This document shows, one piece after another, positions 1-64,000 of a DNA stretch of 64,000 bases. The stretch lies in contig CAXXLZ010000002.1 in assembly GCA_963675595.2 (NCBI GenBank), forward strand, positions 288,001 to 352,000, in the 5' to 3' direction. The DNA comes from Thermodesulfobacteriota bacterium (GTDB taxonomy: Bacteria > Desulfobacterota > Desulfarculia > JACQYL01). A program made the translations under genes and the position numbers. Position 1 is the stretch's first letter. Each line of letters starts with the position of its first letter. The notes beneath the pieces were generated by a model. That model ran no database searches. It saw only the letters and a list, made by a program, of their open reading frames with translations, and was not told the DNA's origin.

Positions 1-465
1 ACTTCCCTGTTGATTCTGCCTCTCCTGGGGGTGGTCATCTATGAAGTCGTCATGCGCTACGTGTTCAACGCTCCAACCATCTGGGCGTTTGAAACCACCA
101 CTTTTCTCTACGGCATGCACTATATGTTCGGCCTGTCCTACACCGACGTTCAAGACGGACATGTGCGTGTGGACATTTTCTCCGCCAGGCTGCCGGGGAG
201 AAAACAGGCCGCGCTGAACCTGGTCACGAATCTGATATTTTTCATGCCTGTATTCACCTGCATGACGATTTGGTCGTTTAAATTCGCCTGGGTCTCGGTG
301 CGGATGAACGAGGTGAACTCCACGAGTTGGGCGCCGCCCGTCTACCCTTTCAAACTCGTTATGGCGTTCTGCTTCCTGTTCCTGCTGCTCCAGGGCATGG
401 CCAATCTCCTGGACCAGATACGCGTGCTGCTGAACAAGAACGATTCAACAACAGAGGGGAACTGA
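1..465 (+). CDS. dctQ: TRAP transporter small permease (DctQ), N-terminus cut by window edge
   Basis: Frame open from base 1; YEVVMRYVFNAPTIWAFE and GHVRVD motifs; 4 TM segments; directly upstream of DctM. Confidence 0.9.
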   Translation, partial: TSLLILPLLGVVIYEVVMRYVFNAPTIWAFETTTFLYGMHYMFGLSYTDVQDGHVRVDIFSARLPGRKQAALNLVTNLIFFMPVFTCMTIWSFKFAWVSVRMNEVNSTSWAPPVYPFKLVMAFCFLFLLLQGMANLLDQIRVLLNKNDSTTEGN

Positions 466-466
466 T

Positions 467-1810
467 ATGAGTCCCGAAGTCCTGACTGTGTTCATGTTCG
501 GCGCCCTGATTCTGGCCATCACTCTGGGACATCCCCTGGCCTACACCCTTGCCGCCATTGCCGCTTTCGCCGGGTTGGTGGACAACGGTTTCAATGTTCC
601 CGCACTGTTCGAGATGTTCGCCAACAACACCTGGGGCCTGATGGACAACTACATCCTCGTGGCGATTCCTTTGTTCATCATGATGGCCCAGCTCTTGGAC
701 CGTTCGAAGGTGGCCGATCAGCTCTTCGAAGCCCTGTATGTGGTTCTGGGAAGCATCAAAGGTGGCCTGGGCCTGGCCGTGGTCGTTGTCTGCACCGTGT
801 TCGCGGCCACCACCGGCATCATCGGCGCTTCCGTCGTGGCCATGGGACTGCTCGCCACGCCCGCCCTTGTTCGCAAGAATTATCAGAAGGAAATGACCAG
901 CGGCATCATCTGCGCTTCCGGCACCTTGGGCATCCTGATCCCTCCGAGCATCATGCTCGTCATTTACGGAGGCCTGACCGGCCTGAAGGAAACCTCCGTG
1001 GGAGCCCTGTTCGCGGGTGCCATCATCCCCGGCCTAGTGTTGTCGGGCCTTTATTTCGCCTACATCTTCACTCGCTGCACGCTGAATCCCAAACTCGGCC
1101 CACCCATCAGCCGGGAGGAAGCCGGGAAATGGACGGCAAGACGGAAACTGCTCATCACCATGAAGTCCCTGGTTCCTCCCATGGCCTTGATCCTCCTGGT
1201 GATGGGAACGATTCTCGCCGGCATCGCCACTCCCACCGAGGCTGCGGGCTTGGGGGCGCTGGGCGCGCTGATCTTGGCTCTATTCAACCGGAAGCTGAAT
1301 TGGGACGTGCTCAAACAGGCAAGTTTCGCCACACTGAAGACCACTTCCATGGTGATGATGCTTTTCATCGGGGGTAAGTTTTTCAGTACGGTGTTCATGA
1401 GCATGGGCGGTGGAGACGTGGTGGCCGATCTGTTGGTGGGCAGCGGGCTCAATCGGTGGCTGGTGCTCTTCATCATGATGTTCATCGTTTTCCTGATGGG
1501 AATGTTCATCGACTGGGCGGCCATTCTCCTGGTTACGGTGCCCGTGTTCATGCCCATCGCCCAGGAACTCGATTTCAATCCGCTCTGGTTTTCGATTTTG
1601 ATGTGTGTCAACCTCCAGACCTCGTTTCTGACTCCGCCCTTCGGCTACGCCCTGTTCTACTTCAAAGGCGTGGCTCCCGAGGAATTCACCATGATGCACG
1701 TTTATAAGGGCATCATTCCCTTTGTGTTGCTTCAGCTTGCGGGATTGCTGGTTTTGGCGATTTTTCCCGGTGTGGTGACTTTTCTGCCCGATTTCTTTTT
1801 CGGCTCGTGA
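467..1810 (+). CDS. dctM: TRAP transporter large permease (DctM)
   Basis: AIPLFIMMA, GTLGILIPPS, TPTEAA, TPPFG motifs; very hydrophobic 447 aa. Confidence 0.95.
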   Translation: MSPEVLTVFMFGALILAITLGHPLAYTLAAIAAFAGLVDNGFNVPALFEMFANNTWGLMDNYILVAIPLFIMMAQLLDRSKVADQLFEALYVVLGSIKGGLGLAVVVVCTVFAATTGIIGASVVAMGLLATPALVRKNYQKEMTSGIICASGTLGILIPPSIMLVIYGGLTGLKETSVGALFAGAIIPGLVLSGLYFAYIFTRCTLNPKLGPPISREEAGKWTARRKLLITMKSLVPPMALILLVMGTILAGIATPTEAAGLGALGALILALFNRKLNWDVLKQASFATLKTTSMVMMLFIGGKFFSTVFMSMGGGDVVADLLVGSGLNRWLVLFIMMFIVFLMGMFIDWAAILLVTVPVFMPIAQELDFNPLWFSILMCVNLQTSFLTPPFGYALFYFKGVAPEEFTMMHVYKGIIPFVLLQLAGLLVLAIFPGVVTFLPDFFFGS

Positions 1811-1860
1811 CCTTTCGTGCGTCGGACCGGTCATTTGATTCATGAAGGAGATACGGCGAC

Positions 1861-2490
1861 ATGACAAACCGGAAAGACTTGGAAACAAGGTTCGAAGAGA
1901 AGGCAAGAAACGTGTCCGCTTTTGTCTCCAGAGTCGATACATTGGCTCAGGCACTGGACTATACGGTGGACGTCTGTGTACGCAAGGAAGCCTGCCGTCT
2001 TCTCTTGGCCGGGTGTGAGGAACCCTTGTCCGGAGGTGCGGAAGGCCTTTGCGATGCCGGGCGAGGGAAAACGGTGGCCGCTCCGGGCCTCGGCGCGGAA
2101 GCGACCCGCCTCCTTGGTCGGAGAATTGCCCGGGAGGACGTCGTTCTGGTCGAGGATACCCTGAGAAACCATTTGGCCGGCATTGATGTGGGAATCACCC
2201 TGGTCGATTTCGGCATCGCGGAAACCGGAACCCTGGTCATTGATTCCAGCGATGAGGAGATCAGGCTGGCAAGCATGATCAGTGAAATTCACGTGGCGTT
2301 GTTGCCCGTATCGAAGATCCGGGAAACGGCCTACGACGTTGAGAAGGAACTCGTCCAGGACATGCGCAGGCCGCCGAATTTCACCGCCTTCATCACCGGA
2401 GCCAGCAGAACGGCGGATATCGAACGCGTGCTGGCTCTGGGCGTTCATGGTCCCCTTGAGCTCCACATTTTGCTCATGGAGGAAGACTGA
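1861..2490 (+). CDS. lutC: LUD-domain lactate utilisation protein (LutC/LldG/YkgG)
   Basis: GIAETGTL, ITGASRTADIERVLALGVHGP motifs; AAGGAG RBS upstream. Confidence 0.9.
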   Translation: MTNRKDLETRFEEKARNVSAFVSRVDTLAQALDYTVDVCVRKEACRLLLAGCEEPLSGGAEGLCDAGRGKTVAAPGLGAEATRLLGRRIAREDVVLVEDTLRNHLAGIDVGITLVDFGIAETGTLVIDSSDEEIRLASMISEIHVALLPVSKIRETAYDVEKELVQDMRRPPNFTAFITGASRTADIERVLALGVHGPLELHILLMEED

Positions 2491-4670
2491 TGCAGGAGGC
2501 ACGGAACCTCAGGGAGTACAAAGACGAGGTGCGTGAGGCCCTGGACAATGAGTTCCAGCGGGAAGCGTTGGACAAATTCGCCCTCGCCTATCCCGTCGGC
2601 AGACAAAACGCCTTCGCCGGACTGGAAATCGACACGCTGGTGGACGAGGTGGCCCGCAGGAAGGACTTCGCCGTCGCCCACATGGAGGAACTCTATCAGG
2701 AGTTCAAAAGCAAAGCCGAAGCAGCGGGCGTTCACGTCCATTTGGCGCGCACCGCCAAGGAAGCCAACGACATCATCGCGGACATCGCCCGAAGCGCGGG
2801 AGCCCGGAACATCATCAAGTCCAAATCCATGACCGCGGAGGAGATTCTCCTCAACCACCACCTCGAAGCCGAGGGGTTCCAGGTCACGGAAACCGACCTG
2901 GGAGAATGGATCATCCAATTGCGTCACGAAGGACCGTCTCACATGGTCATGCCCGCCATCCATCTCTCCAGGTACCAAGTGGCCGACTTGTTCTCGGACG
3001 TCACGGGAAAAACGCAGGATGCCGAAATCGAACGGCTGGTCAAGGTGGCTCGGCGGGAACTCAGGCAGAAGTTCGTGGAGGCGGACTTGGGCGTTTCGGG
3101 CGCCAATTTCGCCGTTGCGGAAACCGGGACCATCGGCATGACCACCAACGAGGGGAACGCCAGGCTGGTGGCCACCCTGCCCAGGACTCACGTGGTCCTG
3201 GCGGGCCTGGAAAAGCTGGTTCCCAAACTCCACGATGCTCTTTCCATCAATCGAGTGCTTCCGAAAAACGCCACGGGGCAGGCCATCACCTCTTACGTCA
3301 CCTGGATCACCGGTCCCGTGGAATGCGGTGCAACCCCGGACCGGAAAAAGGAGTTGCACGTCGTCTTTCTCGACAACGGGCGCAGTCGGCTGGCTCGTGA
3401 TCCCGTTTTTTCCCAGGTGCTTCGCTGCATTCGCTGCGGAGCCTGCGCCAACGTCTGTCCCGTTTACCGAATGGTGGGAGGACACCGGTACGGCCACATC
3501 TACATCGGGGCCATCGGGCTCATTGTGACGTATTTCTTCCACGGCCGGGAAAAGGCCCGGAACCTGGTCATGAACTGCCTCAATTGCGGGGCCTGCAAGG
3601 CCGTGTGCGCCGCCGGGATCGACCTGCCTCGCCTCATCAAGGAAGTCCACACCAGGATTCAGGACGAGGAAGGACATCCGCTGAAAGGAAGGCTCGCAGG
3701 GATCGCCATGAAAAACCGGAAGCTGTTTCATGGGTTGCTGACGTCGCTGCGTCGGGCACAACGGCCCGTGACCGGGGGAACTCAGTTCATGAGACATCTG
3801 CCCATGGTCCTGTTCGGCGCTTACGAATACATGGCGCTTCCCGCCCTGGCCGAGCGTCCCTTTAGGGAGCTCTGGCCGACGATCCACACCCGCGTGGAGC
3901 ATCCCCGTTTCCGCGTGGCTCTCTTCGCCGGATGTCTCGAAGATTTCGTCTATCCCCAACATCTGATTGCGGCGGTTCGTCTGTTTTCACGCCATGGTGT
4001 GGACGTGCACTTTCCCCTCCACCAGACCTGTTGCGGTCTGCCTTTGGACATGATGGGGGAAAAGGAGACGGCCCGAGAGTTGGCGGAGCAGAATTTGGAG
4101 GCCGCGGATCCGGCGAATTACGACTATATTGTGACCCTGTGCGCCTCTTGCGCCTCCCACCTGAAGAACGGAGTTCCTCGGTTGCTTCAAATGGCTGGAA
4201 GTCCCTCCGCCAAAGCTCGAGAGTTCTCCGAGAAGATACTCCCCTTCAGTTCATTCGCCGCCGATGTGTTGAAGCTGGGTCCGGATGACTTCTCGCCTTC
4301 GAATCGCAAGGTCACCTACCACGCCTCCTGTCACCTTTGCCGAGGGCTCGGGGTCCGTAAAGCGCCTCACGAGCTGATCCGGGCCTCGGGATCGGATTTC
4401 GGACAGGCATCGGAAGAAGAAACCTGCTGCGGGTTCGGAGGAACCTACGCGAGCAATTTCCCGCAAATCTCCGAGCGGATATTGAAACGAAAGCTCGCGG
4501 ATTTTCAGCAGACCGGAGCGGACCTGCTCGTCACGGAATGTCCGGGTTGTGTGCTCCATTTGAAAGGGGGGGTTACCCGGCAGGGAATGTCCATGGAAGT
4601 TGAACACTTGGCCGAACACCTGGCCGATCAAATGAAACCCGGCCCCACCCGGGAAAAGGAGTTGCGATGA
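2490..4670 (+). CDS. lutB: L-lactate dehydrogenase large subunit: LutB (LUD + 2x[4Fe-4S]) fused to LutA-like CCG domains (LldH/LdhH type)
   Basis: KSKSMTAEEI, ETDLGEWIIQL, CIRCGACANVCP, CLNCGACKAVC, then TCCG and CCGFGG CCG domains; TGATG overlap with lutC. Confidence 0.9.
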   Translation: MQEARNLREYKDEVREALDNEFQREALDKFALAYPVGRQNAFAGLEIDTLVDEVARRKDFAVAHMEELYQEFKSKAEAAGVHVHLARTAKEANDIIADIARSAGARNIIKSKSMTAEEILLNHHLEAEGFQVTETDLGEWIIQLRHEGPSHMVMPAIHLSRYQVADLFSDVTGKTQDAEIERLVKVARRELRQKFVEADLGVSGANFAVAETGTIGMTTNEGNARLVATLPRTHVVLAGLEKLVPKLHDALSINRVLPKNATGQAITSYVTWITGPVECGATPDRKKELHVVFLDNGRSRLARDPVFSQVLRCIRCGACANVCPVYRMVGGHRYGHIYIGAIGLIVTYFFHGREKARNLVMNCLNCGACKAVCAAGIDLPRLIKEVHTRIQDEEGHPLKGRLAGIAMKNRKLFHGLLTSLRRAQRPVTGGTQFMRHLPMVLFGAYEYMALPALAERPFRELWPTIHTRVEHPRFRVALFAGCLEDFVYPQHLIAAVRLFSRHGVDVHFPLHQTCCGLPLDMMGEKETARELAEQNLEAADPANYDYIVTLCASCASHLKNGVPRLLQMAGSPSAKAREFSEKILPFSSFAADVLKLGPDDFSPSNRKVTYHASCHLCRGLGVRKAPHELIRASGSDFGQASEEETCCGFGGTYASNFPQISERILKRKLADFQQTGADLLVTECPGCVLHLKGGVTRQGMSMEVEHLAEHLADQMKPGPTREKELR

Positions 4671-5170
4671 AGCTGCCTGTGTTTCAACGAATTCTCTTCC
4701 CCACCGACATGTCGGAAAGCGCGGGATTCGCTTTTCCCTACGCCGCGGAGCTCGCCCACCGATTGAACGGCCATATTACCATTCTCCATGTGATCGAGAA
4801 TCCGTCTCACGCCATAGAACAGCAGATTCTCTCCTATTTGGGAGAATCGGGCTGGAAAGACCTGCAGAAGCATCGGGAGGATGATTTCGTCGCGGCGGCC
4901 AAGAATCGTCTTTCCGCCTTTTGTCAAGATATGAGCGACCGCTTGGACGACTGCCCCTTTATTGTCGAGGAGATCAAAGTGCTCCACGGCCTGCCTTCCG
5001 AAATCATCCTGCACGAAGCCGAAAAGGGAGGTTTCGACCTGGTGGTCATGGGGACCCACGGCTTCGGCCTGTTGGCCAACGCGCTCATGGGAAGCGTGGC
5101 CACCAGGGTGGTGCGTCATTGCTCCAAACCGGTGCTCACCATTCGATTGCCCAAGGAGAAGCGGGAATAG
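4667..5170 (+). CDS. Universal stress protein
   Basis: ILFPTDMS...LVVMGTHG...MGSVATRVVRH USP signature. Confidence 0.9.
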   Translation: MKLPVFQRILFPTDMSESAGFAFPYAAELAHRLNGHITILHVIENPSHAIEQQILSYLGESGWKDLQKHREDDFVAAAKNRLSAFCQDMSDRLDDCPFIVEEIKVLHGLPSEIILHEAEKGGFDLVVMGTHGFGLLANALMGSVATRVVRHCSKPVLTIRLPKEKRE

Positions 5171-5325
5171 AGACGCGGGAACCAATCGGTTATCTTTGTC
5201 CCGGATGCCGATCTCGATCTTCACCGGCCTGAGTTGCAGTCGAGCATACGGAATGGAAACGGCTTTCGCCTTGGAAAGGATGCACATTGAATTCATTGGA
5301 GTCTTCGTTGTTGAAGGAGCGCGGA

Positions 5326-7056
5326 TTGCGATTCAATAAGCTTCACCTTCTGATGGTTTTCTTGTCGGTCGTGACTCTGATGTTTGTCGTCGATGCGGAA
5401 GCAGGCTGGCGACTCGATGGGGGGCGCTTCCAGGCGTCGGTGCACGGTGGAATGGGATGCCTGGATTGCCACGAAAATATCCCGCAACAAACTCCGCACC
5501 CGAACCCTTCCGACGTGAACAAGTCCCTATCCGATTTCTTCGAACCGGAACACTGTCTGACCTGTCACGAAGAAGTACGGGACGAGATCGAAACCGAAGC
5601 CGTTCACGGTGGAGAAGACGTCCATGACACGCAACGCTTCTTTAACTGCGTGGCGTGCCACGATCCACACTACCAGGGAACGACCGAGGATGAGGCGGGC
5701 TCCGAGGCTCCGCAATGGAGCGAAGCGGACCGGCCGTGTATGACCTGCCATGAGCGGGTGCCGAAAGACGATCCGGCTCGACTGACGAAGGACCGCGACT
5801 TCTGCTTCGTCTGTCACGCCGCGAATTCGAGCACGCCCGCTTGGTTGCCGGCCATGGACCCGGCCGAATACACCCAATCCACCCATGCCGCGCAGGATTG
5901 CCTGTCCTGCCACACACGGGCCGACGGGTATGGACATGATCGCCAACCCAAGGTAGATTGCCGCGCCTGCCACCAGCCCCACGCGGAAAAAGTGACGCAC
6001 GACGCCCACTCCCTGGTTTCCTGCGAAGCCTGCCACTTGGGAGACGTGTCGCCCCTGCGCGACCCTCAAACCCATCAAGTGCTCTGGGAACGTACTCGAG
6101 CCGCCGGCGCGCTCTCGACGGTGCACGATTTTTCCGCCTCGGATGAAAGCACATGCCTTCGCTGTCACTTCAAGGGCAACACCGTGGGCACGGTTGCCAT
6201 GGTCCTGCCTCCCAAGAGTGTTTTGTGCATGCCCTGCCACGCGGCCACCCTCAGCATCGGAGATACCGTAACTTGGATCTCGCTGCTCGTGGCTTTTATC
6301 GGTTTCCTGGGGGTCGCGACCCTATGGTTTTCGGGACGGTCGGGCGAAACATCCGACAGAAGCCCCTCCGGCAATCCGACAAGCCACGCTCACAGCGCCG
6401 GTTTCTCTCATAGGCTGCCGGCCGTATTGGAGGCGATATTCTGGGATGTGCTCCTGCAACGACGGCTCTTTCGCAGGTCTCCGAGGCGCTGGGCCGTCCA
6501 TGCCCTGATTTTCTGGCCTTTCGTCATTCGCTTCGTCTGGGGCGTCTTGGCGCTGTTTTCAACGAACTATCTAAAATCATGGCCCTTTTCCTGGATCCTC
6601 GTGAACAAGAATTATCCGCTCACCGCCTTATTGTTCGATCTCACGGGAATCTGCCTGGCAATCGGAATCGTCCTGGCTTTTGTCCGGGGGGCCGCGGCGG
6701 ACCGAACCCGCACGCCCGGCTTGCCGTCCCAGGATCGTTTGGCCCTCGGCCTTCTGGGCGGCATCGTTTTGGTGGGGTTCGTCTTGGAAGGCATGCGTAT
6801 CGCGCTCACGGGCGCGCAGGGCCCCGCGGCCTTTGCGTTTTTAGGATACGGCATCAGCCGTCTGTTCACCGGGATGAACCAACTCAGCGTCGTTTACGGC
6901 TACGTCTGGTACCTGCACGCCGTCCTGACCGGGGCCTTTGTCGCCTACTTGCCCTTCAGCAGGATGATGCACATCATCATGGGACCGGTAATTTTGGCCA
7001 TGAACGCGGGAGCCGATCCACACCACGCCGGGCGACCGACGAAATCGAATCATTAG
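5326..7056 (+). CDS. Decaheme c-type cytochrome fused to NarI/HdrE/DsrM-like membrane cytochrome b
   Basis: 10 CXXCH motifs; probable TTG start at 5326 after AAGGAG giving a signal peptide ending AEA; C-terminal TM domain with AVHALIF, TGI, GFVLEG, YLHAV...YLPFSRMMHI. Confidence 0.85.
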   Translation: MRFNKLHLLMVFLSVVTLMFVVDAEAGWRLDGGRFQASVHGGMGCLDCHENIPQQTPHPNPSDVNKSLSDFFEPEHCLTCHEEVRDEIETEAVHGGEDVHDTQRFFNCVACHDPHYQGTTEDEAGSEAPQWSEADRPCMTCHERVPKDDPARLTKDRDFCFVCHAANSSTPAWLPAMDPAEYTQSTHAAQDCLSCHTRADGYGHDRQPKVDCRACHQPHAEKVTHDAHSLVSCEACHLGDVSPLRDPQTHQVLWERTRAAGALSTVHDFSASDESTCLRCHFKGNTVGTVAMVLPPKSVLCMPCHAATLSIGDTVTWISLLVAFIGFLGVATLWFSGRSGETSDRSPSGNPTSHAHSAGFSHRLPAVLEAIFWDVLLQRRLFRRSPRRWAVHALIFWPFVIRFVWGVLALFSTNYLKSWPFSWILVNKNYPLTALLFDLTGICLAIGIVLAFVRGAAADRTRTPGLPSQDRLALGLLGGIVLVGFVLEGMRIALTGAQGPAAFAFLGYGISRLFTGMNQLSVVYGYVWYLHAVLTGAFVAYLPFSRMMHIIMGPVILAMNAGADPHHAGRPTKSNH

Positions 7057-7091
7057 AAGGAAACGGCAACGATGGTTATGGAGGAAAGGTG

Positions 7092-8474
7092 ATGAACGAC
7101 GACATCAAGAAAGCCCTGAAAGAGATCGTCGGAGAAGACAATTTCACCGATCGGCTGATCGACATGGTCTCGTATTCCTACGATGCGTCCGAGCACAGCA
7201 GCCGTCCGGATTGCGCCGTGTGGGCGGAAAACGTAGAGCAGGTGTCCGAGATATTGAAAACGGCCGACAAACATCGCATCCCCGTAATTCCCAGGGGCGC
7301 GGGAACCGGCTTGTCCGGAATGGTCGTACCGGTAAAGGGCGGCATCGTTTTGGACTTGAATCGGATGAATCGGATTCTGAAGATCAGCATCGAGGACCGC
7401 CTGGCCGTTGTGCAGCCGGGCGTGGTGTATGCCGACCTGGATCGCGCATTGGCCCCTTACGGCTTCTTCTTCCCCCCGGACCCGGGCAGCGGCAGCGTCT
7501 GTACGTTGGGCGGCAACGTGGCCACCAACGCCGGTGGGGTCAAAGGCGCCAAGTACGGCACCACCCGAGATTATGTCCTGGGCTTGCAGGTGGTTCGCGC
7601 CGACGGCCGCATTATGCGGACGGGCGCGTCGACCATCAAGTGCGTCTCCGGATACGACCTGACCCGCCTGATCGTAGGCTCGGAAGGTACTCTGGGCGTG
7701 GTGACCGAAATCACCTTGAAGATCAATCCCAAGCCGACGGCGGCGAGTACCGCGGTGGCCACTTTCGGGAACCTGGAGGATGCCGGACGGGCGGTCACCC
7801 GAATCATGTCTTCGGGCATCATCCCGGCGGTCATGGAGATCATGGACCTGCCCACCATACAGGCCATCAATCAGAATACCGACCTCGGTCTTCCGGAAGT
7901 GGAAGCCATGTTGTTGGTGGAAACCGACGGGTATACTCAGGTCGAAACCGACTATCAGCTGTCCAAAGTGGTCGAGGTATTCAAAGAAAACCATTCCCTG
8001 GATATCAAACAGGCGGCTTCGAGAGACGAGGCCGCGGTGTTGTGGAAAGCCCGAAAATCAGCCTACGCGGTCCTGGCACGCATTCAGACCCACTTCGTGC
8101 TGGAGGACGTCACCGTGCCCATGGGAAGAATCACCGATCTGCTCCGGGGCATCGGCGATATCTCCAAAAAGTACGACCTCCGCATCGCCACTTTCGGCCA
8201 CGCCGGGGACGGCAACCTGCATCCACAGATTCTTTATGACGGCTACAACCCGGACGAGACGGCCCGGATGAAACAGGCGGTGGCCGATCTCTTTAAACTC
8301 TCGGTGGAACTGAACGGCACCCTCACGGGCGAACACGGTATCGGCATCGCCAAGGCTTCGTTTATGAGCTTGGAGCACGATGACGTGGAGATGGAAACCA
8401 TGCGCGCGGTCAAGCGCGCCTTCGATCCCAATAATATCCTGAACCCCGGAAAAATGGCGTTGGAGGCGAATTGA
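7092..8474 (+). CDS. glcD: FAD-linked 2-hydroxyacid (D-lactate/glycolate) dehydrogenase, GlcD family
   Basis: PRGAGTGLSG, PPDPGS, GGNVATNAGG, GSEGTLG, GHAGDGNLH, GEHGIG, LNPGK; ATG at 7092 after GGAGG. Confidence 0.92.
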   Translation: MNDDIKKALKEIVGEDNFTDRLIDMVSYSYDASEHSSRPDCAVWAENVEQVSEILKTADKHRIPVIPRGAGTGLSGMVVPVKGGIVLDLNRMNRILKISIEDRLAVVQPGVVYADLDRALAPYGFFFPPDPGSGSVCTLGGNVATNAGGVKGAKYGTTRDYVLGLQVVRADGRIMRTGASTIKCVSGYDLTRLIVGSEGTLGVVTEITLKINPKPTAASTAVATFGNLEDAGRAVTRIMSSGIIPAVMEIMDLPTIQAINQNTDLGLPEVEAMLLVETDGYTQVETDYQLSKVVEVFKENHSLDIKQAASRDEAAVLWKARKSAYAVLARIQTHFVLEDVTVPMGRITDLLRGIGDISKKYDLRIATFGHAGDGNLHPQILYDGYNPDETARMKQAVADLFKLSVELNGTLTGEHGIGIAKASFMSLEHDDVEMETMRAVKRAFDPNNILNPGKMALEAN

Positions 8475-9577
8475 TGGAGGCGAAATACGACTTTGAAAGA
8501 AAATACCGCAAGCAGATATTGCAGTGTTCGCGGTGCGGCTACTGCCAGGCGGTCTGTCCGATATTCGGGATTACTCATCGTCCCTCTTTCAATGCCCGGG
8601 GCAAGATGCTGCTCCTTAAGGAGGTCATGGATGGTAAGATCGACCTCAACGAAGAACTGATCGACACCCTCTTTCAGTGCACAACCTGCGCGGCCTGCAA
8701 GGAGAACTGCCCGTCGGGAGTGAATGTCCCCGAGATCATCAAGCAGGCCCGCAAGGACATGGTCAACATCGGGTCCTGCCATCCGGCCTTCACCGGAATG
8801 AACGAAGTCCTGCAGAAGAACACCAATATCTACGCCGAGGACGAACCGGAAGATTTCGGCCGCGAGCGCAACAAAAAGGCCGATTACGTCTATTTCGTCG
8901 GCTGCGTGGGCCTTTACCGTGAAGACGAAGCCACCGAGGCCACCCTGGACCTTCTGGACAGGCTCGACGTCGATTACACGTTGGTTGACGAAGCGTGCTG
9001 CAGCGGCGTGCTGGAAGACGTCGGACATTCCATCAACACCGACCTGGCCGACAAGAACATCGAAACCATTTTGGCCACCGGCGCCCATACGGTAATCACG
9101 GGCTGCCCCTACTGCTACCGGACCTTTAAGAACAAGGACGCCTACGCGCCCCTGAGGGAAAAGGGAATCCAACTGGTGCACATGGCGCAATTCCTGAAAG
9201 ACCTGGACATTTCCGTGACCACGGACTTGAAGGTAACGTACCACGATCCCTGCGACTTGGGCCGGCACTGCGGCATCTATGAGGAGCCCCGCCAAACCAT
9301 CCGGAAGATCGCTCCCAATTTCGTCGAGATGGCCCATCACCACGCCGACTCTCTGTGCTGCGGGTCCGGAGGCGGTGTTCGTGGGGCTTTCCCGAAGAAC
9401 TCGCTGAAAATGGCCAGACACCGGCTGGACGAGGCGTTGGATGTTCAGGCCGACGTGCTGCTCACCGAATGCAACTCCTGCGTCCACAATTTGGCCAACG
9501 CCAAACTGCGCAAGGACAAAATTCGTATCATGAACACCACCCAGTTTATCAACGAACTGATGGAAGAGGCTGAATAA
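8474..9577 (+). CDS. GlcF/HdrD-like Fe-S protein (2x[4Fe-4S] + two CCG domains)
   Basis: CSRCGYCQAVCP, CTTCAACKENCP, ACCSG/GCPYC, HDPC/CCGSGGG/ECNSC; translationally coupled to glcD. Confidence 0.88.
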   Translation: MEAKYDFERKYRKQILQCSRCGYCQAVCPIFGITHRPSFNARGKMLLLKEVMDGKIDLNEELIDTLFQCTTCAACKENCPSGVNVPEIIKQARKDMVNIGSCHPAFTGMNEVLQKNTNIYAEDEPEDFGRERNKKADYVYFVGCVGLYREDEATEATLDLLDRLDVDYTLVDEACCSGVLEDVGHSINTDLADKNIETILATGAHTVITGCPYCYRTFKNKDAYAPLREKGIQLVHMAQFLKDLDISVTTDLKVTYHDPCDLGRHCGIYEEPRQTIRKIAPNFVEMAHHHADSLCCGSGGGVRGAFPKNSLKMARHRLDEALDVQADVLLTECNSCVHNLANAKLRKDKIRIMNTTQFINELMEEAE

Positions 9578-9609
9578 CGAATCCCTGAAATTCCGAAAGG
9601 AGGCGTCCC

Positions 9610-10035
9610 ATGGATATCGGCGGCTACAACATGCCCGAGGACCTTTATTACGAGCCCAATCATTGGTGGGTCAAACAAGACGGAGACTTGTTGGTCATGG
9701 GAATGGACGACTTCGCTCAGAAACTGGCCGGAGAGATCGTCTATGTGCAATTGCCCGATGACGGAAAGAAGATCACGGCGGGGAAAAAGCTCGCCAAGGT
9801 CGAGTCCGGCAAATGGCTGGGCAAGGTCATCGCTCCGGTCAACGGCGTGATCGACTCGGTCAACGAGGAGCTGGAGGAAAACCCCGGTTTGATCAATGAA
9901 GACTGCTACGGCAAGGGCTGGATGTACAAAATCAAACCCGACGACGCCGGGGACCTGTCCAAACTGATTACCGGCGCGGAAGCCCTAACCAAATGGATCA
10001 ACGAAGAGATCGAAAAGTATGCCGACACGGAGTGA
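9610..10035 (+). CDS. gcvH: Glycine-cleavage-H-like lipoyl carrier protein (LbpA-type)
   Basis: HWWVK, GMDDFAQKLAGEI, VESGKWLG lipoyl-Lys motif, INEDCYGKGW; strong AGGAGG RBS. Confidence 0.9.
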   Translation: MDIGGYNMPEDLYYEPNHWWVKQDGDLLVMGMDDFAQKLAGEIVYVQLPDDGKKITAGKKLAKVESGKWLGKVIAPVNGVIDSVNEELEENPGLINEDCYGKGWMYKIKPDDAGDLSKLITGAEALTKWINEEIEKYADTE

Positions 10036-11239
10036 AGCCAAACCTTCCCGATTCAGCGTGCGGCAACGTATGGAGCTCACCGCGTGTACCAACTGCCGTT
10101 TGTGCGCGGATGTCTGCCCGGCCGTCAAAGCCTCGGACAAAGGTGAGCTCTCCGCGCTGAACCGCATGAAGGGTTTGCGGAAATTACTGAAGAGCCGGGG
10201 ACCCGGCTTCCTCGCCCGACTATTCGGTTCCAAGACCATGTCCGACGAGGAGCGGCGAGACTTTTCCAACAACGCTTTTAGCTGCACTCTGTGCGGCAAC
10301 TGCCGGGAAGTCTGTCCCGTGGGCATTCACCTCAAAGACCTCTGGCTTTCCCTGAGGGAGGACTTGGTTGATACGGACAATTTCCCCAAGAAAATCAACC
10401 TGATCAAGAAGAATCTCCTGGAAAGCCGCAATGTGTTCGGGGAAGACAACGAAGAACGGGCCGAATGGGTGGAAGACCTGGACGACGCACCGGACGACCT
10501 GTTGGTGCGGGATGAGGCGCAGGTGGTCTATTTCACCGGATGCACGGCGGCCTATTTCCCGGTGGCCCAGAAGATTCCTCTGGCATTTGCGGAAGTCCTT
10601 ACCAAAGCTGACGTGGATTTCTCCCTTATGGGAGAAGACGAATGGTGCTGCGGGTTTCCATTGCTGGGTGCCGGTCTGAGGGACCTTTTCCCCGAATTCG
10701 CCGAACACAACATGGAGGCGGTGCTGGAAAAGGGGGCCCGGGAAGTGGTGTTCGCGTGCCCTTCCTGTTACGAGATGTGGAAAGAGCACTACGACTATGA
10801 ATCACGGGGTATCGTCATTTATCACAGCACCCAATTCCTGTTGCGACTGATCCAATCGGGCGCTTTGAAACTCAAGGAATTGGATATGACCGTGACTTAT
10901 CACGACCCCTGCGACCTGGGCCGAGGGGCCAGGGAGTTCGAGGCACCCCGAGAGGTGATCCGTTCCATACCGGGAATTCGATTCGTGGAATTGCCGGACA
11001 ACCGTGAAAACTGCAATTGTTGCGGCGGCGGAGGCAATCTGGAGATGATCGATGCCGGGCTTTCCGCGGACATCGCCAAGGCCAAGATCGAGGAAGTCCT
11101 GTCCACGGGAGCCGACGCGGTGGTGACATCCTGCCAGCAGTGTGTGCGAACCATGCTGACCTACGCCAAGCGCAACAAGGTTCCCATCGAAGTGCTGGAT
11201 ATTACGCAACTCGTTCAACGGGCCCTGGCCGACTCCTGA
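10019..11239 (+). CDS. HdrD-like Fe-S protein (2x[4Fe-4S] + two CCG domains)
   Basis: CTNCRLCADVCP, CTLCGNCREVCP, WCCG/ACPSC, HDPC/CCGGGG/SCQQC. Confidence 0.88.
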   Translation: MPTRSEAKPSRFSVRQRMELTACTNCRLCADVCPAVKASDKGELSALNRMKGLRKLLKSRGPGFLARLFGSKTMSDEERRDFSNNAFSCTLCGNCREVCPVGIHLKDLWLSLREDLVDTDNFPKKINLIKKNLLESRNVFGEDNEERAEWVEDLDDAPDDLLVRDEAQVVYFTGCTAAYFPVAQKIPLAFAEVLTKADVDFSLMGEDEWCCGFPLLGAGLRDLFPEFAEHNMEAVLEKGAREVVFACPSCYEMWKEHYDYESRGIVIYHSTQFLLRLIQSGALKLKELDMTVTYHDPCDLGRGAREFEAPREVIRSIPGIRFVELPDNRENCNCCGGGGNLEMIDAGLSADIAKAKIEEVLSTGADAVVTSCQQCVRTMLTYAKRNKVPIEVLDITQLVQRALADS

Positions 11240-11266
11240 CCGACCCGCCTCGCTGGAACTCGAATC

Positions 11267-12859
11267 ATGACCACATGGCGTTTATTGGATACGCCGCCCA
11301 TGACGGCGGCCGAAAACATGGCCCTGGACGAGACGCTGGTGGAGCTCAAGGGCCGCGGCCGCACGCCCGATACCATCCGGTTTCTGCGTTTCAAGCCCCG
11401 GTGCGTCCTGGTGGGATACCACCAGGCCGTGCGGGAAGAGATTCGCCTCGAGTACTGCCGCGAACAAGGCATCGACGTGAACCGACGCATCACGGGCGGA
11501 GGCGCCATCTTTTTCGACGAGAACCAACTGGGTTGGGAGGTCTATGCAGACAAATCCTTCTTCAACATCGCCATTCCCAACAACCGCCTTTTCAAGGCCC
11601 TTTGTCGGCCGGTGGTCACCGCCCTGAAACGCCTGGGGCTGCGAGCCGATTTCCGCCCGCGCAACGATATCGAGATTCGAGGACGAAAGATTTCAGGCAC
11701 CGGCGGGACCGAGTCCGAAGAGGCTTTCATGTTCCAGGGAACCATGCTGGTGGATTTCGACGTGGACACCATGCTGCGGGCCCTGCGTATTCCGGTGGAG
11801 AAACTCAAGGCCAAGGAGATCGATTCGGTCAAGGATCGAGTGACCTGCCTCCAATGGGAGTTGGGTTACACGCCTCCTTTGGAGGAGATCAAAGCGGCCA
11901 TCCGATACGGCTTCGAAAGCGGGCTGGGAATCCGGCTGGAACCTGGGGGCCTTACCGATGAGGAAGAAGCGCTGTTCCGACGAAAGCTTCCGGGCTTTCA
12001 GTCTCCTGCGTGGATCGATTCCGTGAAGCCCGAGTTCGGGAGGCGCGAGGCGGTGCAGTCCTCCTACAAAGCCGATGCCGGGATGGTGCGGTACACCCTG
12101 GTCGTCAACCCGAGCCGGCGACGTTTGAAGGACATCTATATCACGGGTGATTTCCTCTGCTTCCCCGGCCGGGCGCTTTACGACCTGGAAGCGGCTCTGC
12201 GAGGCATGCCCCTGGACCGTCGAACGCTTCTCGAAACCATTCGGAGCTTCTTCGACGACGGACGCATCACCATACCCGGCATGCCCTTGGAAGCCTTTGT
12301 CCAGCCTCTGGAGCAGGCACTGGAGAAAATCAAGATCACGCGGTTCGGAATCCCCCTGGAGCACTGCAACCTGATTTCGGTAACCAACGGCTCCTTTGAG
12401 GAAATTCTGCGCATGGAGCCTTCGGTCCTGCTTCTGCCTTACTGCGCCAAGCTTACCGACTGCGACCTGCGGTACGCCAAGGGATGCAGGACCTGCGGGA
12501 GAGAGACCTGCACCATCGGTCCCGCCTGGACCCTGGCAAAAGAGCGCAAGATGAAGGTGATCAGCATCGTCAGCTTCGAGGACCTTTGGGCCGAACTCAC
12601 GCGCATGCGCGAGAAGGGAACCCGTGCCTACATCGGCTGCTGCTGTCAACCCTTCTACGCCAAACACGTGGATGATTTTCAGCGCAGCGGCGTACCGGGC
12701 ATCCTGCTGGATATCGACAACACCACCTGTTACGACCTGGACCAGGCCAAAGAGGCCTACGCCGGCCGATTCGAAAGCCAGACCGTGCTGAACCTGGAAT
12801 TGCTCGAAACCGTGCTGCGCGCCGGTGAGTCTCACTCGGCATGCCTGGAGACACGCTGA
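11267..12859 (+). CDS. lplA: Lipoate-protein ligase (catalytic + small C-terminal domain) with extra Cys-rich DUF116-like domain
   Basis: NMALDE, RRITGGGAIFFD, KISGTG, ITGDF; C-terminal LLPYC..C..CRTC..C..GCCC region. Confidence 0.88.
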   Translation: MTTWRLLDTPPMTAAENMALDETLVELKGRGRTPDTIRFLRFKPRCVLVGYHQAVREEIRLEYCREQGIDVNRRITGGGAIFFDENQLGWEVYADKSFFNIAIPNNRLFKALCRPVVTALKRLGLRADFRPRNDIEIRGRKISGTGGTESEEAFMFQGTMLVDFDVDTMLRALRIPVEKLKAKEIDSVKDRVTCLQWELGYTPPLEEIKAAIRYGFESGLGIRLEPGGLTDEEEALFRRKLPGFQSPAWIDSVKPEFGRREAVQSSYKADAGMVRYTLVVNPSRRRLKDIYITGDFLCFPGRALYDLEAALRGMPLDRRTLLETIRSFFDDGRITIPGMPLEAFVQPLEQALEKIKITRFGIPLEHCNLISVTNGSFEEILRMEPSVLLLPYCAKLTDCDLRYAKGCRTCGRETCTIGPAWTLAKERKMKVISIVSFEDLWAELTRMREKGTRAYIGCCCQPFYAKHVDDFQRSGVPGILLDIDNTTCYDLDQAKEAYAGRFESQTVLNLELLETVLRAGESHSACLETR

Positions 12860-13926
12860 TGAGCGAATCGCGGTTCGATGTTCTGGTAGTGGGCGCGGGG
12901 CCGGCCGGGTCTTCGGCGGCCGCGGCCGCGGCTCGAAAAGGCGCTCGCGTGCTCATGGTGGAGCGCCGGGAAACCATCGGCGTGCCCGTACGATGCGCGG
13001 AATTCATCCCCGCCATGCTGCTGGGCGAATTGGAAATCGACAAAGGTTTTATTGTTCAACCGGTGAAAGGCATGAAGACTCATATCGGAGACCACGCCGA
13101 AAAGACGACCCGCGCGCCCGGGTATATCATTCGAAGGGACCGATTCGATCAGACGCTGGCCGAAAAGGCGCGCACGGACGGCGTCCAAGTGATGACCGGG
13201 ACCCGAGTTTCACACATGGATGCGGACGGCCGAGTTTATCTCACGGCGCGATGCGGGCCCGGTCATGTGGTGGAGCCGCGAATCGTCATCGGAGCCGACG
13301 GTCCGCATTCCACCGTGGGACGCTGGGCGGGCTTGGTGAACCGCGGTCTTCTGCCGGCCGTTCAGGTGACCCTGCCCCTCACCCGACCTCTGGATCATAA
13401 CGAAGTGTATTTCCATCCGACCATCACCGCTGGATACGGCTGGCTTTTTCCCAAGGGTGATTCCGCCAACGTGGGACTGGGCATGCGCACCAACGAACGG
13501 GACGGGGAAAGCATCGGAAAGACCCTGGATCGCTTCGTGACCAAGCTGCGGCGCATGGACAAAGTGTCCGGCGACCCCACTTCCCGGACTGCGGGTTGGA
13601 TACCGGTTGAACCGTTGAGCCGCACCGTTCACGGTCCCATCGCTCTGGTGGGCGACGCCGCCGGACATACCCATGCCGTTACCGGGGCCGGCGTGTTCGC
13701 AGCAGTGGTCTGCGGCCGCATGGCCGGAAAGTGGGCCGGAGAAGCGGCACGAAACAATGACATCGGCCTTCTCGAAAAATACGAGCAGGGATGGCGGGAT
13801 TTTTTAGGCCGGACCCTGTGGCTGGCGAGGGAGCGTCGTCGAAAAATGGAAGCGGAATGGGACCGCTTCGCCGATGTGATACCCAAATGCTGGCCGGTTT
13901 ATCGTGAATACTATGCAAAACATTGA
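12859..13926 (+). CDS. Geranylgeranyl-reductase-family FAD oxidoreductase (LipT-like by context)
   Basis: VVGAGPAG, GADG, YGWLFPKG, VGDAAG; lies between ligase and LipS1; TGATG coupling. Confidence 0.8.
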   Translation: MSESRFDVLVVGAGPAGSSAAAAAARKGARVLMVERRETIGVPVRCAEFIPAMLLGELEIDKGFIVQPVKGMKTHIGDHAEKTTRAPGYIIRRDRFDQTLAEKARTDGVQVMTGTRVSHMDADGRVYLTARCGPGHVVEPRIVIGADGPHSTVGRWAGLVNRGLLPAVQVTLPLTRPLDHNEVYFHPTITAGYGWLFPKGDSANVGLGMRTNERDGESIGKTLDRFVTKLRRMDKVSGDPTSRTAGWIPVEPLSRTVHGPIALVGDAAGHTHAVTGAGVFAAVVCGRMAGKWAGEAARNNDIGLLEKYEQGWRDFLGRTLWLARERRRKMEAEWDRFADVIPKCWPVYREYYAKH

Positions 13927-14860
13927 ATATAAAAGGAAGCCGGACGAAAATTCGGCATGGGAGCGGCCAGGGCAGCACATCACCTTTTTTCTGCCGGGTA
14001 TGTTTCGACTCAACGGGCACACCGGGCGGTATCCGGCCGTTTCCATCACCGGCGGCGACTGCGCTCTGGGATGCGACCACTGCCGGGGAACGATTCTGTC
14101 CAATATGCTGAAGGCCGACGACCCGGATCGACTGCCGGCCGTGTGTAGACGTCTGGCGAATCAGGGGCATGTGGGAGTGCTCATCAGCGGGGGCTGCGGA
14201 CCGGACGGCACCATTCCCTGGTCGGGCTTCTTCGAGGCCATCCGCAAGATCAAATCCTCCACCGGGCTGTTTGTTTCCATCCACAGCGGATTGGTGGACC
14301 TCAAGACCGCCCGAAGCCTCAAGAACGCCGGCGTGGACCAGGCCCTCATCGACGTCATCGGAGATGATGCGACCTTCAGGTCCGTGTACCGGCTGCCTTT
14401 CGGCGTGGACGAGATCGCACGCTCCATGGAAGCTCTGCAAGCGGTCGGCATTCCCATTGTTCCTCACATCGTCTGCGGCATCGACCACGGCCGGATTCAC
14501 GGCGAGTATCAGGCCGTTGAAACGGCGGCCCGATTCAACATCGCCCAATTGGTCGTCGTATCCCTGATGCCCATTCCCGGCACCCCCATGGCCCGTGTAA
14601 AGCCTCCGAGCGCCGAACAAACGGCCGACATCATATCCGAAGCGAGGTCGAGAATGCCGGACATTCCCATCAGCTTGGGATGCGCCAGAAAACGAGGCGA
14701 CCATCGTCTGGAAGAACTGGCCCTGGACGCCGGCGTCACCCGCATGGCCCTTCCTTCGGAAGAGGCCGTACAGCACGCGCGAGACCGCGGGCTTCAGGTG
14801 CGTTTTCAGCCCACCTGCTGCTCCGTGCCTCCAATGCTGTATACCGATGGTTGGCTCTAG
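13913..14860 (+). CDS. lipS1: Radical SAM lipoyl synthase subunit LipS1
   Basis: CALGCDHC radical-SAM motif plus GCAR and C-terminal CC motifs described for LipS1. Confidence 0.8.
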   Translation: MQNIEYKRKPDENSAWERPGQHITFFLPGMFRLNGHTGRYPAVSITGGDCALGCDHCRGTILSNMLKADDPDRLPAVCRRLANQGHVGVLISGGCGPDGTIPWSGFFEAIRKIKSSTGLFVSIHSGLVDLKTARSLKNAGVDQALIDVIGDDATFRSVYRLPFGVDEIARSMEALQAVGIPIVPHIVCGIDHGRIHGEYQAVETAARFNIAQLVVVSLMPIPGTPMARVKPPSAEQTADIISEARSRMPDIPISLGCARKRGDHRLEELALDAGVTRMALPSEEAVQHARDRGLQVRFQPTCCSVPPMLYTDGWL

Positions 14861-15015
14861 CAGGGCGGTGAAAAACGCGATCTGCTGCGTTGCACTTCAT
14901 CCCTCGTCATTGCGGCGTACTCTATGTACGCCTTCATTCCTCGGGATTTGCGCGCCTTGCATATCATCGTTTTTCACCGCCCTGCGGCAACCGGACTTTT
15001 GAAACGGGCTGTTAG
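14857..15015 (+). repeat. MITE-like repeat family A (~160 bp), begins on the lipS1 TAG stop
   Basis: Ends CTAGCAGGGCGGTGAAAAA / TTTTGAAACGGGCTGTTAG; internal GCGTAC-N-GTACGC hairpin; homologous to copies at 32188, 34187, 51290, 54589. Confidence 0.8.
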
Positions 15016-15209
15016 CGATTCTTTGTGTGAGCCGGGGGACGCTTGTGCGGGGTCGCACCGCCTCCAGCGGAGCGACGTGAGGAAGATCAAGGGCGTTGAG
15101 CCGGCTCTTTAGTCTTTTTCCGTCACTTTGAAACGACGGAAAATGCCGCTTTGGAGAGGCGGCTCGTCTCTCGGTGAGCGCCTACGGGCAAACACATGCC
15201 GACACCCAC

Positions 15210-15278
15210 TTAGAAAGTTTGGAAAAGGGGGGTACGGGGGGGAGAACTTTTTTAAAAGTTCTCCCCCCCCGTGAATGC
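15210..15278 (-). repeat. GC-rich hairpin repeat ending in CCCCGTGAATGC
   Basis: GGGGGAGAACTTT-TT-AAAAGTTCTCCCCC hairpin plus shared terminal motif of families B/C. Confidence 0.65.
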
Positions 15279-15332
15279 TTTCAACCTTTTTGGCTTTTCC
15301 CGAGTGAACAACTGAGAAAGGAGCATCGAAGG

Positions 15333-16379
15333 ATGCCGTCCGATATGGAAACCAAAGAAAGCCCCGAATATTTGCGCACGAGTCTGGCAGCCGCCATGAC
15401 GTTGGGATTCAAACCGGGCATTTTCTACCGCGGGGCCAAGCTGTACTGCATCAACCTGCTGCTGACCTACCGCAGCGGATGCGCGGCGCGGTGCGCTTAC
15501 TGCGGGTTGTCTCGCGCCAGGTCCGGAGAATACGGCGACAAGAGTTTCATCCGGGTGAGCTGGCCCGCCTACGCTCTGGAAGAGATCATCGAAAGCATCG
15601 GTCGGCGCATGCAGCGGGTCAAGCGCATCTGCATTTCCATGATCACCAACCGGCGCGCCGTGGCAGACACCCGCGACATTTGCGCCAGACTCCGCTCCGC
15701 TTTCGACATTCCGGTATCGTTGCTCATTTCCCCCACCCTGGTGACGCGCGACGCCCTGATCGACTTCCGGGAGGCCGGAGCGGACAAGATCGGGGTGGCC
15801 TTGGACCTGGCCACCCCTGAACTGTTCTCCAGGTATCGAGGCAAAGGCGTGGGCGGCCCCCACTCCTGGGATCGGTATATGGAATGTCTCGGGGACGCTG
15901 TTGAGCTTTTCGGCCGCCGCAATGCCGGGTCCCACTTCGTGGTGGGCATGGGCGAAACCGAACGGGAAATGGTGGAGAGCATCCAGCGAGTTCAGGACAT
16001 GGGAGGCTGGACGCACCTGTTTTCCTTTTTTCCCGAAGCGGATTCCCCCATGAAGGACCACCCCATGCCGGACATGGATCATTACCGGCGCATCCAATTG
16101 GCCCGTTACCTGCTCGACGAAGGCATCTCCCGCGCCGAGCGTTTCAGGTACGACGAAGACGAACGAATTGAACACTTCGGCGTGCCCTCCCATCGCCTGG
16201 ACGAAGTGATCGACGGCGGTGAACCTTTCCGCACCAGCGGGTGCGAAGGCTATGACGGGCAGGTGGCCTGCAACCGACCTTACGCCAATTCACGCCCGGG
16301 TCCGGATATCCGAAATTTTCCCTTCCCACCCGAGGCTGAAGACATCGCACGCATTCGTGGGCAGATGGGTCTTGGGTAG
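15333..16379 (+). CDS. lipS2: Radical SAM lipoyl synthase subunit LipS2
   Basis: CAARCAYC motif and C-terminal TSGC...CNRP motif described for LipS2; ATG at 15333 after AAGGAG. Confidence 0.8.
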   Translation: MPSDMETKESPEYLRTSLAAAMTLGFKPGIFYRGAKLYCINLLLTYRSGCAARCAYCGLSRARSGEYGDKSFIRVSWPAYALEEIIESIGRRMQRVKRICISMITNRRAVADTRDICARLRSAFDIPVSLLISPTLVTRDALIDFREAGADKIGVALDLATPELFSRYRGKGVGGPHSWDRYMECLGDAVELFGRRNAGSHFVVGMGETEREMVESIQRVQDMGGWTHLFSFFPEADSPMKDHPMPDMDHYRRIQLARYLLDEGISRAERFRYDEDERIEHFGVPSHRLDEVIDGGEPFRTSGCEGYDGQVACNRPYANSRPGPDIRNFPFPPEAEDIARIRGQMGLG

Positions 16380-16389
16380 GTATTTATTT

Positions 16390-16480
16390 GCCGGGGAAAA
16401 CTTTCGAGAGAGTTTTCCCCTGACCCCTTTCAAAGCCTTGAAAGCGGGCCTCACCGCCTTCGCGGAGAGGCTTTCGGCGA
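16390..16480 (+). repeat. Repeat family B (GGGG..ACTTTCGAGAAAGT..CCCC + CCTCACCGCCTTCGGCGGAGAGG)
   Basis: Homologous to copies at 17903, 36421, 39726, 40988, 48491, 49858, 51153. Confidence 0.75.
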
Positions 16481-16683
16481 AAAAAATTCGGGAACGGGAG
16501 AGTAAGGCGGGCAGGTACTGTGGCCCTCCCTTCCGTCTTTTACGTAATCTCTACTCTGCCGCTCCGCCGCAGACGGCGCTGCCATGGTCCAAAGTCTTGC
16601 AGGGGTCAGGGGGGTCCGGGGGGCGCTTTTTCAAAAGCGCCCCCCGGCATCGTTAAACATCCAAACGAAGAAGGAACCGTTCT

Positions 16684-17850
16684 TTGCAGGGAATACTCAT
16701 CCTGGTCGCCTCCGTGGTCATGCAGATGTGCTTGGGGGCCACCTACTCCTGGTCCGTCTATGTTGGTCCGCTCAGGGAGCTGACCGGCATGCTGCAGGGA
16801 CCGACGCAGTTGCCGTTCACGTTCTTCTATTTCGTCTTTCCCGCCGTGATGATCATATCCGGAACGCTCCTTCCTCGGCTGGGCCCCCGATTCTGCTCCG
16901 TACTGGGCGGGCTTCTGTTCGGTTCCGGCTGGATACTGGCGAGTTGGGGTGACGTTCATTTCGCATTCACCGTGCTGGGCATCGGCATTCTGGCCGGAGT
17001 GGGCGTGGGATTCGCCTACATCGTTCCCATCGCCACGTGCATCCGGTGGTTTCCCGAACACAAGGGATTGGTGACCGGCGTGGCCGTGGCCGGCTTCGGA
17101 GGCGGTGCGGCTCTGGTAAGCCAGATCGGCGGCCGGCTCATGCACCTGCACGGAGCCACGCCTTTTGAAACCTTTCGCATTTTCGGCATCGCCTTCGCCC
17201 TGCTGGTCCCTTTGGCGGGCCTGGTCATGAAGAATCCGCAAGTCCAGGCCGGCGGCAAATCTTCAACTTCAAAGGCCCGAGGCATTGTGAATACAGGGCC
17301 CTTCCGTCTGCTGTACTTCGCCATGTTCAGCGGCTTGGCGGCGGGTTTTGCCGTGAATGCCAACCTCAAGGAACTCTTCATGGAAGGAAGCGCGGCCACC
17401 GGCATCCTGGCCGTGTCTCTGTTCGCCGCGGCCAATGCCCTGGGCCGGCTGACCTGGGGTTTCGTGTTCGACCGCCTGCCCTCTGCGACGGCGATTCAGG
17501 CCAACCTTTTCGCCCAGGCGGCCGTTCTCGTCGGCGGGCCGTGGGTGCTCAGATCCGAGACCGGTCTGCTGGTCTTTTCTCTGCTCACGGGATTCAACTA
17601 CGGAGGCGTTTTGGTGGTGTACGCGTCGTCCGCGGCACGCATTTGGGGCAATGAACGGGTGGGGAGCGTTTACGGGCGTCTGTTCTCGTCCAACATTCCC
17701 GCCGCCCTGGCGCCCATCGCAGCCGGGGTTCTGTTCGATTGGACGGGAAGTTTCACCCTGCCTTTGTGGTTCATCGGCGGGATGCTGACCGTCGCGGCGC
17801 TCATGGTGAAGAGGAATTCGGGGCGGTTGACGGAGGAATCGGACGTGTGA
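16684..17850 (+). CDS. MFS transporter, oxalate/formate antiporter (OFA)/monocarboxylate family
   Basis: CLGATYSWSVY, RWFPEHKGLVTG, GFGGG, NALGRLTWGFVFDR; about 12 TM. Confidence 0.88.
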   Translation: MQGILILVASVVMQMCLGATYSWSVYVGPLRELTGMLQGPTQLPFTFFYFVFPAVMIISGTLLPRLGPRFCSVLGGLLFGSGWILASWGDVHFAFTVLGIGILAGVGVGFAYIVPIATCIRWFPEHKGLVTGVAVAGFGGGAALVSQIGGRLMHLHGATPFETFRIFGIAFALLVPLAGLVMKNPQVQAGGKSSTSKARGIVNTGPFRLLYFAMFSGLAAGFAVNANLKELFMEGSAATGILAVSLFAAANALGRLTWGFVFDRLPSATAIQANLFAQAAVLVGGPWVLRSETGLLVFSLLTGFNYGGVLVVYASSAARIWGNERVGSVYGRLFSSNIPAALAPIAAGVLFDWTGSFTLPLWFIGGMLTVAALMVKRNSGRLTEESDV

Positions 17851-17902
17851 AGGGATCGGAAACCCGCACCGGCTCAATGGGTTCGGATCTCCTATGGCAG
17901 CC

Positions 17903-18015
17903 GTTTACGGGGGGGAACTTTTGAAAAAGTTCCCCCCCGCGGCCCCCCTCAAACATCTCAAACGGGCCTCACCGCCTCCTGCGGAGCGCCTGAAGAAAAT
18001 AGGGTTGCTCACTAA
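17903..18015 (+). repeat. Repeat family B copy (between convergent genes)
   Basis: GGGGGGAACTTTT-GA-AAAAGTTCCCCCC hairpin followed by GGCCTCACCGCC. Confidence 0.75.
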
Positions 18016-18114
18016 TTTCCGGCTTTACTTACATCTCCTAAGCTGACCCAAAAGCTCCCTAGTTCGGCTTCGTCGCACGTCGTCGGGATAAAGCCCGCAT
18101 AAGGCGTGCAGACG

Positions 18115-20607
18115 CTAAAACTCTTCAGGCGGTGTGGGATAGAAGCTGATATTGAAGTAGGAGTACTCGTCGCACACCAGTTCTCTCGCATAGTGCGCCT
18201 GCTGCGGGCCTATGTCTTTGGGCCAGTCGTATTTGTAATCCGTGATGGCGTCGCATATCGCCTGTCCACGCAACTCGTAGGCTCTGCCCGGTACCTCAGA
18301 GTTGCCGAATTCACCAATGAAGGGGATGGGCCCCCCTTTGAAGCTCGCGGTCCAGTACTTGTCTTCCTGGCTGTAGGTGAACTGCGTGATTTCATCCGCA
18401 TTGGGGCTCAGAATCCCAGTAACGTGAATCTTCGTGTCTCCGCGCACCGCGTCGAAGCTGAAACCGTTACCGTCCATGTTTCCCGCGGTGTGCCACATGG
18501 AGTAACGTATGTTGTAGGTACCCATGGCGATGTGCCAGTCCTCTTCCGGCACGGAAGTGTCGCCGGGCACCCGTGTGTGGTGTACATCCAACTCCAGTGA
18601 GTAGCTTTGCGGGATGGGGATCACGGGTTCCGATTGCGCGCAGGGGCCGTCCCCGCCCTCTGGAGCCAATCCTCCGAGAGCGGCGTACGTCGGTGTCGGT
18701 CCGCACAATTCGTTGGACGACTCAATGAAAGGAGGGAATTGTTTCCACTCTCCTTGGGGCCTCACAAAAGTGCAGTCGGACTCGAAGAGGCCCATAAGAC
18801 ATTGACATCCGGTTCTTTGCCCATTCTTGTATTCCGTATAACTGCAGAGCCAGCTCAATCGACCGCCGGCCAACAGCTCCGTCACAATCTGTTCAAACGT
18901 GTATCCGGCTCGTAAAAAGCCGAATATGATGTACAGAAGGGTGCGCGACTCGGTCAATTCCGCGCCCGAAATACTGCAAAGACTTCTGGCTTGCGCGAGA
19001 TAATCATCTAGACCGTCTTGCGGCGACAAAAGGGGTGCCAGTGTTCGCGGCGTAAGCCGTTTCTCGTCGGCGCCGTTCGGGCCTCCGGCGCTCGCCACAA
19101 TGCCGTCCACCGACAGCCGCCCCGTCATGGCCGCATCGACCACTTCCCACAATTCGTAGCCCCGATCCACGGCGCGCACCACGGCGTCGAACCCGTCTTC
19201 CTCACCCATGCTGTTCCGGACTCTGTCGACAACAGCCTCTAGTTCATAAAGACTGAAGAACCGTGTCGCCCACATGTAGTAATTGGCGAGATCCCCGTGA
19301 GGGGCCACCAAAACATATACATACCAGCCGCCGGAAGGCACATCCAGAATCAGGAGATCCGGCAGCGCCGACTCCTCGACGACCTCGGTCACATTCGACT
19401 TCCAGGGGACCAAGCCGTCCTGATGCAGAAAACCGATTTGTCCGCCCGGCTTGATGAGAATAATACTGTTCGGATCAAGAGCGGGGCACAGCAAACCGAA
19501 ATAGATGTCCACCGGTCCGGCGAACGCGCCCAGCGCCGCCTTCAGGATAAAATCGTATCCACCCTCAGCCACGCTCCCGAAACCCACCGGCTTCGCGTGC
19601 AGGGGATCCGAGTTCACCACCGGGGAAGCACCCGCCTCATAGGGAATAATGATCTGTCCGACGGGCAAAGGCATTTTCGCCGGCTGCGCCGCATCAAACT
19701 GCGCCGTAACATTGATGTCGCTCTGCATTTGTACTAGACAGTCGCCCGTGCCCGAGCACCCGCCCCCGGTCCAACCGGTAAATACGGACGTCGCATCGGG
19801 AACGGCGCTCAGCGTCACCGTGCCTCCCTGGTTGAAGGACGCCGTGCAGGTCGTTCCACAGTTGATCCCGGAGGGCGAACTCTGAACCAGGCCCGTGCCG
19901 GACCCCGCCTTGGTCACGGTCAACAAATGCTGCGACGGCTGCGAGGAAGAACTGGCGCAAACATTGTCGAACAGGACCACGGTTCCGGCGTTCTGAGCAA
20001 ACAACCAAAATGTATCGATGTTGCCGGGGGCCGCATAGCTGAAATCCCCCGAAAAATAGACGGCGGTGTCGGATTTGTTCACCCTAAGGACCACTCGGTC
20101 CCCACGATAGGCGACCCCGACGGAGGTAACCGCGGCCGGTAGGGTCCACTCCTCCGATTGATGCCAAGTCTGTGCCGGGACATCCCAGGCCAGCAACCTT
20201 GCCTTTCCCAGGTTCGGATAGACGATGGCGCCCACGCCGGACACGTCATGGCCCGCCACATCGAAATACACCCCCGAAGAAGTATAGGGAAAGATCCCGT
20301 AACCGGCATAAAGGTCCGACCCGGCCACCCATTCCACGTCCACGTCCACGGAGAACAGGCCGGGAGGGCTGAAGTCGGTTTTGTAGCTTCCCATGCTCCC
20401 GGCTGCGGTGATCGAGGCCTGAACCCTTCCGGTTTGCACGGTCCATGACCCGGAATTTACCGTCCAAACCTTACCGGAGCCTCCGGAAAAGCCTTCGTTC
20501 AGATAGGCACAGGAGGCTTCCTCGGCATGACAGTTGGTGAGAACGGTGAAAAGAAGGACGGCGGCAAACAAGAAAACGGAGAAGATTCTTTGTGGAGCGG
20601 CGATCAT
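18115..20607 (-). CDS. Secreted modular protein with a divergent InlB B-repeat (Flg_new_2-like) domain
   Basis: N-terminal signal peptide; LTVTKAGSGTG...CGTTC...VTLSA...FTGWTGGGC...VTAQF repeat; Cys-rich C-terminal part. Confidence 0.7.
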   Translation of the reverse strand: MIAAPQRIFSVFLFAAVLLFTVLTNCHAEEASCAYLNEGFSGGSGKVWTVNSGSWTVQTGRVQASITAAGSMGSYKTDFSPPGLFSVDVDVEWVAGSDLYAGYGIFPYTSSGVYFDVAGHDVSGVGAIVYPNLGKARLLAWDVPAQTWHQSEEWTLPAAVTSVGVAYRGDRVVLRVNKSDTAVYFSGDFSYAAPGNIDTFWLFAQNAGTVVLFDNVCASSSSQPSQHLLTVTKAGSGTGLVQSSPSGINCGTTCTASFNQGGTVTLSAVPDATSVFTGWTGGGCSGTGDCLVQMQSDINVTAQFDAAQPAKMPLPVGQIIIPYEAGASPVVNSDPLHAKPVGFGSVAEGGYDFILKAALGAFAGPVDIYFGLLCPALDPNSIILIKPGGQIGFLHQDGLVPWKSNVTEVVEESALPDLLILDVPSGGWYVYVLVAPHGDLANYYMWATRFFSLYELEAVVDRVRNSMGEEDGFDAVVRAVDRGYELWEVVDAAMTGRLSVDGIVASAGGPNGADEKRLTPRTLAPLLSPQDGLDDYLAQARSLCSISGAELTESRTLLYIIFGFLRAGYTFEQIVTELLAGGRLSWLCSYTEYKNGQRTGCQCLMGLFESDCTFVRPQGEWKQFPPFIESSNELCGPTPTYAALGGLAPEGGDGPCAQSEPVIPIPQSYSLELDVHHTRVPGDTSVPEEDWHIAMGTYNIRYSMWHTAGNMDGNGFSFDAVRGDTKIHVTGILSPNADEITQFTYSQEDKYWTASFKGGPIPFIGEFGNSEVPGRAYELRGQAICDAITDYKYDWPKDIGPQQAHYARELVCDEYSYFNISFYPTPPEEF

Positions 20608-21229
20608 CGTTTTCTCCTCGCTTCCGGCAAACCGGAATCATGTGATTTTCACGGGAGCGGATCACTCGTATCGTCGGCGCGGGGATGTTGACCGATCTGG
20701 TCAGTCGCTCTTATACCTGCTGCTTAACTTTTCTTCACTTTTCTTTGTAATACACTTTCGTTCGCTTTCCAATGCTTTTTTCCACGGAGATCAGCGAGGA
20801 GACGAGCGCAGGCCCCCAGACAAAAAAACAGGGGGCTCCGTCGCTGATTACACGATGAATCCTCCCATCATGCCGCGATAAGGGCAAATCCCTCATGACT
20901 GGACGATCTTCAGGGCGCTTCCATCCGGGAAAGATTGAACGAGAGGATGTCCAAGGCTGGAGAACGAAGTGCGGTTATCCGGGAACGGACTTAATTCCGG
21001 AGTTTTCACAGTGTTACTGTCGGGAGGGCAACCCGGAACCGGGCATGTTCAAGCGTGGCGGTAACACGGGAAAATTCGTGAGAGGAACCCGAACCTATGG
21101 GCCGGAAGTGGGCATTCTTTGCTGAAAATACTTCGCGCTTGGCATTGAGGCGACCTTGAAGAATCGCCGGAAAAATTCCAACTACCTGATGTTACACCGG
21201 CCCCACACTCTTCAACGTCCGCTCTAACC

Positions 21230-22594
21230 TCAATCCTCGGCGGCCAGATCGTACTTCTTCAGCTTGCGCCACAGGGACACCCGGTCGATGCCCAGAACCT
21301 GGGCGGCGCGGGTCTGGTTTCCCCCGCTTTCGGTAAGCACATACTGGATATATTCCCGTTCCCTGTCCTGGAGCGTGGGCAGGGCTCCGGATCGTGTGCG
21401 GATGGCGCGGAAGCGGATGGACTTGAGGTCTTCGGGCAGGTCTCTGGCATCCAGGTAATCGCCCGTGGCCAGGGTTACGGCTCGCTCGATGATGTTTTCC
21501 AATTCCCGCACGTTGCCGGGAAAGGGATAGTTCATCAGAATGTCCATCATTTCGTCGGTAATGCCGGCGATATGCTTGTCCTGCTTTTTCGCGTGCTTCT
21601 GCAGAAAATGGCGGGCGAGGAGCGGAATGTCGTCCTTTCGTTCCGCGAGGGGTGGAATGTAGAGGGTCACCACGTTGAGCCGATAATACAGGTCGGATCG
21701 AAACTCACCGGAACCCACCATCTCCTTCAAATCCCTGTTGGTGGCCGCCACAACCCGAACGTCCACGGACACCGGGTCCGTTCCTCCCACGCGAAGCACG
21801 GCTTTTTCCTGAAGTACCCTGAGGAGACGAATCTGCATGGACTGGGGCATATCCCCCACTTCGTCGAGGAACACGGTCCCCCCGTCCGCCGCTTCGAACA
21901 AACCCGTTTTCATGCTTGTGGCGCCGGTGAAGGCGTCCTTCTCATGGCCGAACAACTCGTTGGCCAAAAGCTCCTCCGAAAAGGCCGCGCAGTTGAAGGC
22001 CACGAAACGGTTCTCCGACCGCTGGCTGGCATGGTGAACCGCTCGTGCCACCAGTTCTTTGCCCGTTCCGGTTTCCCCCATGATCAGCACGCTGCAGTCC
22101 GTGGGCGCCACCCTGCGGATGGTTTCGATCAACTGCTCGAGCTTGGGACTCTTGCCCACGATGAAGGGAATCCCCTCGGCGGCCTTCAGGTCCTTCTTGA
22201 GCCGGTCCACTTCGTCGCGCAGTTGCTTCTTTTCCAGGGCCTGCGAGGCCAGAGCGCGCACCTCGTCGATCTTGTAGGGCTTGGGTACGTAATGAAACGC
22301 ACCCCTCTTCATGGCCTCGATGGCGGAATTCACCGTGGCATACCCCGTAATCATGATGACTTCCGTGCCGGGATGGTCTTCCCTGACCTTACGCAAGACC
22401 TCCATGCCGTCCACCTTTTCCATGCGCAGGTCCGTGAGCACGAGATCGTAAGGCTTCTTTTCCAGCATCTTGAGGGCTTCCACCCCTCCTCCCACCGTAT
22501 CGATACGCACGTCGAGCTTGGAGAGAATCCTGGCCAGATTGTTCCTGGCCGTATCCTCGTCTTCCACGATGAGCAGTCGTTGCGGTTTGGCCAT
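21230..22594 (-). CDS. Sigma54-dependent response regulator (NtrC/AtoC/ZraR family)
   Basis: REC (VEDE, LTDLRM, KP), GETGTGKE, ELFGHEKDAFTGA, FLDE, FPGNVREL, C-terminal Fis HTH. Confidence 0.95.
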   Translation of the reverse strand: MAKPQRLLIVEDEDTARNNLARILSKLDVRIDTVGGGVEALKMLEKKPYDLVLTDLRMEKVDGMEVLRKVREDHPGTEVIMITGYATVNSAIEAMKRGAFHYVPKPYKIDEVRALASQALEKKQLRDEVDRLKKDLKAAEGIPFIVGKSPKLEQLIETIRRVAPTDCSVLIMGETGTGKELVARAVHHASQRSENRFVAFNCAAFSEELLANELFGHEKDAFTGATSMKTGLFEAADGGTVFLDEVGDMPQSMQIRLLRVLQEKAVLRVGGTDPVSVDVRVVAATNRDLKEMVGSGEFRSDLYYRLNVVTLYIPPLAERKDDIPLLARHFLQKHAKKQDKHIAGITDEMMDILMNYPFPGNVRELENIIERAVTLATGDYLDARDLPEDLKSIRFRAIRTRSGALPTLQDREREYIQYVLTESGGNQTRAAQVLGIDRVSLWRKLKKYDLAAED

Positions 22595-22595
22595 G

Positions 22596-24032
<1,437 letters not shown>

Positions 24033-24067
24033 GGCGCTCCGCCCGTGAGGCTCTCAAGCCCTCTCGT

Positions 24068-25876
24068 CTAAAAGCCGTAAAATATGGCGATGGTTCCGAT
24101 GGTGACTGCGATGAAGATCACACTCATGATCATCCCGGCTTTCATGAAATCCACACTCCGGTACCGTCCCGGACCCATATAAAGGGCGTTGACCTGGTGC
24201 GTGGGCAACATGAAGGAATTGGACGTGGCCACTCCCACGATCAAAGCGGCCATGCGGGGATCGGCCCCCGCTCCGATGGCCATGTTGACCACCAGCGGCA
24301 CCAACAGCACCGTGGCCCCCACGTTGGAGATCACCAAGGTGAACAGGGTGGACAAGCCCGCGATGACCGTAAACAGTATGATGGGGGATACATCGCCAAT
24401 GAGGGTGAGCACCTTGCTGGCAATGTAGGCGGCCGTGCCGGACTGCTCCGTGGCGATTCCCAACGGGATCAGTCCTCCAAGCAGGAATATGGTTCTCCAG
24501 TCCACGGAATGGTAGGCTTCATCAATGGTCAGCACTTTGAAAAGCACCATCAGCAAGGCGCCGGCCATCAAGCACACGGACAGCTTCAGCCCGCTGAAGA
24601 TTACCAGGGAAATCGCCACGGCGAAAGCCAAGGACGCCCAAATGGCTTTCCGTGGCTGCAGCACTTCCGCATCCACCGGATGCGTGAATATGAAATTGTG
24701 CCGATCCCTGAGAATTTTGAATCGCTCCCAGGTTCCATGCATGAGGATGGCGTCGCCGGGATTGAGATCAATCCCGGATAGTCCCGCGTAGTATATCTTG
24801 TCCTCGCGGTACAGAGCCAGGGGCGTCACCTGGTAGGTGGGGCGGAAGTGTACTTCGTCCATGGTCTTGCCCACCAGTTCCGATCGAGGGGCCACGATGG
24901 CCTCCACGATTCCGGCCATGTCCGAAGACAGATCGTTCTTGAAGACCTCCAGTTCGGGCTTGACTTCCACACCGCACTCGGAAACCAGGGCCTGGACCAT
25001 TTCCGGGCGACCGAAAACCACGAAGACATTCCCGGGTTCGATCTTGGTACCGAGGGGAGGAGGAATCAGTTTGGTCTTACCGCCGTCGGGCGTCAGGGCC
25101 ACGGTATGCACCAGAAATTGCTGGCGAAGATGTCGGATATCCGGCTCCATGGTGCTGTTCGCCGGCATGACGAGTTCAAAGAGACGGCCCAGCTTGCTGT
25201 AGGACAGCGACACGTCGAACTGGGAGCCTTTTCCTTGAGCGTCTTCCTTTTTTGCCGGAAGCACAAGATTCCCGAAGACGATGAAGTACAAAATACCGCT
25301 CGCCACCAGGGCCAAACCCACGGGAGTGACGTCGAAAAGATTGAAGGGGGTCAGCTTATATGGAACGAGCAGGTCGTTGAGCAAGATCAAGGGGCTGGAT
25401 CCCACGAGGGTCACCGTTCCGCCGAGGATGGCGGAAAACCCTACGGGCATGAGAACCCTGGAAATCGGTATCCCGGTCTGCCTGCAGATTCTCTGGATTG
25501 CCGGCAGGAAAAGGGCGGCGGCGCCGATGTTCTGCATAAAACTCGATATAATGGCCACGGTCAGACAGAGCATGGCTACGATTCGGGTCTGACTGTTCCC
25601 CGCAATTTTCATCACCGGGGAAACCAATCGATTAATCAGGCCCGTCTTGTCCAATCCCGCGCCGACTATAATGACCGCAATGATGGAAACCACCGCGTTG
25701 CTGCTCAGGCCCACAAAGGCTTGCTGACCGGTCACCAGTCCCAATATGGGCAAGGCCACCATCATAATGATGGCCACCACGTCCACCCGAACCCATTCCA
25801 CAATGAAGAGGAAGACCGCGAGAGCGATCATCCCCATGACCAAAATCATGTCCATCGTCAACTCGGGACCGTTCAT
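24068..25876 (-). CDS. SLC13/DASS-family anion permease with TrkA-C domains
   Basis: EWVRVD, SSFMQNIGA, GGTVTLVGSSP, TrkA-C (RSELVGKT), ISNVGA, PTHQVN. Confidence 0.88.
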   Translation of the reverse strand: MNGPELTMDMILVMGMIALAVFLFIVEWVRVDVVAIIMMVALPILGLVTGQQAFVGLSSNAVVSIIAVIIVGAGLDKTGLINRLVSPVMKIAGNSQTRIVAMLCLTVAIISSFMQNIGAAALFLPAIQRICRQTGIPISRVLMPVGFSAILGGTVTLVGSSPLILLNDLLVPYKLTPFNLFDVTPVGLALVASGILYFIVFGNLVLPAKKEDAQGKGSQFDVSLSYSKLGRLFELVMPANSTMEPDIRHLRQQFLVHTVALTPDGGKTKLIPPPLGTKIEPGNVFVVFGRPEMVQALVSECGVEVKPELEVFKNDLSSDMAGIVEAIVAPRSELVGKTMDEVHFRPTYQVTPLALYREDKIYYAGLSGIDLNPGDAILMHGTWERFKILRDRHNFIFTHPVDAEVLQPRKAIWASLAFAVAISLVIFSGLKLSVCLMAGALLMVLFKVLTIDEAYHSVDWRTIFLLGGLIPLGIATEQSGTAAYIASKVLTLIGDVSPIILFTVIAGLSTLFTLVISNVGATVLLVPLVVNMAIGAGADPRMAALIVGVATSNSFMLPTHQVNALYMGPGRYRSVDFMKAGMIMSVIFIAVTIGTIAIFYGF

Positions 25877-26253
25877 GCATCAGCCTCCTTATCCGGTCTC
25901 ATCGGGCCGTATCGGCCCTCACATATTCCACATCCATACTCATATTCAGCGTGTCATCGCCGCTCGGGCATGTGCAATTCTTCCCAAATGAACGCCTTGT
26001 TCCGATCACCTCATACACTTTTCCCAATGGGCCGGTCCCACATAAAAGACACGGAACTCGGCTTGCGTCTCTCAATGAAACGGGAGTGACGGCACGGAAC
26101 CCGGAGGGGAAGGGAAAGGCGTATTCCTGCGTGATCGGAAAGACACTCGATCGTCGGCTCCAATAGAGAAGCCGGGTGGGAAACCCCATGCGCCCGCGGC
26201 AAAGGAAGAGCCGGTCTGAATAGTCATCTAAAAGAGTCCTTCCATCAAGCCTC

Positions 26254-27108
26254 TCATGCACAAGGCGGCAGGTCCCCGTCACACACAACCACCTCGGACA
26301 GACCCGGTATGTTTTTTACCGCCTCGTGAATTCGATCGGCGCTGTCCTCTCGGATCTGGTCCTGCACTGCGGAATCCACTTTGGGCACTACATAGGAGGA
26401 CGATCTGATTTTTCGGGAATGCACCTTTACGTAGACCACGCCTTCACAGACTTTGACATCCGCCCGGCAGAAGGGACGTATCCTCGCTTTCACGAGGTTT
26501 GTTAAGGCCAGTTCGGAGATTCTCCGTTCGGATTCGGCCGTGGTCCGGAACGAACCAAGTCGTGAGGCGTAACAGATCAAATCGCAGGCATGCTCCAGCT
26601 TCATCTTGCCCACGTTGACCACCAGGTCATACAGCAACGGGTCCTGGAGGTTTCGCTTATACAGATACTGGGTCCAACGATAGCGTTCCGAGTCTTCCTT
26701 CTCGATTCGCTCCGCGGCCTGGGCGTGAGTGATGCCCTCTTTGGACATCATAAACGCGATTCGTTGATCCATGTCCGCGACGACCCGCACTTTGAGTACA
26801 TGGGAGACGTCGGGAAGCATGAAATGCCCCGCGTTACCATGATACACCACGTTGTCGTTCTTGACCCGGTCCAGGAGAGCGGCCTGAATACAATCAAAGT
26901 AGTATTCCCGGTCGTACTGAAGTCTTTTTAATATGGAAGGGGCATCGTGCAGCGACTTGAAAAGCTCCCGCTCGGGAACCAGGAAAAGGTTGGAGGCATC
27001 GATGAGTACCTCCCGGCTGATGCACTCGTAGCCGAGTTCCTCGGCGACCATTTCCGCAAGTTCTTTACCGTGGCTGTAGCAGCCTCGGGAGATGGTGATT
27101 ATGGCCAT
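26254..27108 (-). CDS. Cytidylate-kinase-like family protein
   Basis: IITISRGCYSHGKELAE, VVYHGNAGHF, LKVRVVA, DPLLYDLVVN. Confidence 0.8.
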   Translation of the reverse strand: MAIITISRGCYSHGKELAEMVAEELGYECISREVLIDASNLFLVPERELFKSLHDAPSILKRLQYDREYYFDCIQAALLDRVKNDNVVYHGNAGHFMLPDVSHVLKVRVVADMDQRIAFMMSKEGITHAQAAERIEKEDSERYRWTQYLYKRNLQDPLLYDLVVNVGKMKLEHACDLICYASRLGSFRTTAESERRISELALTNLVKARIRPFCRADVKVCEGVVYVKVHSRKIRSSSYVVPKVDSAVQDQIREDSADRIHEAVKNIPGLSEVVVCDGDLPPCA

Positions 27109-27307
27109 ATGCACGCTCGACGTGGAAATTCAGAAAGATGTTTCAACATGTACCACTCCTTAGAATCCGACACAACACCAGGAAACAATATTCTCGATCC
27201 GAGAAACCTCTCTTGCTCCTCCCCCTCCGGCCGATCAGACTCGGCGAACCATCGGTACACGGGTCGGGAGGGGAAGGCAAGGGGCCGGATCGAGTCGACT
27301 TATCCCA

Positions 27308-27880
27308 TCACGAGGCCAAGCAGAACACGGGAATGGCCGGAGCTCTTCCGTCTTCAAGGTGGGTGTCGGGCTCGGTCAGGACGAACTCGACCCTCTTGAA
27401 CTCGCGATTCACTTCCCGCATGCATCCGTCGACGCTTCCGAACTTCACCACGTGCCGCATCTGTACGCCCGCTTCTTCCGCTTTGTCTCTCAATTTGACG
27501 GCACCCTCGGAAGCCTTGGCTTCAAAGTTCTCTCGAAGTACGTCACGGAAAGGATCCACGGCTTTGGACGATTCGGCTTCTCCCAGGGGAAGACAGCTCA
27601 ATGCGATGATATCGTAAGACATCCGCTTGGCGAATCCCACGGCGTAGTCGGAGAGAGCGCTGGAAAAGCTCTCCTGGTTCCCCACCACCAGCACCTTGGG
27701 ACGTTCGGCGCTTTCACGGCGCATAACCTCCTTCGCTTCGGAATGCATCCCGGCTTCCGCGAAGGTGGCCGCCTCCGTGTACTGCTCCACCTGCTCTTCA
27801 AATGCCGCGTTCTTGCGACTCTTGACTACGAAGCCTTCTTTGTTCTTGCCGGAAAAAAGTCGTTTCACTCTCTCGATCAT
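27308..27880 (-). CDS. Hypothetical protein: AATFAEAG motif + USP-like fold
   Basis: GGGGGAGG RBS before ATG 27880; KVLVVG...YAVGFAKR...MRHVVKFG USP-like pattern. Confidence 0.7.
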   Translation of the reverse strand: MIERVKRLFSGKNKEGFVVKSRKNAAFEEQVEQYTEAATFAEAGMHSEAKEVMRRESAERPKVLVVGNQESFSSALSDYAVGFAKRMSYDIIALSCLPLGEAESSKAVDPFRDVLRENFEAKASEGAVKLRDKAEEAGVQMRHVVKFGSVDGCMREVNREFKRVEFVLTEPDTHLEDGRAPAIPVFCLAS

Positions 27881-27923
27881 GTTGGATCCTCCCCCTATCG
27901 TACTATTCAATTCAATTGTTCGC

Positions 27924-27971
27924 TCAGTCCGCTTTCAGATCACTCCGCTTTCAACTCAGTCCGCTTTCAGC
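27924..27971. repeat. Tandem repeat, 3 x 16 bp (TCASTCCGCTTTCARN)
   Basis: tcagtccgctttcaga / tcactccgctttcaac / tcagtccgctttcagc. Confidence 0.85.
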
Positions 27972-28126
27972 TCCACCCGCTTTTCACGCCGGACTTCTTT
28001 TCTGGCTTCCTTCCTCGGAGCTCTGCTTTCCTTCATCAAAGCCTCGGCCGTCTTATGGTCGTCGGCCTCGGCGAAGGCCGCAGCTGCAAACCAAGTTTCC
28101 AAAGTGGTTCTGATTTTTCCGCTCAT
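27956..28126 (-). CDS. 56-aa small protein with AAAFAEA motif (below ORF-track cutoff)
   Basis: MSGKIRTTLETWFAAAAFAEADDHKTAEALMKESRAPRKEARKEVRREKRVELKAD*; GGAGGA RBS; first gene after a sigma54 promoter. Confidence 0.75.
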   Translation of the reverse strand: MSGKIRTTLETWFAAAAFAEADDHKTAEALMKESRAPRKEARKEVRREKRVELKAD

Positions 28127-28162
28127 GTTGTCCTCCCAGGCGTCAGGTTTTGCTCTCTATAG

Positions 28163-28178
28163 ATCAAGGCCCGTGCCA
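28163..28178 (-). promoter_or_regulatory. Sigma54 -24/-12 promoter
   Basis: TGGCACGGGCCTTGAT on minus strand (consensus TGGCACG-N4-TTGCW, with GA at -12), 37 bp before ATG 28126. Confidence 0.7.
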
Positions 28179-28257
28179 CATTTTGAAACACTATCTATCT
28201 GTTTGATATAACTTCATTTATTGGCGAAACAGGGCGTCCCGGCAAAAAATCGCCTTT

Positions 28258-28363
28258 TGTTGCACACCGCAACACCCGCCCGATATAAAGCCATTATATA
28301 TTTTAATTACAATAGGTTATGGATTCGTTGTTGCTTCCTTCAACACTGTTACGGATTGCAACA
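28258..28363. promoter_or_regulatory. Three palindromic putative enhancer-binding sites TGTTGC-N5-GCAACA
   Basis: 28258-28274 TGTTGCacaccGCAACA; 28329-28345 TGTTGCttcctTCAACA; 28347-28363 TGTTACggattGCAACA. Confidence 0.65.
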
Positions 28364-28479
28364 ATTTCGGGAGAAAAGAGTGGGGGCTTGGCCGGTGTTC
28401 CGTGCCTGCCGACGTCGGGGATATTGTGAGTCCTTCGTTGGGGGTCTATAATGCGGGCCGACACTTAAGGAGGAACGGG

Positions 28480-30516
28480 ATGCGTTTTTTCAAGAAGAGC
28501 GAACCGGAGGAGCCCCGGATCGATTCCGACTCGTCGGAAGAACTCGTAGTTCTTTCGCGGCGGGTTTCGGAGTCTCCCATGCCTCCCCTGGTTCGGGACG
28601 CCTCCATGAAGGAAATGGAGCGCCTCACCAAGATTCATCCGGACTCGAGCGAATACACCATCGGGATCACGTACCTGGCCTATCTGCTCTCCATGCCCTG
28701 GCGGACCCGCACCGAAGACAATCTGGACATCCGCAGAGCCCGGGTTATCCTCGACGAGGACCACTTCGCCCTTCCCGAGATCAAGGAACGCATCCTGGAA
28801 TACCTGGCGGTTCGCAAACTGAGAACGGAAAGGCGTCCGAGTATTTTGGTGGTGGAAGACGAAGAGATTACCCGAAAGAACCTGGTCCGCGTTCTGAGCA
28901 AAGAAGGATACGAGACACAGGCCGCTCCCAACGGCATAGAAGCCCTATCCTGCCTGCGTGAGCATTCCTTCGATGTGATGATCACCGACCTGAAAATGGA
29001 CAAACTGGACGGCATCGAACTGCTCAAAAGAACCAAGGAGACCCATCCCCACGTCTCCGTAATCATTATTACGGGGTACGCCACGGTGGACTCCGCTGTG
29101 GAAGCCATGAAGGTGGGGGCCGCCGACTACATCGCCAAACCGTTCCAGCTGGACGACGTGAGGTCGGCGGTCCGAGGCGTGCTGGAACAGAAACGTTTCG
29201 ACCACGAGATGCAGGGGCCCGTACTTTGCTTTGTGGGCCCTCCCGGAACGGGTAAGACCTCTTTGGGGCGTTCCGTGGCACGGGCTTTGGAGCGGCGCTT
29301 CGTTCGAATATCCCTCGCCGGAATGAAGGACGAGGCCGAGATTCGGGGACACCGGCGGACCTACTCCGGCGCCCTCCCCGGCAGGATCATCCAGGAGATT
29401 CGTCGGGTGGGCTGTGTGAACCCCGTTTTCATGATGGACGAAGTGGACAAGATCGGTCGGGAATTCAAAGGCGATCCCGCGGCCGCCCTGCTCGAGGTCC
29501 TGGACCCGGAGCAGAATAGCCGATTCATGGACTACTATCTGGACGTTCCCTTCGATCTGTCCCAGGTCATGTTCATTCTAACGGCCAATATTACGGACCC
29601 CATTCCTTCTCCCCTCCTGGACCGCATGGAGATGCTGCCCTTCTCCGGCTACACGGACGAAGAAAAAGTAGAGATCGCCGCCAGGTATTTGGTCCCCAGA
29701 CAAGTGTCCGAAAACGGTCTCGAAGACTTTCCTCCCACATTCAAACAGGAAGCGCTGCAACGCATCGTTCGGGAGTACACCAGGGAGGCGGGCCTCAGGG
29801 AATTGGAGAGACAGATCGCCGCCGTCTGCAGAAGAATCGCCCGCGATTTCGTCCAAATGGACACCGAACGCCGCTCTTTATCCGTCGAAGGCGAAGACGT
29901 TCACAATTATTTGGGTCCCAGGAGGTATTACGAGGAAATCGCCGAGGCCAAAGATCGTGTGGGCGTGGCCACCGGATTGGTGAGGACGGAATCCGGCGGC
30001 AGCATCATGTTCATCGAAGCGACCACCATGAAAGGCCGGGGAAGCCTGATCCTTACCGGTTCCCTGGGTGAGGTCATGAGAGAGTCCGCCCAGGCCGCGC
30101 TCAGTCATATCCGGAGCAACGCGGAACGCTTCGGCATTTCGGAGGATCGTTTTCTCGAAAACGACGTACACGTGCATGTCCCGGCAGGTGCGGTACCCAA
30201 AGACGGACCTTCCGCCGGCCTGACCATCGCCGTCGCCCTCCTCTCCGTTTTCACGGGCTTGCCCGCCAGCAGGAAAGTGGCCTGCACCGGTGAAATCACC
30301 CTCACCGGACGCATTCTTCCAGTGGCGGGGCTTCGAGAGAAGATACTGGCGGCGAAAAGGGCCAAGGTGGAAACCGTGATTCTGCCCGAACGAAACCGGA
30401 CCGACCTGGAAATGCTTCCGGAGCGCATCCGGACGGGTATCCGATTCCAACCCATCGACTCTTTGGAAGAAGCCATGAAAGAGTCGATTCCCGGAATCCG
30501 TCTCAATTCCGTCTGA
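28480..30516 (+). CDS. lon: Lon (S16) protease lacking the N-domain, with an inserted response-regulator receiver domain
   Basis: LDEDHF..KERILEYLAVRKL-[REC]-GPVLCFVGPPGTGKT, HRRTYSGALPG, MMDEVDK, PKDGPSAG, GLREKILAA. Confidence 0.92.
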   Translation: MRFFKKSEPEEPRIDSDSSEELVVLSRRVSESPMPPLVRDASMKEMERLTKIHPDSSEYTIGITYLAYLLSMPWRTRTEDNLDIRRARVILDEDHFALPEIKERILEYLAVRKLRTERRPSILVVEDEEITRKNLVRVLSKEGYETQAAPNGIEALSCLREHSFDVMITDLKMDKLDGIELLKRTKETHPHVSVIIITGYATVDSAVEAMKVGAADYIAKPFQLDDVRSAVRGVLEQKRFDHEMQGPVLCFVGPPGTGKTSLGRSVARALERRFVRISLAGMKDEAEIRGHRRTYSGALPGRIIQEIRRVGCVNPVFMMDEVDKIGREFKGDPAAALLEVLDPEQNSRFMDYYLDVPFDLSQVMFILTANITDPIPSPLLDRMEMLPFSGYTDEEKVEIAARYLVPRQVSENGLEDFPPTFKQEALQRIVREYTREAGLRELERQIAAVCRRIARDFVQMDTERRSLSVEGEDVHNYLGPRRYYEEIAEAKDRVGVATGLVRTESGGSIMFIEATTMKGRGSLILTGSLGEVMRESAQAALSHIRSNAERFGISEDRFLENDVHVHVPAGAVPKDGPSAGLTIAVALLSVFTGLPASRKVACTGEITLTGRILPVAGLREKILAAKRAKVETVILPERNRTDLEMLPERIRTGIRFQPIDSLEEAMKESIPGIRLNSV

Positions 30517-30741
30517 ACTTCATCCGTGATCCGATCCCACTCCGCGTCACGGGGAAACTCCCCTCGCCGGCCCTCCGGATGACCGTCAACATTTGAGTTC
30601 GCCTCCCTGTAGGACCCGGGTCGGAATCCGGCCCTAGACATAATGGCTGCACGTGCAGGAAAGTAGGCCCGTCTCCTGCGTTGTTGGGTTATGGTGCGAG
30701 TAATCAGCACGCCCATCGAACCAACACCAAGGAGGCAGGCC

Positions 30742-31848
30742 ATGACCGATTTTATCTTTGTTGGATTGGATGTTCACCAGAAATCGATAGACGTTGCCTT
30801 GGCCGAAGGGTCCCGTGATGGAGAAGTCCGATCTTACGGCAAGATCAACGGGGAGCCGTCGGATGTGGATCGATTGTTTCGCCGGCTGGGCTACAAGAAG
30901 GATCGGCTTCGGGTGGTCTACGAAGCCGGCCCATGCGGCTACGTTCTTTGCCGGCACCTGCATGCCCGGGGAATCCATTGCACGGTCGTGGCGCCCTCGC
31001 TGACGCCCCGACGAGCCGGCGATCGGATCAAGACGGATCGACGGGATGCGGTCACCCTGGCTCGTCTTCATCGGGCTGGAGAACTCACGGGGGTGTATGT
31101 TCCCCGTGTGGAGGACGAGGCGATACGGGATTTGACCAGGGCCCGGGAGGATGCCAAGAGCTCGGAGCGAAAGGCCAAACAGCGGCTCAACGCCTTTTTG
31201 CTGCGCCACGGTCGGAAGTACGGCGGGCCGCGGAAGTGGAGCCGGGCCCACCGGAGGTGGCTTTCGGACCAGTCGTTTGAACACCCGGCCCAGCAGATCG
31301 TTTTTCAGGAGTATATCGACACCATTGAAGAGTGCGAGCGCCGGGTGGCGCGATTGGTGGAGCAGATTGGCGAGCAGGTGGAGCACTGGCCTATGAAACC
31401 GGTCGTGGAGGCCTTCCAATCGATGCGAGGCGTGTCGTTGATCGTGGCCGCCACTGTGGTGGCCGAAGTGGGCGACATGACGCGATTTGATGAGCCCGGG
31501 CAGTTGACGGCGTATCTGGGTTTGGTCCCCTCGGAGAGTTCCAGCGGAGGACGGCGCAAACAAGGAGGCATTACCAAGTCCGGCAACGGACATGCGCGCC
31601 GGGTATTGATCCAGGGGGCCTGGACCTATCGCTATCCGCCCCGAGTGGGCCGCAGGCTGAGGGATCGGCGGGAGGAGGCGCCGTCCGAGGTCTGCAAGAT
31701 CGGCTGGAAGGCCCAGCTGCGTCTGTGCGGCCGGTACCACCGGCTGATGGCCCGGGGTAAGCCGTCGCAAGTGGCCGTCACGGCCATTGCAAGGGAGATG
31801 GCCGCCTTTCTGTGGGCGATCGCCAGAGAGGTTCCCGTTGCCGCTTAG
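30742..31848 (+). CDS. IS110-family DEDD recombinase/transposase
   Basis: VGLDVHQ, YEAGP, KTDRRDA (DEDD), LGLVPSESSSG (catalytic Ser region); AGGAGG RBS. Confidence 0.95.
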   Translation: MTDFIFVGLDVHQKSIDVALAEGSRDGEVRSYGKINGEPSDVDRLFRRLGYKKDRLRVVYEAGPCGYVLCRHLHARGIHCTVVAPSLTPRRAGDRIKTDRRDAVTLARLHRAGELTGVYVPRVEDEAIRDLTRAREDAKSSERKAKQRLNAFLLRHGRKYGGPRKWSRAHRRWLSDQSFEHPAQQIVFQEYIDTIEECERRVARLVEQIGEQVEHWPMKPVVEAFQSMRGVSLIVAATVVAEVGDMTRFDEPGQLTAYLGLVPSESSSGGRRKQGGITKSGNGHARRVLIQGAWTYRYPPRVGRRLRDRREEAPSEVCKIGWKAQLRLCGRYHRLMARGKPSQVAVTAIAREMAAFLWAIAREVPVAA

Positions 31849-31914
31849 CCTCACATCAACACCATATCGTTCGATTTGGAAGGAGGACGGCACTGTAAAA
31901 GGGAAAAACACCGG

Positions 31915-32109
31915 CTTCAACCTGTGAGCAGGGGCGCAACCGCGGTAAGGAGAATCCTCGTGACCTGATAGGAGATCTGGCATCTGCCGAACCCTCGTCT
32001 CTAGAAAGAGGCAGCTCCGCGACGAACCAAGTCCGGCGGTAACCAACCCGCGAATATCAGCATGATCCACCGTCGCTATGCAGGTTCCGCCTCTGTCCGC
32101 AGGTTGAAG
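31915..32109 (+). ncRNA. Putative bridge/seek RNA of the IS110 element
   Basis: 27-bp closing stem 31915-31941/32083-32109 with G-U pairs; two internal-loop hairpins carrying CCTGATAGG (target match) and ATATCAG (circle-junction match). Confidence 0.75.
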
Positions 32110-32187
32110 TTCCATAAATGGTAGCCATACCCCAACGTTACAAGGGGCGGAAGAATTCTGCGCCCTATTGACGTGTGCAGCCATATC

Positions 32188-32343
32188 ATCAGGCTGCAGG
32201 AAAACGCGACTTGCGGCGTTGCGCTTCATCCCTTGTCACTGCGACGTACTCTATGTACGTCTCATTCCTCGGGATTTGCACGCCTTGCATGTCATCGTTT
32301 TTCACCGACCTGTAATAACCGGCCTTTTTCAACGGGCGGATAG
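32188..32343 (+). repeat. MITE-like family A copy, IS110 target (its first bases CT lie at 30634-30635)
   Basis: High similarity to 14857-15015; reconstructed termini CTATC...GATAG. Confidence 0.8.
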
Positions 32344-32782
32344 TGAATCATATCCTCCGTCCGGCCGTCGGCCCGTTTCCATGAGTGATGAACAAGTTGA
32401 TTCGAGGACTCCCAAGGTCCCCATCCGTTTGTTTCGAAACATTTGGGACAACCACCGGCCCCGCCGCCGCCGATATTCGGACTGTCCACATTCCGAACCC
32501 CTTGTCTCACCAGGTATTTCTTCAATCATAAGACACTCTTTCGAAGGCCTCGGTCCGAGAGCATCGTACGGAGGTACGAGGGAAGAAAAGCACGCACAAA
32601 TCCGTTTCGTACTGTCCCGTTTTTTTCTCTTCACTATTTCCCAAAGACGTTGTAGTCTGCAACAATTTGCAACGATCCCACTGCCCGGTTTTTTCGTTTG
32701 ACTTTTGGTCGCACACTCTTTAGACGTTATTACGCGCGTGTGATATTCGTCCTGAAAGACTTCTCCTGCGGAGGAATCCAAT

Positions 32783-33745
32783 ATGATCAACCGGAAGAAT
32801 TGGAAAGCGATCGGGCTGTTGTTGTTTCTGTTTCTCTCACTGGTTTCGTCTCCCTTGTGGGCATCAACCGAAGGACCGGCCGTTCCCACTACCGAATCCG
32901 ACGTGGCTTGGTGGGTTTGGCCGTTGGTCTTGTTCTTTTTCTGTTTCATCCTCGGAATCATCGCCGTGTTGGCCGGGGTGGGAGGCGGCGTCCTTTACGT
33001 CCCTCTGGTCAGCGGCTTTTTTCCCTTTCATCTTGACTTCGTCAGGGGCGCGGGCCTCTTGGTGGCTCTGGCCGGGGCTTTGGCGGCCGGCCCGGGTTTA
33101 CTGAAACGCAACTTGGCGAGTCTACGGCTGGCGCTTCCCGTGGCCCTCATCGCCTCGTCCTGCGCCATTGTCGGGGCCATGCTGGGTCTGGCTCTTCCCA
33201 CGCATATCATTCAAATCTGTCTTGGAGGGACGATCATCGGAATCACCGCGCTCCTTTTCTTCTCCAAGAACGTGGAGCGTCCCACCGTCACCAAACAGGA
33301 CGCCGTGGGAGCCGCCTTGGGAATGCAGGGGATCTACACGGAAGCATCTTCGGGCGAAAACGTGGAGTGGAAGACCCATCGGACCCTCACGGGCCTGATC
33401 CTTTTCATCGTCATCGGCGTGATGGCCGGTATGTTCGGGCTGGGCGCCGGCTGGGCCAACGTACCCGTACTCAATCTCCTCATGGGAGCTCCGCTGAAGA
33501 TCGGCGTGGGGACCAGTAAGTTCCTGCTCTCCATTACCGACACCTCGGCGGCTTGGGTCTATCTCAACCAAGGTTGCGTTATTCCCCTCATCGCCATCCC
33601 CTCCATTGTGGGTCTGATGTTGGGCTCCTTCATGGGAGTACGTATTCTTGCAGTGGCCAAACCCAAGATTATCCGCTATCTCGTTATCGTTACTCTGCTG
33701 TTCGCCGGAACCAAGGCATTGCTCAAAGGCCTCGGAATAGGCTGA
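32783..33745 (+). CDS. Sulfite exporter TauE/SafE (TSUP, DUF81) family protein
   Basis: AVLAGVGGGVLYVP, AGMFGLGAGWANVP, GTSKF, G..LGS..G repeats. Confidence 0.88.
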   Translation: MINRKNWKAIGLLLFLFLSLVSSPLWASTEGPAVPTTESDVAWWVWPLVLFFFCFILGIIAVLAGVGGGVLYVPLVSGFFPFHLDFVRGAGLLVALAGALAAGPGLLKRNLASLRLALPVALIASSCAIVGAMLGLALPTHIIQICLGGTIIGITALLFFSKNVERPTVTKQDAVGAALGMQGIYTEASSGENVEWKTHRTLTGLILFIVIGVMAGMFGLGAGWANVPVLNLLMGAPLKIGVGTSKFLLSITDTSAAWVYLNQGCVIPLIAIPSIVGLMLGSFMGVRILAVAKPKIIRYLVIVTLLFAGTKALLKGLGIG

Positions 33746-33761
33746 GAAAGGAGATCATCCC

Positions 33762-34190
33762 ATGGCCCAGACTTCATCCGGACCTGTCAAAGCGCCGCCG
33801 GAACAAATAAAATACGCCGACCTTCTCTATTATGGAGCGTGGATCGGTATTTTCCTAATGGCCATCACCTACGCCGTCTATGTTACGGGCATATTGAAAC
33901 CCCTGATTCCTCTGCACGAGGTACCGAACTACTGGTCAATGTCCGTGCACGACTACCTCGCTCAAACCGGTGCGCCCACCGGTTGGGGATGGGCGGCACT
34001 TCTCCATCGAGGCGACTACCTCAACTTTATAGGAATCGCCGTCCTTGCCTTAATGACCATCGTCTGCTATTTTATTCTGATCTCCGCATATTCCAAAAAG
34101 AAGGACACGGCCTACATGGTCATCGCCATCGCGGAGGTGGTCGTTTTGTGCGTCGCCGCTTCGGGACTTCTGGGAGCCGGCGGCCATTAG
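33762..34190 (+). CDS. DUF1634-like small membrane protein (usual TSUP partner)
   Basis: PPEQIKYA, GWGW, GDYLNFIGI; 3 TM; directly after TSUP gene. Confidence 0.75.
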   Translation: MAQTSSGPVKAPPEQIKYADLLYYGAWIGIFLMAITYAVYVTGILKPLIPLHEVPNYWSMSVHDYLAQTGAPTGWGWAALLHRGDYLNFIGIAVLALMTIVCYFILISAYSKKKDTAYMVIAIAEVVVLCVAASGLLGAGGH

Positions 34191-34341
34191 AAAGCCTTTG
34201 AAAAAGGCCGGTTCCCGCAGGCTGCGGAAAAGCGTTGACATGAAAAGCGCGCAAATCTTCCGGATTAAGACGTACCGAGGTACGTCGCAGTGACGAAAGA
34301 GGAAGCGCGACGCCCCCATCGCATTTTTCAACGGCCTGTCG
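34187..34341 (-). repeat. MITE-like family A copy starting on the TAG stop of the upstream gene
   Basis: TTAGAAAGCCTTTGAAAAA ... GACGTAC-CGAG-GTACGTC ... TTTTTCAACGGCCTGTC. Confidence 0.75.
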
Positions 34342-34399
34342 GACTCTCCCCTCGGAACGCGGTTCCGTACGAGTTGCTTCTTCATCATGAGGTGAATCC

Positions 34400-35242
34400 A
34401 TGAAAGTGCTGGTAGGCGTTGATCAAAGTCCTGAATCCCGTATGGCGCTCCGATACGTTTGTTTCCTGCTCGACCAATTCGATGCCGTGGTGGACGCGGT
34501 TTACGTGAAACCCGATGTTCTGAGCCTCGAATTGGAAGATTTTGAGGTGCCCTTTTTCAAGAAACGCGACCACGCCGACACCATCGAGGCGGATGCGGAA
34601 AAGGTTCAAAAGGAAATCGAAAACGCTTGTGAAGTCTGCCTCGCGGGCAAAGTCCCTTGCGAACCGCGCATCGTCGTCGGCGATCCCGCCGAGGAGCTGC
34701 TCAACACGGCCCAAAACGACGCCGTGGACCTCATCGTCTTGGGCTCCCATGGTCGGTCCGCCCTCAAAGGACTGCTCATGGGGACGATCCATTCCAAGGT
34801 CCTGCATCACGCTTCGCAGCCCGTGCTCATCGTTCGCGAAGTGAGGGAAATCAGGAAGGTGTTGGTGGTATATCGCGCCACGCGGTGTGATCTCGACGCC
34901 TTGACCTTCATTTCCCCTTTGTTCGCTCGGAAGAAACCCGACATCACGGTGCTCCACGTTCAGGAAACAGGCTTGGGGGAAAGCGACGAATTCGCGCAGG
35001 CCTGCCTGCTCAAAGGGGCGGAGGTGCTGGAAGGCTCGGGTCATGCGCCTCAGCGAAAACAGGCTCAAGGCGATTTCCTCGAAGAAACGCTGCGCGAAAT
35101 CGACGGCGGGGATTACGACCTGGTGGTGCTGGGCGCTTACGGACATGATAAGCCCAAAGCCCTGCAAATGATCGGCGACGAAGCCCTGAGCATTGTCAGC
35201 AGGACCAACCGACCCGTACTTGTGTATCGGGACAAGGTATAG
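34400..35242 (+). CDS. Tandem universal stress protein
   Basis: KVLVGVDQS, LIVLGSHGR...MGT, second domain LVVLGAYG...PVLVYR. Confidence 0.88.
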   Translation: MKVLVGVDQSPESRMALRYVCFLLDQFDAVVDAVYVKPDVLSLELEDFEVPFFKKRDHADTIEADAEKVQKEIENACEVCLAGKVPCEPRIVVGDPAEELLNTAQNDAVDLIVLGSHGRSALKGLLMGTIHSKVLHHASQPVLIVREVREIRKVLVVYRATRCDLDALTFISPLFARKKPDITVLHVQETGLGESDEFAQACLLKGAEVLEGSGHAPQRKQAQGDFLEETLREIDGGDYDLVVLGAYGHDKPKALQMIGDEALSIVSRTNRPVLVYRDKV

Positions 35243-35438
35243 ATTCCAGGGCAACCTTGTCCGCAGGGCAAACGCTTACGGCGGGATCCGTCCACCCGCG
35301 GGTGGATCTCCCCCCATTTTTGCGTCTCGGCAGTTCGTACCGTGGGCTCTGCATACCGGATGGAACCACCAACGAAGACCTCCCGATGATGACGGTGGAC
35401 GTGAGCCGGTTCCATCGCGGGAAAGGGCGAGGGATAAA

Positions 35439-35987
35439 ATGGTCTGCCCCTGTTGGGTCGGATATTTTCTTCTGAATCCCCTTCGCAATCTTTTCGAATC
35501 CCCGAACAAGGTCTTTGATTCCTGCATTCGTCCGGGAATGGTCGTGCTCGAACCCGGATGCGGCATGGGATTCTTCACCCTTCCCCTCGCCCGGATGGTC
35601 GGCGAAGCGGGAAAAGTCATCGCAGTGGATATTCAACCCGGGATGCTCGCCCGTTTAAAGAGGCGCGCGGGCCGCGCAGGCCTGACGGATCGAATCCAAC
35701 TTCGGAAAGCGAACGAAAGCGGTCTTAATATAGAAGACCTCCATGGTACGGTGGATTTTGCCGCCGCCATTCACGTGGTCCACGAGACACCGAACCCCGG
35801 GCGGTTCTTCCGGGAAATCTTCGAAACGCTCAGACCGGGGGGTAGGCTGCTGATGATCGAACCCAGAGGCCACGTATCCCGAGGCGACTTCTTCAACTCC
35901 ATGGCCAAAGCGGAAAGTGTCGGCTTCCGGCCGGCAAGTCCTCTGAAGAGCGCCTTTTCCCACCGGGTACTTTTATTTAAGCCTTGA
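35439..35987 (+). CDS. Class I SAM-dependent methyltransferase
   Basis: VLEPGCGMG motif I, AVDIQ, LRPGGRLL; start estimated at MVCPCW. Confidence 0.8.
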   Translation: MVCPCWVGYFLLNPLRNLFESPNKVFDSCIRPGMVVLEPGCGMGFFTLPLARMVGEAGKVIAVDIQPGMLARLKRRAGRAGLTDRIQLRKANESGLNIEDLHGTVDFAAAIHVVHETPNPGRFFREIFETLRPGGRLLMIEPRGHVSRGDFFNSMAKAESVGFRPASPLKSAFSHRVLLFKP

Positions 35988-36420
35988 CCGATCGTCTCGC
36001 CCCTTAACGCTCCCGACTTATCCCTTGATCGTCGGCCCTCACCGCTTCCCGATAATCACCTTGATCGGTGAACTGCTGCGTCGCCCCTGTCCCTGCCACT
36101 CGAGCCAAACGCCGTTAACCATCCACATAGAGGAGCTTCCTTATTTGTTTTCACTCTTCTCTCGCACACGGTGTGAACAAATTCAACAGCCCCCCCCCGT
36201 GAATGCTCACGATTCAGGTTTCCGCTTGACGCTCGGAGGGCGTTTTCAATAGCATAACGCGACACGGGTCATGATGAGGGACCCGGTAACGGCACCTGTT
36301 GCCGTGAGCAGTCGGAGGGGTGTCCGAGGGGACCCTTCCCAATGCCTCAAGGTGTTTCAACAGGTTGGACGTCGGAGGCCGCACGTTTTAGCCGGCTCGG
36401 CAAATGCGAGGAGCGTTGGG

Positions 36421-36537
36421 AATGAGTGAGGCATCCTGATTTCTTCCGCAGCCTCTCCGCCGAAGGCGGTGATGGCTGACCAACATGCTTTGGGAGGAGG
36501 GTCGGGGGAGGACTTTCGGGAAAGTCCTCCCCGTGAA
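36421..36537 (-). repeat. Repeat family B copy
   Basis: Reverse complement of the 39726-39846 copy. Confidence 0.75.
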
Positions 36538-36681
36538 GGCTTACACCCTATTTCGCCCTCAGCCTATCCGCCAAAGGCGGTGGGGCCCGCCTGAAAATGT
36601 TTTGAACGGGGGGGATGCGGGGTGAATGGTTACCAAAATCCATCCGGCGGAGAACGTCGGGTCGTTGGGAGGCGATGACGG

Positions 36682-37227
36682 ATGGGCAATGCCTATGCTG
36701 ATCGAGACAAGAAATTTTACGGAAGAAGCTACTGGAACCCTTATGTTTGCGGCGTCATCCTCGGGCTGGCGCTTCTTTTCGCGTTCTATACCATGGGCCG
36801 GGGACTGGGTTCTTCCGGGGCTTTCGCCCGCGTCACCGTGGCGGCCACCGAAGTTGTGGCCCCCGAATACACGGCGCAGCATCCTTATCTCCAAAGCTAT
36901 GTCGAGGGAGGCCAAAACCCGCTCAACGACTGGCTCGTGTGGGAAGTCTTCGGAGTGTTGCTGGGAGGCCTGTTCAGCGCCTTTGTGTGGGGCGGCTTTT
37001 CCCGGGAAGTAGCCCGGGGGCCGAACATGGGAAAGAACGGACGGCTCCTGTTGGCTCTCATCGGAGGCATCGTGTCGGGCTGGGCCGCTCGTCTGGCGAG
37101 CGGATGCACCTCCGGCCAGGCATTGACCGGAGGCGCCGAGCTGGCCGCCGGTAGTTGGGTCTTCATGTTCTGCATCTTCGGCGGCGCCTATGCGGCGGCC
37201 TGGTTCTTCAGGAAGGAGTGGCTGTAA
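36682..37227 (+). CDS. YeeE/YedE thiosulfate/sulfur transporter family protein (half 1)
   Basis: WNPYVCG, GLGSSG, ARLASGCTSGQAL. Confidence 0.85.
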   Translation: MGNAYADRDKKFYGRSYWNPYVCGVILGLALLFAFYTMGRGLGSSGAFARVTVAATEVVAPEYTAQHPYLQSYVEGGQNPLNDWLVWEVFGVLLGGLFSAFVWGGFSREVARGPNMGKNGRLLLALIGGIVSGWAARLASGCTSGQALTGGAELAAGSWVFMFCIFGGAYAAAWFFRKEWL

Positions 37228-38258
37228 TGGGTCCGCTGGCGAAATTAGGTGTTTTCCCCGACTGGTACGGCATGCAACTGGCGGTCCTCACCGGCTTCTT
37301 TTTCGGGCTGGCGCTCCAAAGAGCGGGATTCGCCGATCCGCGAAAACTGGTGAACATCTTCTACCTGCGCGACTTCGCCGTCCTGCGAGTCATGTTCACC
37401 GCCATCGTCACCTGCAGCCTGGGTCTGGGCGTTCTCTGGTCTCTGGGCCTTTACCAAATGGAACTCATGTACATCCTGCCCACTAAGCCGGCCGCTCAGA
37501 TCATCGGAGGCCTGTTGCTGGGGGTCGGGTTCATCGTGGGAGGCTATTGTCCCACCACCAGCGTGGTGGCCGCGGTTACGGGCCGGTTGGACGGACTGGT
37601 CTTTATTTTGGGCATGTGCCTCGGAGTGGTGGGTTTCTACCTGCCTTTCGATTTGTGGCGGGGCCTGTATGAATCCTCCCAAGGCACCATTCTCCTTCCC
37701 CAAGTCCTCGGCGTGGGAAGAGGACTGACCTTGTTGTTCATTTCCGCCATGGCCGTGGGCATGTTCCTGCTGGCCGGGTGGGTGGAAGCCAAGATCAACA
37801 AGGAGGATTTGTTCACCCGGAGCACCGCCGTCACCGCCGGCGCCCTCATCTTGATTTCCGTGGCCCTGGTCCTGGTGCTGGTCAACCCGGACGGTCGTAC
37901 CGTATCGCGCTATGACGCCCAACTGACGGAGCTCAAAGACAAGCTCGACACGGCCAAGGCATCCGGCGTTGCCATGAGCGGAGTCTTGACTCCGGAGGAT
38001 CTCCGGGTCGTGGAGAACCTGGAAACCTACCTGAGCTCCTATGAGAAACCGAAAACCTATCGATTTACGGAAATGAGAGAAGCGGCCCGCCAAATCCACA
38101 TGGCGGAACCCGTGGTGAATTATCTGGTCGAATCGGTGCGGCACGCATTGCCCATGCCGCGAGCCTCCGGCCCGGCGCCCGTCGCCCCCGCTCCCCAAGC
38201 GGTAAAAGCGCCGCCCAAACCCAAAGGCTTCGTCATTATGGACGACGAGGGCTGCTGA
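37227..38258 (+). CDS. YeeE/YedE family protein (half 2) with soluble C-terminal extension ending DDEGC
   Basis: FGLALQRAGF, LRVMFTA, GGLLLGVGFIVGGYCPTTS; TAATG coupling. Confidence 0.82.
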   Translation: MGPLAKLGVFPDWYGMQLAVLTGFFFGLALQRAGFADPRKLVNIFYLRDFAVLRVMFTAIVTCSLGLGVLWSLGLYQMELMYILPTKPAAQIIGGLLLGVGFIVGGYCPTTSVVAAVTGRLDGLVFILGMCLGVVGFYLPFDLWRGLYESSQGTILLPQVLGVGRGLTLLFISAMAVGMFLLAGWVEAKINKEDLFTRSTAVTAGALILISVALVLVLVNPDGRTVSRYDAQLTELKDKLDTAKASGVAMSGVLTPEDLRVVENLETYLSSYEKPKTYRFTEMREAARQIHMAEPVVNYLVESVRHALPMPRASGPAPVAPAPQAVKAPPKPKGFVIMDDEGC

Positions 38259-38477
38259 AGCCTCCCGGCCTTTGTGATCCCCCCCGACAACCTTCGAGTC
38301 GGTTCGGTGCCGCCTCAGAGGAACGATCCGGTTCCTCTCGCAGGCGGTCGCCCGAACTCGGCTCGCGGTTATTCATGCAGCGCGTTGTGCTTGTTTTCTC
38401 AACCTTCCGGCGAGGCCCACCGCCCCGCCTGGAAGGCGTTTCGACGGCAATCTACAAATAACGGAAAGGTATTTAGC

Positions 38478-39656
38478 ATGAGAGAAGCGGTTATCGTCAG
38501 CGCAGCAAGAACCCCCCTGGGCAGCTTCGGCGGTTCCCTCAGCACCGTGGGCGCCACTCAATTGGGAGCCTACGCCATTCAGGAAGTCATCAAACGAGCC
38601 GGAATTACCGGAGAGGACGTGGACGAAGTGCTCATGGGACAGGTGCTCCCGTGCGGTTACGGGCAGAATCCCGCCAAGCAGGCCGCGGTCCTGGCCGGAC
38701 TCCCGTGGAAGGCCGAATGCATCACGGTAAACAAGGTTTGCGGGTCCGCCCTCAAGACGGTCATGCTTGCGGCTCAGGCCATCCAGGTGGGCGATGCGGA
38801 CGTCGTGGTGGCGGGAGGCATGGAGAACATGAGTATGGCTCCCTACTACCTGGAAAAGGCCCGTTACGGGTATCGCATGGGTCCGGGCGTGCTCCAGGAT
38901 CACATGGTCCACGACGGCCTGTGGGACATCGTGAACGATTTCCACATGGGCATGTCCAATGAGCATTGCTCGGAGAAGTACGGCGTAACCAGGGAAGACC
39001 AGGACCGATACGCTGCCGAATCCTATCGCAGAACCATGGCCTCCCTGGCCGAAGGCCGTTTCAATGAGGAAACCTTTCCCGTGTCCGTGCCCGGCAAAAA
39101 GGGAAAGACCCTCGTATTCGAAAAAGACGAGTGCGCCCAGGACACGCCCTATGAGACCTTGGCCGCCATGAAACCGGCCTTTCAGAAGGACGGAGTGGGA
39201 ACCGCCGGCAACGCCTCGATCATCAGCGACGGCGCGGCCGCCGTGGTGGTGATGTCGCGGGAAAAGGCGGAAGCCCTGGGATGCCCCATCATGGCCACCG
39301 TGGGAGCGCAGGCCTCCTACGCCATCGAAATGAAATACGTGCTGGTGGCCCCCATTTGGGCCGTGCCCAAGGTGCTGAAGAAGGAAGGCGTGGGCCTGGA
39401 CGACGTGGACCTTTTCGAAATCAATGAAGCGTTCAGCGGGTCCACCATGGCCGTGTTGAAAGAACTGAAACTCGATACGAACAAGGTCAACGTGAACGGC
39501 GGCAGCGTGTCCCTGGGACACCCCATCGGGGCCAGCGGCTGCCGCGTTCTGGTCACCCTGCTTTACGAAATGATTCGACGCGACGCCAAGCGCGGCTTGG
39601 CTTCCCTGTGCCTGGGCGGCGGTGAAGCGGTCGCCCTGGTGGTCCGAAGAAGCTGA
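38478..39656 (+). CDS. Acetyl-CoA C-acetyltransferase (thiolase)
   Basis: ARTPLG, NKVCGSAL, NEAF, GHPIGASG, CLGGG. Confidence 0.95.
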   Translation: MREAVIVSAARTPLGSFGGSLSTVGATQLGAYAIQEVIKRAGITGEDVDEVLMGQVLPCGYGQNPAKQAAVLAGLPWKAECITVNKVCGSALKTVMLAAQAIQVGDADVVVAGGMENMSMAPYYLEKARYGYRMGPGVLQDHMVHDGLWDIVNDFHMGMSNEHCSEKYGVTREDQDRYAAESYRRTMASLAEGRFNEETFPVSVPGKKGKTLVFEKDECAQDTPYETLAAMKPAFQKDGVGTAGNASIISDGAAAVVVMSREKAEALGCPIMATVGAQASYAIEMKYVLVAPIWAVPKVLKKEGVGLDDVDLFEINEAFSGSTMAVLKELKLDTNKVNVNGGSVSLGHPIGASGCRVLVTLLYEMIRRDAKRGLASLCLGGGEAVALVVRRS

Positions 39657-39725
39657 TCCCGCCCTTTCATCCACGGATATGCGAGGGAACCCTTTTTAAA
39701 GAAAGGGCTCCCTTCCTTTCCTGTA

Positions 39726-39846
39726 GCATTCACGGGGGAGGACTTTCGAGAAAGTCCTCCCCCGCACCCCCTCCCCAAGCACCTTGGACGGGCCTCACCG
39801 CCTTCGGCGGAGAGGCTGAGGTAGAAATCGGGTTTCCTCACTCATT
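39726..39846 (+). repeat. Repeat family B copy
   Basis: GCATTCACGGGGGAGGACTTTCGAGAAAGTCCTCCCCC...CCTCACCGCCTTCGGCGGAGAGG...TTTCCTCACTCATT. Confidence 0.8.
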
Positions 39847-40093
39847 CCCAGCGTTTTTCACCTCTGCTGAACCCGCAAAGAGTATGCAATCACAGTGCAA
39901 AGTCCGATTCCCCGGCTCGGCAAACACTTTTCCATCCCTCCGCCGAACCGTCGGATATCTCTCGCTGGTTCGATCCGGTGCCCGGCGGACCGGGACAGGC
40001 TTGGCCGTACGATTGTCTCCGCCTCCGTGCCGAGCTGGGGCTCGGCGCTCCCAGGACGAAACCAACCATCCTGTGATCGTGCACGATAGGGAC

Positions 40094-40303
40094 TCATTCA
40101 CGGGGGGGGAACTCATTTATTGTAGGGGCGGGCCACAGTTCCAAACTTTTTAAGCATTTTACTATGTTGAACGGGCGCATGCCGCTTGCTTTGGGAATCG
40201 CGTACGCGATTCGCAACAACGCAACGGGGGTCCGGGGGGGCATTGCTCCCCCGGCAGGGGGTGCAGGGGGACGGGGTCCCCCTGCCGCAAACCCCGTGAA
40301 TAC
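40094..40303 (+). repeat. Composite repeat family C bounded by ATTCACGGGG / CCCCGTGAAT, includes a GTAG-type REP half
   Basis: GAATCGCGTACGCGATTC palindrome and G-rich hairpins shared with 47180-47404. Confidence 0.75.
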
Positions 40304-40456
40304 TGAATTGGTTCATCCCGCCTCGAATTCATCGATTTGTCACAATTGCCTCATAATTTGTTCACAACACGAGATTAAATAGTGCGCAACGTCAAACACG
40401 GCAAAACGTGGGTAAGCAATAAGCAGGTTGAAACAAATCGTTGGAGGTGGTTCGCC

Positions 40457-40828
40457 ATGCACCATTACGTGCACGACATTCCCGGCAGGTTGAGAGTAAG
40501 ACTGGAGGGGCTAAGAGGGAATGATCGTGAAGCTCAAGGAATCATCAGCCGCATCAGCACGTTGCAGGGTGTGAACAAAGTGAGTTTCAACTCCCTCACC
40601 GGGAGTTTCACCGTCAAATACGAACCCCGCCTCATCGCCTCTCGGCAAATCAAAGACCTTCTCTCCCAAACCGGTCACTTCGACGCCGGCAAGGTCATGT
40701 CCAACGACAAGTACATCGAGAACGCCGCGGCTTCGGCGACCCAGACCGTGAGTCGCTTCCTGTTCGGATTCGCCGTGGATCGCGCCTTCGCCGGAACCGG
40801 ACTTTCCTTTCTCACCGCCCTGCTGTAG
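40457..40828 (+). CDS. Small HMA2-domain protein (HxxPGRLR), fez-like
   Basis: YVHDIPGRLRVR...GVNKVSFNSLTGSFTVKY; GGAGG RBS. Confidence 0.8.
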   Translation: MHHYVHDIPGRLRVRLEGLRGNDREAQGIISRISTLQGVNKVSFNSLTGSFTVKYEPRLIASRQIKDLLSQTGHFDAGKVMSNDKYIENAAASATQTVSRFLFGFAVDRAFAGTGLSFLTALL

Positions 40829-40987
40829 CGGTCCGCCGAAAAACGCCATCCGTCCGCCCGAGACGGGCCATAAAGAATTTCATTTTCAGCATAAATCTTC
40901 AGCGGAACCAAGGCGTTTCCGCTGTTTTTATTTTTCCTCACCCCCGCGCCACGTTTCCTGGAAAACCGAACTGCTGTAATTATTTGT

Positions 40988-41102
40988 ATTTGCTGGGGGA
41001 AACTTTCGAGAAAGTTTTCCCCGGTCCCCTTTCAAAGCAACCTGAGCAGGCCTCACCGCCTCCGGCGGAGAGGTGGAGAAAGATATCGGTTTCCTCACCC
41101 AT
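40988..41102 (+). repeat. Repeat family B copy
   Basis: GGGGAAACTTTCGAGAAAGTTTTCCCC...GGCCTCACCGCCTCCGGCGGAGAGG. Confidence 0.75.
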
Positions 41103-41919
41103 CTCCAAGGTCCCCCGCGTCTCATACATCGGCAAGAAAGCGCACTGCTTCGGAGTGGAGCCTCCGCTTTGCGGAAAATCAAGCCGGTCCTGATCGGATA
41201 AGTCCGCTTGGTGTCTGGCTTCAGGCCACAAGGATGCGACACATGCTTTTGATCGAGCACTTGGACGAATTTTCTGGTTCAAGCAAAATACCTCTTGTAA
41301 AATGGGAAAACGAGTCGCAGCCCTACATGCCGGATCGGAACGAGGTCTTTCTGAGATTCACTCCGTACGGAACGAGAGCGGGTTGAAGCAGGGAGTTTGA
41401 GGAATCTTTCAAAGGTATGGCAAATGGGTTGAACATTGGGCGTCGTGTGGAGGCTGTACCGGATATGATATTCGGGTACGTTTCATACATGTTGATCACA
41501 CAAACCTGTCGGTTTCGAGGCCGACCGATCTTTTTCACCTTTTTCCGGCGCCGTTGATGCCCATGACGGGGATTTGTGGTTCATATGTTATATTTGACCG
41601 AAGTTTTCTCAAGCATAATGCATCTCGTAGTGAACTTAGAGCTAATCACATTTGCAGGTAGTAATAGCTAACCACTCGCTTCCCGCGTGATTTACCATAT
41701 TTAAAAGCATTCAACGCGAAGTATTGTCGTCGTCTTTGTAAGGCACTTTTTCTATGATGACGATTTTTGAGACTTGTAACAGAACCTATAAACAGGTGCT
41801 CCACCTGGAACTATATAGTAACAAGTCATGCTTTAAACACACTATAAGCACTTCAAGCTCTAATAAGGCAACAATTGCACACTTTACATTTCCACTTCAA
41901 TACCCTATGGAGGGTCGAT

Positions 41920-42681
41920 ATGAGAAAGTGCTTTGTTATGCAGCCTTTTGACAGTGGGAAGTTCGACAAACGATACGAGGCAGTCTTTTGCCCTGCTATT
42001 TCTTTAGCGGGAATTGAACCATATAGAGTTGACCGAGACCCATCAGTCAGTATTCCAATACAAGAAATTGAAAATGGGATTAGAAATTCAGACATATGCT
42101 TTGCTGATATCACCACAGACAACCCCAACGTGTGGTTTGAACTCGGATTTGCTCTTGCAATACCACGGGAGGTAGTGCTTGTTTGCTCCGATGAGAGAAC
42201 CGAACGATACCCGTTTGACGTTCAACACCGTAGCATAATAAAATACACAACAGGTGCACCACAGGACTTCGACGAGTTGAAACCAAAAATCACCAATCGG
42301 ATTCAAGCGATTCTCAAGAAGAATGAGGAGATAGGATTGGCTGTTAGTCGGACAGCAATTAAGGACAACGGGGGCCTGAATCAGCATGAGCTTGTCGCCC
42401 TTGTTACAACCATGCAGAACTCATTTCTTACTGATGGTTTTGTATCAGGCTACACTATAAAAATGGACATGAACAAGTCAGGATTTACTGATATAGCCGT
42501 AGGGATTGCACTCAGAACATTAATATCAAAGTTTTTGATAAAGTCAGAGATTTTGACAGACAGCGATGACAGTTCGTACACTGTCTATAAGACGACGCCA
42601 TTAGGAGAGGAATGGCTTATCAAGAATCAAGAATTGTTGACGCTGAAGGTTGAGCCAGCAGACGACGGAATCCCCTTCTAA
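41920..42681 (+). CDS. Nucleoside-2-deoxyribosyltransferase-like (NDT/TIR-like) domain + winged-helix-like domain, SSB-like C-terminal tail
   Basis: KCFVMQPF, ADITTDNPNVWFELGFA, PFDVQH; ends PADDGIPF; AT-rich coding. Confidence 0.75.
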   Translation: MRKCFVMQPFDSGKFDKRYEAVFCPAISLAGIEPYRVDRDPSVSIPIQEIENGIRNSDICFADITTDNPNVWFELGFALAIPREVVLVCSDERTERYPFDVQHRSIIKYTTGAPQDFDELKPKITNRIQAILKKNEEIGLAVSRTAIKDNGGLNQHELVALVTTMQNSFLTDGFVSGYTIKMDMNKSGFTDIAVGIALRTLISKFLIKSEILTDSDDSSYTVYKTTPLGEEWLIKNQELLTLKVEPADDGIPF

Positions 42682-42884
42682 CAATCAAGAATAATCGCCA
42701 TGGAGTCAGCTCTTGCCTTTTGACATTAGTGAAGGGAAACACCGCCCACGTCGAGACCACTGAACTTTGAATTTCCATTTGTTTTCTATCTGCTTGCGAA
42801 TAAAGGGATTCTATTGAATTTACACGTTTCTTTGGTTCATCCCTTATGGGACAGAGATTTCATGCGGCGAAAAGTGTGAAATAG

Positions 42885-43335
42885 GGCACGTTGTTGACTA
42901 ACGTGACAAACGCCGGTAGGCCTTGGGAGTGGGTGAGATGGATGAGCCGGCCCGGATAAGATCCGCTTCAAACGTATTCCTTTTCCGTGTGAACACGCCC
43001 GTTCCCGATCGAAGACCACACAGGTCACCCCCGCGCGTATGAGGGGGCCGACGGATCGTCCCGGCAGGCTTCCGTGACTTCCCGGTGGTTCTTGGGCGCC
43101 GCCGATCAGGATGCCCGGGCGGACAGCCTCCCTCATTGCTCAACATAGATTCGGCGCTTTCTTCTTCTCACTTGATGTTTTTGAGCGAAGAGCCTTTAAT
43201 GACAAACGCCCTGCCCAAGTTTTCGATCCAATCTCGATTTTTCGGTTTTTCCAGCACAACAAAGGTGGGCCTTCGGCCGTGTTTCGGGCAGGCACTGTGG
43301 CCTGCCCCTACAATAGACGAGCTCCTCCCGTGAAT
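42885..43335. repeat. ~450-bp non-coding element, copy 1 (ends in GTAG REP + CCCGTGAAT)
   Basis: Aligns colinearly with 45005-45163 plus 46221-46527. Confidence 0.85.
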
Positions 43336-43384
43336 GATGACGAAAGATGAGAGCCAGACCCGGAAGGGCTCTACCGGCTTTCGA

Positions 43385-44917
43385 TCAAAACCCATGGCAA
43401 TTCAAACAGGACGTAGACGTTGCGGGGCCGATTGACACGGCGTGAGGAACGCCCGATCGGGTGGAAGCGGTCGGCTCAATGGCCTCGGGGTACCATTCGT
43501 TGTAGATCGCCGAAAAGGAGCCGTCGGCTTTCATTTCACCGAGCGTTTCGCCCCAACGGGATACCAGGTCGGAATGGCTTCCCTTGGAAATTCCAATATA
43601 AAACTCGGTAGTGCTGAGAAGATATTGTTTTTCCAGCCCCGTCATTGAATACCCCGCACTTTCCACTAGTTGATTCACGGTTATATCCGTGAACACGGTG
43701 GCTTCAATGGTACCGGACATCAAGTTCTCGACGAGTTCCGTCGGATCGGCAAAACTAACCAGGTTATCGAATCCCATATTCATCAGCATTTGTTCGGTAA
43801 ACCAGGATGAACAAGTACCGATCGAGTTTAGACTTGCGGCGTCTTCAAGTGACTCGAGAACGAGACCGCTTCCGGTTCGGGTGTAGAAATTGGCGGAATT
43901 GACCCCAATCGGACCCACCCAGTTGAAAAGGCCTTCTCTCCATTCCGTTCTTTCAAGTGAGAACAAAATGATATTCGGGTTGATCAACGCTATATCGTAT
44001 GCATTTCTCCAATTTGTAATAATCATGTTATCAGGAACATTCAGTCTATTCATTATGGTCCTGACGACTTCCGTTCCTCCTCCTGTGATAACCCCTTGAG
44101 AATTCAAAAAACTGATTGGGGGATACGGTTCAGTATATATCTGTAATTTCTCCGGTAAGACGCCCGAAAAAATATAACTCCGATAAATGTCCTCGAAAAC
44201 GCGCTCCTCTTTCATGTCGTCAAGCGTATCCTGCCATTCCTCCACAACGGAGTCGGGGACGGTTTGCGAAAAAGCGATATAAAGCAACTCCGTTTTCAGG
44301 TCGAACAGGCTCTCAACGCTGTCGTAACCCAAGTCGGTGTGGTCTTCGATGTATTGATAAATGGTGCCGTGCGTTGTGGCAATAAAGTCCACTTCTTTGT
44401 CGAAGAATTTCTGTAATGCCTCTTCTGAAGAAGAAACCACTACCAAATGTTGGAAGTTTTCTTTTTCCAATAACTCATGTGGTGGATAGTCTTTCACAAC
44501 GGCTATACGGTATTCCGCGAAGTCCTCAAGAGAACCGAATTTCTCAAATTCGCCTGTTCTAGAAAATATCAACCATCTCAGGCGTCCTAAAGCCCCCACC
44601 CACTTGAACTCGTCCTTTCTCTTTTCCGTCAGCGATGTGGAAAACAGTACCGTATTCGGTTCATTTCTCAGTGCGTTCAAACCATCGGTCCAGTTGACTA
44701 CTTCGATGGTATCTTTTCTTCCGGTCCGTTTCATGATTTCGTTCACTACATCATAAGCTATCCCTTTCCATTCTCCATCCGTCTGATAGTTATATGGAAA
44801 ATAGTCTTCCGTCATAATACGTAACTGCATGTCGCCATCAGAAGAAGAACCGCATGCAATAAACAGGGAAGACACCAGCAATAACATAATAGAACAAAAC
44901 AGTCTGAAACCGGACAT
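43385..44917 (-). CDS. Lipoprotein with two tandem amino-acid-ABC-type (SBP family 3) substrate-binding domains
   Basis: Lipobox FIAC; two repeats TEDYFPY/TEPYPPI...FKWVG/FNWVGP...LYIAFS/FYIGIS. Confidence 0.82.
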   Translation of the reverse strand: MSGFRLFCSIMLLLVSSLFIACGSSSDGDMQLRIMTEDYFPYNYQTDGEWKGIAYDVVNEIMKRTGRKDTIEVVNWTDGLNALRNEPNTVLFSTSLTEKRKDEFKWVGALGRLRWLIFSRTGEFEKFGSLEDFAEYRIAVVKDYPPHELLEKENFQHLVVVSSSEEALQKFFDKEVDFIATTHGTIYQYIEDHTDLGYDSVESLFDLKTELLYIAFSQTVPDSVVEEWQDTLDDMKEERVFEDIYRSYIFSGVLPEKLQIYTEPYPPISFLNSQGVITGGGTEVVRTIMNRLNVPDNMIITNWRNAYDIALINPNIILFSLERTEWREGLFNWVGPIGVNSANFYTRTGSGLVLESLEDAASLNSIGTCSSWFTEQMLMNMGFDNLVSFADPTELVENLMSGTIEATVFTDITVNQLVESAGYSMTGLEKQYLLSTTEFYIGISKGSHSDLVSRWGETLGEMKADGSFSAIYNEWYPEAIEPTASTRSGVPHAVSIGPATSTSCLNCHGF

Positions 44918-45163
44918 GAGCTCATCTCCCATATCATATTTGAGGCGAGTGGAAAGAATTGTTTAGGAGTATCATTTTAAACGGGGCTCCTCAACTCCGC
45001 TGATCAGGGGACGCTGTTGACTTGCGTGACAAAAGCCGCTAGTCCTTTGGAGTGGGTGAGATGGATGCGCCGGCCCGACCAAGATCCGCTTCAAACGGAT
45101 TCCTTTTCCGTGTGAACATGCCCGCTCCTGATCGAAGACCACACAGGTCACTCCCGCGGGCGT

Positions 45164-46085
<922 letters not shown>

Positions 46086-46087
46086 AC

Positions 46088-46220
46088 GTATTCACGGGGT
46101 GCGCCGCAGAGGGACGCCGGCACGGGGGGGGACAGGGAAGATGGTGACATGGGCCTTCGGCCGACTATTGGGCAGGCACCATGGCCTGCCCCTACAATGG
46201 ACGAGTCCCCCCAGTGAATG
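46088..46220. repeat. Small MITE bounded by GTATTCACGGGG / CCCCAGTGAATG containing a GTAG REP
   Basis: Terminal IR and GGGCAGGCACCATGGCCTGCCCCTAC hairpin. Confidence 0.7.
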
Positions 46221-46677
46221 ATTACCCGCACGCATGGGGCGGCCGACGGATCGTCCCGGTTGGCTTTCCGTGAATTTCCGGTGTTCCCTTGACGGCGCCG
46301 ATCAGGATGCCCGGGCGGACAGCTTCCTTCATTGTTCAACATAGATTCGGCGCTTTCTTCACCTCGTTTGATGTTTTTGAGCGGTGAGCCTTTAATGCAA
46401 CGCCCTGCCCAAGCTTTCGATCAACTCTCGATTTTCCGGTCTTTCCCGCCACAACAAAGGTGGGCCTTCGGCCGTCTTTCGGGCAGGCACTGTGGCCTGC
46501 CCCTACAATAGATGAGCTCCTCCCGTGAGAGATTGCCATTTTTCAACAAAGATTCGGCATTTTATTCATCTCAATTGATGTCTTTGAGCCGCCTTCCTGG
46601 TAAAATGACCCCACCGATGGATGAAAAACAATCATGATCGGTTGTGACCACAGGATTTCTGCAATCGGAGGACAAGG

Positions 46678-47118
46678 ATGAAGACGCGGACCATGATTTT
46701 GGGTCTATTTTTCGCCGTTATTTTAACAATTTCCTGTTCGGCTTTTGCCGAAGACGCCGTACCTGATCTCAAGGGAGTCTGGGAAGGGACCACCTATTCC
46801 ATCAAATATCACCCAAGCAGCGGTCATGAAATGGAACATCGTCCCGCCGGACACTCCGGTGAGGTGCTGCCCATCAAATTCACGTTCACCATCGACTTTC
46901 AGGACAAGAGAATCTTCACAGGGATTCTGGCCTCGGCCACGTTCAAAGAAACCATTGCCGGGGCGATCTCGCTGGATAACCAAAGCCTTTACCTGACCGA
47001 TCAGGACAGTACCTTTTTCGGCAAGATTCTGAGTCCGGACCGGTTCGAGCTGATCTGGACGGCGGTTGAAACTCCGGCACACGGAGTGGGCCACGGGGTT
47101 TTTGTGAAAAAGAAGTAG
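46678..47118 (+). CDS. Small secreted hypothetical protein (beta-rich)
   Basis: GGAGG RBS, signal peptide ending AFA, PDLKGVWEG. Confidence 0.75.
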   Translation: MKTRTMILGLFFAVILTISCSAFAEDAVPDLKGVWEGTTYSIKYHPSSGHEMEHRPAGHSGEVLPIKFTFTIDFQDKRIFTGILASATFKETIAGAISLDNQSLYLTDQDSTFFGKILSPDRFELIWTAVETPAHGVGHGVFVKKK

Positions 47119-47179
47119 CAAAACCCCACAAACCGTCGTCGCTCTCCGGAATTAGGATCGAATCGCCTGATTCTGTGTG

Positions 47180-47404
47180 AGCATTCAGAGGGGGTATCCG
47201 AGGGAACCCTTTTTGAAAAAAGGGTTCCCTCGGGCTCCTTCCCAAAAACTTTCAAGTATTTTACTATGTTGTACGGAACATGCCGCTCGTTTTGCGAATC
47301 GCGTACGCGATTCGCGGAAGCGCAATGGGGGTCCGGGGGGCCGTTGGTCCCCCGGCAGGGGGTGCGGGGGGACGGTGTCCTCCTGCGGCACACCCCGTGA
47401 ATAC
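47180..47404 (+). repeat. Repeat family C copy
   Basis: GCATTCAG...GAGGGAACCCTTTTT/AAAAAGGGTTCCCTC...GAATCGCGTACGCGATTC...CCCCGTGAATAC. Confidence 0.8.
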
Positions 47405-47474
47405 CTACCACTGAAGAATGGAAATGCGCGAAATCAACCCCTTGCCCCTTTTACCTTTTCAAGGATGATCAGCC

Positions 47475-48287
47475 ATGTCGGATCTTCACGAAATCGTCAA
47501 AAGTCAATTTGATCAACAAGCAGCGGATTTCAGTAATTGGTCCGTTACCAAGAATATTGAATATCAAAAGGCGTATTTTGATTTCTGTGAACTCTCCGAT
47601 CGAGATCGCGTATTGGATATGGCGTGCGGTACGGGTGAATATGCCCTTTTTGCGGCGCCGAAGGTGCAATCTGTTCAAGGGATTGATATCTCAAAGGGAA
47701 TGATAGAAATCGCCCAAAAGCAAGCCGGCAATGCCCAATTGACCAACGTTGCCTTTTTATGCCACCCCGTTGAACATACCCCGTTTGAGACCGACTCATT
47801 TTCCTTGGTGTTCTGTCGATCGGCGTTTCATCACTTTGTTGATTATGTGACGATATTTGATGAGATGATCCGTTGTTGTCAACAAGGCGGTAGAATGAGT
47901 ATCCAAGATATTATCGCCTATCCGAACGAAAAAGTAGATTCCTTTTTTGAAGACCTTGAGAAGCTGATCGATGAAAGCCATCACAAAACATTGACCAAAG
48001 AATATATCACTAGCTTGTACGTTCAAAGAAACATACCGATCAAGAATACGTTTGAAATCGAAATAGAATTAAATCTTCAGGAATATCTTGGACACGCACG
48101 ACAATCAAAGGAAAACAGGGAAAGGATTCGCAGCTTATTGGAGCGGGGGTTAGAGGATCCGGAACTTTCAGCGTATTTTGTCGTCAAAGACAAGGAGCTG
48201 TTTTTCAAACGAAGCGTTTTTTTGATCTTAGGCGAGAAACCAACAGACGTGAGCATTCAGAAGGGTATCCGAGGGAACCCTCTTTGA
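47475..48287 (+). CDS. Class I SAM-dependent methyltransferase (UbiE-like); stop lies inside a repeat
   Basis: VLDMACGTG, GIDIS, FCRSAFHHF. Confidence 0.88.
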   Translation: MSDLHEIVKSQFDQQAADFSNWSVTKNIEYQKAYFDFCELSDRDRVLDMACGTGEYALFAAPKVQSVQGIDISKGMIEIAQKQAGNAQLTNVAFLCHPVEHTPFETDSFSLVFCRSAFHHFVDYVTIFDEMIRCCQQGGRMSIQDIIAYPNEKVDSFFEDLEKLIDESHHKTLTKEYITSLYVQRNIPIKNTFEIEIELNLQEYLGHARQSKENRERIRSLLERGLEDPELSAYFVVKDKELFFKRSVFLILGEKPTDVSIQKGIRGNPL

Positions 48288-48420
48288 AAAACGGGGCCCC
48301 CCAGGCTCCCTCCCGGACATTTCAAGTATTTTACCACGTTGTACGAAACATGCCGCTCGTTCTGCATGTCATCGTTTTTCACCAACCTGTGGCAACCGAC
48401 TTTTTCAACGGGTTGGTAAA
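48251..48420 (+). repeat. Chimeric repeat: family C left half joined to family A right half
   Basis: 48251-48363 matches 47180-47292; 48363-48420 matches 32287-32343. Confidence 0.7.
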
Positions 48421-48490
48421 TAGTACCCAACAGGGCCCATGCCAAACGAATGACTTTGCCGATTCGTCAGACGTAGGAAAGGTTGCCAAC

Positions 48491-48606
48491 TAATGAGGAA
48501 ACCCGATTTTTCCCTCAGCCTCCCCGCCGTAGGCGGTGAGGCCTGCTTGAAACGTTTCAAGGGGGGTGCACGGGGGGAATTTTTTCAAAAATTCCCCCCG
48601 TGAATG
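48491..48606 (-). repeat. Repeat family B copy
   Basis: Reverse orientation, ends CCCCCCGTGAATG. Confidence 0.75.
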
Positions 48607-48680
48607 ATTACATGGTTTCCTCACCTACCCTGTGAACAGGTACGGAGAACCCGGATGTCGTTCCTGGTTGGGGGGGAGAG

Positions 48681-49829
48681 ATGGAATATAAGGACGGTGT
48701 TTACGAGGAACAGCTGAACGTCATCTTCAGGCAGACTCCAACCATTATAGGCGGAGGCGTGGTCGCCGGCCCGACGTTTGTTTGGCTCTTCTGGAAAGTG
48801 GCGAATCACACGGAATTGCTGATTTGGCTGGCTTGTTTTCTGGCGCTTCTTGCGGCCAGAGTTCTATTATACGTAGTATTCCTGCGAAGCGGAAAATTAT
48901 GTTCGAGAGGCACTTGGGGAAAGCTGTATACCTCTTCCACGTTTCTACAGTCTTTACTTTGGGGGTCCGTTTGGCTGATTTTTGCCCAAACGGGAAGTGA
49001 TCCCGCCTATTCTTTAGCCATCGCCATTTGCTTGCTTGCGTTGAGCGCCGTATCGGTAAGCGCCTACTCGGTCCATCTACCAAGCCTGTTCGCTTTCTTC
49101 TTCCCGATCATTATCCCCAGCATCGTCTATTTCTTGATGAATAGGGGAGAATTCTTCCTACAGATCGCCATCGTTCTAACGGCATATATCGTTGTTGTTC
49201 TTCGAGGTGTCTTGCCCATACATCGTTCGTTGATCAGTTCTATTCGCCTGAACTTTGAGCTCAATGAAGAAGTCTCTAAAAGAAAAATGGTGGAAGACAA
49301 GTTACGGGAACTATCCATTTTGGATGGACTTACCGGTTTGGCAAACAGGCGGCACTTCAATGACACGCTCGATAAGGAACTGAAACGGGCACAACGACAA
49401 TCAACCCAACTATCACTCATCCTCCTGGATATCGACTTCTTCAAGGCCTATAATGATCATTATGGTCATGTAAAGGGCGATGAGTGTTTAAAGAGAGTAT
49501 CGTCCTGCATCCGGACGGCCGCCAGGCGTCCGGGTGATCTGGCCGCTCGCTACGGAGGTGAAGAGTTTTCCGTGATTCTGCCCGACACGGAGGCCAAGGG
49601 CGCTTATGCGGTAGGTGAAAACATCAGAACGACCATCAAGAATCTAAACATCGCACACGCGTGCTCTTGCGTTGAAGGATGCGATTCCGTTACGGTCAGT
49701 GCCGGGATCGCAACGCTGTTGCCTGATAAGGACATTACAGCCGATGATCTGATCAATAAGGCGGATGAGGCCCTATATGCCGCCAAAGAAAGAGGACGAA
49801 ATCAAAGCATCGCGGCCGATCCGACCTGA
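48681..49829 (+). CDS. Membrane-anchored diguanylate cyclase
   Basis: Multiple TMs; DGLTGLANRR, DIDFFKAYND, RPGD I-site, RYGGEEF. Confidence 0.92.
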   Translation: MEYKDGVYEEQLNVIFRQTPTIIGGGVVAGPTFVWLFWKVANHTELLIWLACFLALLAARVLLYVVFLRSGKLCSRGTWGKLYTSSTFLQSLLWGSVWLIFAQTGSDPAYSLAIAICLLALSAVSVSAYSVHLPSLFAFFFPIIIPSIVYFLMNRGEFFLQIAIVLTAYIVVVLRGVLPIHRSLISSIRLNFELNEEVSKRKMVEDKLRELSILDGLTGLANRRHFNDTLDKELKRAQRQSTQLSLILLDIDFFKAYNDHYGHVKGDECLKRVSSCIRTAARRPGDLAARYGGEEFSVILPDTEAKGAYAVGENIRTTIKNLNIAHACSCVEGCDSVTVSAGIATLLPDKDITADDLINKADEALYAAKERGRNQSIAADPT

Positions 49830-49857
49830 GCTGTAAAGGGAACAAACGACAAGGTAT

Positions 49858-49960
49858 GCAGTCACGGGGGAAGACTTTCGAGAGAGTTCCCCCCCGCACC
49901 CCCCCTCCAAACCTCTCAAGTGGGCCTCAACGCCTCCGGCGCAGAGGCCGGGCAGGAAAT
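49858..49960 (+). repeat. Repeat family B copy
   Basis: TCACGGGGGAAGACTTTCGAGAGAGTTCCCCCC...GGCCTCAACGCC. Confidence 0.75.
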
Positions 49961-50037
49961 GCAGAGCGGAGTCGATGCCTGCAGCTAAGCCGTAGGTACG
50001 CTTATTCACGGAGTGGGCCGCCGTCCCGCAAGGAGTC

Positions 50038-51129
50038 ATGATGATTGATCATCCCTCAGCCGTTAAAGACCGCGCCGCCGGGGCCCTCATGGGCGCTTTT
50101 ATCGGCGACGCCCTGGCACTCGGTCCACATTGGTATTACGATCTCACCGAACTTCGCAGGGACTATGGTGATTGGATCAACGGATACACCGATCCGAAGC
50201 CGGGTCGATACCATGAGGGTCTGAAAGCGGGTCAACTTTCACAGGCGGGGTTCATTCTCACCCTCATGCTGCGCTCCCTGGTTGAGAACGGGGGTTACCT
50301 GGAAGAAGACTTTTGTCGTCGAATGGACGAGGAGCTTTTTCCTCTCCTGGACGGCACGCCCGTAAGCGGTCCCGGTCACTATACCAGCCAATCCATTCGG
50401 GAAGCCTGGCGCAGACGGGTTCAGCAGCATCTGCCCTGGGGTCGAACCGGCGGGCATGCGGACACGACCGAAGCCATCGAGCGCACCCTGGCCGTTGCCG
50501 TGCGCTATGCATTCCAGCCCGCGAAACTGGCCGCCGCAGTTACCCGCAACACCATGCTTACACAGGCCGACGAGACCGTGGTATCCATGACCGTTGCCTT
50601 TGGGGCCGTGCTGGGACTTCTCGTTCAGGGAAACAAACTGAACCCCGGGCTATCCGGAAAACTCATAAGACTGGTGGAAAACGGCGAGTTGCCTTTTCAC
50701 ACAGTAACGCGCGAGGGTATGCAGCCGCCGCGTCCCGGCGATCCCGACCCGCCGCGCACAGGTCGCTTCGCTTCACCGGATGCCTTGCTCACCCCTTCCT
50801 ACATGGCCGCCGCCGCATGGGATCCCGATATTCGAATTGAACCGGCCTGGAGAGTGTCCATCGTTTACGGCATGCCCTGCGCCATCTATCATCAGCTTCC
50901 CGCCGCTTACTATCTCTCCGCCCGTTTCCACAACGATTTCGAGTCCGCGGTCCTGCATGCCGTCAATGGAGGCGGTCAAAACCAGGCACGAGCCATCCTT
51001 ACCGGCGCCCTCACGGGCGCCCAGGTCGGTTTGACCGGAATACCGAAGCGCTTCCTTGAAGGTCTCGAACAAGCCGACGACCTTCTGAGAGTGGCCGAGA
51101 CACTGGCCTCACAGGTGGCCGATGCCTGA
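50038..51129 (+). CDS. ADP-ribosylglycohydrolase family protein
   Basis: GALMGAFIGDALA, AVLHAVNGGGQNQARAILTGALTGA, GIPKRF. Confidence 0.85.
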   Translation: MMIDHPSAVKDRAAGALMGAFIGDALALGPHWYYDLTELRRDYGDWINGYTDPKPGRYHEGLKAGQLSQAGFILTLMLRSLVENGGYLEEDFCRRMDEELFPLLDGTPVSGPGHYTSQSIREAWRRRVQQHLPWGRTGGHADTTEAIERTLAVAVRYAFQPAKLAAAVTRNTMLTQADETVVSMTVAFGAVLGLLVQGNKLNPGLSGKLIRLVENGELPFHTVTREGMQPPRPGDPDPPRTGRFASPDALLTPSYMAAAAWDPDIRIEPAWRVSIVYGMPCAIYHQLPAAYYLSARFHNDFESAVLHAVNGGGQNQARAILTGALTGAQVGLTGIPKRFLEGLEQADDLLRVAETLASQVADA

Positions 51130-51152
51130 GGGATGCATAACGAAAGCTTGCG

Positions 51153-51255
51153 TGTTCACGGGGGGGGGACTTTTGGAAAAGCCCCCCCGCATCCCCCCTC
51201 CAAACCTTTCAAGCGGGCCTCACCCCCTTCGGCGGAGAGGCTGGGGCGGAAATTG
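51153..51255 (+). repeat. Repeat family B copy
   Basis: TTCACGGGGGGGGACTTTTGGAAAAGCCCCCCC...CCTTCGGCGGAGAGG. Confidence 0.75.
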
Positions 51256-51289
51256 TGATTAAAACCGGCAAAGCATAACCCCTTTTGGT

Positions 51290-51420
51290 GCAGGCTGCTG
51301 AAAAACGATGAGATGCAAGGCCCGCAAATCCTGAGGAATGAGGCGTACATAGAGTACGTCGCAGTGAAGAGGGATGAAGCTCAAAGCCGCAGATCGCGTT
51401 TTTTAAGAAGCCTGTTGAGA
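51290..51420 (-). repeat. MITE-like family A copy overlapping the ATPase stop codon
   Basis: Reverse complement of 14857-14985. Confidence 0.8.
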
Positions 51421-54400
51421 GACTGTTTCGTCCATGAGGAGCGGCCGGTTCCCTCTGCCTTCCCAGGCTATGGCTTTTGTTCTCCCATTGGAACGAAAGG
51501 CCGCTTTCACGCCTTCGTTGGCGGACAAACTCGCCACCGAAGCGCCCAGCACCACCAACAGATCCACAAGACCCAGGGGAGCCAAGCCCAGCATGGACCT
51601 CAGGCCCGGAACGAACATGGTCAACGCCTGGAGGGCCAGGGACCCGGATAGGGCCGTTTCCAGCCAACGGTTGCGCGGAAGCCTGCGGCCCCGGAACACC
51701 AAATGTTTCTTGGAGCGACAAGTCAGCGCGTGCAACAGTTGTGCGATGCTCAAAGTCTGAAACGCCAAGGTTCCCGCCCGGATCCCCGCGCCGTATCTCA
51801 GAAAGCCGAACCCGTAGCTCGCCAAAGCCGCCGAAGTGATGATCCCGGATTCGAGGGTCATTCTACCGTAGTCCGATCCGGAAATAAGAGGTGCGTTGGG
51901 ATCCCGAGGCGGGCGCTCCAATACGCCGGGCTCGGGAGCCTCCATGGACAGGGCCAATCCCGGAAAAATATCCGAAATCATGTTGATCCACAGGAGCTGC
52001 ATGGCGTTCAGCGGGGCTCCCATGCCGGCCGCCGTGGCAACGAACATGAGCATGATCTCGCTGAGATTGGTGGACAGGGCGAAGTGCACCGACTTTTTCA
52101 AGTTGTCGCGGATGGTTCGCCCGTCGCGCACGGCCACGATGACGGTTTCCAGTTCGTCCCTCCCGAGGATGACGTCCGCCACCTCTCGGGCCGTGTCCGT
52201 GCCTTCCTTTCCCATGGCGATCCCCACGTCGGCGGCTTTCAACGCGGGACCGTCGTTCACTCCGTCGCCCGTCATGGCCACGACTCGCCCACCGGCCTGC
52301 AGCGCTCGTACGATGCGCAATTTGTGGGCCGGGCTTACGCGGCAGAACACCACAACGTCACGCGCGATTTCCGGGATCCGATCGGAATCGATTTTGGCCA
52401 TTTCGGGAGCATCCATCACCTTGATCTCTCCGTTGGCCGCCAATCCCACCGCCTCCGCCACGGCGCGGGCCGTGTTCTTCTGATCCCCGGTGAGCATCAC
52501 CGTTTGAATCCCGGCCTGATGAAACCGGGCGATCAATTCCCGGACCCCCGGGCGCACGGGATCCGCCATGCCCACCATGCCCAGCCACGTCAAATCTCCG
52601 GTGGTCTCGAAATCCGCCCGGGTCTGACTCCTGGATTGTGCGAAGCCCAACACGCGAAGGGCCTCTCCGGTCATGCCATCGTTCTCTTTGAGAATTCCGA
52701 CCCGATCTTCCTCGGAAAGCGGCACTTCCTCTCCGTTGATGAGATGTTTCCCGCACATGGAGAGCACCTCCGCCGGATTCCCCTTGATCGCGAAGAGCCT
52801 CCGCCCGTTCTTCTTCGTGTGGAGCGTGGTCATGAAGTGCCTGTCCTCACTCCGTTCCGTGACCTCCGCAGTGGGATATTTGGCCCGCACTTCGAGGGGA
52901 TCGATGCCGGCGGCACCGGCCAGTTTAATGAGGGCGTTTTCCGTGGAGGAGCCCACCAATTCGTGATCCCCGTTTTGCACATCGGTGTGAATCCTGGTTT
53001 CCGAGCACAGGACTCCCACTCGAATGATCCGGCGCAGTTCCCGGTAGTCCAGCGGGTTCACCGGCTCATCTTCCAGGCGAAACTCATCCTCCCCCACGTG
53101 GAAGCGACGCATACCCGTGTGGAGAGCGGTCACGGTCATCTGATTGCGGGTGATCGTGCCCGTTTTGTCGAGACATACCGTCTGGATGGCGCCCATGGTT
53201 TCCACGGCGGGAAGGCGTCGAATGAGCACCCGGTGTTCTTTCATTCTGTTGATTCCCAGGGCCAGGGAGGTCGTGGCCGCCGTGGGAAGTCCTTCCGGCA
53301 CGGCCGCCGCCGCAAGCGTCACGGACATGCGGGTGAGGTACAGCAGCCCCAGTCCCCGCGCCCAACCCATGAGAAAGATGACGCCGCAAACCCCCACTCC
53401 GATGAGGATCAACTCGTTCCCCACCTTTTCCAACTGCCGTTCGATGGGCGCCTTGGGAGTGGCGGCTTCCCCGAGCATGGCCTGGATGCGGCCGATTTCC
53501 GTGTTGCTTCCGGTGCCCACCACCACGGCGCGGCCCCGGCCTCCGGTGACCATGGTCCCCATATACGCCATGTTCGTCCGTTCCGATAGAGGCAGGTCCC
53601 ATCCCCCCAAAACTTGATCACTCTTGAGCACGGGAAGGCTCTCTCCCGTGAGGGCGGACTCATCCACGGACAGATAGTCGGCATCCAGAAGACGGCAGTC
53701 GGCGGGCACGAAGTCGCCGGGTTTGAGGATCAACACGTCCCCCACCACCAAGTCTTCGGCGGACGTTTCGCTCTCGTCGCCGTTTCGAACCGCTTCCACC
53801 ACGGGGGTGCGGAGCTTCCGCAGAGAATGGATCGTGCGTTCGGCTTGATTCTCCGTGTAAAAACCGATGAGGGCGTTGAGCCCCATGACCCCCATAATGA
53901 CCGCCGCGTCCAACACTCCGGCGGTGATTAGAGAAAGTCCGGCGGCGGCGCCCAATAATGCCACGGGAAGGGTGGTGAACTGGGCCGTGAGCATGCCCAG
54001 CTTGGACCGGGGAGCGGGCTGTGGAAGGGAATTGGGACCGAAAGCGGCGAAGCGCCGTTTGGCCTCTTCGAGGGACAGTCCGTTTTGGAAGTCCGTCTCC
54101 AACACGGAACAAATTTCGGCGGCCGGCAGTTGATGCCACAAGTCTTCATCACCGGAGAGAACCGCTCCGTTGGAAACCGGCCGCTCCACGGGAACCGGGA
54201 GCAAAGAGGAATCCGATCCTTCCGAATGGGATGAACGTTCATCACCGCCCGGGTCGGCACTCGCGGACGGGCGGCCCGGTCGTGTGTCGACGTCGCCCAA
54301 CAACTCCCCGATGATCCCGGCGACGGATCGGCTGCTGTGACCGGAATTGAAGTGCACCAGGAGATTGCCGGTGGCCGTGCTTATGGAGAACTTCAGTATC

Positions 54401-54546
54401 TCCCTCCGGCGTGTGAGGCCGGCGGCAAGACGTTCCCTGAGCTCCTCCGACCGATACAGCCCATCAACGTGAAACCGGGCTCTACCATTCACCCGGATGT
54501 GCACGGGCCGCACTCGACACGGCCACTCCTCTCCTCCAGCCACCAT
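51403..54546 (-). CDS. P2A (Ca2+-type) P-type ATPase with N-terminal HMA2-like domain
   Basis: TGES, AAVPEGL, DKTGT, KGNP, GDGVND, STNLSE, WINMISD; N-terminal HIRVNGRARF...ATGNLLV. Confidence 0.9.
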   Translation of the reverse strand: MVAGGEEWPCRVRPVHIRVNGRARFHVDGLYRSEELRERLAAGLTRRREILKFSISTATGNLLVHFNSGHSSRSVAGIIGELLGDVDTRPGRPSASADPGGDERSSHSEGSDSSLLPVPVERPVSNGAVLSGDEDLWHQLPAAEICSVLETDFQNGLSLEEAKRRFAAFGPNSLPQPAPRSKLGMLTAQFTTLPVALLGAAAGLSLITAGVLDAAVIMGVMGLNALIGFYTENQAERTIHSLRKLRTPVVEAVRNGDESETSAEDLVVGDVLILKPGDFVPADCRLLDADYLSVDESALTGESLPVLKSDQVLGGWDLPLSERTNMAYMGTMVTGGRGRAVVVGTGSNTEIGRIQAMLGEAATPKAPIERQLEKVGNELILIGVGVCGVIFLMGWARGLGLLYLTRMSVTLAAAAVPEGLPTAATTSLALGINRMKEHRVLIRRLPAVETMGAIQTVCLDKTGTITRNQMTVTALHTGMRRFHVGEDEFRLEDEPVNPLDYRELRRIIRVGVLCSETRIHTDVQNGDHELVGSSTENALIKLAGAAGIDPLEVRAKYPTAEVTERSEDRHFMTTLHTKKNGRRLFAIKGNPAEVLSMCGKHLINGEEVPLSEEDRVGILKENDGMTGEALRVLGFAQSRSQTRADFETTGDLTWLGMVGMADPVRPGVRELIARFHQAGIQTVMLTGDQKNTARAVAEAVGLAANGEIKVMDAPEMAKIDSDRIPEIARDVVVFCRVSPAHKLRIVRALQAGGRVVAMTGDGVNDGPALKAADVGIAMGKEGTDTAREVADVILGRDELETVIVAVRDGRTIRDNLKKSVHFALSTNLSEIMLMFVATAAGMGAPLNAMQLLWINMISDIFPGLALSMEAPEPGVLERPPRDPNAPLISGSDYGRMTLESGIITSAALASYGFGFLRYGAGIRAGTLAFQTLSIAQLLHALTCRSKKHLVFRGRRLPRNRWLETALSGSLALQALTMFVPGLRSMLGLAPLGLVDLLVVLGASVASLSANEGVKAAFRSNGRTKAIAWEGRGNRPLLMDETVSQQAS

Positions 54547-54588
54547 GGCACCCCCGACGTGATCCGCTTTCCGCGATTTCGCGCCCCT

Positions 54589-54746
54589 TTACCGGCCCGT
54601 TGAAAAAGGCGGATCATTGCAGATTGGTGAAGAACGATGAAATGCAGGGCGCGCAAATCCCGAGGAACGGGGCGTACGAAAAGGCACGTCGCAGTGACGC
54701 GGAATGAAACGCAACGCCGCAGATCGCGTTTTTGGAAAGTCTGTTA
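54589..54746 (-). repeat. MITE-like family A copy
   Basis: GGCCCGTTGAAAAA ... GCGCGCAAATCCCGAGG ... GATCGCGTTTTT. Confidence 0.75.
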
Positions 54747-54893
54747 CGGCATGAAACCTGAGCGCAGCCCCTCGAACAACAAACCGGTCCCGGACGCCCG
54801 ATTTGCAGTAATCGCGGGTATCCACCGGACCGGTCCGTGTCTCAACATACTTTGCGCATAAGCCAAGAACCGGAAAAACGAACCTCGCATGAG

Positions 54894-55397
54894 TTACGGG
54901 TCGATTTCCTGCTTCTTCGCGTCCGCCTTGTCCACCATCAATTTGGTGAAGACTCCCAAGGCGTACCAGAACGCGGTATACCACGGAGGCAAAGCAAGGT
55001 TGCCCCTCAATACCTGAAACGTGCCCACGCCCAAGAGAGCCACGAAAACGGCGGTAGTCAGATCGAGTTCTTCTCCGGTAAAATCCTTGAGCTTTCGACT
55101 TGTCTGTTCCAGCGGCTCGAGCACCCTTCTGGCGATGGGCTCCTCCGCTCCCTTCCCTTCCAGCAGGCGAAACAAACCGCGTGTCTCGGCCACTTCGGCG
55201 ATTAGTTGTCTCTGAATACCGGGATCCACGAAAAGGATGCTGGCCGCGGGAGCACTTACCTCGACCCGCTCGAAACCGGAAAATCGGATGAACTCATCCT
55301 GCAAAACGGCGAAATACCCTCCATCTCCCCGTTTTGCAGGAATCTTGATTCTCAGTCTCGAAGACGTGGCGTGAGCCACGTAGGCTTCAGGCGTCAT
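54894..55397 (-). CDS. HMA2-domain membrane protein (FezC-like)
   Basis: VAHATSSRLRIK N-domain, C-terminal TM VALLGVG...LPPWYTAFWYA. Confidence 0.72.
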   Translation of the reverse strand: MTPEAYVAHATSSRLRIKIPAKRGDGGYFAVLQDEFIRFSGFERVEVSAPAASILFVDPGIQRQLIAEVAETRGLFRLLEGKGAEEPIARRVLEPLEQTSRKLKDFTGEELDLTTAVFVALLGVGTFQVLRGNLALPPWYTAFWYALGVFTKLMVDKADAKKQEIDP

Positions 55398-55674
55398 CTG
55401 CTCCGGTTCCTTCCATCGGGCCTGCCGTCACCACGGGGCTGTGCTTCCTGGAGAGCTCTTCTCTGGCTTCGGCTGCCAAGTCTTCCACGGTCTCCCGAGC
55501 TTCGGCGCACATGACCTTGCTCTTTTCCACCATGACCATGCCGCCCTTCAGAATGCCTTTGGCCAGAGGCCGAATGGCTCCGGTGATCGCCGGGATGACG
55601 ATGGGGGCCAGCAAACCGGCGCCGATGCCGATGGCGATCCCCGTTCCGAGATTCATACCTTTAAATAATTTCAT
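55387..55674 (-). CDS. DUF5132/FezA-like small membrane protein
   Basis: GxxxG-rich hydrophobic N-terminus, RPLAKGILKGG, EARETVEDLAAEAREE; AAGGAGG RBS. Confidence 0.75.
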   Translation of the reverse strand: MKLFKGMNLGTGIAIGIGAGLLAPIVIPAITGAIRPLAKGILKGGMVMVEKSKVMCAEARETVEDLAAEAREELSRKHSPVVTAGPMEGTGADDA

Positions 55675-56213
55675 ACTAAACCTCCTTACCCGGGCCACAA
55701 AAAGAAAGAATCAGACTCATGGGAGAAGCTCGATTCACGGACTCCCCCTTGGACTGAAGTCGCCTTTCCCCTTTTTTTCCGTCCCTGGTACGCCCAAAAG
55801 ATGCGTTTAACTGATGATCCGGTTACACATTCGCCCGACACACTTCCGTAACAATCGAGCGGTACTTTCATTATAAGATAGACCACCCTATCGGCTGCTG
55901 TCAACAGGTAAGCCTTCGTGATAGAAACCTATTAATGTTACGGAAATGTGGCAAACACATACGGTAATTCGGCCGTGGATGCAAAGTATTAGTGTTACGT
56001 ACGCGTGACAGTATGCGCATACTCACATGATCCATTGCTTATGAATTGATTTTGTGCCCTGCCTACCCGATTAATCCGGATTAACCTTATGCTTGCCGCC
56101 TGTTTCAATGCCGATTATCGTCGACAAAACCTTGCCGGCGAGCGACAAAACACGATACACTGTTCCGGACGGTGATGACAGCCCACTGATGAAACCACCC
56201 TCGGGAGACCGAA

Positions 56214-58490
56214 ATGAATAGAAAAACACAACCCATCCTATCGGTGCGCCATAATATCCCGGGAAGGCTGCGTGTGAAGTCCCGCCTGTTCCGGCAAGGC
56301 GATCCCATAGGCGACATCGTCCGGAAACGCATTCTCGAAACGCCTTCCGTCAGGAACGCCGAGTTGCGTGCCGACTCCGGGAGTTTCATCCTGATCTACG
56401 ACGCCGAGGCCTTGGATTCCAGGAGTATCCTCCGGCGCTTGAACATGCTTCTTTCCGACGCATTGTCCGAATGCGGAGTAAAACAGGCTCCCACGCATCC
56501 GTCCCGGCCGCCGGTCCATGGGGAACCCGTCCGAACTCCGGCCGCTTTTCGGTTGGCCGGCCTTGCGTTGCTCACCGGATTCATGCTTTACGGCCTCGTC
56601 CGGAGAATGATCTTCCGCTCCCCGGTTTCCGAAAAGCCGTTCAGCCTCACGGGCATACTGGCCGTTCTGGGAACCCTTCCACTCATCCGCAACTCCTGGA
56701 TCGACCGGCGAAACGGCAGGCGCACCGGGCTCTTCCCCCTCCTCACGGCGTCCTGTCTCCTGGCCGTCGCCACGGGTCGGGCGTTCACCGCCGTGGAAAT
56801 CCTATGGATCCTGTCTTTGGGCCTGTACATCGAGGAAACGGTTACGGAAAAGGCCCGAAGGGCCGTGCGGGACATCCTCGAAGTCCAACCTTGTAGCGCC
56901 GTGGTTCTGGTTGAGGGCAATGAAGAAGAAGCGGCGGTGGCAACCCTCCGCCTTGACGACATTGTAGTGATACGCCCCGGAAACAAGATTCCAGTGGACG
57001 GCTCCGTGACCGAGGGCGAGGCTCTGGTGGACGAAGCACACGTAACGGGACGCTCCAAACCGGAACTCCGAAGCACCGGGGCCCACGTGTTTGCAGGGAC
57101 TTCCGTCGTCCAGGGAGTCATTCGTGTCCGGGCGGAGAAGTTGGCCGAAGACACCTACCTGTGCAAAGTGCTGCGCATGGCCGAGGAGAATCTGGAAAAC
57201 CGCACCTCCGTGGAAAAACAGGCGGACGTATTGGCTGCGAAACTGACCCGTATCGGTCTGACGGCCACGGTGGCGACCCTGGTTTTCACCGGCAGCATCG
57301 AGCGCGCGTTCGCGGTTCTTCTGGTCATGTCCTGCCCGTGCGCCACCGTCTTGGCCGTGTCCACCGCCGTTGCCGCGGCCGTGGCCAACGCGGCGTCGAG
57401 GCACATCCTGATCAAAGGGGGCGTTCACCTGGAAGCCGTCCATTATGTGGACACCGTCTGTTTCGACAAGACGGGGACCTTGACGGACGAATCTCCCCGC
57501 ATGGTTGAGCTGGTCCCCAGAACCCCCTGGCAGACAACGGATCAGATTCTCGCCATGGCCGCCGTGCCCGAGTCCCGGAGTCATCATCCTTTCGGACGCG
57601 CCATATTGAAGGCGGCTGAAGAACACGGGATCATCACGCGAAAACCGGAAACCTGGGAGGACCATTTGGGCCGGGGAGTCGCGGCTCTCGTCGAGGAAGA
57701 GCGTATTGCGGTGGGCAACGAAGCCCTCATGGAAGAAGAAAATGTGAACATTGCCTACTTCAGCAAGCGGGCGGCGGAGTTTGCGCAAGACGGGCATACG
57801 GTGCTGTTCGTCGCCAGGAACGGAAAAGCCCAAGGCATGTTGGCCTTGTCCAACGTGCCTCGCCCCGGTTGCGTAAGAACGATCCAATGGCTTCGAAAGG
57901 ACGGGATTTCCCGGCTGTACGTGCTCAGCGGCGACAAGGAACCCATTGTCCGGCAGTTCGCTCAAGGCTTGGGCCTGGACGGCTACTCCGCCCCCATGAT
58001 GCCTGAAAAGAAGGCCGAGTATGTGGAAGAGCTCGAGTCTCAAGGAAGAAAAGTGCTCATGGTGGGAGACGGAGTGAACGACGCCCTCGCCCTGTCCAAA
58101 GCTTCGCTGGGAGTGGCCATGGGGGCTGGAGGCTCCGAAGTGGCCGTGGAGGCCGCGGACATCGCCCTGGCGAAAAACGATCTCGAAGGTCTGATCATCC
58201 TCCGCAAACTGAGCCGGCGCACACTTCGGGTGGCCGACCAGAACTTCATGCTGGCCAACGCCACCAATATGGCGGGAATCCTGTTGGGAGCCACGGGCCT
58301 GATCGGTCCCTTCTTCGCGGGCATGCTCCACGTGAGTCACACCCTCGCCATCATGCTCAATTCGAGGCGTATTCTGAACTGGGACCCCGACGGCCGGGAT
58401 ACCGAGGCTTCCGGAACCGTGTCGAATCGAAAAGAAGGCTTGATTTCAGAGGTCATCGGGGCGGTTTCTCAAGTATCCATCGTGGAGTAG
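56214..58490 (+). CDS. Heavy-metal P1B-type ATPase with HxxPGRLR N-domain
   Basis: HNIPGRLRV, MSCPCA, DKTGT, SHHP, GDGVND, LHVSHT; TGRS in place of TGES. Confidence 0.88.
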   Translation: MNRKTQPILSVRHNIPGRLRVKSRLFRQGDPIGDIVRKRILETPSVRNAELRADSGSFILIYDAEALDSRSILRRLNMLLSDALSECGVKQAPTHPSRPPVHGEPVRTPAAFRLAGLALLTGFMLYGLVRRMIFRSPVSEKPFSLTGILAVLGTLPLIRNSWIDRRNGRRTGLFPLLTASCLLAVATGRAFTAVEILWILSLGLYIEETVTEKARRAVRDILEVQPCSAVVLVEGNEEEAAVATLRLDDIVVIRPGNKIPVDGSVTEGEALVDEAHVTGRSKPELRSTGAHVFAGTSVVQGVIRVRAEKLAEDTYLCKVLRMAEENLENRTSVEKQADVLAAKLTRIGLTATVATLVFTGSIERAFAVLLVMSCPCATVLAVSTAVAAAVANAASRHILIKGGVHLEAVHYVDTVCFDKTGTLTDESPRMVELVPRTPWQTTDQILAMAAVPESRSHHPFGRAILKAAEEHGIITRKPETWEDHLGRGVAALVEEERIAVGNEALMEEENVNIAYFSKRAAEFAQDGHTVLFVARNGKAQGMLALSNVPRPGCVRTIQWLRKDGISRLYVLSGDKEPIVRQFAQGLGLDGYSAPMMPEKKAEYVEELESQGRKVLMVGDGVNDALALSKASLGVAMGAGGSEVAVEAADIALAKNDLEGLIILRKLSRRTLRVADQNFMLANATNMAGILLGATGLIGPFFAGMLHVSHTLAIMLNSRRILNWDPDGRDTEASGTVSNRKEGLISEVIGAVSQVSIVE

Positions 58491-58742
58491 CGCCGACACG
58501 AGAGATCAGGCTCTTGGACTGGAAGCGTTTCTACAACCATTCCTATCCTCACCAGCGGGACTTATCCGTCACTCCGTCGGGCGGCCGAAGATCGCCGCCC
58601 GACGGCCCCCATCGGCCGAAACCATGCCCGCGCAGAGCCTTGAGCTCTTATCCCCCCCTCCACGAACCCCAATGAACTCATAAGCCGACCGGCAACGATC
58701 GGCATGGGTCGGTTTCCCCCCGTCTTGGAAATTCACTCCATT

Positions 58743-58771
58743 CCTAACAATTCCTTCACAATCACGTAACA
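58743..58771 (+). promoter_or_regulatory. PHO-box-like direct repeats
   Basis: CTAACA(58744)/TTCACA(58755)/GTAACA(58766) at 11-bp period upstream of pst genes. Confidence 0.65.
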
Positions 58772-58866
58772 TACATAACTGATAGTGTGAGGGAGTCGGG
58801 TCTTGAGGACCTTTTTCCCCGACTCTCCCGGTAACGGGAGACTTTGTTTCTTGGGAGCCGGTGTAC

Positions 58867-59030
58867 ATGAGGTTTGGAAAAGCAAGAACGAAGATCGCCT
58901 GTTCCATCCTGCGTTGCCTAACCGCCGGCCTCTTCAGCGCCGCGGCCTTCGCGATGGAAACTCCGGGAATCAAGCGGCAGGACTCTCCCTGATTCAGTCG
59001 GGCCGGTATCCGACGGCTCATCCTTTCGTC
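58867..59030 (+). pseudogene. Probable pstS remnant
   Basis: Signal-peptide ORF MRFGKAR...AAAFA ends after ~41 codons; adjacent frame reads IQSGRYPTAHPF, like the PstS C-terminal GxYPIxRPL motif. Confidence 0.45.
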
Positions 59031-59102
59031 GGGCGGGACCGTGGAAGCCTGTCGGTTTCGTCCGATTTCCGTTTTCAATCACGCATGAGGGAACCCGCCT
59101 CC

Positions 59103-60647
59103 ATGGAAGACAAACCCGGCACGCAACCTGTTTCGGAGGGAAATTCCTCCCCGTCGCCCCCTGTCAAGCGGATGAAGAAGGCGAGTCGCGCCGTGCTCTT
59201 TTCGGACGCCGTGGCCGACCGCACCATTCGCATCGGCGGAATGGCGTTGATCCTGGCCGTCCTGGGAATCCTGGTGTTTCTGATCCATCAGACCCCACCC
59301 TTGTTTCGGGGCGGCAAAATAATCGCGGAAAAGGAATATCGACTGGAACTGCCCGCCTGCCCTGTTTTGCTGAAAAGTATGGATGAGTACCTTACGTTGG
59401 GTTTTCTGCTCTTCGAAGACGGAAGCGTGCGACTGTTTCACCTCAAGACCGGAACTCTCCTCGATAGTCCGAATACCGGATTGGGTTCGTCCGCCGTCAC
59501 CGCTTTTTCACACACTCCGGACAAGGAAGATCTGATTTTCGGCTTTGCCGACGGAACCGTGCAATTCGGCAAGGCGGTATTTAAGACCGACATCCTCACG
59601 CCCGAAGGCGTGCCGTCCGGGTTGAAGAAACTGGACGACCGGGACGGCACGGACGGCTCCTCCGTCTATTCGCGCATCTCCGGCAACCGGATTCGCAGAA
59701 CGTACCTGAGTTTCGAAATGGAGGACTCAACCCAAGTGTCGGAATCGAGCAGGCCCATTCTTGCCTTGGACTACCGGGTGAGCGGACAGGCCGAGCGTCG
59801 AACTCGAGTCTTTGCGACGGTGGACGACGAGGGTACGGCCATCCTCAACTTGGCGGAATCCCATATCAACCTTCCGAGCGGAGCAAACAGGACCACGGTA
59901 ACAAGAACCGAACTTCCCCTGATCCCCAATCCGGGCTTCCTCGCCCGCATCATCCTGACGGAAAACGCCGACGCGGTCTTCGCCGCCGACGTGCGGGGCA
60001 GGGTCTATCGATACAACACCGGCGACGTCGATCATCCTTTCCTTGCGGAAACCTTACAGGTTTTGCCGGACGGAGTGGAACTTTCCGCTTTCGGGCTCTT
60101 GTTGGGAGGGCAATCCATCGTGGTGGGAGGTTCCGACGGCAGTGTGAACCTCTTTTTGCTGCTGGACGGGCAAAAGGCGAGAACGTTGGACGGGATGACC
60201 TTTGTCAAGGCCCGTGAATTTCCTTCCATGCAGGGGGCGGTCCGGTGGTTTGACCCCGGTCTTCGAGGCAAGAGCTTCGCCGTTGCCGACACCACGGGTG
60301 CGATCCGGGTCCTCCACGGCGCCGGCCGCAGGAACTTGGTATCCTTCACCGGCAATCGGGACGGGACTCCCTTGAAAGGGCCGGCGCTCGCGCCCCGAGT
60401 GGACGCACTTCTAGCGTTGGATTCCGATGGAACGACCCGTTTCCGGGAATTTTCCGTTCCACCCCCTGAGCCCACTTTCGAATCCTTGTTGGGCAGAGTC
60501 CGGTACGAAGGACATTCGTAACCCACATGCACTAGGCGGTCATCGGCGGCCACGGAGGATTACGAGTCCAAGTCTTCTCTGATTCCACTGATTTTCGGAA
60601 CCGTCAAGGCAACAGTGTATGCTTTGTTGTTCGCCATTCCCATCGCG
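59103..60647 (+). pseudogene. pstC: Long-form pstC permease pseudogene
   Basis: N-terminal TM + WD40-like periplasmic domain; in-frame TAA at 60519-60521 followed by EDYESKSSLIPLIFGTVKATVYALLFAIPIA, then truncation. Confidence 0.7.
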
Positions 60648-60738
60648 AGCCCGGGACGCGGAGCGCCCCCGGGCAAAGCGCGATCTACATCGATAGAAGC
60701 GAAAGTTCCATGTAGGCCGTTTCCAAGGAGACAGTTCC

Positions 60739-61563
60739 ATGTGGGAGAAAGTCGAGGGCCCCTCCGGCTCCAATGACACCGTATACCATTTGTATAGAGG
60801 AGGTCGGGGGAATCTGATCTCGATCAAGGACTTCCGCCTCTGGTATAGCCCGCAGGCTCAAGCCTTGTTCGACATCAACATGAAAATTGAAGCCGGTTTG
60901 GTCACCGCACTTATCGGGCCTTCGGGATGCGGCAAGTCCACCCTGCTCCGTTCTCTCAATCGAATGAACGACCTGATCGAGGGTCTTCGCGTCACCGGTG
61001 AAATCATTTTCGACGGAGTGAACATCTACAATCCGAACGTCGACGTCATCGGACTCAGAAAACGCATGGGCATGGTCTTTCAGAAGCCCAACCCCTTTCC
61101 CATGTCCATTACGGAAAACGTGACCTACCCCCTGAAAGTGGACGGGATTCGCGATCGGCGTATTCTGGAGGAAACCACGGAGCGAGCTTTACGGGGCGCG
61201 GCCCTATGGGGGGAGGTGAAAGACAGGCTGAAACGGAGCGCCCTGGGACTTTCAGGTGGACAGCAGCAAAGACTCTGCATCGCCCGCGCCATTGCCGCGG
61301 ACCCCGACGTACTCCTCATGGATGAACCGTGTTCGGCTTTGGATCCCCTGGCCACTTCGAAAATCGAGGACTTGATCGACGCCCTCCGGGGGCGATACAC
61401 CATTATTATCGTGACTCACAACATGCAACAAGCCGCCCGCGTCTCACAGAACACCGCATTGATGTATTTGGGCAAGCTGATCGAGTACGGGGAAACGGGC
61501 ACCATATTCTCGAATCCCAAAGTCCAAAAGACTCAGGATTACATTACCGGACGATTTGGTTGA
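60739..61563 (+). CDS. pstB: Phosphate ABC transporter ATP-binding protein
   Basis: [46 protein letters not shown]. Confidence 0.95.
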
Positions 61564-61646
61564 TACTTTTCACCCCGTTGAAAAACGCGATGCAATCATC
61601 CGATTTTTTCAGCGGTCCGTTATACCGTTCATGAGAGGGCCTTTGA

Positions 61647-62348
61647 ATGCTAGGAGAACATACCGTAAGATCCTATGATGAGGAGTTGAGGCGACTGAAG
61701 CGCAAAGTCATCGAAATGGGGGAGGCCGGCAAAAGGCAGCTGAAGGACGCGGCGAAAGCCTTATTGGAACGCAACACACGTCTGGCGGAAGAGATTATCC
61801 GGCGAGACTCGGAAGTGGATACGCAGGAAGAGGAAATCCAGGCGCTGGTCGTCCGCCTGCTCGCGCTTCGGCAACCCATGGCCATTGACTTGCGGAGCAT
61901 CATCGCGGCGCTCAAAATCTCCACGGACCTGGAACGAGTCGCGGATTATTCGGCCAATGTCTCCAGGCACGTGGCCGCCGTCAACTCCGTGCCCATGGAG
62001 CCGACCATGGAAGCCGCCGCGGAAATGGCCCGCATCGCTCTGGGAATGCTGAAAGAAGCCATGGACGCGTTCCAGAACTCGGACTCCGCTCTTGCGAGCC
62101 GGGTCTGGCGCATGGACGACGGCATCGACGAAATTTACGCACGTCAGCTGCTTCAGGTGGCTGAGGAAATGCGGCGGAACCCTCAACACCTCTCCGCCTA
62201 CACCGCCATGCTCTTCGTTTTCCGATGCCTGGAACGAATCGGTGACCACATCACCAACGTGGCGGAACACATCTATTTTCTCGTTCGCGGCGAGTCTTTT
62301 CCCAAGAAAGAAGTGCTCGCGGGTGGAGGAGGCGATCAGTTCCGATAG
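61647..62348 (+). CDS. phoU: Phosphate signalling protein PhoU
   Basis: ALRQPMAIDLR, DLERVADY, LERIGDHITNVAE. Confidence 0.95.
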   Translation: MLGEHTVRSYDEELRRLKRKVIEMGEAGKRQLKDAAKALLERNTRLAEEIIRRDSEVDTQEEEIQALVVRLLALRQPMAIDLRSIIAALKISTDLERVADYSANVSRHVAAVNSVPMEPTMEAAAEMARIALGMLKEAMDAFQNSDSALASRVWRMDDGIDEIYARQLLQVAEEMRRNPQHLSAYTAMLFVFRCLERIGDHITNVAEHIYFLVRGESFPKKEVLAGGGGDQFR

Positions 62349-62378
62349 CCGCCGTCGGCTTCCGACCCATTGGAACTT

Positions 62379-63002
62379 CTAGAACAAAGTATAAAGGAAC
62401 GGGGCCAGGCTGGAAGTCTGCGCAAAGAACATCACCAGCCCAAGGACCAACAGCAGCAGAAGAACGGGCACGTAGAGGGTCCGTCCTCGCCTTATGAAGA
62501 ACAACAGGACAAGCAGGGGCTGAATCACGAAAGGGAGACCGGCGGCTTTCGGTACCGACCAATCCCTTTCGGGTTCCTCCCCTCCCTCGTAGGCGCACCA
62601 GGCCGACTTCAGATCCGGCGCATGGTCGTCCCATTCACAAAAGCCCTGCTCTCTTTTTCTTCCCTTAGTCCATAAGCCCATGGGCCAAAGCAGGAGTAGG
62701 TACACGACCGTCAACACGACGGCAAACAGCGTCTTGCCCAATGCCCCCGCCAAACGAAAAAAGGTCCTCTCCAAAGGGCTCAGAAGCATGGGGGCAATCA
62801 CGGCGGCCGAAAGCAGCACCAGTCCGCACCCCATGACCGCCTGCCAGGCGGCAACCACCGGGGCGGGAGTAAAGAACGCCTTCAGGCCTCCCAGAATCAG
62901 GCCGCCCCATCCAAGCACCAAGCCGAAGGCGATACAACGCTTCAGTGCCTCGTCTTGGGTCCTTTCGCGCAGTCCGGCTAAATAAGAGTGCTGCATACTC
63001 AT
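62379..63002 (-). CDS. SxtJ-family membrane protein fused to DUF5989 (SxtK-like) peptide
   Basis: FGLVLG...P..L.PL...VYLLLLWPMG (SxtJ) and C-terminal SSLAPFLYTLF. Confidence 0.7.
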   Translation of the reverse strand: MSMQHSYLAGLRERTQDEALKRCIAFGLVLGWGGLILGGLKAFFTPAPVVAAWQAVMGCGLVLLSAAVIAPMLLSPLERTFFRLAGALGKTLFAVVLTVVYLLLLWPMGLWTKGRKREQGFCEWDDHAPDLKSAWCAYEGGEEPERDWSVPKAAGLPFVIQPLLVLLFFIRRGRTLYVPVLLLLLVLGLVMFFAQTSSLAPFLYTLF

Positions 63003-63197
63003 CGACCTATTTCGGATCAATCCCGGCTTCCCGAGGGTTCGTTTACCCGGAAGCGTGTTTTAGGGGCGAAGGCGGCTCGGGTCGGCCGGTCCGCGCCTCA
63101 GATGATCCTTTGGAACGTCCCGGTCGTTCGCAAAGGGGAGGTCCTCACCAACATCGCACCGTTTCATGGAGGCAATGAACGCACGGCCTATGAATCG

Positions 63198-64000
63198 TCA
63201 GTCCGGGTCAAACCTCTTCAACCACCGGGCCCGCTCCTTGTCGTTCAGGGGACGGGACGGTTGCCGGTCCTTGCGAAGGAAGCGATTGCCCAACACCAGG
63301 CAGTCGATGTCCGTGGCCATAAAGCACCGGTAGGCATCTTCCACCGAATTGACGATGGGCTCACCCCGCACATTGAACGACGTATTGACCACAACGGCGC
63401 AACCCGTTCTCTCTTTGAACCTGGTAAGGACCCGATGCATAAAGGCATTGCGTTGCGAGTCCACGGTCTGGACCCGGGCCGAGTAATCCACATGGGTTAC
63501 CGCGGGAATCTCCGAACGCACCTGATGAAGAAGCTCAAGCCCTTGGAGTCCCGGCGAGTCCTCCAACGGCTTCCTCCGGTCCATTGAAACGGGAAATACC
63601 AGCAGCATGTAGGGACTCTCACGGCAGCCCTCGAAATATTCGGAAGCTTCCTCCACGCGAACCATGGGCGCGAAGGGGCGAAAACTCTCACGAAATTTGA
63701 TCTTCAGATTCATGTGTCGCTGCATGTGCGGAAGCCGGGCGTCTCCCAAAATGGAACGAGCCCCCAGGGCTCTGGGTCCGAACTCCATCTTGCCCCGAGC
63801 CACGGCCACCACGTCCCCAGCTTCGATGCGGTCCACCATGCACGCAGCCAGCTCATCGTCGTCCATCGTCTCCCAGGAGGCTCCCAATCGTCGAAGAACC
63901 GCGTCATCTTCGCTGGAATGCGGAGGTATGTCCGTTCCCAACAAAGCCCCGTTCATACCATCGGGCCGCCCCGGCGTCCGCTGATTCCCCAAGCCCTGAT
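63198..64000 (-). CDS. Carbamoyltransferase (NodU/CmcH/SxtI family), C-terminal part; continues past window edge
   Basis: EFGPRALGARSIL, KIKFRESFRPFAP, THVDYSARVQTV, NTSFNVRGEPIV. Confidence 0.92.
   Translation of the reverse strand, partial: QGLGNQRTPGRPDGMNGALLGTDIPPHSSEDDAVLRRLGASWETMDDDELAACMVDRIEAGDVVAVARGKMEFGPRALGARSILGDARLPHMQRHMNLKIKFRESFRPFAPMVRVEEASEYFEGCRESPYMLLVFPVSMDRRKPLEDSPGLQGLELLHQVRSEIPAVTHVDYSARVQTVDSQRNAFMHRVLTRFKERTGCAVVVNTSFNVRGEPIVNSVEDAYRCFMATDIDCLVLGNRFLRKDRQPSRPLNDKERARWLKRFDPD

Follow-up and report, generated by a model that had tools for sequence, protein, structure and literature searches.

The membrane complexes of the HdrDE and DsrMK type run from the membrane to a cytoplasmic disulphide, and electron import is the role ascribed to Tmc and Hmc. 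EtfD, the closest solved structure to both the CCG protein and the membrane domain described below, works without a thiol substrate. The sHdr system requires a lipoate-binding protein, LbpA, with an sLpl(AB)-LipS1-LipT-LipS2 assembly set (PMC6067878; PMC10332631), and the same set is found at the locus analysed here. Speculation that a lipoyl carrier might act as an electron carrier dates back to 2012 (PMC3543383); our literature searches found no published description of a module that joins lipoyl carrier, CCG proteins and cytochrome. We propose, at what we judge to be an even chance of being right, that lipoyl-GcvH is the dithiol/disulphide substrate of an HdrDE/Tmc-like membrane complex, and that in this organism it would be reduced by a D-lactate dehydrogenase.

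Gene content of the lactate operon

The window, a stretch of 64,000 nucleotides from a Desulfobacterota bacterium, opens with a sulphate-reducer-type lactate-utilisation operon. Pfam and NCBIfam matches bear out the run of 15 genes, all on the + strand, that had been listed at this place:

1..465, +, DctQ, TRAP transporter small membrane subunit (PF04290, 88.4 bits; reading frame open at its 5' end, the window start)
467..1810, +, DctM, TRAP transporter large subunit (PF06808, 277 bits)
1861..2490, +, LutC-like LUD-domain subunit of L-lactate dehydrogenase (PF02589, 110 bits)
2490..4670, +, LutB-LutA fusion (NCBIfam quin_L_LdhH, NF045670, 1038 bits, cut-off 800)
4667..5170, +, Usp, universal stress protein (PF00582, 101 bits)
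5287..7056, +, MHCb, multihaem c and membrane cytochrome b (10 CxxCH; PF02665 Nitrate_red_gam)
7092..8474, +, GlcD-type FAD-linked 2-hydroxyacid dehydrogenase (PF01565, PF02913)
8471..9577, +, CCG1, HdrD/LdhB-like iron-sulphur protein (Fer4_8 and two CCG domains)
9610..10035, +, GcvH-like lipoyl carrier (PF01597, 131.9 bits)
10019..11239, +, CCG2, HdrD-like protein (invariant Cys motifs, synteny)
11267..12859, +, lipoate-protein ligase (LplA and LplB domains) fused to DUF116 (PF21948, 171 bits; PF01976, 35.5 bits)
12841..13926, +, GGR/LipT-like geranylgeranyl-reductase-family flavoprotein (TIGR02032, 209.9 bits, cut-off 158.8)
13904..14860, +, LipS1-like radical SAM lipoyl synthase (NF053742, 218.6 bits, cut-off 230)
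15174 (or 15333)..16379, +, LipS2-like radical SAM lipoyl synthase (NF053743, 222.3 bits, cut-off 270)
16684..17850, +, MFS transporter (NF049980)

Overlaps of 1-23 nt join five gene pairs, and the remaining gaps are mostly 1-116 nt, apart from two longer ones of about 300 nt that precede LipS2 and the MFS gene; DctP lies just upstream of DctQ, outside the window (10599-11753 of locus L154). The LutB-LutA fusion (LUD, Fer4_8 and two CCG domains by Pfam) matches LdhH, the large subunit of the quinone-dependent L-lactate dehydrogenase. GlcD starts at ATG 7092, which is preceded by GGAGGA, and the start of its open reading frame at 6579 was rejected; it scores 506.5 bits against TIGR00387, under the cut-off of 567.9, and its substrate is probably D-lactate. 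The last gene does encode an MFS transporter, nearest to L-lactate MFS transporters: its best match is SfMCT of that group, below cut-off (228.9 versus 320 bits), and the model for the oxalate/formate antiporter (OFA) subfamily is below cut-off too. Models for GlcF and GlpC are also among the NCBIfam matches of the proteins of the run.

The lipoate genes resemble described assembly sets. The ligase, whose DUF116 extension is Cys-rich, falls below the cut-off of every NCBIfam ligase model, and LipS1 and LipS2 lie slightly under theirs. The GGR-family gene occupies the LipT position of lipS1-lpl-lipT-lipS2 clusters (LipT is described in PMC10332631). In the GcvH-like protein, the predicted lipoyl residue Lys68 sits within the motif ESGKWLGK and is invariant in A2, and ESGKW[LV]G is shared by 80 of the 82 cluster members. 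Neither GcvP nor GcvT was found in the genome, which is 98% complete, and the GcvH-like protein is therefore not a glycine-cleavage subunit. Searches likewise failed to find GcvP in 11 of the 20 relatives that bear the module, and the original idea of a carrier that works outside glycine cleavage is supported here. Gcv P/T/L, 2-oxoacid dehydrogenase and Hdr genes were also sought further along the window, and none was found among the 32 open reading frames of at least 120 aa scanned between 18 and 64 kb.

A conserved core with exchangeable partners

The locus contains a conserved four-part module, consisting of the decahaem-cytochrome b protein, CCG2, the GcvH-like protein, and a lipoate ligase of its own accompanied by LipT, LipS1 and LipS2. 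GcvH abuts CCG2 in 15 of 16 loci from relatives, the sixteenth ending at a contig edge, and of 80 public loci, 70 are assessable (at least 700 bp of room): GcvH immediately precedes CCG2 in 63 of these and is missing beside it in the other seven. Where at least 5.5 kb of upstream sequence is available (n = 42), the cytochrome fusion is found in 35 loci and GcvH in 36; a ligase follows downstream in 42 of 61. A sample of 401 genomes from the phylum has a CCG2 orthologue in 35, a module-like GcvH in 31 and both in 25, and the two genes lie within 3 kb of one another in 23 of 24 co-occurring genomes (own genome left out). Chance does not account for the arrangement, given that dozens of genomes share the core order, and the synteny that had been put forward for checking proves to be strongly conserved.

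Attached to the core are two kinds of feeder set, which swap between loci. One comprises GlcD-CCG1 with LarA, GntR and DctPQM; the other is an AcoX-E1a-E1b-E2-E3-LipA set that includes a complete acetoin/pyruvate-type dehydrogenase. E1, E2 or E3 is present in 18 of 97 loci (E3 in 15), just one of which has GlcD as well, and lactate racemase is present in 14. Specificity of the module for 2-hydroxyacid oxidation, as first envisaged, is thus contradicted by the 18 loci that join an E1-E2-E3 complex instead. Three more layouts also place GcvH next to GlcD/CCG enzymes: a genome in which GlcD-CCG1-GcvH is separate from MHCb-CCG2, and two types with a GlcD::Fer4::CCG fusion, preceded either by HdrA-like, HdrB-like and GcvH genes (L168-L171) or by GcvH and LarA (L172, L173).

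The membrane cytochrome and its CCG partner

MHCb combines a decahaem cytochrome c, signal-anchored and periplasmic, with a NarI/EtfD-like cytochrome b of five helices in one protein. Its CxxCH motifs number 10, against 11 in most of 34 orthologues, and His405, His544 and His562 are retained in all of 35 sequences. Its C-terminal domain scores marginally against PF02665 Nitrate_red_gam (21.7 bits, E 1.7e-4, cut-off 22.9). In a Foldseek search with the membrane domain of the AF2 model (pLDDT 86.3), the best match was EtfD (9ojn, E 4.7e-4), with NarI chains next. The form of the cytochrome b varies. Most loci have it as a fusion with 10-11 haems c, and in some it stands alone: a NarI-like protein of 282 aa follows CCG2 in L127, L128, L130, L133 and L136, and partly in L126 (PF02665, 24.5 and 30.1 bits, cut-off 22.9). 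Fused or stand-alone, a NarI-like cytochrome b accompanies CCG2, in agreement with the original prediction, and was not found in five of the 42 loci with room for it.

CCG1 has two ferredoxin motifs and two complete CCG motifs, and is 32% identical to CCG2. CCG2 has two CxxCxxCxxxCP and two C..CCG..CxxC motifs, all of them kept without exception across 12 orthologues. Thr539 and His583 of EtfD are described as non-catalytic substitutions in the EtfD paper (PMC13083937); CCG2 has Cys and Ser, respectively, at these positions. Going by these residues and by its two complete CCG motifs, CCG2 is Hdr-type, with the catalytic cysteines kept, rather than EtfD-type, the pure electron wire in which they are lost. 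Intact CCG motifs also occur in enzymes without a known thiol substrate, for example GlcF and GlpC, and they are necessary, not sufficient, for disulphide chemistry. Complex prediction had been proposed for the carrier with the CCG proteins; run for CCG2 and GcvH, it gave ipSAE scores of 0.47, 0.49 and 0.47 (best control 0.00), graded 'weak support'. In the calibration of this fold test, 116 of 157 solved complexes pass the mark, as do 2 of 215 mismatched pairs; 18 of those solved complexes and both passing mismatches score 0.60 or less. Across the runs at least 89% of contacts agree, and partner pLDDT is at least 88.

A proposed lipoyl relay and its alternatives

We infer that the GcvH-like carrier is lipoylated and binds either CCG protein, and that electrons flow through it towards the membrane. 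CCG2 and the cytochrome b would form an HdrDE/Tmc-like membrane complex whose cytoplasmic substrate would be the lipoyl arm of the carrier. Cytoplasmic dehydrogenases would reduce the lipoyl disulphide, here the GlcD-CCG1 D-lactate dehydrogenase and in other genomes the E1-E2-E3 acetoin/pyruvate-type complex. The dihydrolipoyl group would be re-oxidised by CCG2 at its noncubane clusters, and the electrons would reach either menaquinone by way of haem b or the pool of periplasmic cytochromes by way of the c haems. The lactate/pyruvate couple has a potential of about -0.19 V (-190 mV). That of lipoamide is quoted as -0.29 V (-290 mV; PMC6067878). Reduction of the carrier by lactate would be uphill by about 100 mV and require a strong pull from the membrane side, so the relay is weaker in its first half. 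The relay as originally conceived is partly supported: it finds agreement in synteny, absence of glycine cleavage, the cytochrome b partner, the Hdr-type cysteines of CCG2 and the further GcvH layouts with GlcD/CCG enzymes, and it loses its restriction to 2-hydroxyacids.

GcvH, ligase and LipS1/LipS2 (or LipA) could instead be a lipoyl-relay cassette serving E2 maturation, leaving MHCb-CCG2 and GlcD-CCG1 to pass electrons directly over iron-sulphur clusters and haems, EtfD-like, without a thiol carrier. In 18 loci the module lies directly behind E1-E2-E3, often with canonical LipA (379 bits, cut-off 310); as loci of this type carry E3 and LipA, GcvH and ligase there could be cofactor-assembly genes. 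Acetoin clusters with lipoate-synthesis genes are known, an example being acoS in P. carbinolicus (PMC3543383), and EtfD, the nearest solved structure to CCG2 as well as to the membrane domain, is a pure electron wire (PMC13083937). We nevertheless regard this explanation as unlikely: lactate-type loci have no lipoyl-dependent enzyme, yet GcvH is wedged between cytochrome and CCG2; GcvH also adjoins GlcD::CCG fusions with no E2 nearby; and both EtfD-type non-catalytic substitutions are absent from CCG2. A lipoyl relay needs a LipL/LipM-type transferase, and the five downstream ligases scanned are all of the LplA+LplB type, with none of the LipL/LipM type. Furthermore, the assembly genes of the module are extra, the genome already encoding a canonical LipA and a third ligase-family gene, with its E1-E2-E3 complex on another contig.

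Two further explanations retain the lipoyl carrier. The same complex could run in reverse, with periplasmic electrons from H2 or formate passing through decahaem and haem b to CCG2, which would reduce lipoyl-GcvH to drive reductive cytoplasmic reactions or, via E3, NAD+ reduction. This matches the direction of HdrDE/DsrMK-type complexes and the similarity of the multihaem domain to the electron-entry subunits of Tmc and Hmc. Reduction in this manner, with re-oxidation by dihydrolipoamide dehydrogenase, was proposed in 2012 for the P. carbinolicus lipoyl carrier 'LarG' (PMC3543383), and E3 is present in the 15 loci noted above. We consider reverse flow quite improbable against the catabolic setting (TRAP/MFS lactate uptake, L-lactate dehydrogenase, lactate racemase, GntR/FCD regulators); the stand-alone cytochrome b variants lack a periplasmic entry domain, and the neighbouring genes include no reductive consumer of dihydrolipoyl-GcvH. 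To our knowledge, the potentials do not allow menaquinol to reduce lipoamide. As for LbpA, which has been proposed as a sulphur-binding entity (PMC6067878), the dihydrolipoyl arm might alternatively bear sulphane sulphur, as a persulphide or trisulphide processed by the CCG proteins, in a sulphur metabolism only incidentally linked to lactate/acetoin operons. The shared assembly gene set and GcvH-like carrier fit this, as does a second, Hdr-like GcvH locus of the genome, outside the window (HdrB-like, HdrA-like, GcvH, ligase and LipS2), which includes a TauE sulphite-exporter-family gene. However, Pfam detected no DsrE, TusA or rhodanese in the open reading frames scanned at 1-18 kb or in the clusters shared by 96 loci, and the recurring partners are carbon-substrate dehydrogenases, transporters and lactate racemase, which makes a sulphur carrier very improbable.

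If the lipoyl relay is correct, protein-bound lipoate would shuttle electrons from cytoplasmic dehydrogenases to the membrane, by means of a gene set that is widely conserved.

The gene run and its substrate

The plus strand of the window carries an uninterrupted run of genes from 1 to 17850, established from an ORF listing with Pfam and NCBIfam scans, in which five gene pairs overlap. A promoter and terminator scan of 1-18300 gave counts at chance level (4 against 5.0 expected, and 27 against 19.6 ± 5.0 expected) and is uninformative on operon structure.

Genes of the run in their order, all on the plus strand, named from Pfam and NCBIfam matches

Start of run, +, DctQ and DctM
After DctM, +, LutC, a LUD-domain gene directly upstream of the LdhH-like fusion
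After LutC, +, LutB-LutA fusion (NF045670, 'L-lactate dehydrogenase (quinone) large subunit LdhH', 1038 bits, cut-off 800)
After the fusion, +, Usp
5287-7056, +, MHCb (589 aa), decahaem cytochrome c with 10 CxxCH motifs and a C-terminal cytochrome b-like membrane domain
7092-8474, +, GlcD, starting at the ATG at 7092 behind GGAGGA; the start of the longer ORF was rejected
8471-9577, +, CCG1, Fer4 and two CCG domains
9610-10035, +, GCV_H protein (PF01597), the putative carrier, between CCG1 and CCG2
10019-11239, +, CCG2, Fer4 and two CCG domains, 32% identical to CCG1
11267-12859, +, lipoate ligase fused to a Cys-rich DUF116 domain (residues about 382-490)
After the ligase, +, geranylgeranyl-reductase-family (GGR) flavoprotein
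After the GGR gene, +, LipS1-like and then LipS2-like radical SAM proteins
End of run, +, MFS transporter, nearest to L-lactate transporters

The LutB-LutA fusion qualifies as LdhH, exceeding the curated cut-off of NF045670 with its LutC partner adjoining. Directly upstream of the window lie DctP and, divergent from the run (fetched locus L154:8023-10169, minus strand), a GntR/FCD regulator and an extra 479-aa protein with Fer4 and two CCG domains. The latter best matches the C-terminal half of LdhH and is the fourth CCG protein at the locus.

The original prediction named D-lactate or glycolate as the electron donor. The occurrence of lactate racemase (LarA) in 14 loci, taken with the L-lactate dehydrogenase and lactate-type transporter of the window, points to lactate and not glycolate as the substrate here. 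Assignment as a glycolate oxidase, GlcDEF, was rejected: there is no GlcE gene and GlcD falls below the cut-off of TIGR00387 (506.5 against 567.9 bits). Against the GlcF model (cut-off 333 bits) CCG1 scores 77.8 and CCG2 37.2 bits.

The 32 ORFs scanned in the remaining 46 kb of the window include no genes for glycine cleavage, 2-oxoacid dehydrogenases or Hdr proteins, which bears out the earlier observation that the window holds no glycine-cleavage, 2-oxoacid dehydrogenase or sHdr genes. Directly after the run, on the minus strand, is an 830-aa ORF (18115-20607) for which Pfam gives nothing but a divergent InlB B-repeat (Flg_new_2, 30.7 bits). A TauE-family gene is present at 32783-33745, and two overlapping ORFs at 36682-38258, each with a partial match to the Sulf_transp (YeeE/YedE-like) family, may represent one gene that is split or frameshifted. 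The region 40001-50000 has a GC content of 0.485-0.52, against 0.55-0.62 in its surroundings, and contains several ORFs with no Pfam match alongside methyltransferase and GGDEF genes; it may be an acquired island. Two P-type ATPases, each paired with small HMA_2-domain proteins, are encoded at 51403-58490, with HMA_2 domains at 40382-40828, at 54894-55397 and at the N-terminus of 56214-58490.

A GcvH-like protein outside glycine cleavage

The carrier has the GCV_H fold with its lipoyl-lysine (PF01597, 131.9 bits; PRK01202, 134.5 bits against a cut-off of 117; TIGR00527, 114.0 against 115.85), and scores 55 bits, below the cut-off of 150, with the NCBIfam model 'GcvH_rel_desulf'. Lys68 is invariant, and 80 of 82 cluster members share the signature ESGKW[LV]G, at which position the canonical GcvH next to gcvP in one relative has ESVKAA. 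Neither GcvP (PF02347) nor GcvT (PF01571) was found in the organism's own genome (6.8 Mb, 98% complete), which rules out a glycine-cleavage role for the carrier in this genome, and GcvP was likewise not found in 11 of 20 relatives that have the module of cytochrome b, CCG2, carrier and ligase. The placing of the carrier outside glycine cleavage is thus upheld. The single E1-E2-E3 complex of the genome is encoded on a different contig from the window.

Because the genome also encodes a canonical LipA and three ligase-family genes, the assembly genes of the window are an extra set, in parallel with the ligase and LipS1/LipS2 that are dedicated to the LbpA proteins of sulfur oxidisers (PMC6067878; PMC10332631). 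The four gene types of this set (ligase, GGR-family, LipS1 and LipS2) are all clustered, at scores below the curated cut-offs for LipS1 (218.6 against 230), LipS2 (222.3 against 270) and the ligase models. The long ligase::DUF116 form (about 500-530 aa, at least 55% identity) was seen in 14 of 61 assessable loci, mostly together with GGR-LipS1-LipS2 (11-12 loci with enough downstream sequence), and a short ligase of about 350 aa is found elsewhere.

Three GcvH-like genes, including that in the window, are present in the genome. One lies on the minus strand at C2:2,785,100-2,794,200 (L008:5116-14154), in the order HdrB-like (294 aa), HdrA-like (949 aa; best NCBIfam match HdrA2), GcvH, LplA-type ligase, LipS2-like radical SAM protein, Mrp/NUBPL ATPase and TauE-family exporter. 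Its GcvH is 43% identical to the window carrier, with the motif QSRKWIGK, and the locus looks like an Hdr unit, sHdr-like or bifurcating, that has a carrier to itself. The third match to GCV_H (C2:2,110,538-2,110,897) is weak, at 37.6 bits in a 199-aa ORF.

Conservation of the module

CCG2 orthologues are present in 19 of 40 relatives (56-69% identity, E <= 1e-147). GcvH adjoins CCG2 in 15 of the 16 loci of relatives, the sixteenth ending at a contig edge; GlcD-CCG1 accompanies them in 11 of these loci, and four have only the cytochrome, GcvH, CCG2 and ligase. In public genomes 620 matches were confirmed, of which the best 80 were analysed. Nearly all of these 80 belong to Desulfobacterales, Syntrophobacteria, Desulfarculaceae, Desulfatiglandales and Desulfovibrio, and a complete D. 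desulfuricans chromosome is among them. Among the best 80, GcvH immediately precedes CCG2 in 63 of the 70 loci that leave room for it, and a ligase is downstream in 42 of 61, so that the synteny proposed at the outset is conserved in public loci as it is in relatives. Where at least 5.5 kb of upstream sequence is available (n=42, from the best 80), the cytochrome fusion occurs in 35 loci, GcvH in 36, CCG1 in 18 and GlcD in 17. Downstream genes for GGR, LipS1 and LipS2 were counted in 11, 12 and 11 of 44 loci from the same 80.

In an even sample of 401 genomes from the phylum, 35 (about 9%) have a CCG2 orthologue, 31 a module-like GcvH and 25 both; excluding the own genome, the two genes are within 3 kb of each other in 23 of the 24 genomes that hold both. 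Ten genomes have CCG2 without a module-like GcvH, most of them in one family in which CCG2 is 44-48% identical, and the fetched loci of this divergent clade do hold a more divergent GcvH. Six genomes have GcvH without CCG2. At one locus (L048; G010:C10), the only such case seen, a canonical gcvH with the ESVKAA motif and gcvP lie about 5 kb from the module.

Feeder classes and further gene orders

All ORFs of 96 loci and the window were clustered, with clusters named by Pfam and NCBIfam, and two feeder classes emerge. The lactate type has the order (GntR, LarA, DctPQM) cytochrome, GlcD, CCG1, GcvH, CCG2, ligase. A short-chain dehydrogenase is often present in the second type, which has the order AcoX-like, E1 alpha, E1 beta, E2, E3, LipA, cytochrome, GcvH, CCG2, ligase; E1, E2 or E3 is found in 18 of the 97 sources, only one of which also has GlcD. 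In a clade at 45-52% identity, GlcD, CCG1, GcvH and CCG2 are followed by a stand-alone 282-aa NarI-like cytochrome b without c haems (PF02665, 24.5 and 30.1 bits against a cut-off of 22.9), and in one chromosome GlcD-CCG1-GcvH is separate from cytochrome-CCG2.

Two further arrangements were traced from the six genomes with GcvH only. Four loci in genomes of one family (L168-L171) encode an HdrA-like protein with an MvhD/FlpD domain, an HdrB-like protein, GcvH and then an 860-aa GlcD::Fer4::CCG fusion, and two of these genomes also hold a window-type module. In two genomes of another family (L172-L173), GcvH and LarA are followed by an 829-aa fusion of the same domains. These layouts suggest soluble, perhaps bifurcating, lipoyl-linked lactate dehydrogenases. 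A lipoyl-carrier gene thus stands beside CCG enzymes in at least five gene orders, which is hard to explain unless the proteins function jointly.

Protein features and predicted binding

CCG2 has two CxxCxxCxxxCP and two full C..CCG..CxxC motifs, with all 18 cysteines invariant in 12 aligned orthologues. Its closest solved relative is EtfD of M. smegmatis (E 1.4e-44), the clusters of which are described as non-catalytic, with Thr539 replacing a Cys and His583 completing the second cluster (PMC13083937). Since CCG2 has Cys and Ser at these positions in a HMMER alignment, it is on its sequence of the Hdr type, and a role as a pure electron wire of the EtfD kind is made less likely by the same two diagnostic residues.

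The predicted fold of the MHCb membrane domain (pLDDT 86.3) is nearest to EtfD (Foldseek E 4.7e-4, TMq 0.60) and then NarI; PF02665 matches at 21.7 bits, just under the cut-off of 22.9. Only three His residues are invariant. Two of these lie 18 positions from each other in the last helix, and the three suffice for one bis-His haem and one further ligand, whereas the cytochrome b of HdrDE-, Tmc- and Hmc-type complexes is dihaem. The N-terminal hydrophobic stretch of MHCb would place the haem c domain in the periplasm.

Complex prediction of CCG2 with GcvH gave ipSAE values of 0.47, 0.49 and 0.47 (best control 0.00), with at least 89% of contacts agreeing between runs and partner pLDDT of at least 88. 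In calibration, 116 of 157 solved complexes and 2 of 215 mismatched pairs passed the mark, yet scores of 0.60 or less account for only 18 of the 157 solved complexes and for both passing mismatches. The modelling check proposed earlier for the carrier thus gives, with CCG2, a verdict of weak support, by which the odds of binding are raised a little and nothing is settled.

Relation to known systems

One close parallel is the sHdr-LbpA system of sulfur oxidation (Cao et al. 2018, PMC6067878; Tanabe et al. 2023, on the sLpl(AB)-LipS1-LipT-LipS2 assembly, PMC10332631). There, as in the window, the gene of a GcvH-like lipoyl protein stands amid those of CCG-domain (Hdr-like) proteins. It is accompanied by a dedicated ligase, a GGR-family flavoprotein and two radical SAM lipoyl synthases (putative in the window), and a canonical LipA is encoded elsewhere in the genome. 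However, sHdrA, HdrC1B1/HdrC2B2 and the DsrE, TusA and rhodanese sulfur transferases were not found among the window ORFs scanned. The partners here are instead a dehydrogenase of the GlcD type and a cytochrome b/decahaem protein of the membrane, the ligase has a DUF116 domain, and the hosts of the module are sulfate-reducer lineages.

On the membrane side, HdrDE of Methanosarcina, TmcABCD, HmcABCDEF and DsrMK(JOP) share with the module a cytoplasmic protein with two ferredoxin and two full CCG motifs, probably a NarI-like cytochrome b and, presumably, a small dithiol/disulfide carrier as cytoplasmic substrate; like Tmc and Hmc, MHCb also has a multihaem c domain, predicted to be periplasmic. 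CCG2 nevertheless scores far below the cut-offs for TmcB (78.3 against 735 bits), HmcF (66.3 against 750) and DsrK (86.6 against 400) and is not assigned as an orthologue of any of them, the haem c domain and the cytochrome b form one fused protein here, and the proposed carrier is lipoyl-GcvH and not DsrC or CoM-S-S-CoB. EtfD (PDB 9ojn), the best solved relative of both CCG2 and the membrane domain, is one fused chain without c haems, whereas CCG2 and the cytochrome b are separate genes and no ETF genes lie near the module.

GlcD-CCG1 matches the domain make-up of LdhA/LdhB in the LdhAB-type (GlcD and HdrD-like) D-lactate dehydrogenases of Desulfovibrio, and according to a preprint on Desulfoluna the dithiol carrier DsrC may receive electrons from enzymes of this kind by way of their HdrD-like subunit (10.1101/630186), a transfer on which no experiment turned up in the literature searched. 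TfrB of the thiol:fumarate reductase TfrAB is the best NCBIfam match of both CCG1 (158 bits) and CCG2 (175 bits), in each case below the cut-off of 385. In contrast to LdhAB and TfrAB, the neighbour encoded here is a lipoyl protein and not DsrC or CoM/CoB. A 'lipoyl carrier protein LarG' was put forward speculatively for Pelobacter carbinolicus (Aklujkar et al. 2012, PMC3543383); its partner there is the Act complex, the direction is inward and the end acceptor is NAD+, and the passages on LarG make no mention of CCG proteins or lactate dehydrogenase. A role of the carrier in [FeFe]-hydrogenase maturation, as for an H-protein (PMC11736057), would leave the CCG and cytochrome neighbours unexplained. 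Overall, the module was rated as akin to known Hdr-like enzymes with a lipoate-binding protein and to HdrDE/Tmc-like complexes.

Proposed mechanism and alternatives

The simplest account is that cytochrome b, whether or not it bears a multihaem domain, and CCG2 form an HdrDE/Tmc-like complex with lipoyl-GcvH as its cytoplasmic substrate. Its electrons would come from whichever dehydrogenase has its gene alongside, through electron-transfer steps all of which we infer. Menaquinone has a potential of about -0.07 V. The oxidative half, from the dihydrolipoyl group (-0.29 V; PMC6067878) to menaquinone, would therefore be thermodynamically easy. The membrane potential would also favour electrons moving outward through haem b, which, by analogy, could help to reach low-potential periplasmic cytochromes, in the manner of the 'reverse redox loop' named in a 2026 preprint (10.64898/2026.08.18.745454). 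The reductive half would be natural for an E1-E2 complex, but from lactate to lipoamide electrons would have to climb about 100 mV. This is the chief objection to reduction of the carrier by GlcD and CCG1, and in the originally predicted relay the step from lactate to the lipoyl group is the weaker half.

Other readings fit part of this evidence. The carrier and ligase may serve the assembly of the E2 cofactor, which is plausible at the E1-E2-E3 loci but fits poorly with the lactate-type and GlcD::CCG-fusion loci; moreover, the five downstream ligases scanned are all of the ligase type, with no relay transferase among them. The complex may instead run inwards, in agreement with Tmc/Hmc lore and the 2012 'LarG' idea (PMC3543383), although this is at odds with the catabolic context and with the variant that has no haem c. 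The carrier may also hold sulfur, as proposed for LbpA, a role against which stands the failure of sulfur-transferase genes to recur.

Novelty and significance

For decades there has been debate on how electrons leave the NAD-independent lactate dehydrogenases of sulfate reducers, and on the cytoplasmic substrate of the many HdrD-like CCG proteins, for which DsrC is the usual guess. The module offers these proteins a concrete, genetically encoded candidate carrier. In the literature searched, mostly outside subscription journals, no paper was found in which a GcvH/LbpA-like protein of sulfate reducers is connected with HdrD-like proteins, with multihaem cytochromes or with lactate dehydrogenase, in keeping with the initial impression that the pathway had no prior description. 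The nearest published ideas are LbpA in sHdr sulfur oxidation, the reduction of DsrC by HdrD-like lactate dehydrogenase subunits (10.1101/630186) and 'LarG' (PMC3543383). There is a real chance that the module represents a new carrier system.

A broader proposal, which we hold tentatively and think somewhat doubtful as a whole, is that protein-bound lipoate on dedicated GcvH paralogues serves the anaerobic Desulfobacterota as a general diffusible dithiol/disulfide electron carrier, or 'lipoyl pool'. Its sources would be GlcD/CCG-type D-lactate dehydrogenases and E1-E2-E3 complexes of the acetoin/pyruvate type, and its sinks the HdrDE-like cytochrome b/multihaem membrane complex or soluble HdrA/HdrB-like modules. 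It would take the part that DsrC or CoM-S-S-CoB plays elsewhere, and, for some sulfate reducers at least, it would be the long-sought acceptor to which the HdrD-like subunits of lactate dehydrogenases pass electrons. With few proteins and soluble partners involved, the idea is directly testable. If true, it would extend the respiratory role of lipoate beyond the sulfur oxidation of sHdr-LbpA, bring a new type of membrane complex into anaerobic respiration and explain the orphan GcvH paralogues of genomes that have no glycine cleavage.

Follow-up and report, generated by a model that had tools for sequence, protein, structure and literature searches.

An IS1111-type insertion sequence of the IS110 family with a predicted bridge RNA (seekRNA) encoded in its 3′ non-coding end

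In a 64-kb stretch of DNA (64,000 nucleotides; here, the window), positions 30636-32188 are, with high confidence, a complete insertion sequence of the IS110 family, IS1111 subgroup, with a bridge RNA (seekRNA) encoded at 31915-32109. The system is already known, and what is new here is another IS1111-type member rather than a new system. The initial annotation of this DNA had proposed an IS110/IS1111 element whose 3′ two-loop RNA matches its own target and donor. That identification is borne out by an RNA structure that covaries across 59 sequences, by the way in which loop 1 tracks the flanks and loop 2 tracks the element's ends, and by a guide variant in one copy of the same genome (c4). 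The features discussed below are these:

30636-32188, + strand: the insertion sequence as a whole (about 1,552 bp), which has a shared A at both junctions (A30636 and A32188)
30636-30741, + strand: left non-coding end, 106 nt, containing the left subterminal inverted repeat and a −10-like hexamer
30639-30644: −10-like hexamer CATAAT, 17 nt from TTGACG once the ends are joined
30643-30652: left subterminal inverted repeat ATGGCTGCAC, pairing with 32175-32184
30742-31848, + strand: transposase/recombinase gene, 368 aa, with AAGGAGG 7 nt upstream of the ATG
About 31915-32109, + strand: predicted bridge/seek RNA gene, bounded by the closing stem 31917-31940/32084-32107
31964-31972, + strand: predicted top-strand target guide (5′ strand of loop 1), CCUGAUA (31964-31970), then GG
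31972-31996, + strand: inner stem and hairpin of loop 1, containing a CCCT noted in the initial annotation
31999-32005, + strand: predicted bottom-strand target guide (3′ strand of loop 1), C-U-C-U-A-G (31999-32004), then A
32019-32076, + strand: predicted donor-binding loop (loop 2), with the base stem GCGACG/CGUCGC
32029-32035, + strand: candidate donor guide on the 5′ strand of loop 2, AAGUCCG
32036-32039 with 32048-32051: donor-loop hairpin, GCGG with CCGC
32054-32061, + strand: predicted donor guide AUAUCAG (32054-32060) of the 3′ strand of loop 2, followed by C32061
32168-32188, + strand: right terminus, with TTGACG, the right inverted repeat, the extension ATC and the shared A
32168-32173: −35-like TTGACG of the right end
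32175-32184: right subterminal inverted repeat GTGCAGCCAT
32189-32260, + strand: the target, where a dispersed repeat present in about 100 copies begins

The genome holds five copies of this element, 98-100% identical, and the exact sequence common to them, TAGACAT...CCATATCA, runs from T30635 to A32188; their left flanks are unrelated. Relatives have like ends (N-TA-GACATAATGG ... CCATATC-A-N). As judged by sequence comparison, the limits of the element are established by the five copies, by empty paralogous copies of the target repeat and by this family pattern. The subterminal inverted repeats ATGGCTGCAC and GTGCAGCCAT are 10 bp long, within the 7 to 17 bp, with short terminal extensions, that are typical of IS1111 elements; here the left extension is AGACATA and the right one ATCA, and relatives have the same layout. 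Also as in IS1111, the non-coding sequence after the gene (340 nt, 31849-32188) is longer than that before it (106 nt, 30636-30741). In four of the five copies, the two junctions have just one base in common, A, consistent with site-specific insertion without a multi-base target duplication. Among the nearest 60 genomes, none (0/60) held a close relative of the element at E values up to 1e-40.

The transposase has the two domains that together define the IS110/IS1111 family, an N-terminal DEDD (RuvC-like) domain (PF01548, E 1.6e-16, residues 24-171 of the 385-aa reading frame) and a C-terminal PF02371 domain (E 1.2e-22, residues 240-312). IS110-family proteins are described as having catalytic D, E, D and D residues and a GL-P----S(T)G motif (PMC11187229). 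D10, E61, D99, D102, S267 and G269 are invariant here among 29 aligned relatives, and the serine motif GL-P----SG reads GLVPSESSSG in the window protein. Similarity to the IS621 protein is merely local (E 4e-7 to 8wt6, residues 199-311). At 368 aa, the protein is longer than the 330-350 aa quoted for IS1111 (PMC11187229), and its relatives measure 368-372 aa. The frame is open in all five copies, which, with their near identity, supports the description of the element as intact at the level of sequence.

Downstream of the gene, the DNA is predicted to encode a long, stable structure. Folded as a single sequence, the RNA forms 25 pairs within 31915-31941/32083-32109, with a free energy of −80.7 kcal/mol (z = −4.29); 0 of 200 shuffles were as stable. 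The closing stem that had been described there persists in the family consensus, where 21 of these pairs remain, each of them showing compensatory changes. We compared 81 elements, the window copy and 80 relatives of 51-67% protein identity, and in 66 of them all four RNA anchor motifs lie downstream of the gene. The alignment used for covariation (A2, 59 sequences) left out the exact duplicates L049 and L111 and, among 64 distinct RNAs, the five with longer inserts (L081, L095, L102, L110 and L114). Its consensus has 42 pairs in six helices, with 90.1% of cells paired, compared to 38-47% when the 3′ partners were slid. Compensatory changes were seen at 36 of the 42 pairs, and the covariation score was 0.48 compared to 0.10-0.16, with 0 of 500 shuffles as high. 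Two smaller helices of the initial annotation were also found, the GGCA-TC-TGCC hairpin at 31979-31988 and the pairing of GCGACG (32019-32024) with CGTCGC (32071-32076). Sequence comparison establishes that the long non-coding end carries a conserved RNA structure containing two internal loops, as bridge RNAs and seekRNAs do. A search of Rfam over 30400-32500 gave 0 matches at E values up to 10.

Loop 1 tracks target DNA, as does the target loop of a bridge RNA or seekRNA. On its 5′ strand, CCUGAUA and the GG that follows are the reverse complement of the target CC-T-A-T-CAGG, and A31968 would read the target base adjoining the invariant A. This 9-mer, CCTGATAGG, had been singled out from the sequence; it is indeed located at 31964-31972 and exceeds chance, occurring just once in the 64-kb window when both strands are counted, where 0.26 is expected per window and about 0.001 within the 340-nt non-coding end. 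On the 3′ strand, the CUCUAG guide is identical in sequence to the left flank plus T-A-G, and across the family this guide consists of two to three variable nucleotides and then UAGA. Covariation between loop and insertion site in homologues, which the initial annotation had proposed as a check, was found for both strands in 43 to 47 relatives. Cognate matches of the top-strand guide to the right flank averaged 4.67 of 6, compared to 3.15 for non-cognate pairs (43 distinct guides). The bottom-strand guide matched the left flank at 0.89 versus 0.51 at position −2 and at 0.55 versus 0.32 at −3 (47 elements). In each test, 0 of 10,000 permutations were as high, a significance that is somewhat overstated because the relatives do not represent independent observations. 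For these comparisons, the ends of relatives were located by patterns that partly presuppose the family's terminal motifs; L067, with doubtful ends, was dropped from all guide tests, and any test that needed a flank omitted the elements with N in it.

Individual bases tell the same story of each guide tracking its DNA partner in sequence. When the target base next to the invariant A was set against the guide in 41 placements, the combinations followed base pairing: G-C in 26, A-U in 7 and G-U in 3, while the window accounted for the 1 case of T with A, and 4 placements had other combinations. In L046, L047, L049 and L106, the left junction reads AAG or GAG, and AAG or GAG is found in the bottom-strand guide as well. 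Within the genome itself, copy c4 has the guide change A31968U and lies at T-A-A-CAGG, the matching base, and three of the four copies that keep A31968 lie at T-A-T-CAG.

Another stretch of loop 1, CCCT (31992-31995), had been taken as a guide for the left flank. The letters are present, but they fall inside a family-conserved GAACnCnCG, and we consider the match to be a 4-mer coincidence. Within a covarying stem, G31974 and A31973 are the partners of C31994 and U31995, and copy c4 alters C31992 without a matching change in its flank. In that inner stem (helix 4), G31972, A31973 and G31974 pair with C31996, U31995 and C31994 below the GGCA-UC-UGCC hairpin; 89% of cells are paired, and changes on both sides are seen in four of four pairs. 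Pairing of GG 31971-31972 into the left flank is also found in L048 and is absent in most relatives, and we did not count it as a guide; G31972 is paired in the consensus structure.

The five insertion sites read T-A-T-CAGG (two), T-A-T-CAGC, T-A-A-CAGG and T-A-G-CAGC, giving the pattern T-A-n-CAG(G/C). One empty copy of the flanking repeat has the sequence CCCTAT|CAGGCTG, and this copy and the limits of the five copies agree with the empty site that had been reconstructed from the window. The dispersed repeat itself (nCAGGCYGTTGAAAAACGCGATCTGCGGCGTTGCGCTTCATCCCTC...) gave 119 BLAST hits, 98 of them reaching the repeat start, and 36 further matches in the search that found the five element copies; its empty copies mostly have TAn in front. 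The top-strand guide is mismatched at two of the five insertion sites (fully in c5 and at one base in c3), and the bottom-strand guide has only about two programmable bases, with the −2 base matching in three of five copies. Genome-wide, the 9-mer CCTATCAGG occurs 48 times, compared to 54.8 expected by composition; four of these occurrences are the guide itself, and nearly all others are unoccupied. Given how frequent and how mostly unoccupied this 9-mer is, top-strand pairing alone does not explain the choice of site.

One can envision that the RNA is a true guide and that the copies in this genome are fixed, immobile relics. The many unoccupied perfect 9-mer sites, one of them at the edge of the same repeat (C2:378016), would fit with this, as would the one related sample (run X5) that has the element at the same locus. 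Against it stand the five copies, 98-100% identical, with open frames and intact ends, and contigs in three studies that stop at the left edge of the element, at loose ends (30633-30635) beyond which several different flanks are seen. We consider immobility improbable, though it is the strongest of the competing explanations. In the covered parts of the contigs of four DNA runs, we saw no joint skipping the element and no circle junction.

Loop 2 faces the joined ends of the element in the way that the donor loop of a bridge RNA or seekRNA does, with the match on its 5′ strand partial in most elements. On the 3′ strand, AUAUCAG is identical to the right end's last five nucleotides followed by the shared A and the left end's first G. 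Identity between this guide and the ends is complete (7/7) in 43 of 52 elements and 6/7 in the other nine, and the three types of end (ATC, GAG and ACC) each come with a matching loop 2 RNA. The initial annotation had this motif as absent from the integrated ends; this holds for the window copy, but the motif is present at the right junction of one of the five copies. C32061, which follows the motif, is the same as the first right-flank base beyond the junction, and in relatives the base after the 3′ guide agrees with the right flank at 0.56 compared to 0.24 (0 of 10,000 permutations as high), reminiscent of a handshake base; there was no signal for a second such base after the donor guide (0.20 versus 0.27). 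On the 5′ strand, the likeness of AAGUCCG to the donor that had been pointed out amounts to only 5 of 7 Watson-Crick pairs with the left end C-A-G-A-C-A-T, but it stands at the family's donor-guide position, at which the match is 7/7 in L102 (UCUGUCU/AGACAGA) and L110 (CUUGUCU/AGACAAG). Complementarity there is imperfect in most relatives too, and support for this guide is weaker than for the other three.

Might AUAUCAG act as DNA, either as an internal copy of the terminus bound by the transposase or as the relic of an old end, rather than as an RNA guide? The motif is the same as the right end plus core and not its complement, and a DNA copy of the terminus inside the element would likewise follow the terminus from relative to relative. 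Its placement is harder to reconcile with such a role, since its position is always the 3′ strand of an internal loop, with covarying helices 5 and 6 (92% and 97% of cells paired) on either side. In addition, the base after the motif tracks the host flank, which a DNA repeat of an end would not do, and the matching position in IS621 is described as a proven RNA guide (PMC11208160). A DNA-level role therefore seems to us very improbable, and we favor loop 2 as an RNA guide.

The guides meet at a core in which donor and target share little. Between the donor C-A-G and the preferred target T-A-T, identity is limited to the invariant A; the window has donor A-G (CT on the other strand) and target A-T, and 12 relatives have target A-A and donor A-G. 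The top-strand target guide reads A-T, whereas A-G is read by both the bottom-strand target guide and the donor guide. Within the subfamily, it appears to be the target guide, and not the donor, that sets the base beside the invariant A. The element differs from the narrow IS621 arrangement, in which donor and target have the same CT core, paired by all four guides. A one-base core (A) had been proposed as a departure from IS621. It is correct for the identity shared by donor and target, but the departure is not borne out, because the family donor core is CT on the other strand and the pattern of conservation is the same; in IS621, the T of the core is near-invariant and the C less conserved (PMC11208158).

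Where donor and target differ next to the invariant A (four genome copies and the 12 A-A relatives), the left junction keeps the donor G and the right junction keeps the target base. Two-strand exchange over a two-base core would leave such mismatches segregating both ways, and these natural junctions may therefore preserve, in their sequence, a trace of the "top-strand insertion" route suggested in a preprint of 2025 (10.1101/2025.10.25.684509), in which case one strand alone would be exchanged and the product completed by replication. We put this forward tentatively, as a possibility with the odds somewhat against it. A true one-base crossover region is an alternative, elements with the target base at the left end might have been lost later or might be missed by the patterns used to find ends, and mismatch repair could have the same outcome. 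Of note, the strand concerned in a single-strand exchange would be the one that IS621 cuts first, beside the invariant base.

How might such an RNA be made and used? Joining the ends places TTGACG and CATAAT 17 nt apart across the junction. A comparable arrangement, a right-end TTGAC separated by 16-19 nt from a left-end NAnnnT hexamer once the ends are joined, is present in 34 of 52 elements. No separate promoter turned up in a simple scan of the stretch between gene and RNA, a result that weighs little either way. In the published account of IS1111 elements, no promoter other than the junction promoter was seen (PMC11187229). We imagine that the likely promoter, made of the right-end TTGACG and the left-end CATAAT, exists in the excised circle alone, and that the RNA is probably cotranscribed with the transposase gene. 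The transposase would bind this RNA, the two target pairings would overlap at T-A, and recombination would take place at the invariant A, so that the element would land at the edge of a dispersed repeat without target duplication. Expression of the RNA, protein binding, the circle and the strand-exchange chemistry are extrapolated from ISEc11, ISPa11, ISKpn4 and IS621, which have been tested. That the 3′ structure is instead a regulatory or stabilizing part of a transcript (a 3′ untranslated region element, a terminator or an antisense target) with incidental matches to DNA, as the lack of a separate promoter in the simple scan might suggest, deserves hardly any credence, given that both strands of loop 1 track host DNA on the right and left, which a purely regulatory RNA would not do, and that a single-base guide change goes with a matching site in the same genome (c4).

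The element agrees well with published descriptions of IS1111 elements. Their non-coding region lies downstream, with the top-strand match 5′ of the bottom-strand match and the two matches overlapping (PMC11187229), and bridge RNAs are predicted in the right end of 93% of them (PMC11208160). ISEc11, ISPa11, ISKpn4 and ISPst6 (Siddiquee et al. 2024, PMC11187229) are alike in having a DEDD transposase with PF02371, subterminal inverted repeats, a long non-coding region after the gene, a 5′ top-strand match overlapping in the target, and a repeated, foldable target (a REP in the case of ISPa11); the only promoter visible in them is the one formed at the circle junction, as predicted for the present element. 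They differ in their targets, in a comparison made by description and not by sequence, and their RNAs were shown by experiment, whereas the window RNA is predicted from sequence. The bridge RNAs predicted for ISCARN28, ISAzs32 and ISPa11 (Durrant et al. 2024) also lie in the right end, as described there, with loops complementary to target, donor and core.

IS621, as portrayed in two reports (Durrant et al. 2024, PMC11208160; Hiraizumi et al. 2024, PMC11208158), likewise has target and donor internal loops, a long and a short guide per loop that overlap at the core and a handshake-like base after the guide; it has a junction promoter, of the kind predicted here. The family donor AG corresponds to its CT on the other strand, with the invariant base akin to its near-invariant T and the variable base to its C. 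In IS621, the RNA is at the 5′ end, whereas here it is at the 3′ end and the order of the guide strands relative to the gene is reversed. Donor and target in the window share one base and not two as in IS621, because the target guide is set for T and the donor has G.

The protein search found thousands of relatives. The subfamily is large, its members are mostly environmental, and their RNA is conserved in several phyla. Relatives with about 60% identical transposases are found on Azospirillum plasmids, annotated just as "IS110 family transposase." A metagenome scan with a single protein yielded one distant locus (L116, 29% identity), which was not used.

IS110/IS1111 RNA-guided recombinases are under development as programmable DNA insertion tools. 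That the element described here would be a reprogrammable recombinase, as the initial annotation suggested, is an extension from relatives tested by others. What it adds is a well-documented natural member of this subfamily, in which predicted positions, exact to the nucleotide, can now be given for four guide segments, a handshake-like base and a junction promoter. For specialists, it also offers a guide base that differs between two copies in one genome, each at a matching site, and a donor and target that appear to need just one common base at the crossover. Neither the c4-type guide variant nor the sharing of a single base changes the general picture of how this family works.

The stretch at 31915-32109, 3′ of the transposase gene of a 1.55-kb insertion sequence, is predicted from sequence comparison to be an IS1111-type bridge/seek RNA; this identification, made in the initial annotation, is upheld by a covarying structure and by guides that track both target and donor. 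The ORF upstream carries both IS110-family transposase domains in Pfam (PF01548, E 1.6e-16; PF02371, E 1.2e-22), and its similarity to the solved recombinases lies only in the C-terminal domain (ISCro4 9t56, E 2.4e-8; IS621 8wt6, E 4e-7). A DNA search of its own genome returned five copies of the unit, 98-100% identical, and 36 extra matches confined to the final 60-85 query bases, which belong to a dispersed repeat to the right of the element. When the five copies were aligned with 100 bases of flank each, identity began at TAGACATAATGG (T30635) and stopped at CCATATCA (A32188). The copies have mutually unrelated left flanks, and their right flanks diverge from the first base (T, T, T, A, G), with CAG next in each. 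The reconstructed site is T-A-T-CAGG for the window copy and genomic copy c2, T-A-T-CAGC for c3, T-A-A-CAGG for c4 and T-A-G-CAGC for c5, and the base A is present at both element junctions. The inverted repeats, the longer non-coding 3′ end (340 nt after the gene, 106 nt before it) and the site pattern are features that PMC11187229 and PMC11208160 describe as characteristic of the IS1111 subgroup.

Features of the element and its predicted RNA (window positions)
30742-31848, + strand: transposase ORF, 368 aa, PF01548 + PF02371
30643-30652 and 32175-32184: subterminal inverted repeats, 10 bp
31917-31940 with 32084-32107: closing stem, consensus structure
31950-31952 with 32015-32017: GAG/CUC helix, consensus structure
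31956-31959 with 32008-32011: CCUC/GAGG helix, consensus structure
31964-31970: top-strand target guide, CCUGAUA
G31972/A73/G74 with C31996/U95/C94: loop 1 inner stem around the GGCA-UC-UGCC hairpin
31999-32004: bottom-strand target guide, CUCUAG
32019-32024 with 32071-32076: loop 2 base stem, GCGACG/CGUCGC
32029-32035: donor guide, loop 2 5′ strand, AAGUCCG
32036-32039 with 32048-32051: loop 2 hairpin, GCGG/CCGC
32054-32060: donor guide, loop 2 3′ strand, AUAUCAG

The transposase belongs to a large family: a protein search gave at least 7,998 related proteins at E <= 1e-30 among 8,000 scored candidates, and identity in the best 120 was 61-100%. A second scan, which covered a single genome for each species and used 29 aligned protein relatives as query, yielded 484 relatives; the best 80 of these (51-67% identical, several phyla) were kept. 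No close copy of the element was found in the 60 nearest genomes searched, and plasmid relatives (Azospirillum and others) carry no annotation beyond "IS110 family transposase."

In the window plus these 80 relatives, four conserved RNA motifs follow the gene in the same order in 66 of 81 elements. The 195-nt stretch folds at -80.7 kcal/mol (z = -4.29; 0/200 shuffles as stable), and this single-sequence fold includes the long closing stem, with 25 pairs; an Rfam search over the region gave no match. With 59 of 64 distinct sequences aligned (five with longer inserts were omitted), RNAalifold found 35 pairs, and compensatory changes occur in 34. Adding the loop 2 base stem and one hairpin pair gives a 42-pair structure, in which 90.1% of cells form a standard pair, compared to 73.6% in 500 shuffles and 38-47% when the 3′ partners are slid by 1-3 columns; the covariation score is 0.48, compared to 0.19 and 0.10-0.16, respectively. 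None of the 500 shuffles attained either observed value. The consensus helices map onto window coordinates as the two-loop architecture originally proposed, and all the strings quoted for it were found in place.

Of the 66 RNA-bearing elements, 53 allowed both ends to be placed; one doubtful relative among these, L067, was excluded from every test. Across relatives, the left junction reads N-T-A-G-ACATAATGG (AGACC... in a second subfamily) and the right junction ...CAT-nnn-A-(G/A)-N. The 5′ strand of loop 1 holds a variable stretch ending (C/U)-U-A, the reverse complement of which reads T-A-(G/A) and continues with the right flank. Scored over six flank bases past the two junction bases, with any offset allowed, the 43 distinct guides from 49 elements with complete flanks matched their cognate right flank at 4.67/6 positions and non-cognate flanks at 3.15/6; 0/10,000 permutations attained the observed mean. 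On the 3′ strand, a variable stretch precedes a conserved U-A-G-A, and among 47 elements the bases preceding UAG agree with the left flank at -2 in 89% (51% non-cognate) and at -3 in 55% (32% non-cognate), with nothing above background beyond -3; again, 0/10,000 permutations were as high. Three relatives with left junction A-A-G (L046, L047 and L049) carry AAG at this guide and L106, with G-A-G, carries GAG; L101 also has G-A-G, yet its RNA retains UAG. Loop 1 sequence tracks the flanks on both strands. What did not survive was the assignment of CCCT (31992-31995) as the guide for the left flank: it lies within a conserved segment, GAACnCnCG, with two bases in the inner stem, and the bottom-strand guide is CUCUAG. 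In IS1111 seekRNAs, as described in PMC11187229, the top-strand match comes first, 5′ of its bottom-strand counterpart, with T-A common to both; the window RNA agrees in both order and overlap.

Within the 64-kb window, CCTGATAGG occurs once, both strands counted, with 0.26 expected by chance over the whole window. Genome-wide, CCTATCAGG occurs 48 times (54.8 expected), four of these being the guide itself. The others are nearly all unoccupied, one lying at the edge of the same dispersed repeat, so site choice must need more than top-strand pairing, or movement must be rare.

In loop 2, AUAUCAG reproduces the final five bases of the right end, then the common A and the opening base of the left end. 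Its reading as a match to the predicted circle junction is supported: the 7-mer is identical in 43/52 elements and one base off in 9/52, and each of three end types before the A (ATC, GAG and ACC) is paired with a matching RNA. In 56% of 50 elements, the RNA base after it is the same as the first right-flank base past the junction, compared to 24% for non-cognate flanks (0/10,000 permutations as high), resembling the handshake guides described for IS621 (PMC11208158); the second base gave no signal. In the window, C32061 corresponds to C32190. The other donor guide, AAGUCCG, pairs with the left end at only 5/7 positions. Two relatives, L102 and L110, have perfect 7-mers at the same place for their own, different left ends, which argues that the position was correctly chosen, with weak pairing in the window element.

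The donor junction is C-A-G and the preferred target T-A-T, so A is the sole common base, as first noted. Across relatives, the donor base after A is G (the end-finding pattern itself demanded A-G at the left junction, although a looser pattern also gave G), and the target base is whichever pairs with the top-strand guide. Among 41 elements with a guide placed at >=4/5 matches, target G met guide C in 26, A met U in 7, G met U in 3 and T met A in 1, the window element; four had other combinations. Taken from the opposite strand, the donor core reads CT. Of these two bases, IS621 has a near-invariant T and a less conserved C (PMC11208158), the same pattern as in the window element's subfamily, and, contrary to what had been supposed, the core is therefore not unusually short. 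In the window element and 12 relatives, donor and target mismatch at the base after A; each time, the donor's base stands at the left junction and the target's at the right. Exchange of the strand cut adjoining the invariant base would give this pattern, which agrees with the single-strand insertion proposed in preprint 10.1101/2025.10.25.684509. A one-base crossover, repair, or loss of the other products could also produce such junctions.

Copy c4 (C2:4494743-4496368) has 22 private differences within 223 bases (window-equivalent 31779-32001), a segment that runs from the end of the gene through the RNA's first half, and few elsewhere; among them, A31968U alters the top-strand guide and C32001G the bottom-strand guide. 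The cluster has the look of a patch acquired from some more distant relative, with both target guides altered together. The differences recur in a contig of DNA run X2. Copy c4 is the only one of the five at T-A-A-CAGG, and its guide reads that A; of the four A31968 copies, three are at T-A-T and one, c5 (C2:4106339-4107921), at T-A-G. The c5 site, CTG-T-A-G-CAGCC, fits c4-type RNA on both strands (CUGUAG exact, one G-U pair) and better than it fits its own RNA, and three further variants are common to c4 and c5. The fit suggests that one copy's RNA acted on another, or that the RNA region was converted later; as a conjecture, c5 may have been placed by c4-type RNA.

Scanning between the transposase gene and the RNA gave no sigma-70-like site. 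Joining the ends places TTGACG (32168-32173) 17 nt from CATAAT (30639-30644), and right-end TTGAC with left-end NAnnnT, 16-19 nt apart, is present in 34/52 elements; junction promoters of this kind are described in PMC11187229 and PMC11208160.

The dispersed repeat (window 32189-32330, about 100 places in the genome) gave 119 BLAST hits, 98 reaching its start. It opens nCAGGCYGTTGAAAAACGCGATCTGCGGCGTTGCGCTTCATCCCTC, often directly after a stop codon (TAA, TAG or TGA, then CAGG), and three of the five IS copies sit at its edge. Empty copies mostly have TAn in front, often a stop codon; one reads CCCTAT followed directly by CAGGCTG. Relatives from other phyla (L040, L108, L053, L075 and L083) have right flanks of CAG(G/C)CTGTTGAAAAA or similar, and this transposase family may thus follow a widespread repeat type. 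To the left, the IS begins 119 bases past the stop codon of a 704-aa ORF (28402-30516, +), in which, by eye from the translation, the C-terminal two thirds are Lon-type protease-like, preceded by a receiver-like domain of response-regulator type.

Contigs containing the element were found in four DNA runs from three studies, one carrying it at the window's own locus; they break at the element's left edge, with several different flanks, and neither an empty site nor a circle joint was listed among them. In runs X1-X3, summed contig depth rises several-fold over the loop 2 part (32002-32075) and, across the flanking repeat (32150-32371), by orders of magnitude, and many loose ends bear loop 2-like sequence of other elements. 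The depth rise and loose ends suggest that the samples hold many related elements with a common conserved donor loop.

The IS1111-type bridge/seek RNA is a known kind of system, with one guide segment re-assigned here. In our reading, the initial annotation correctly recognized a system of known type, to which the element adds a further member.
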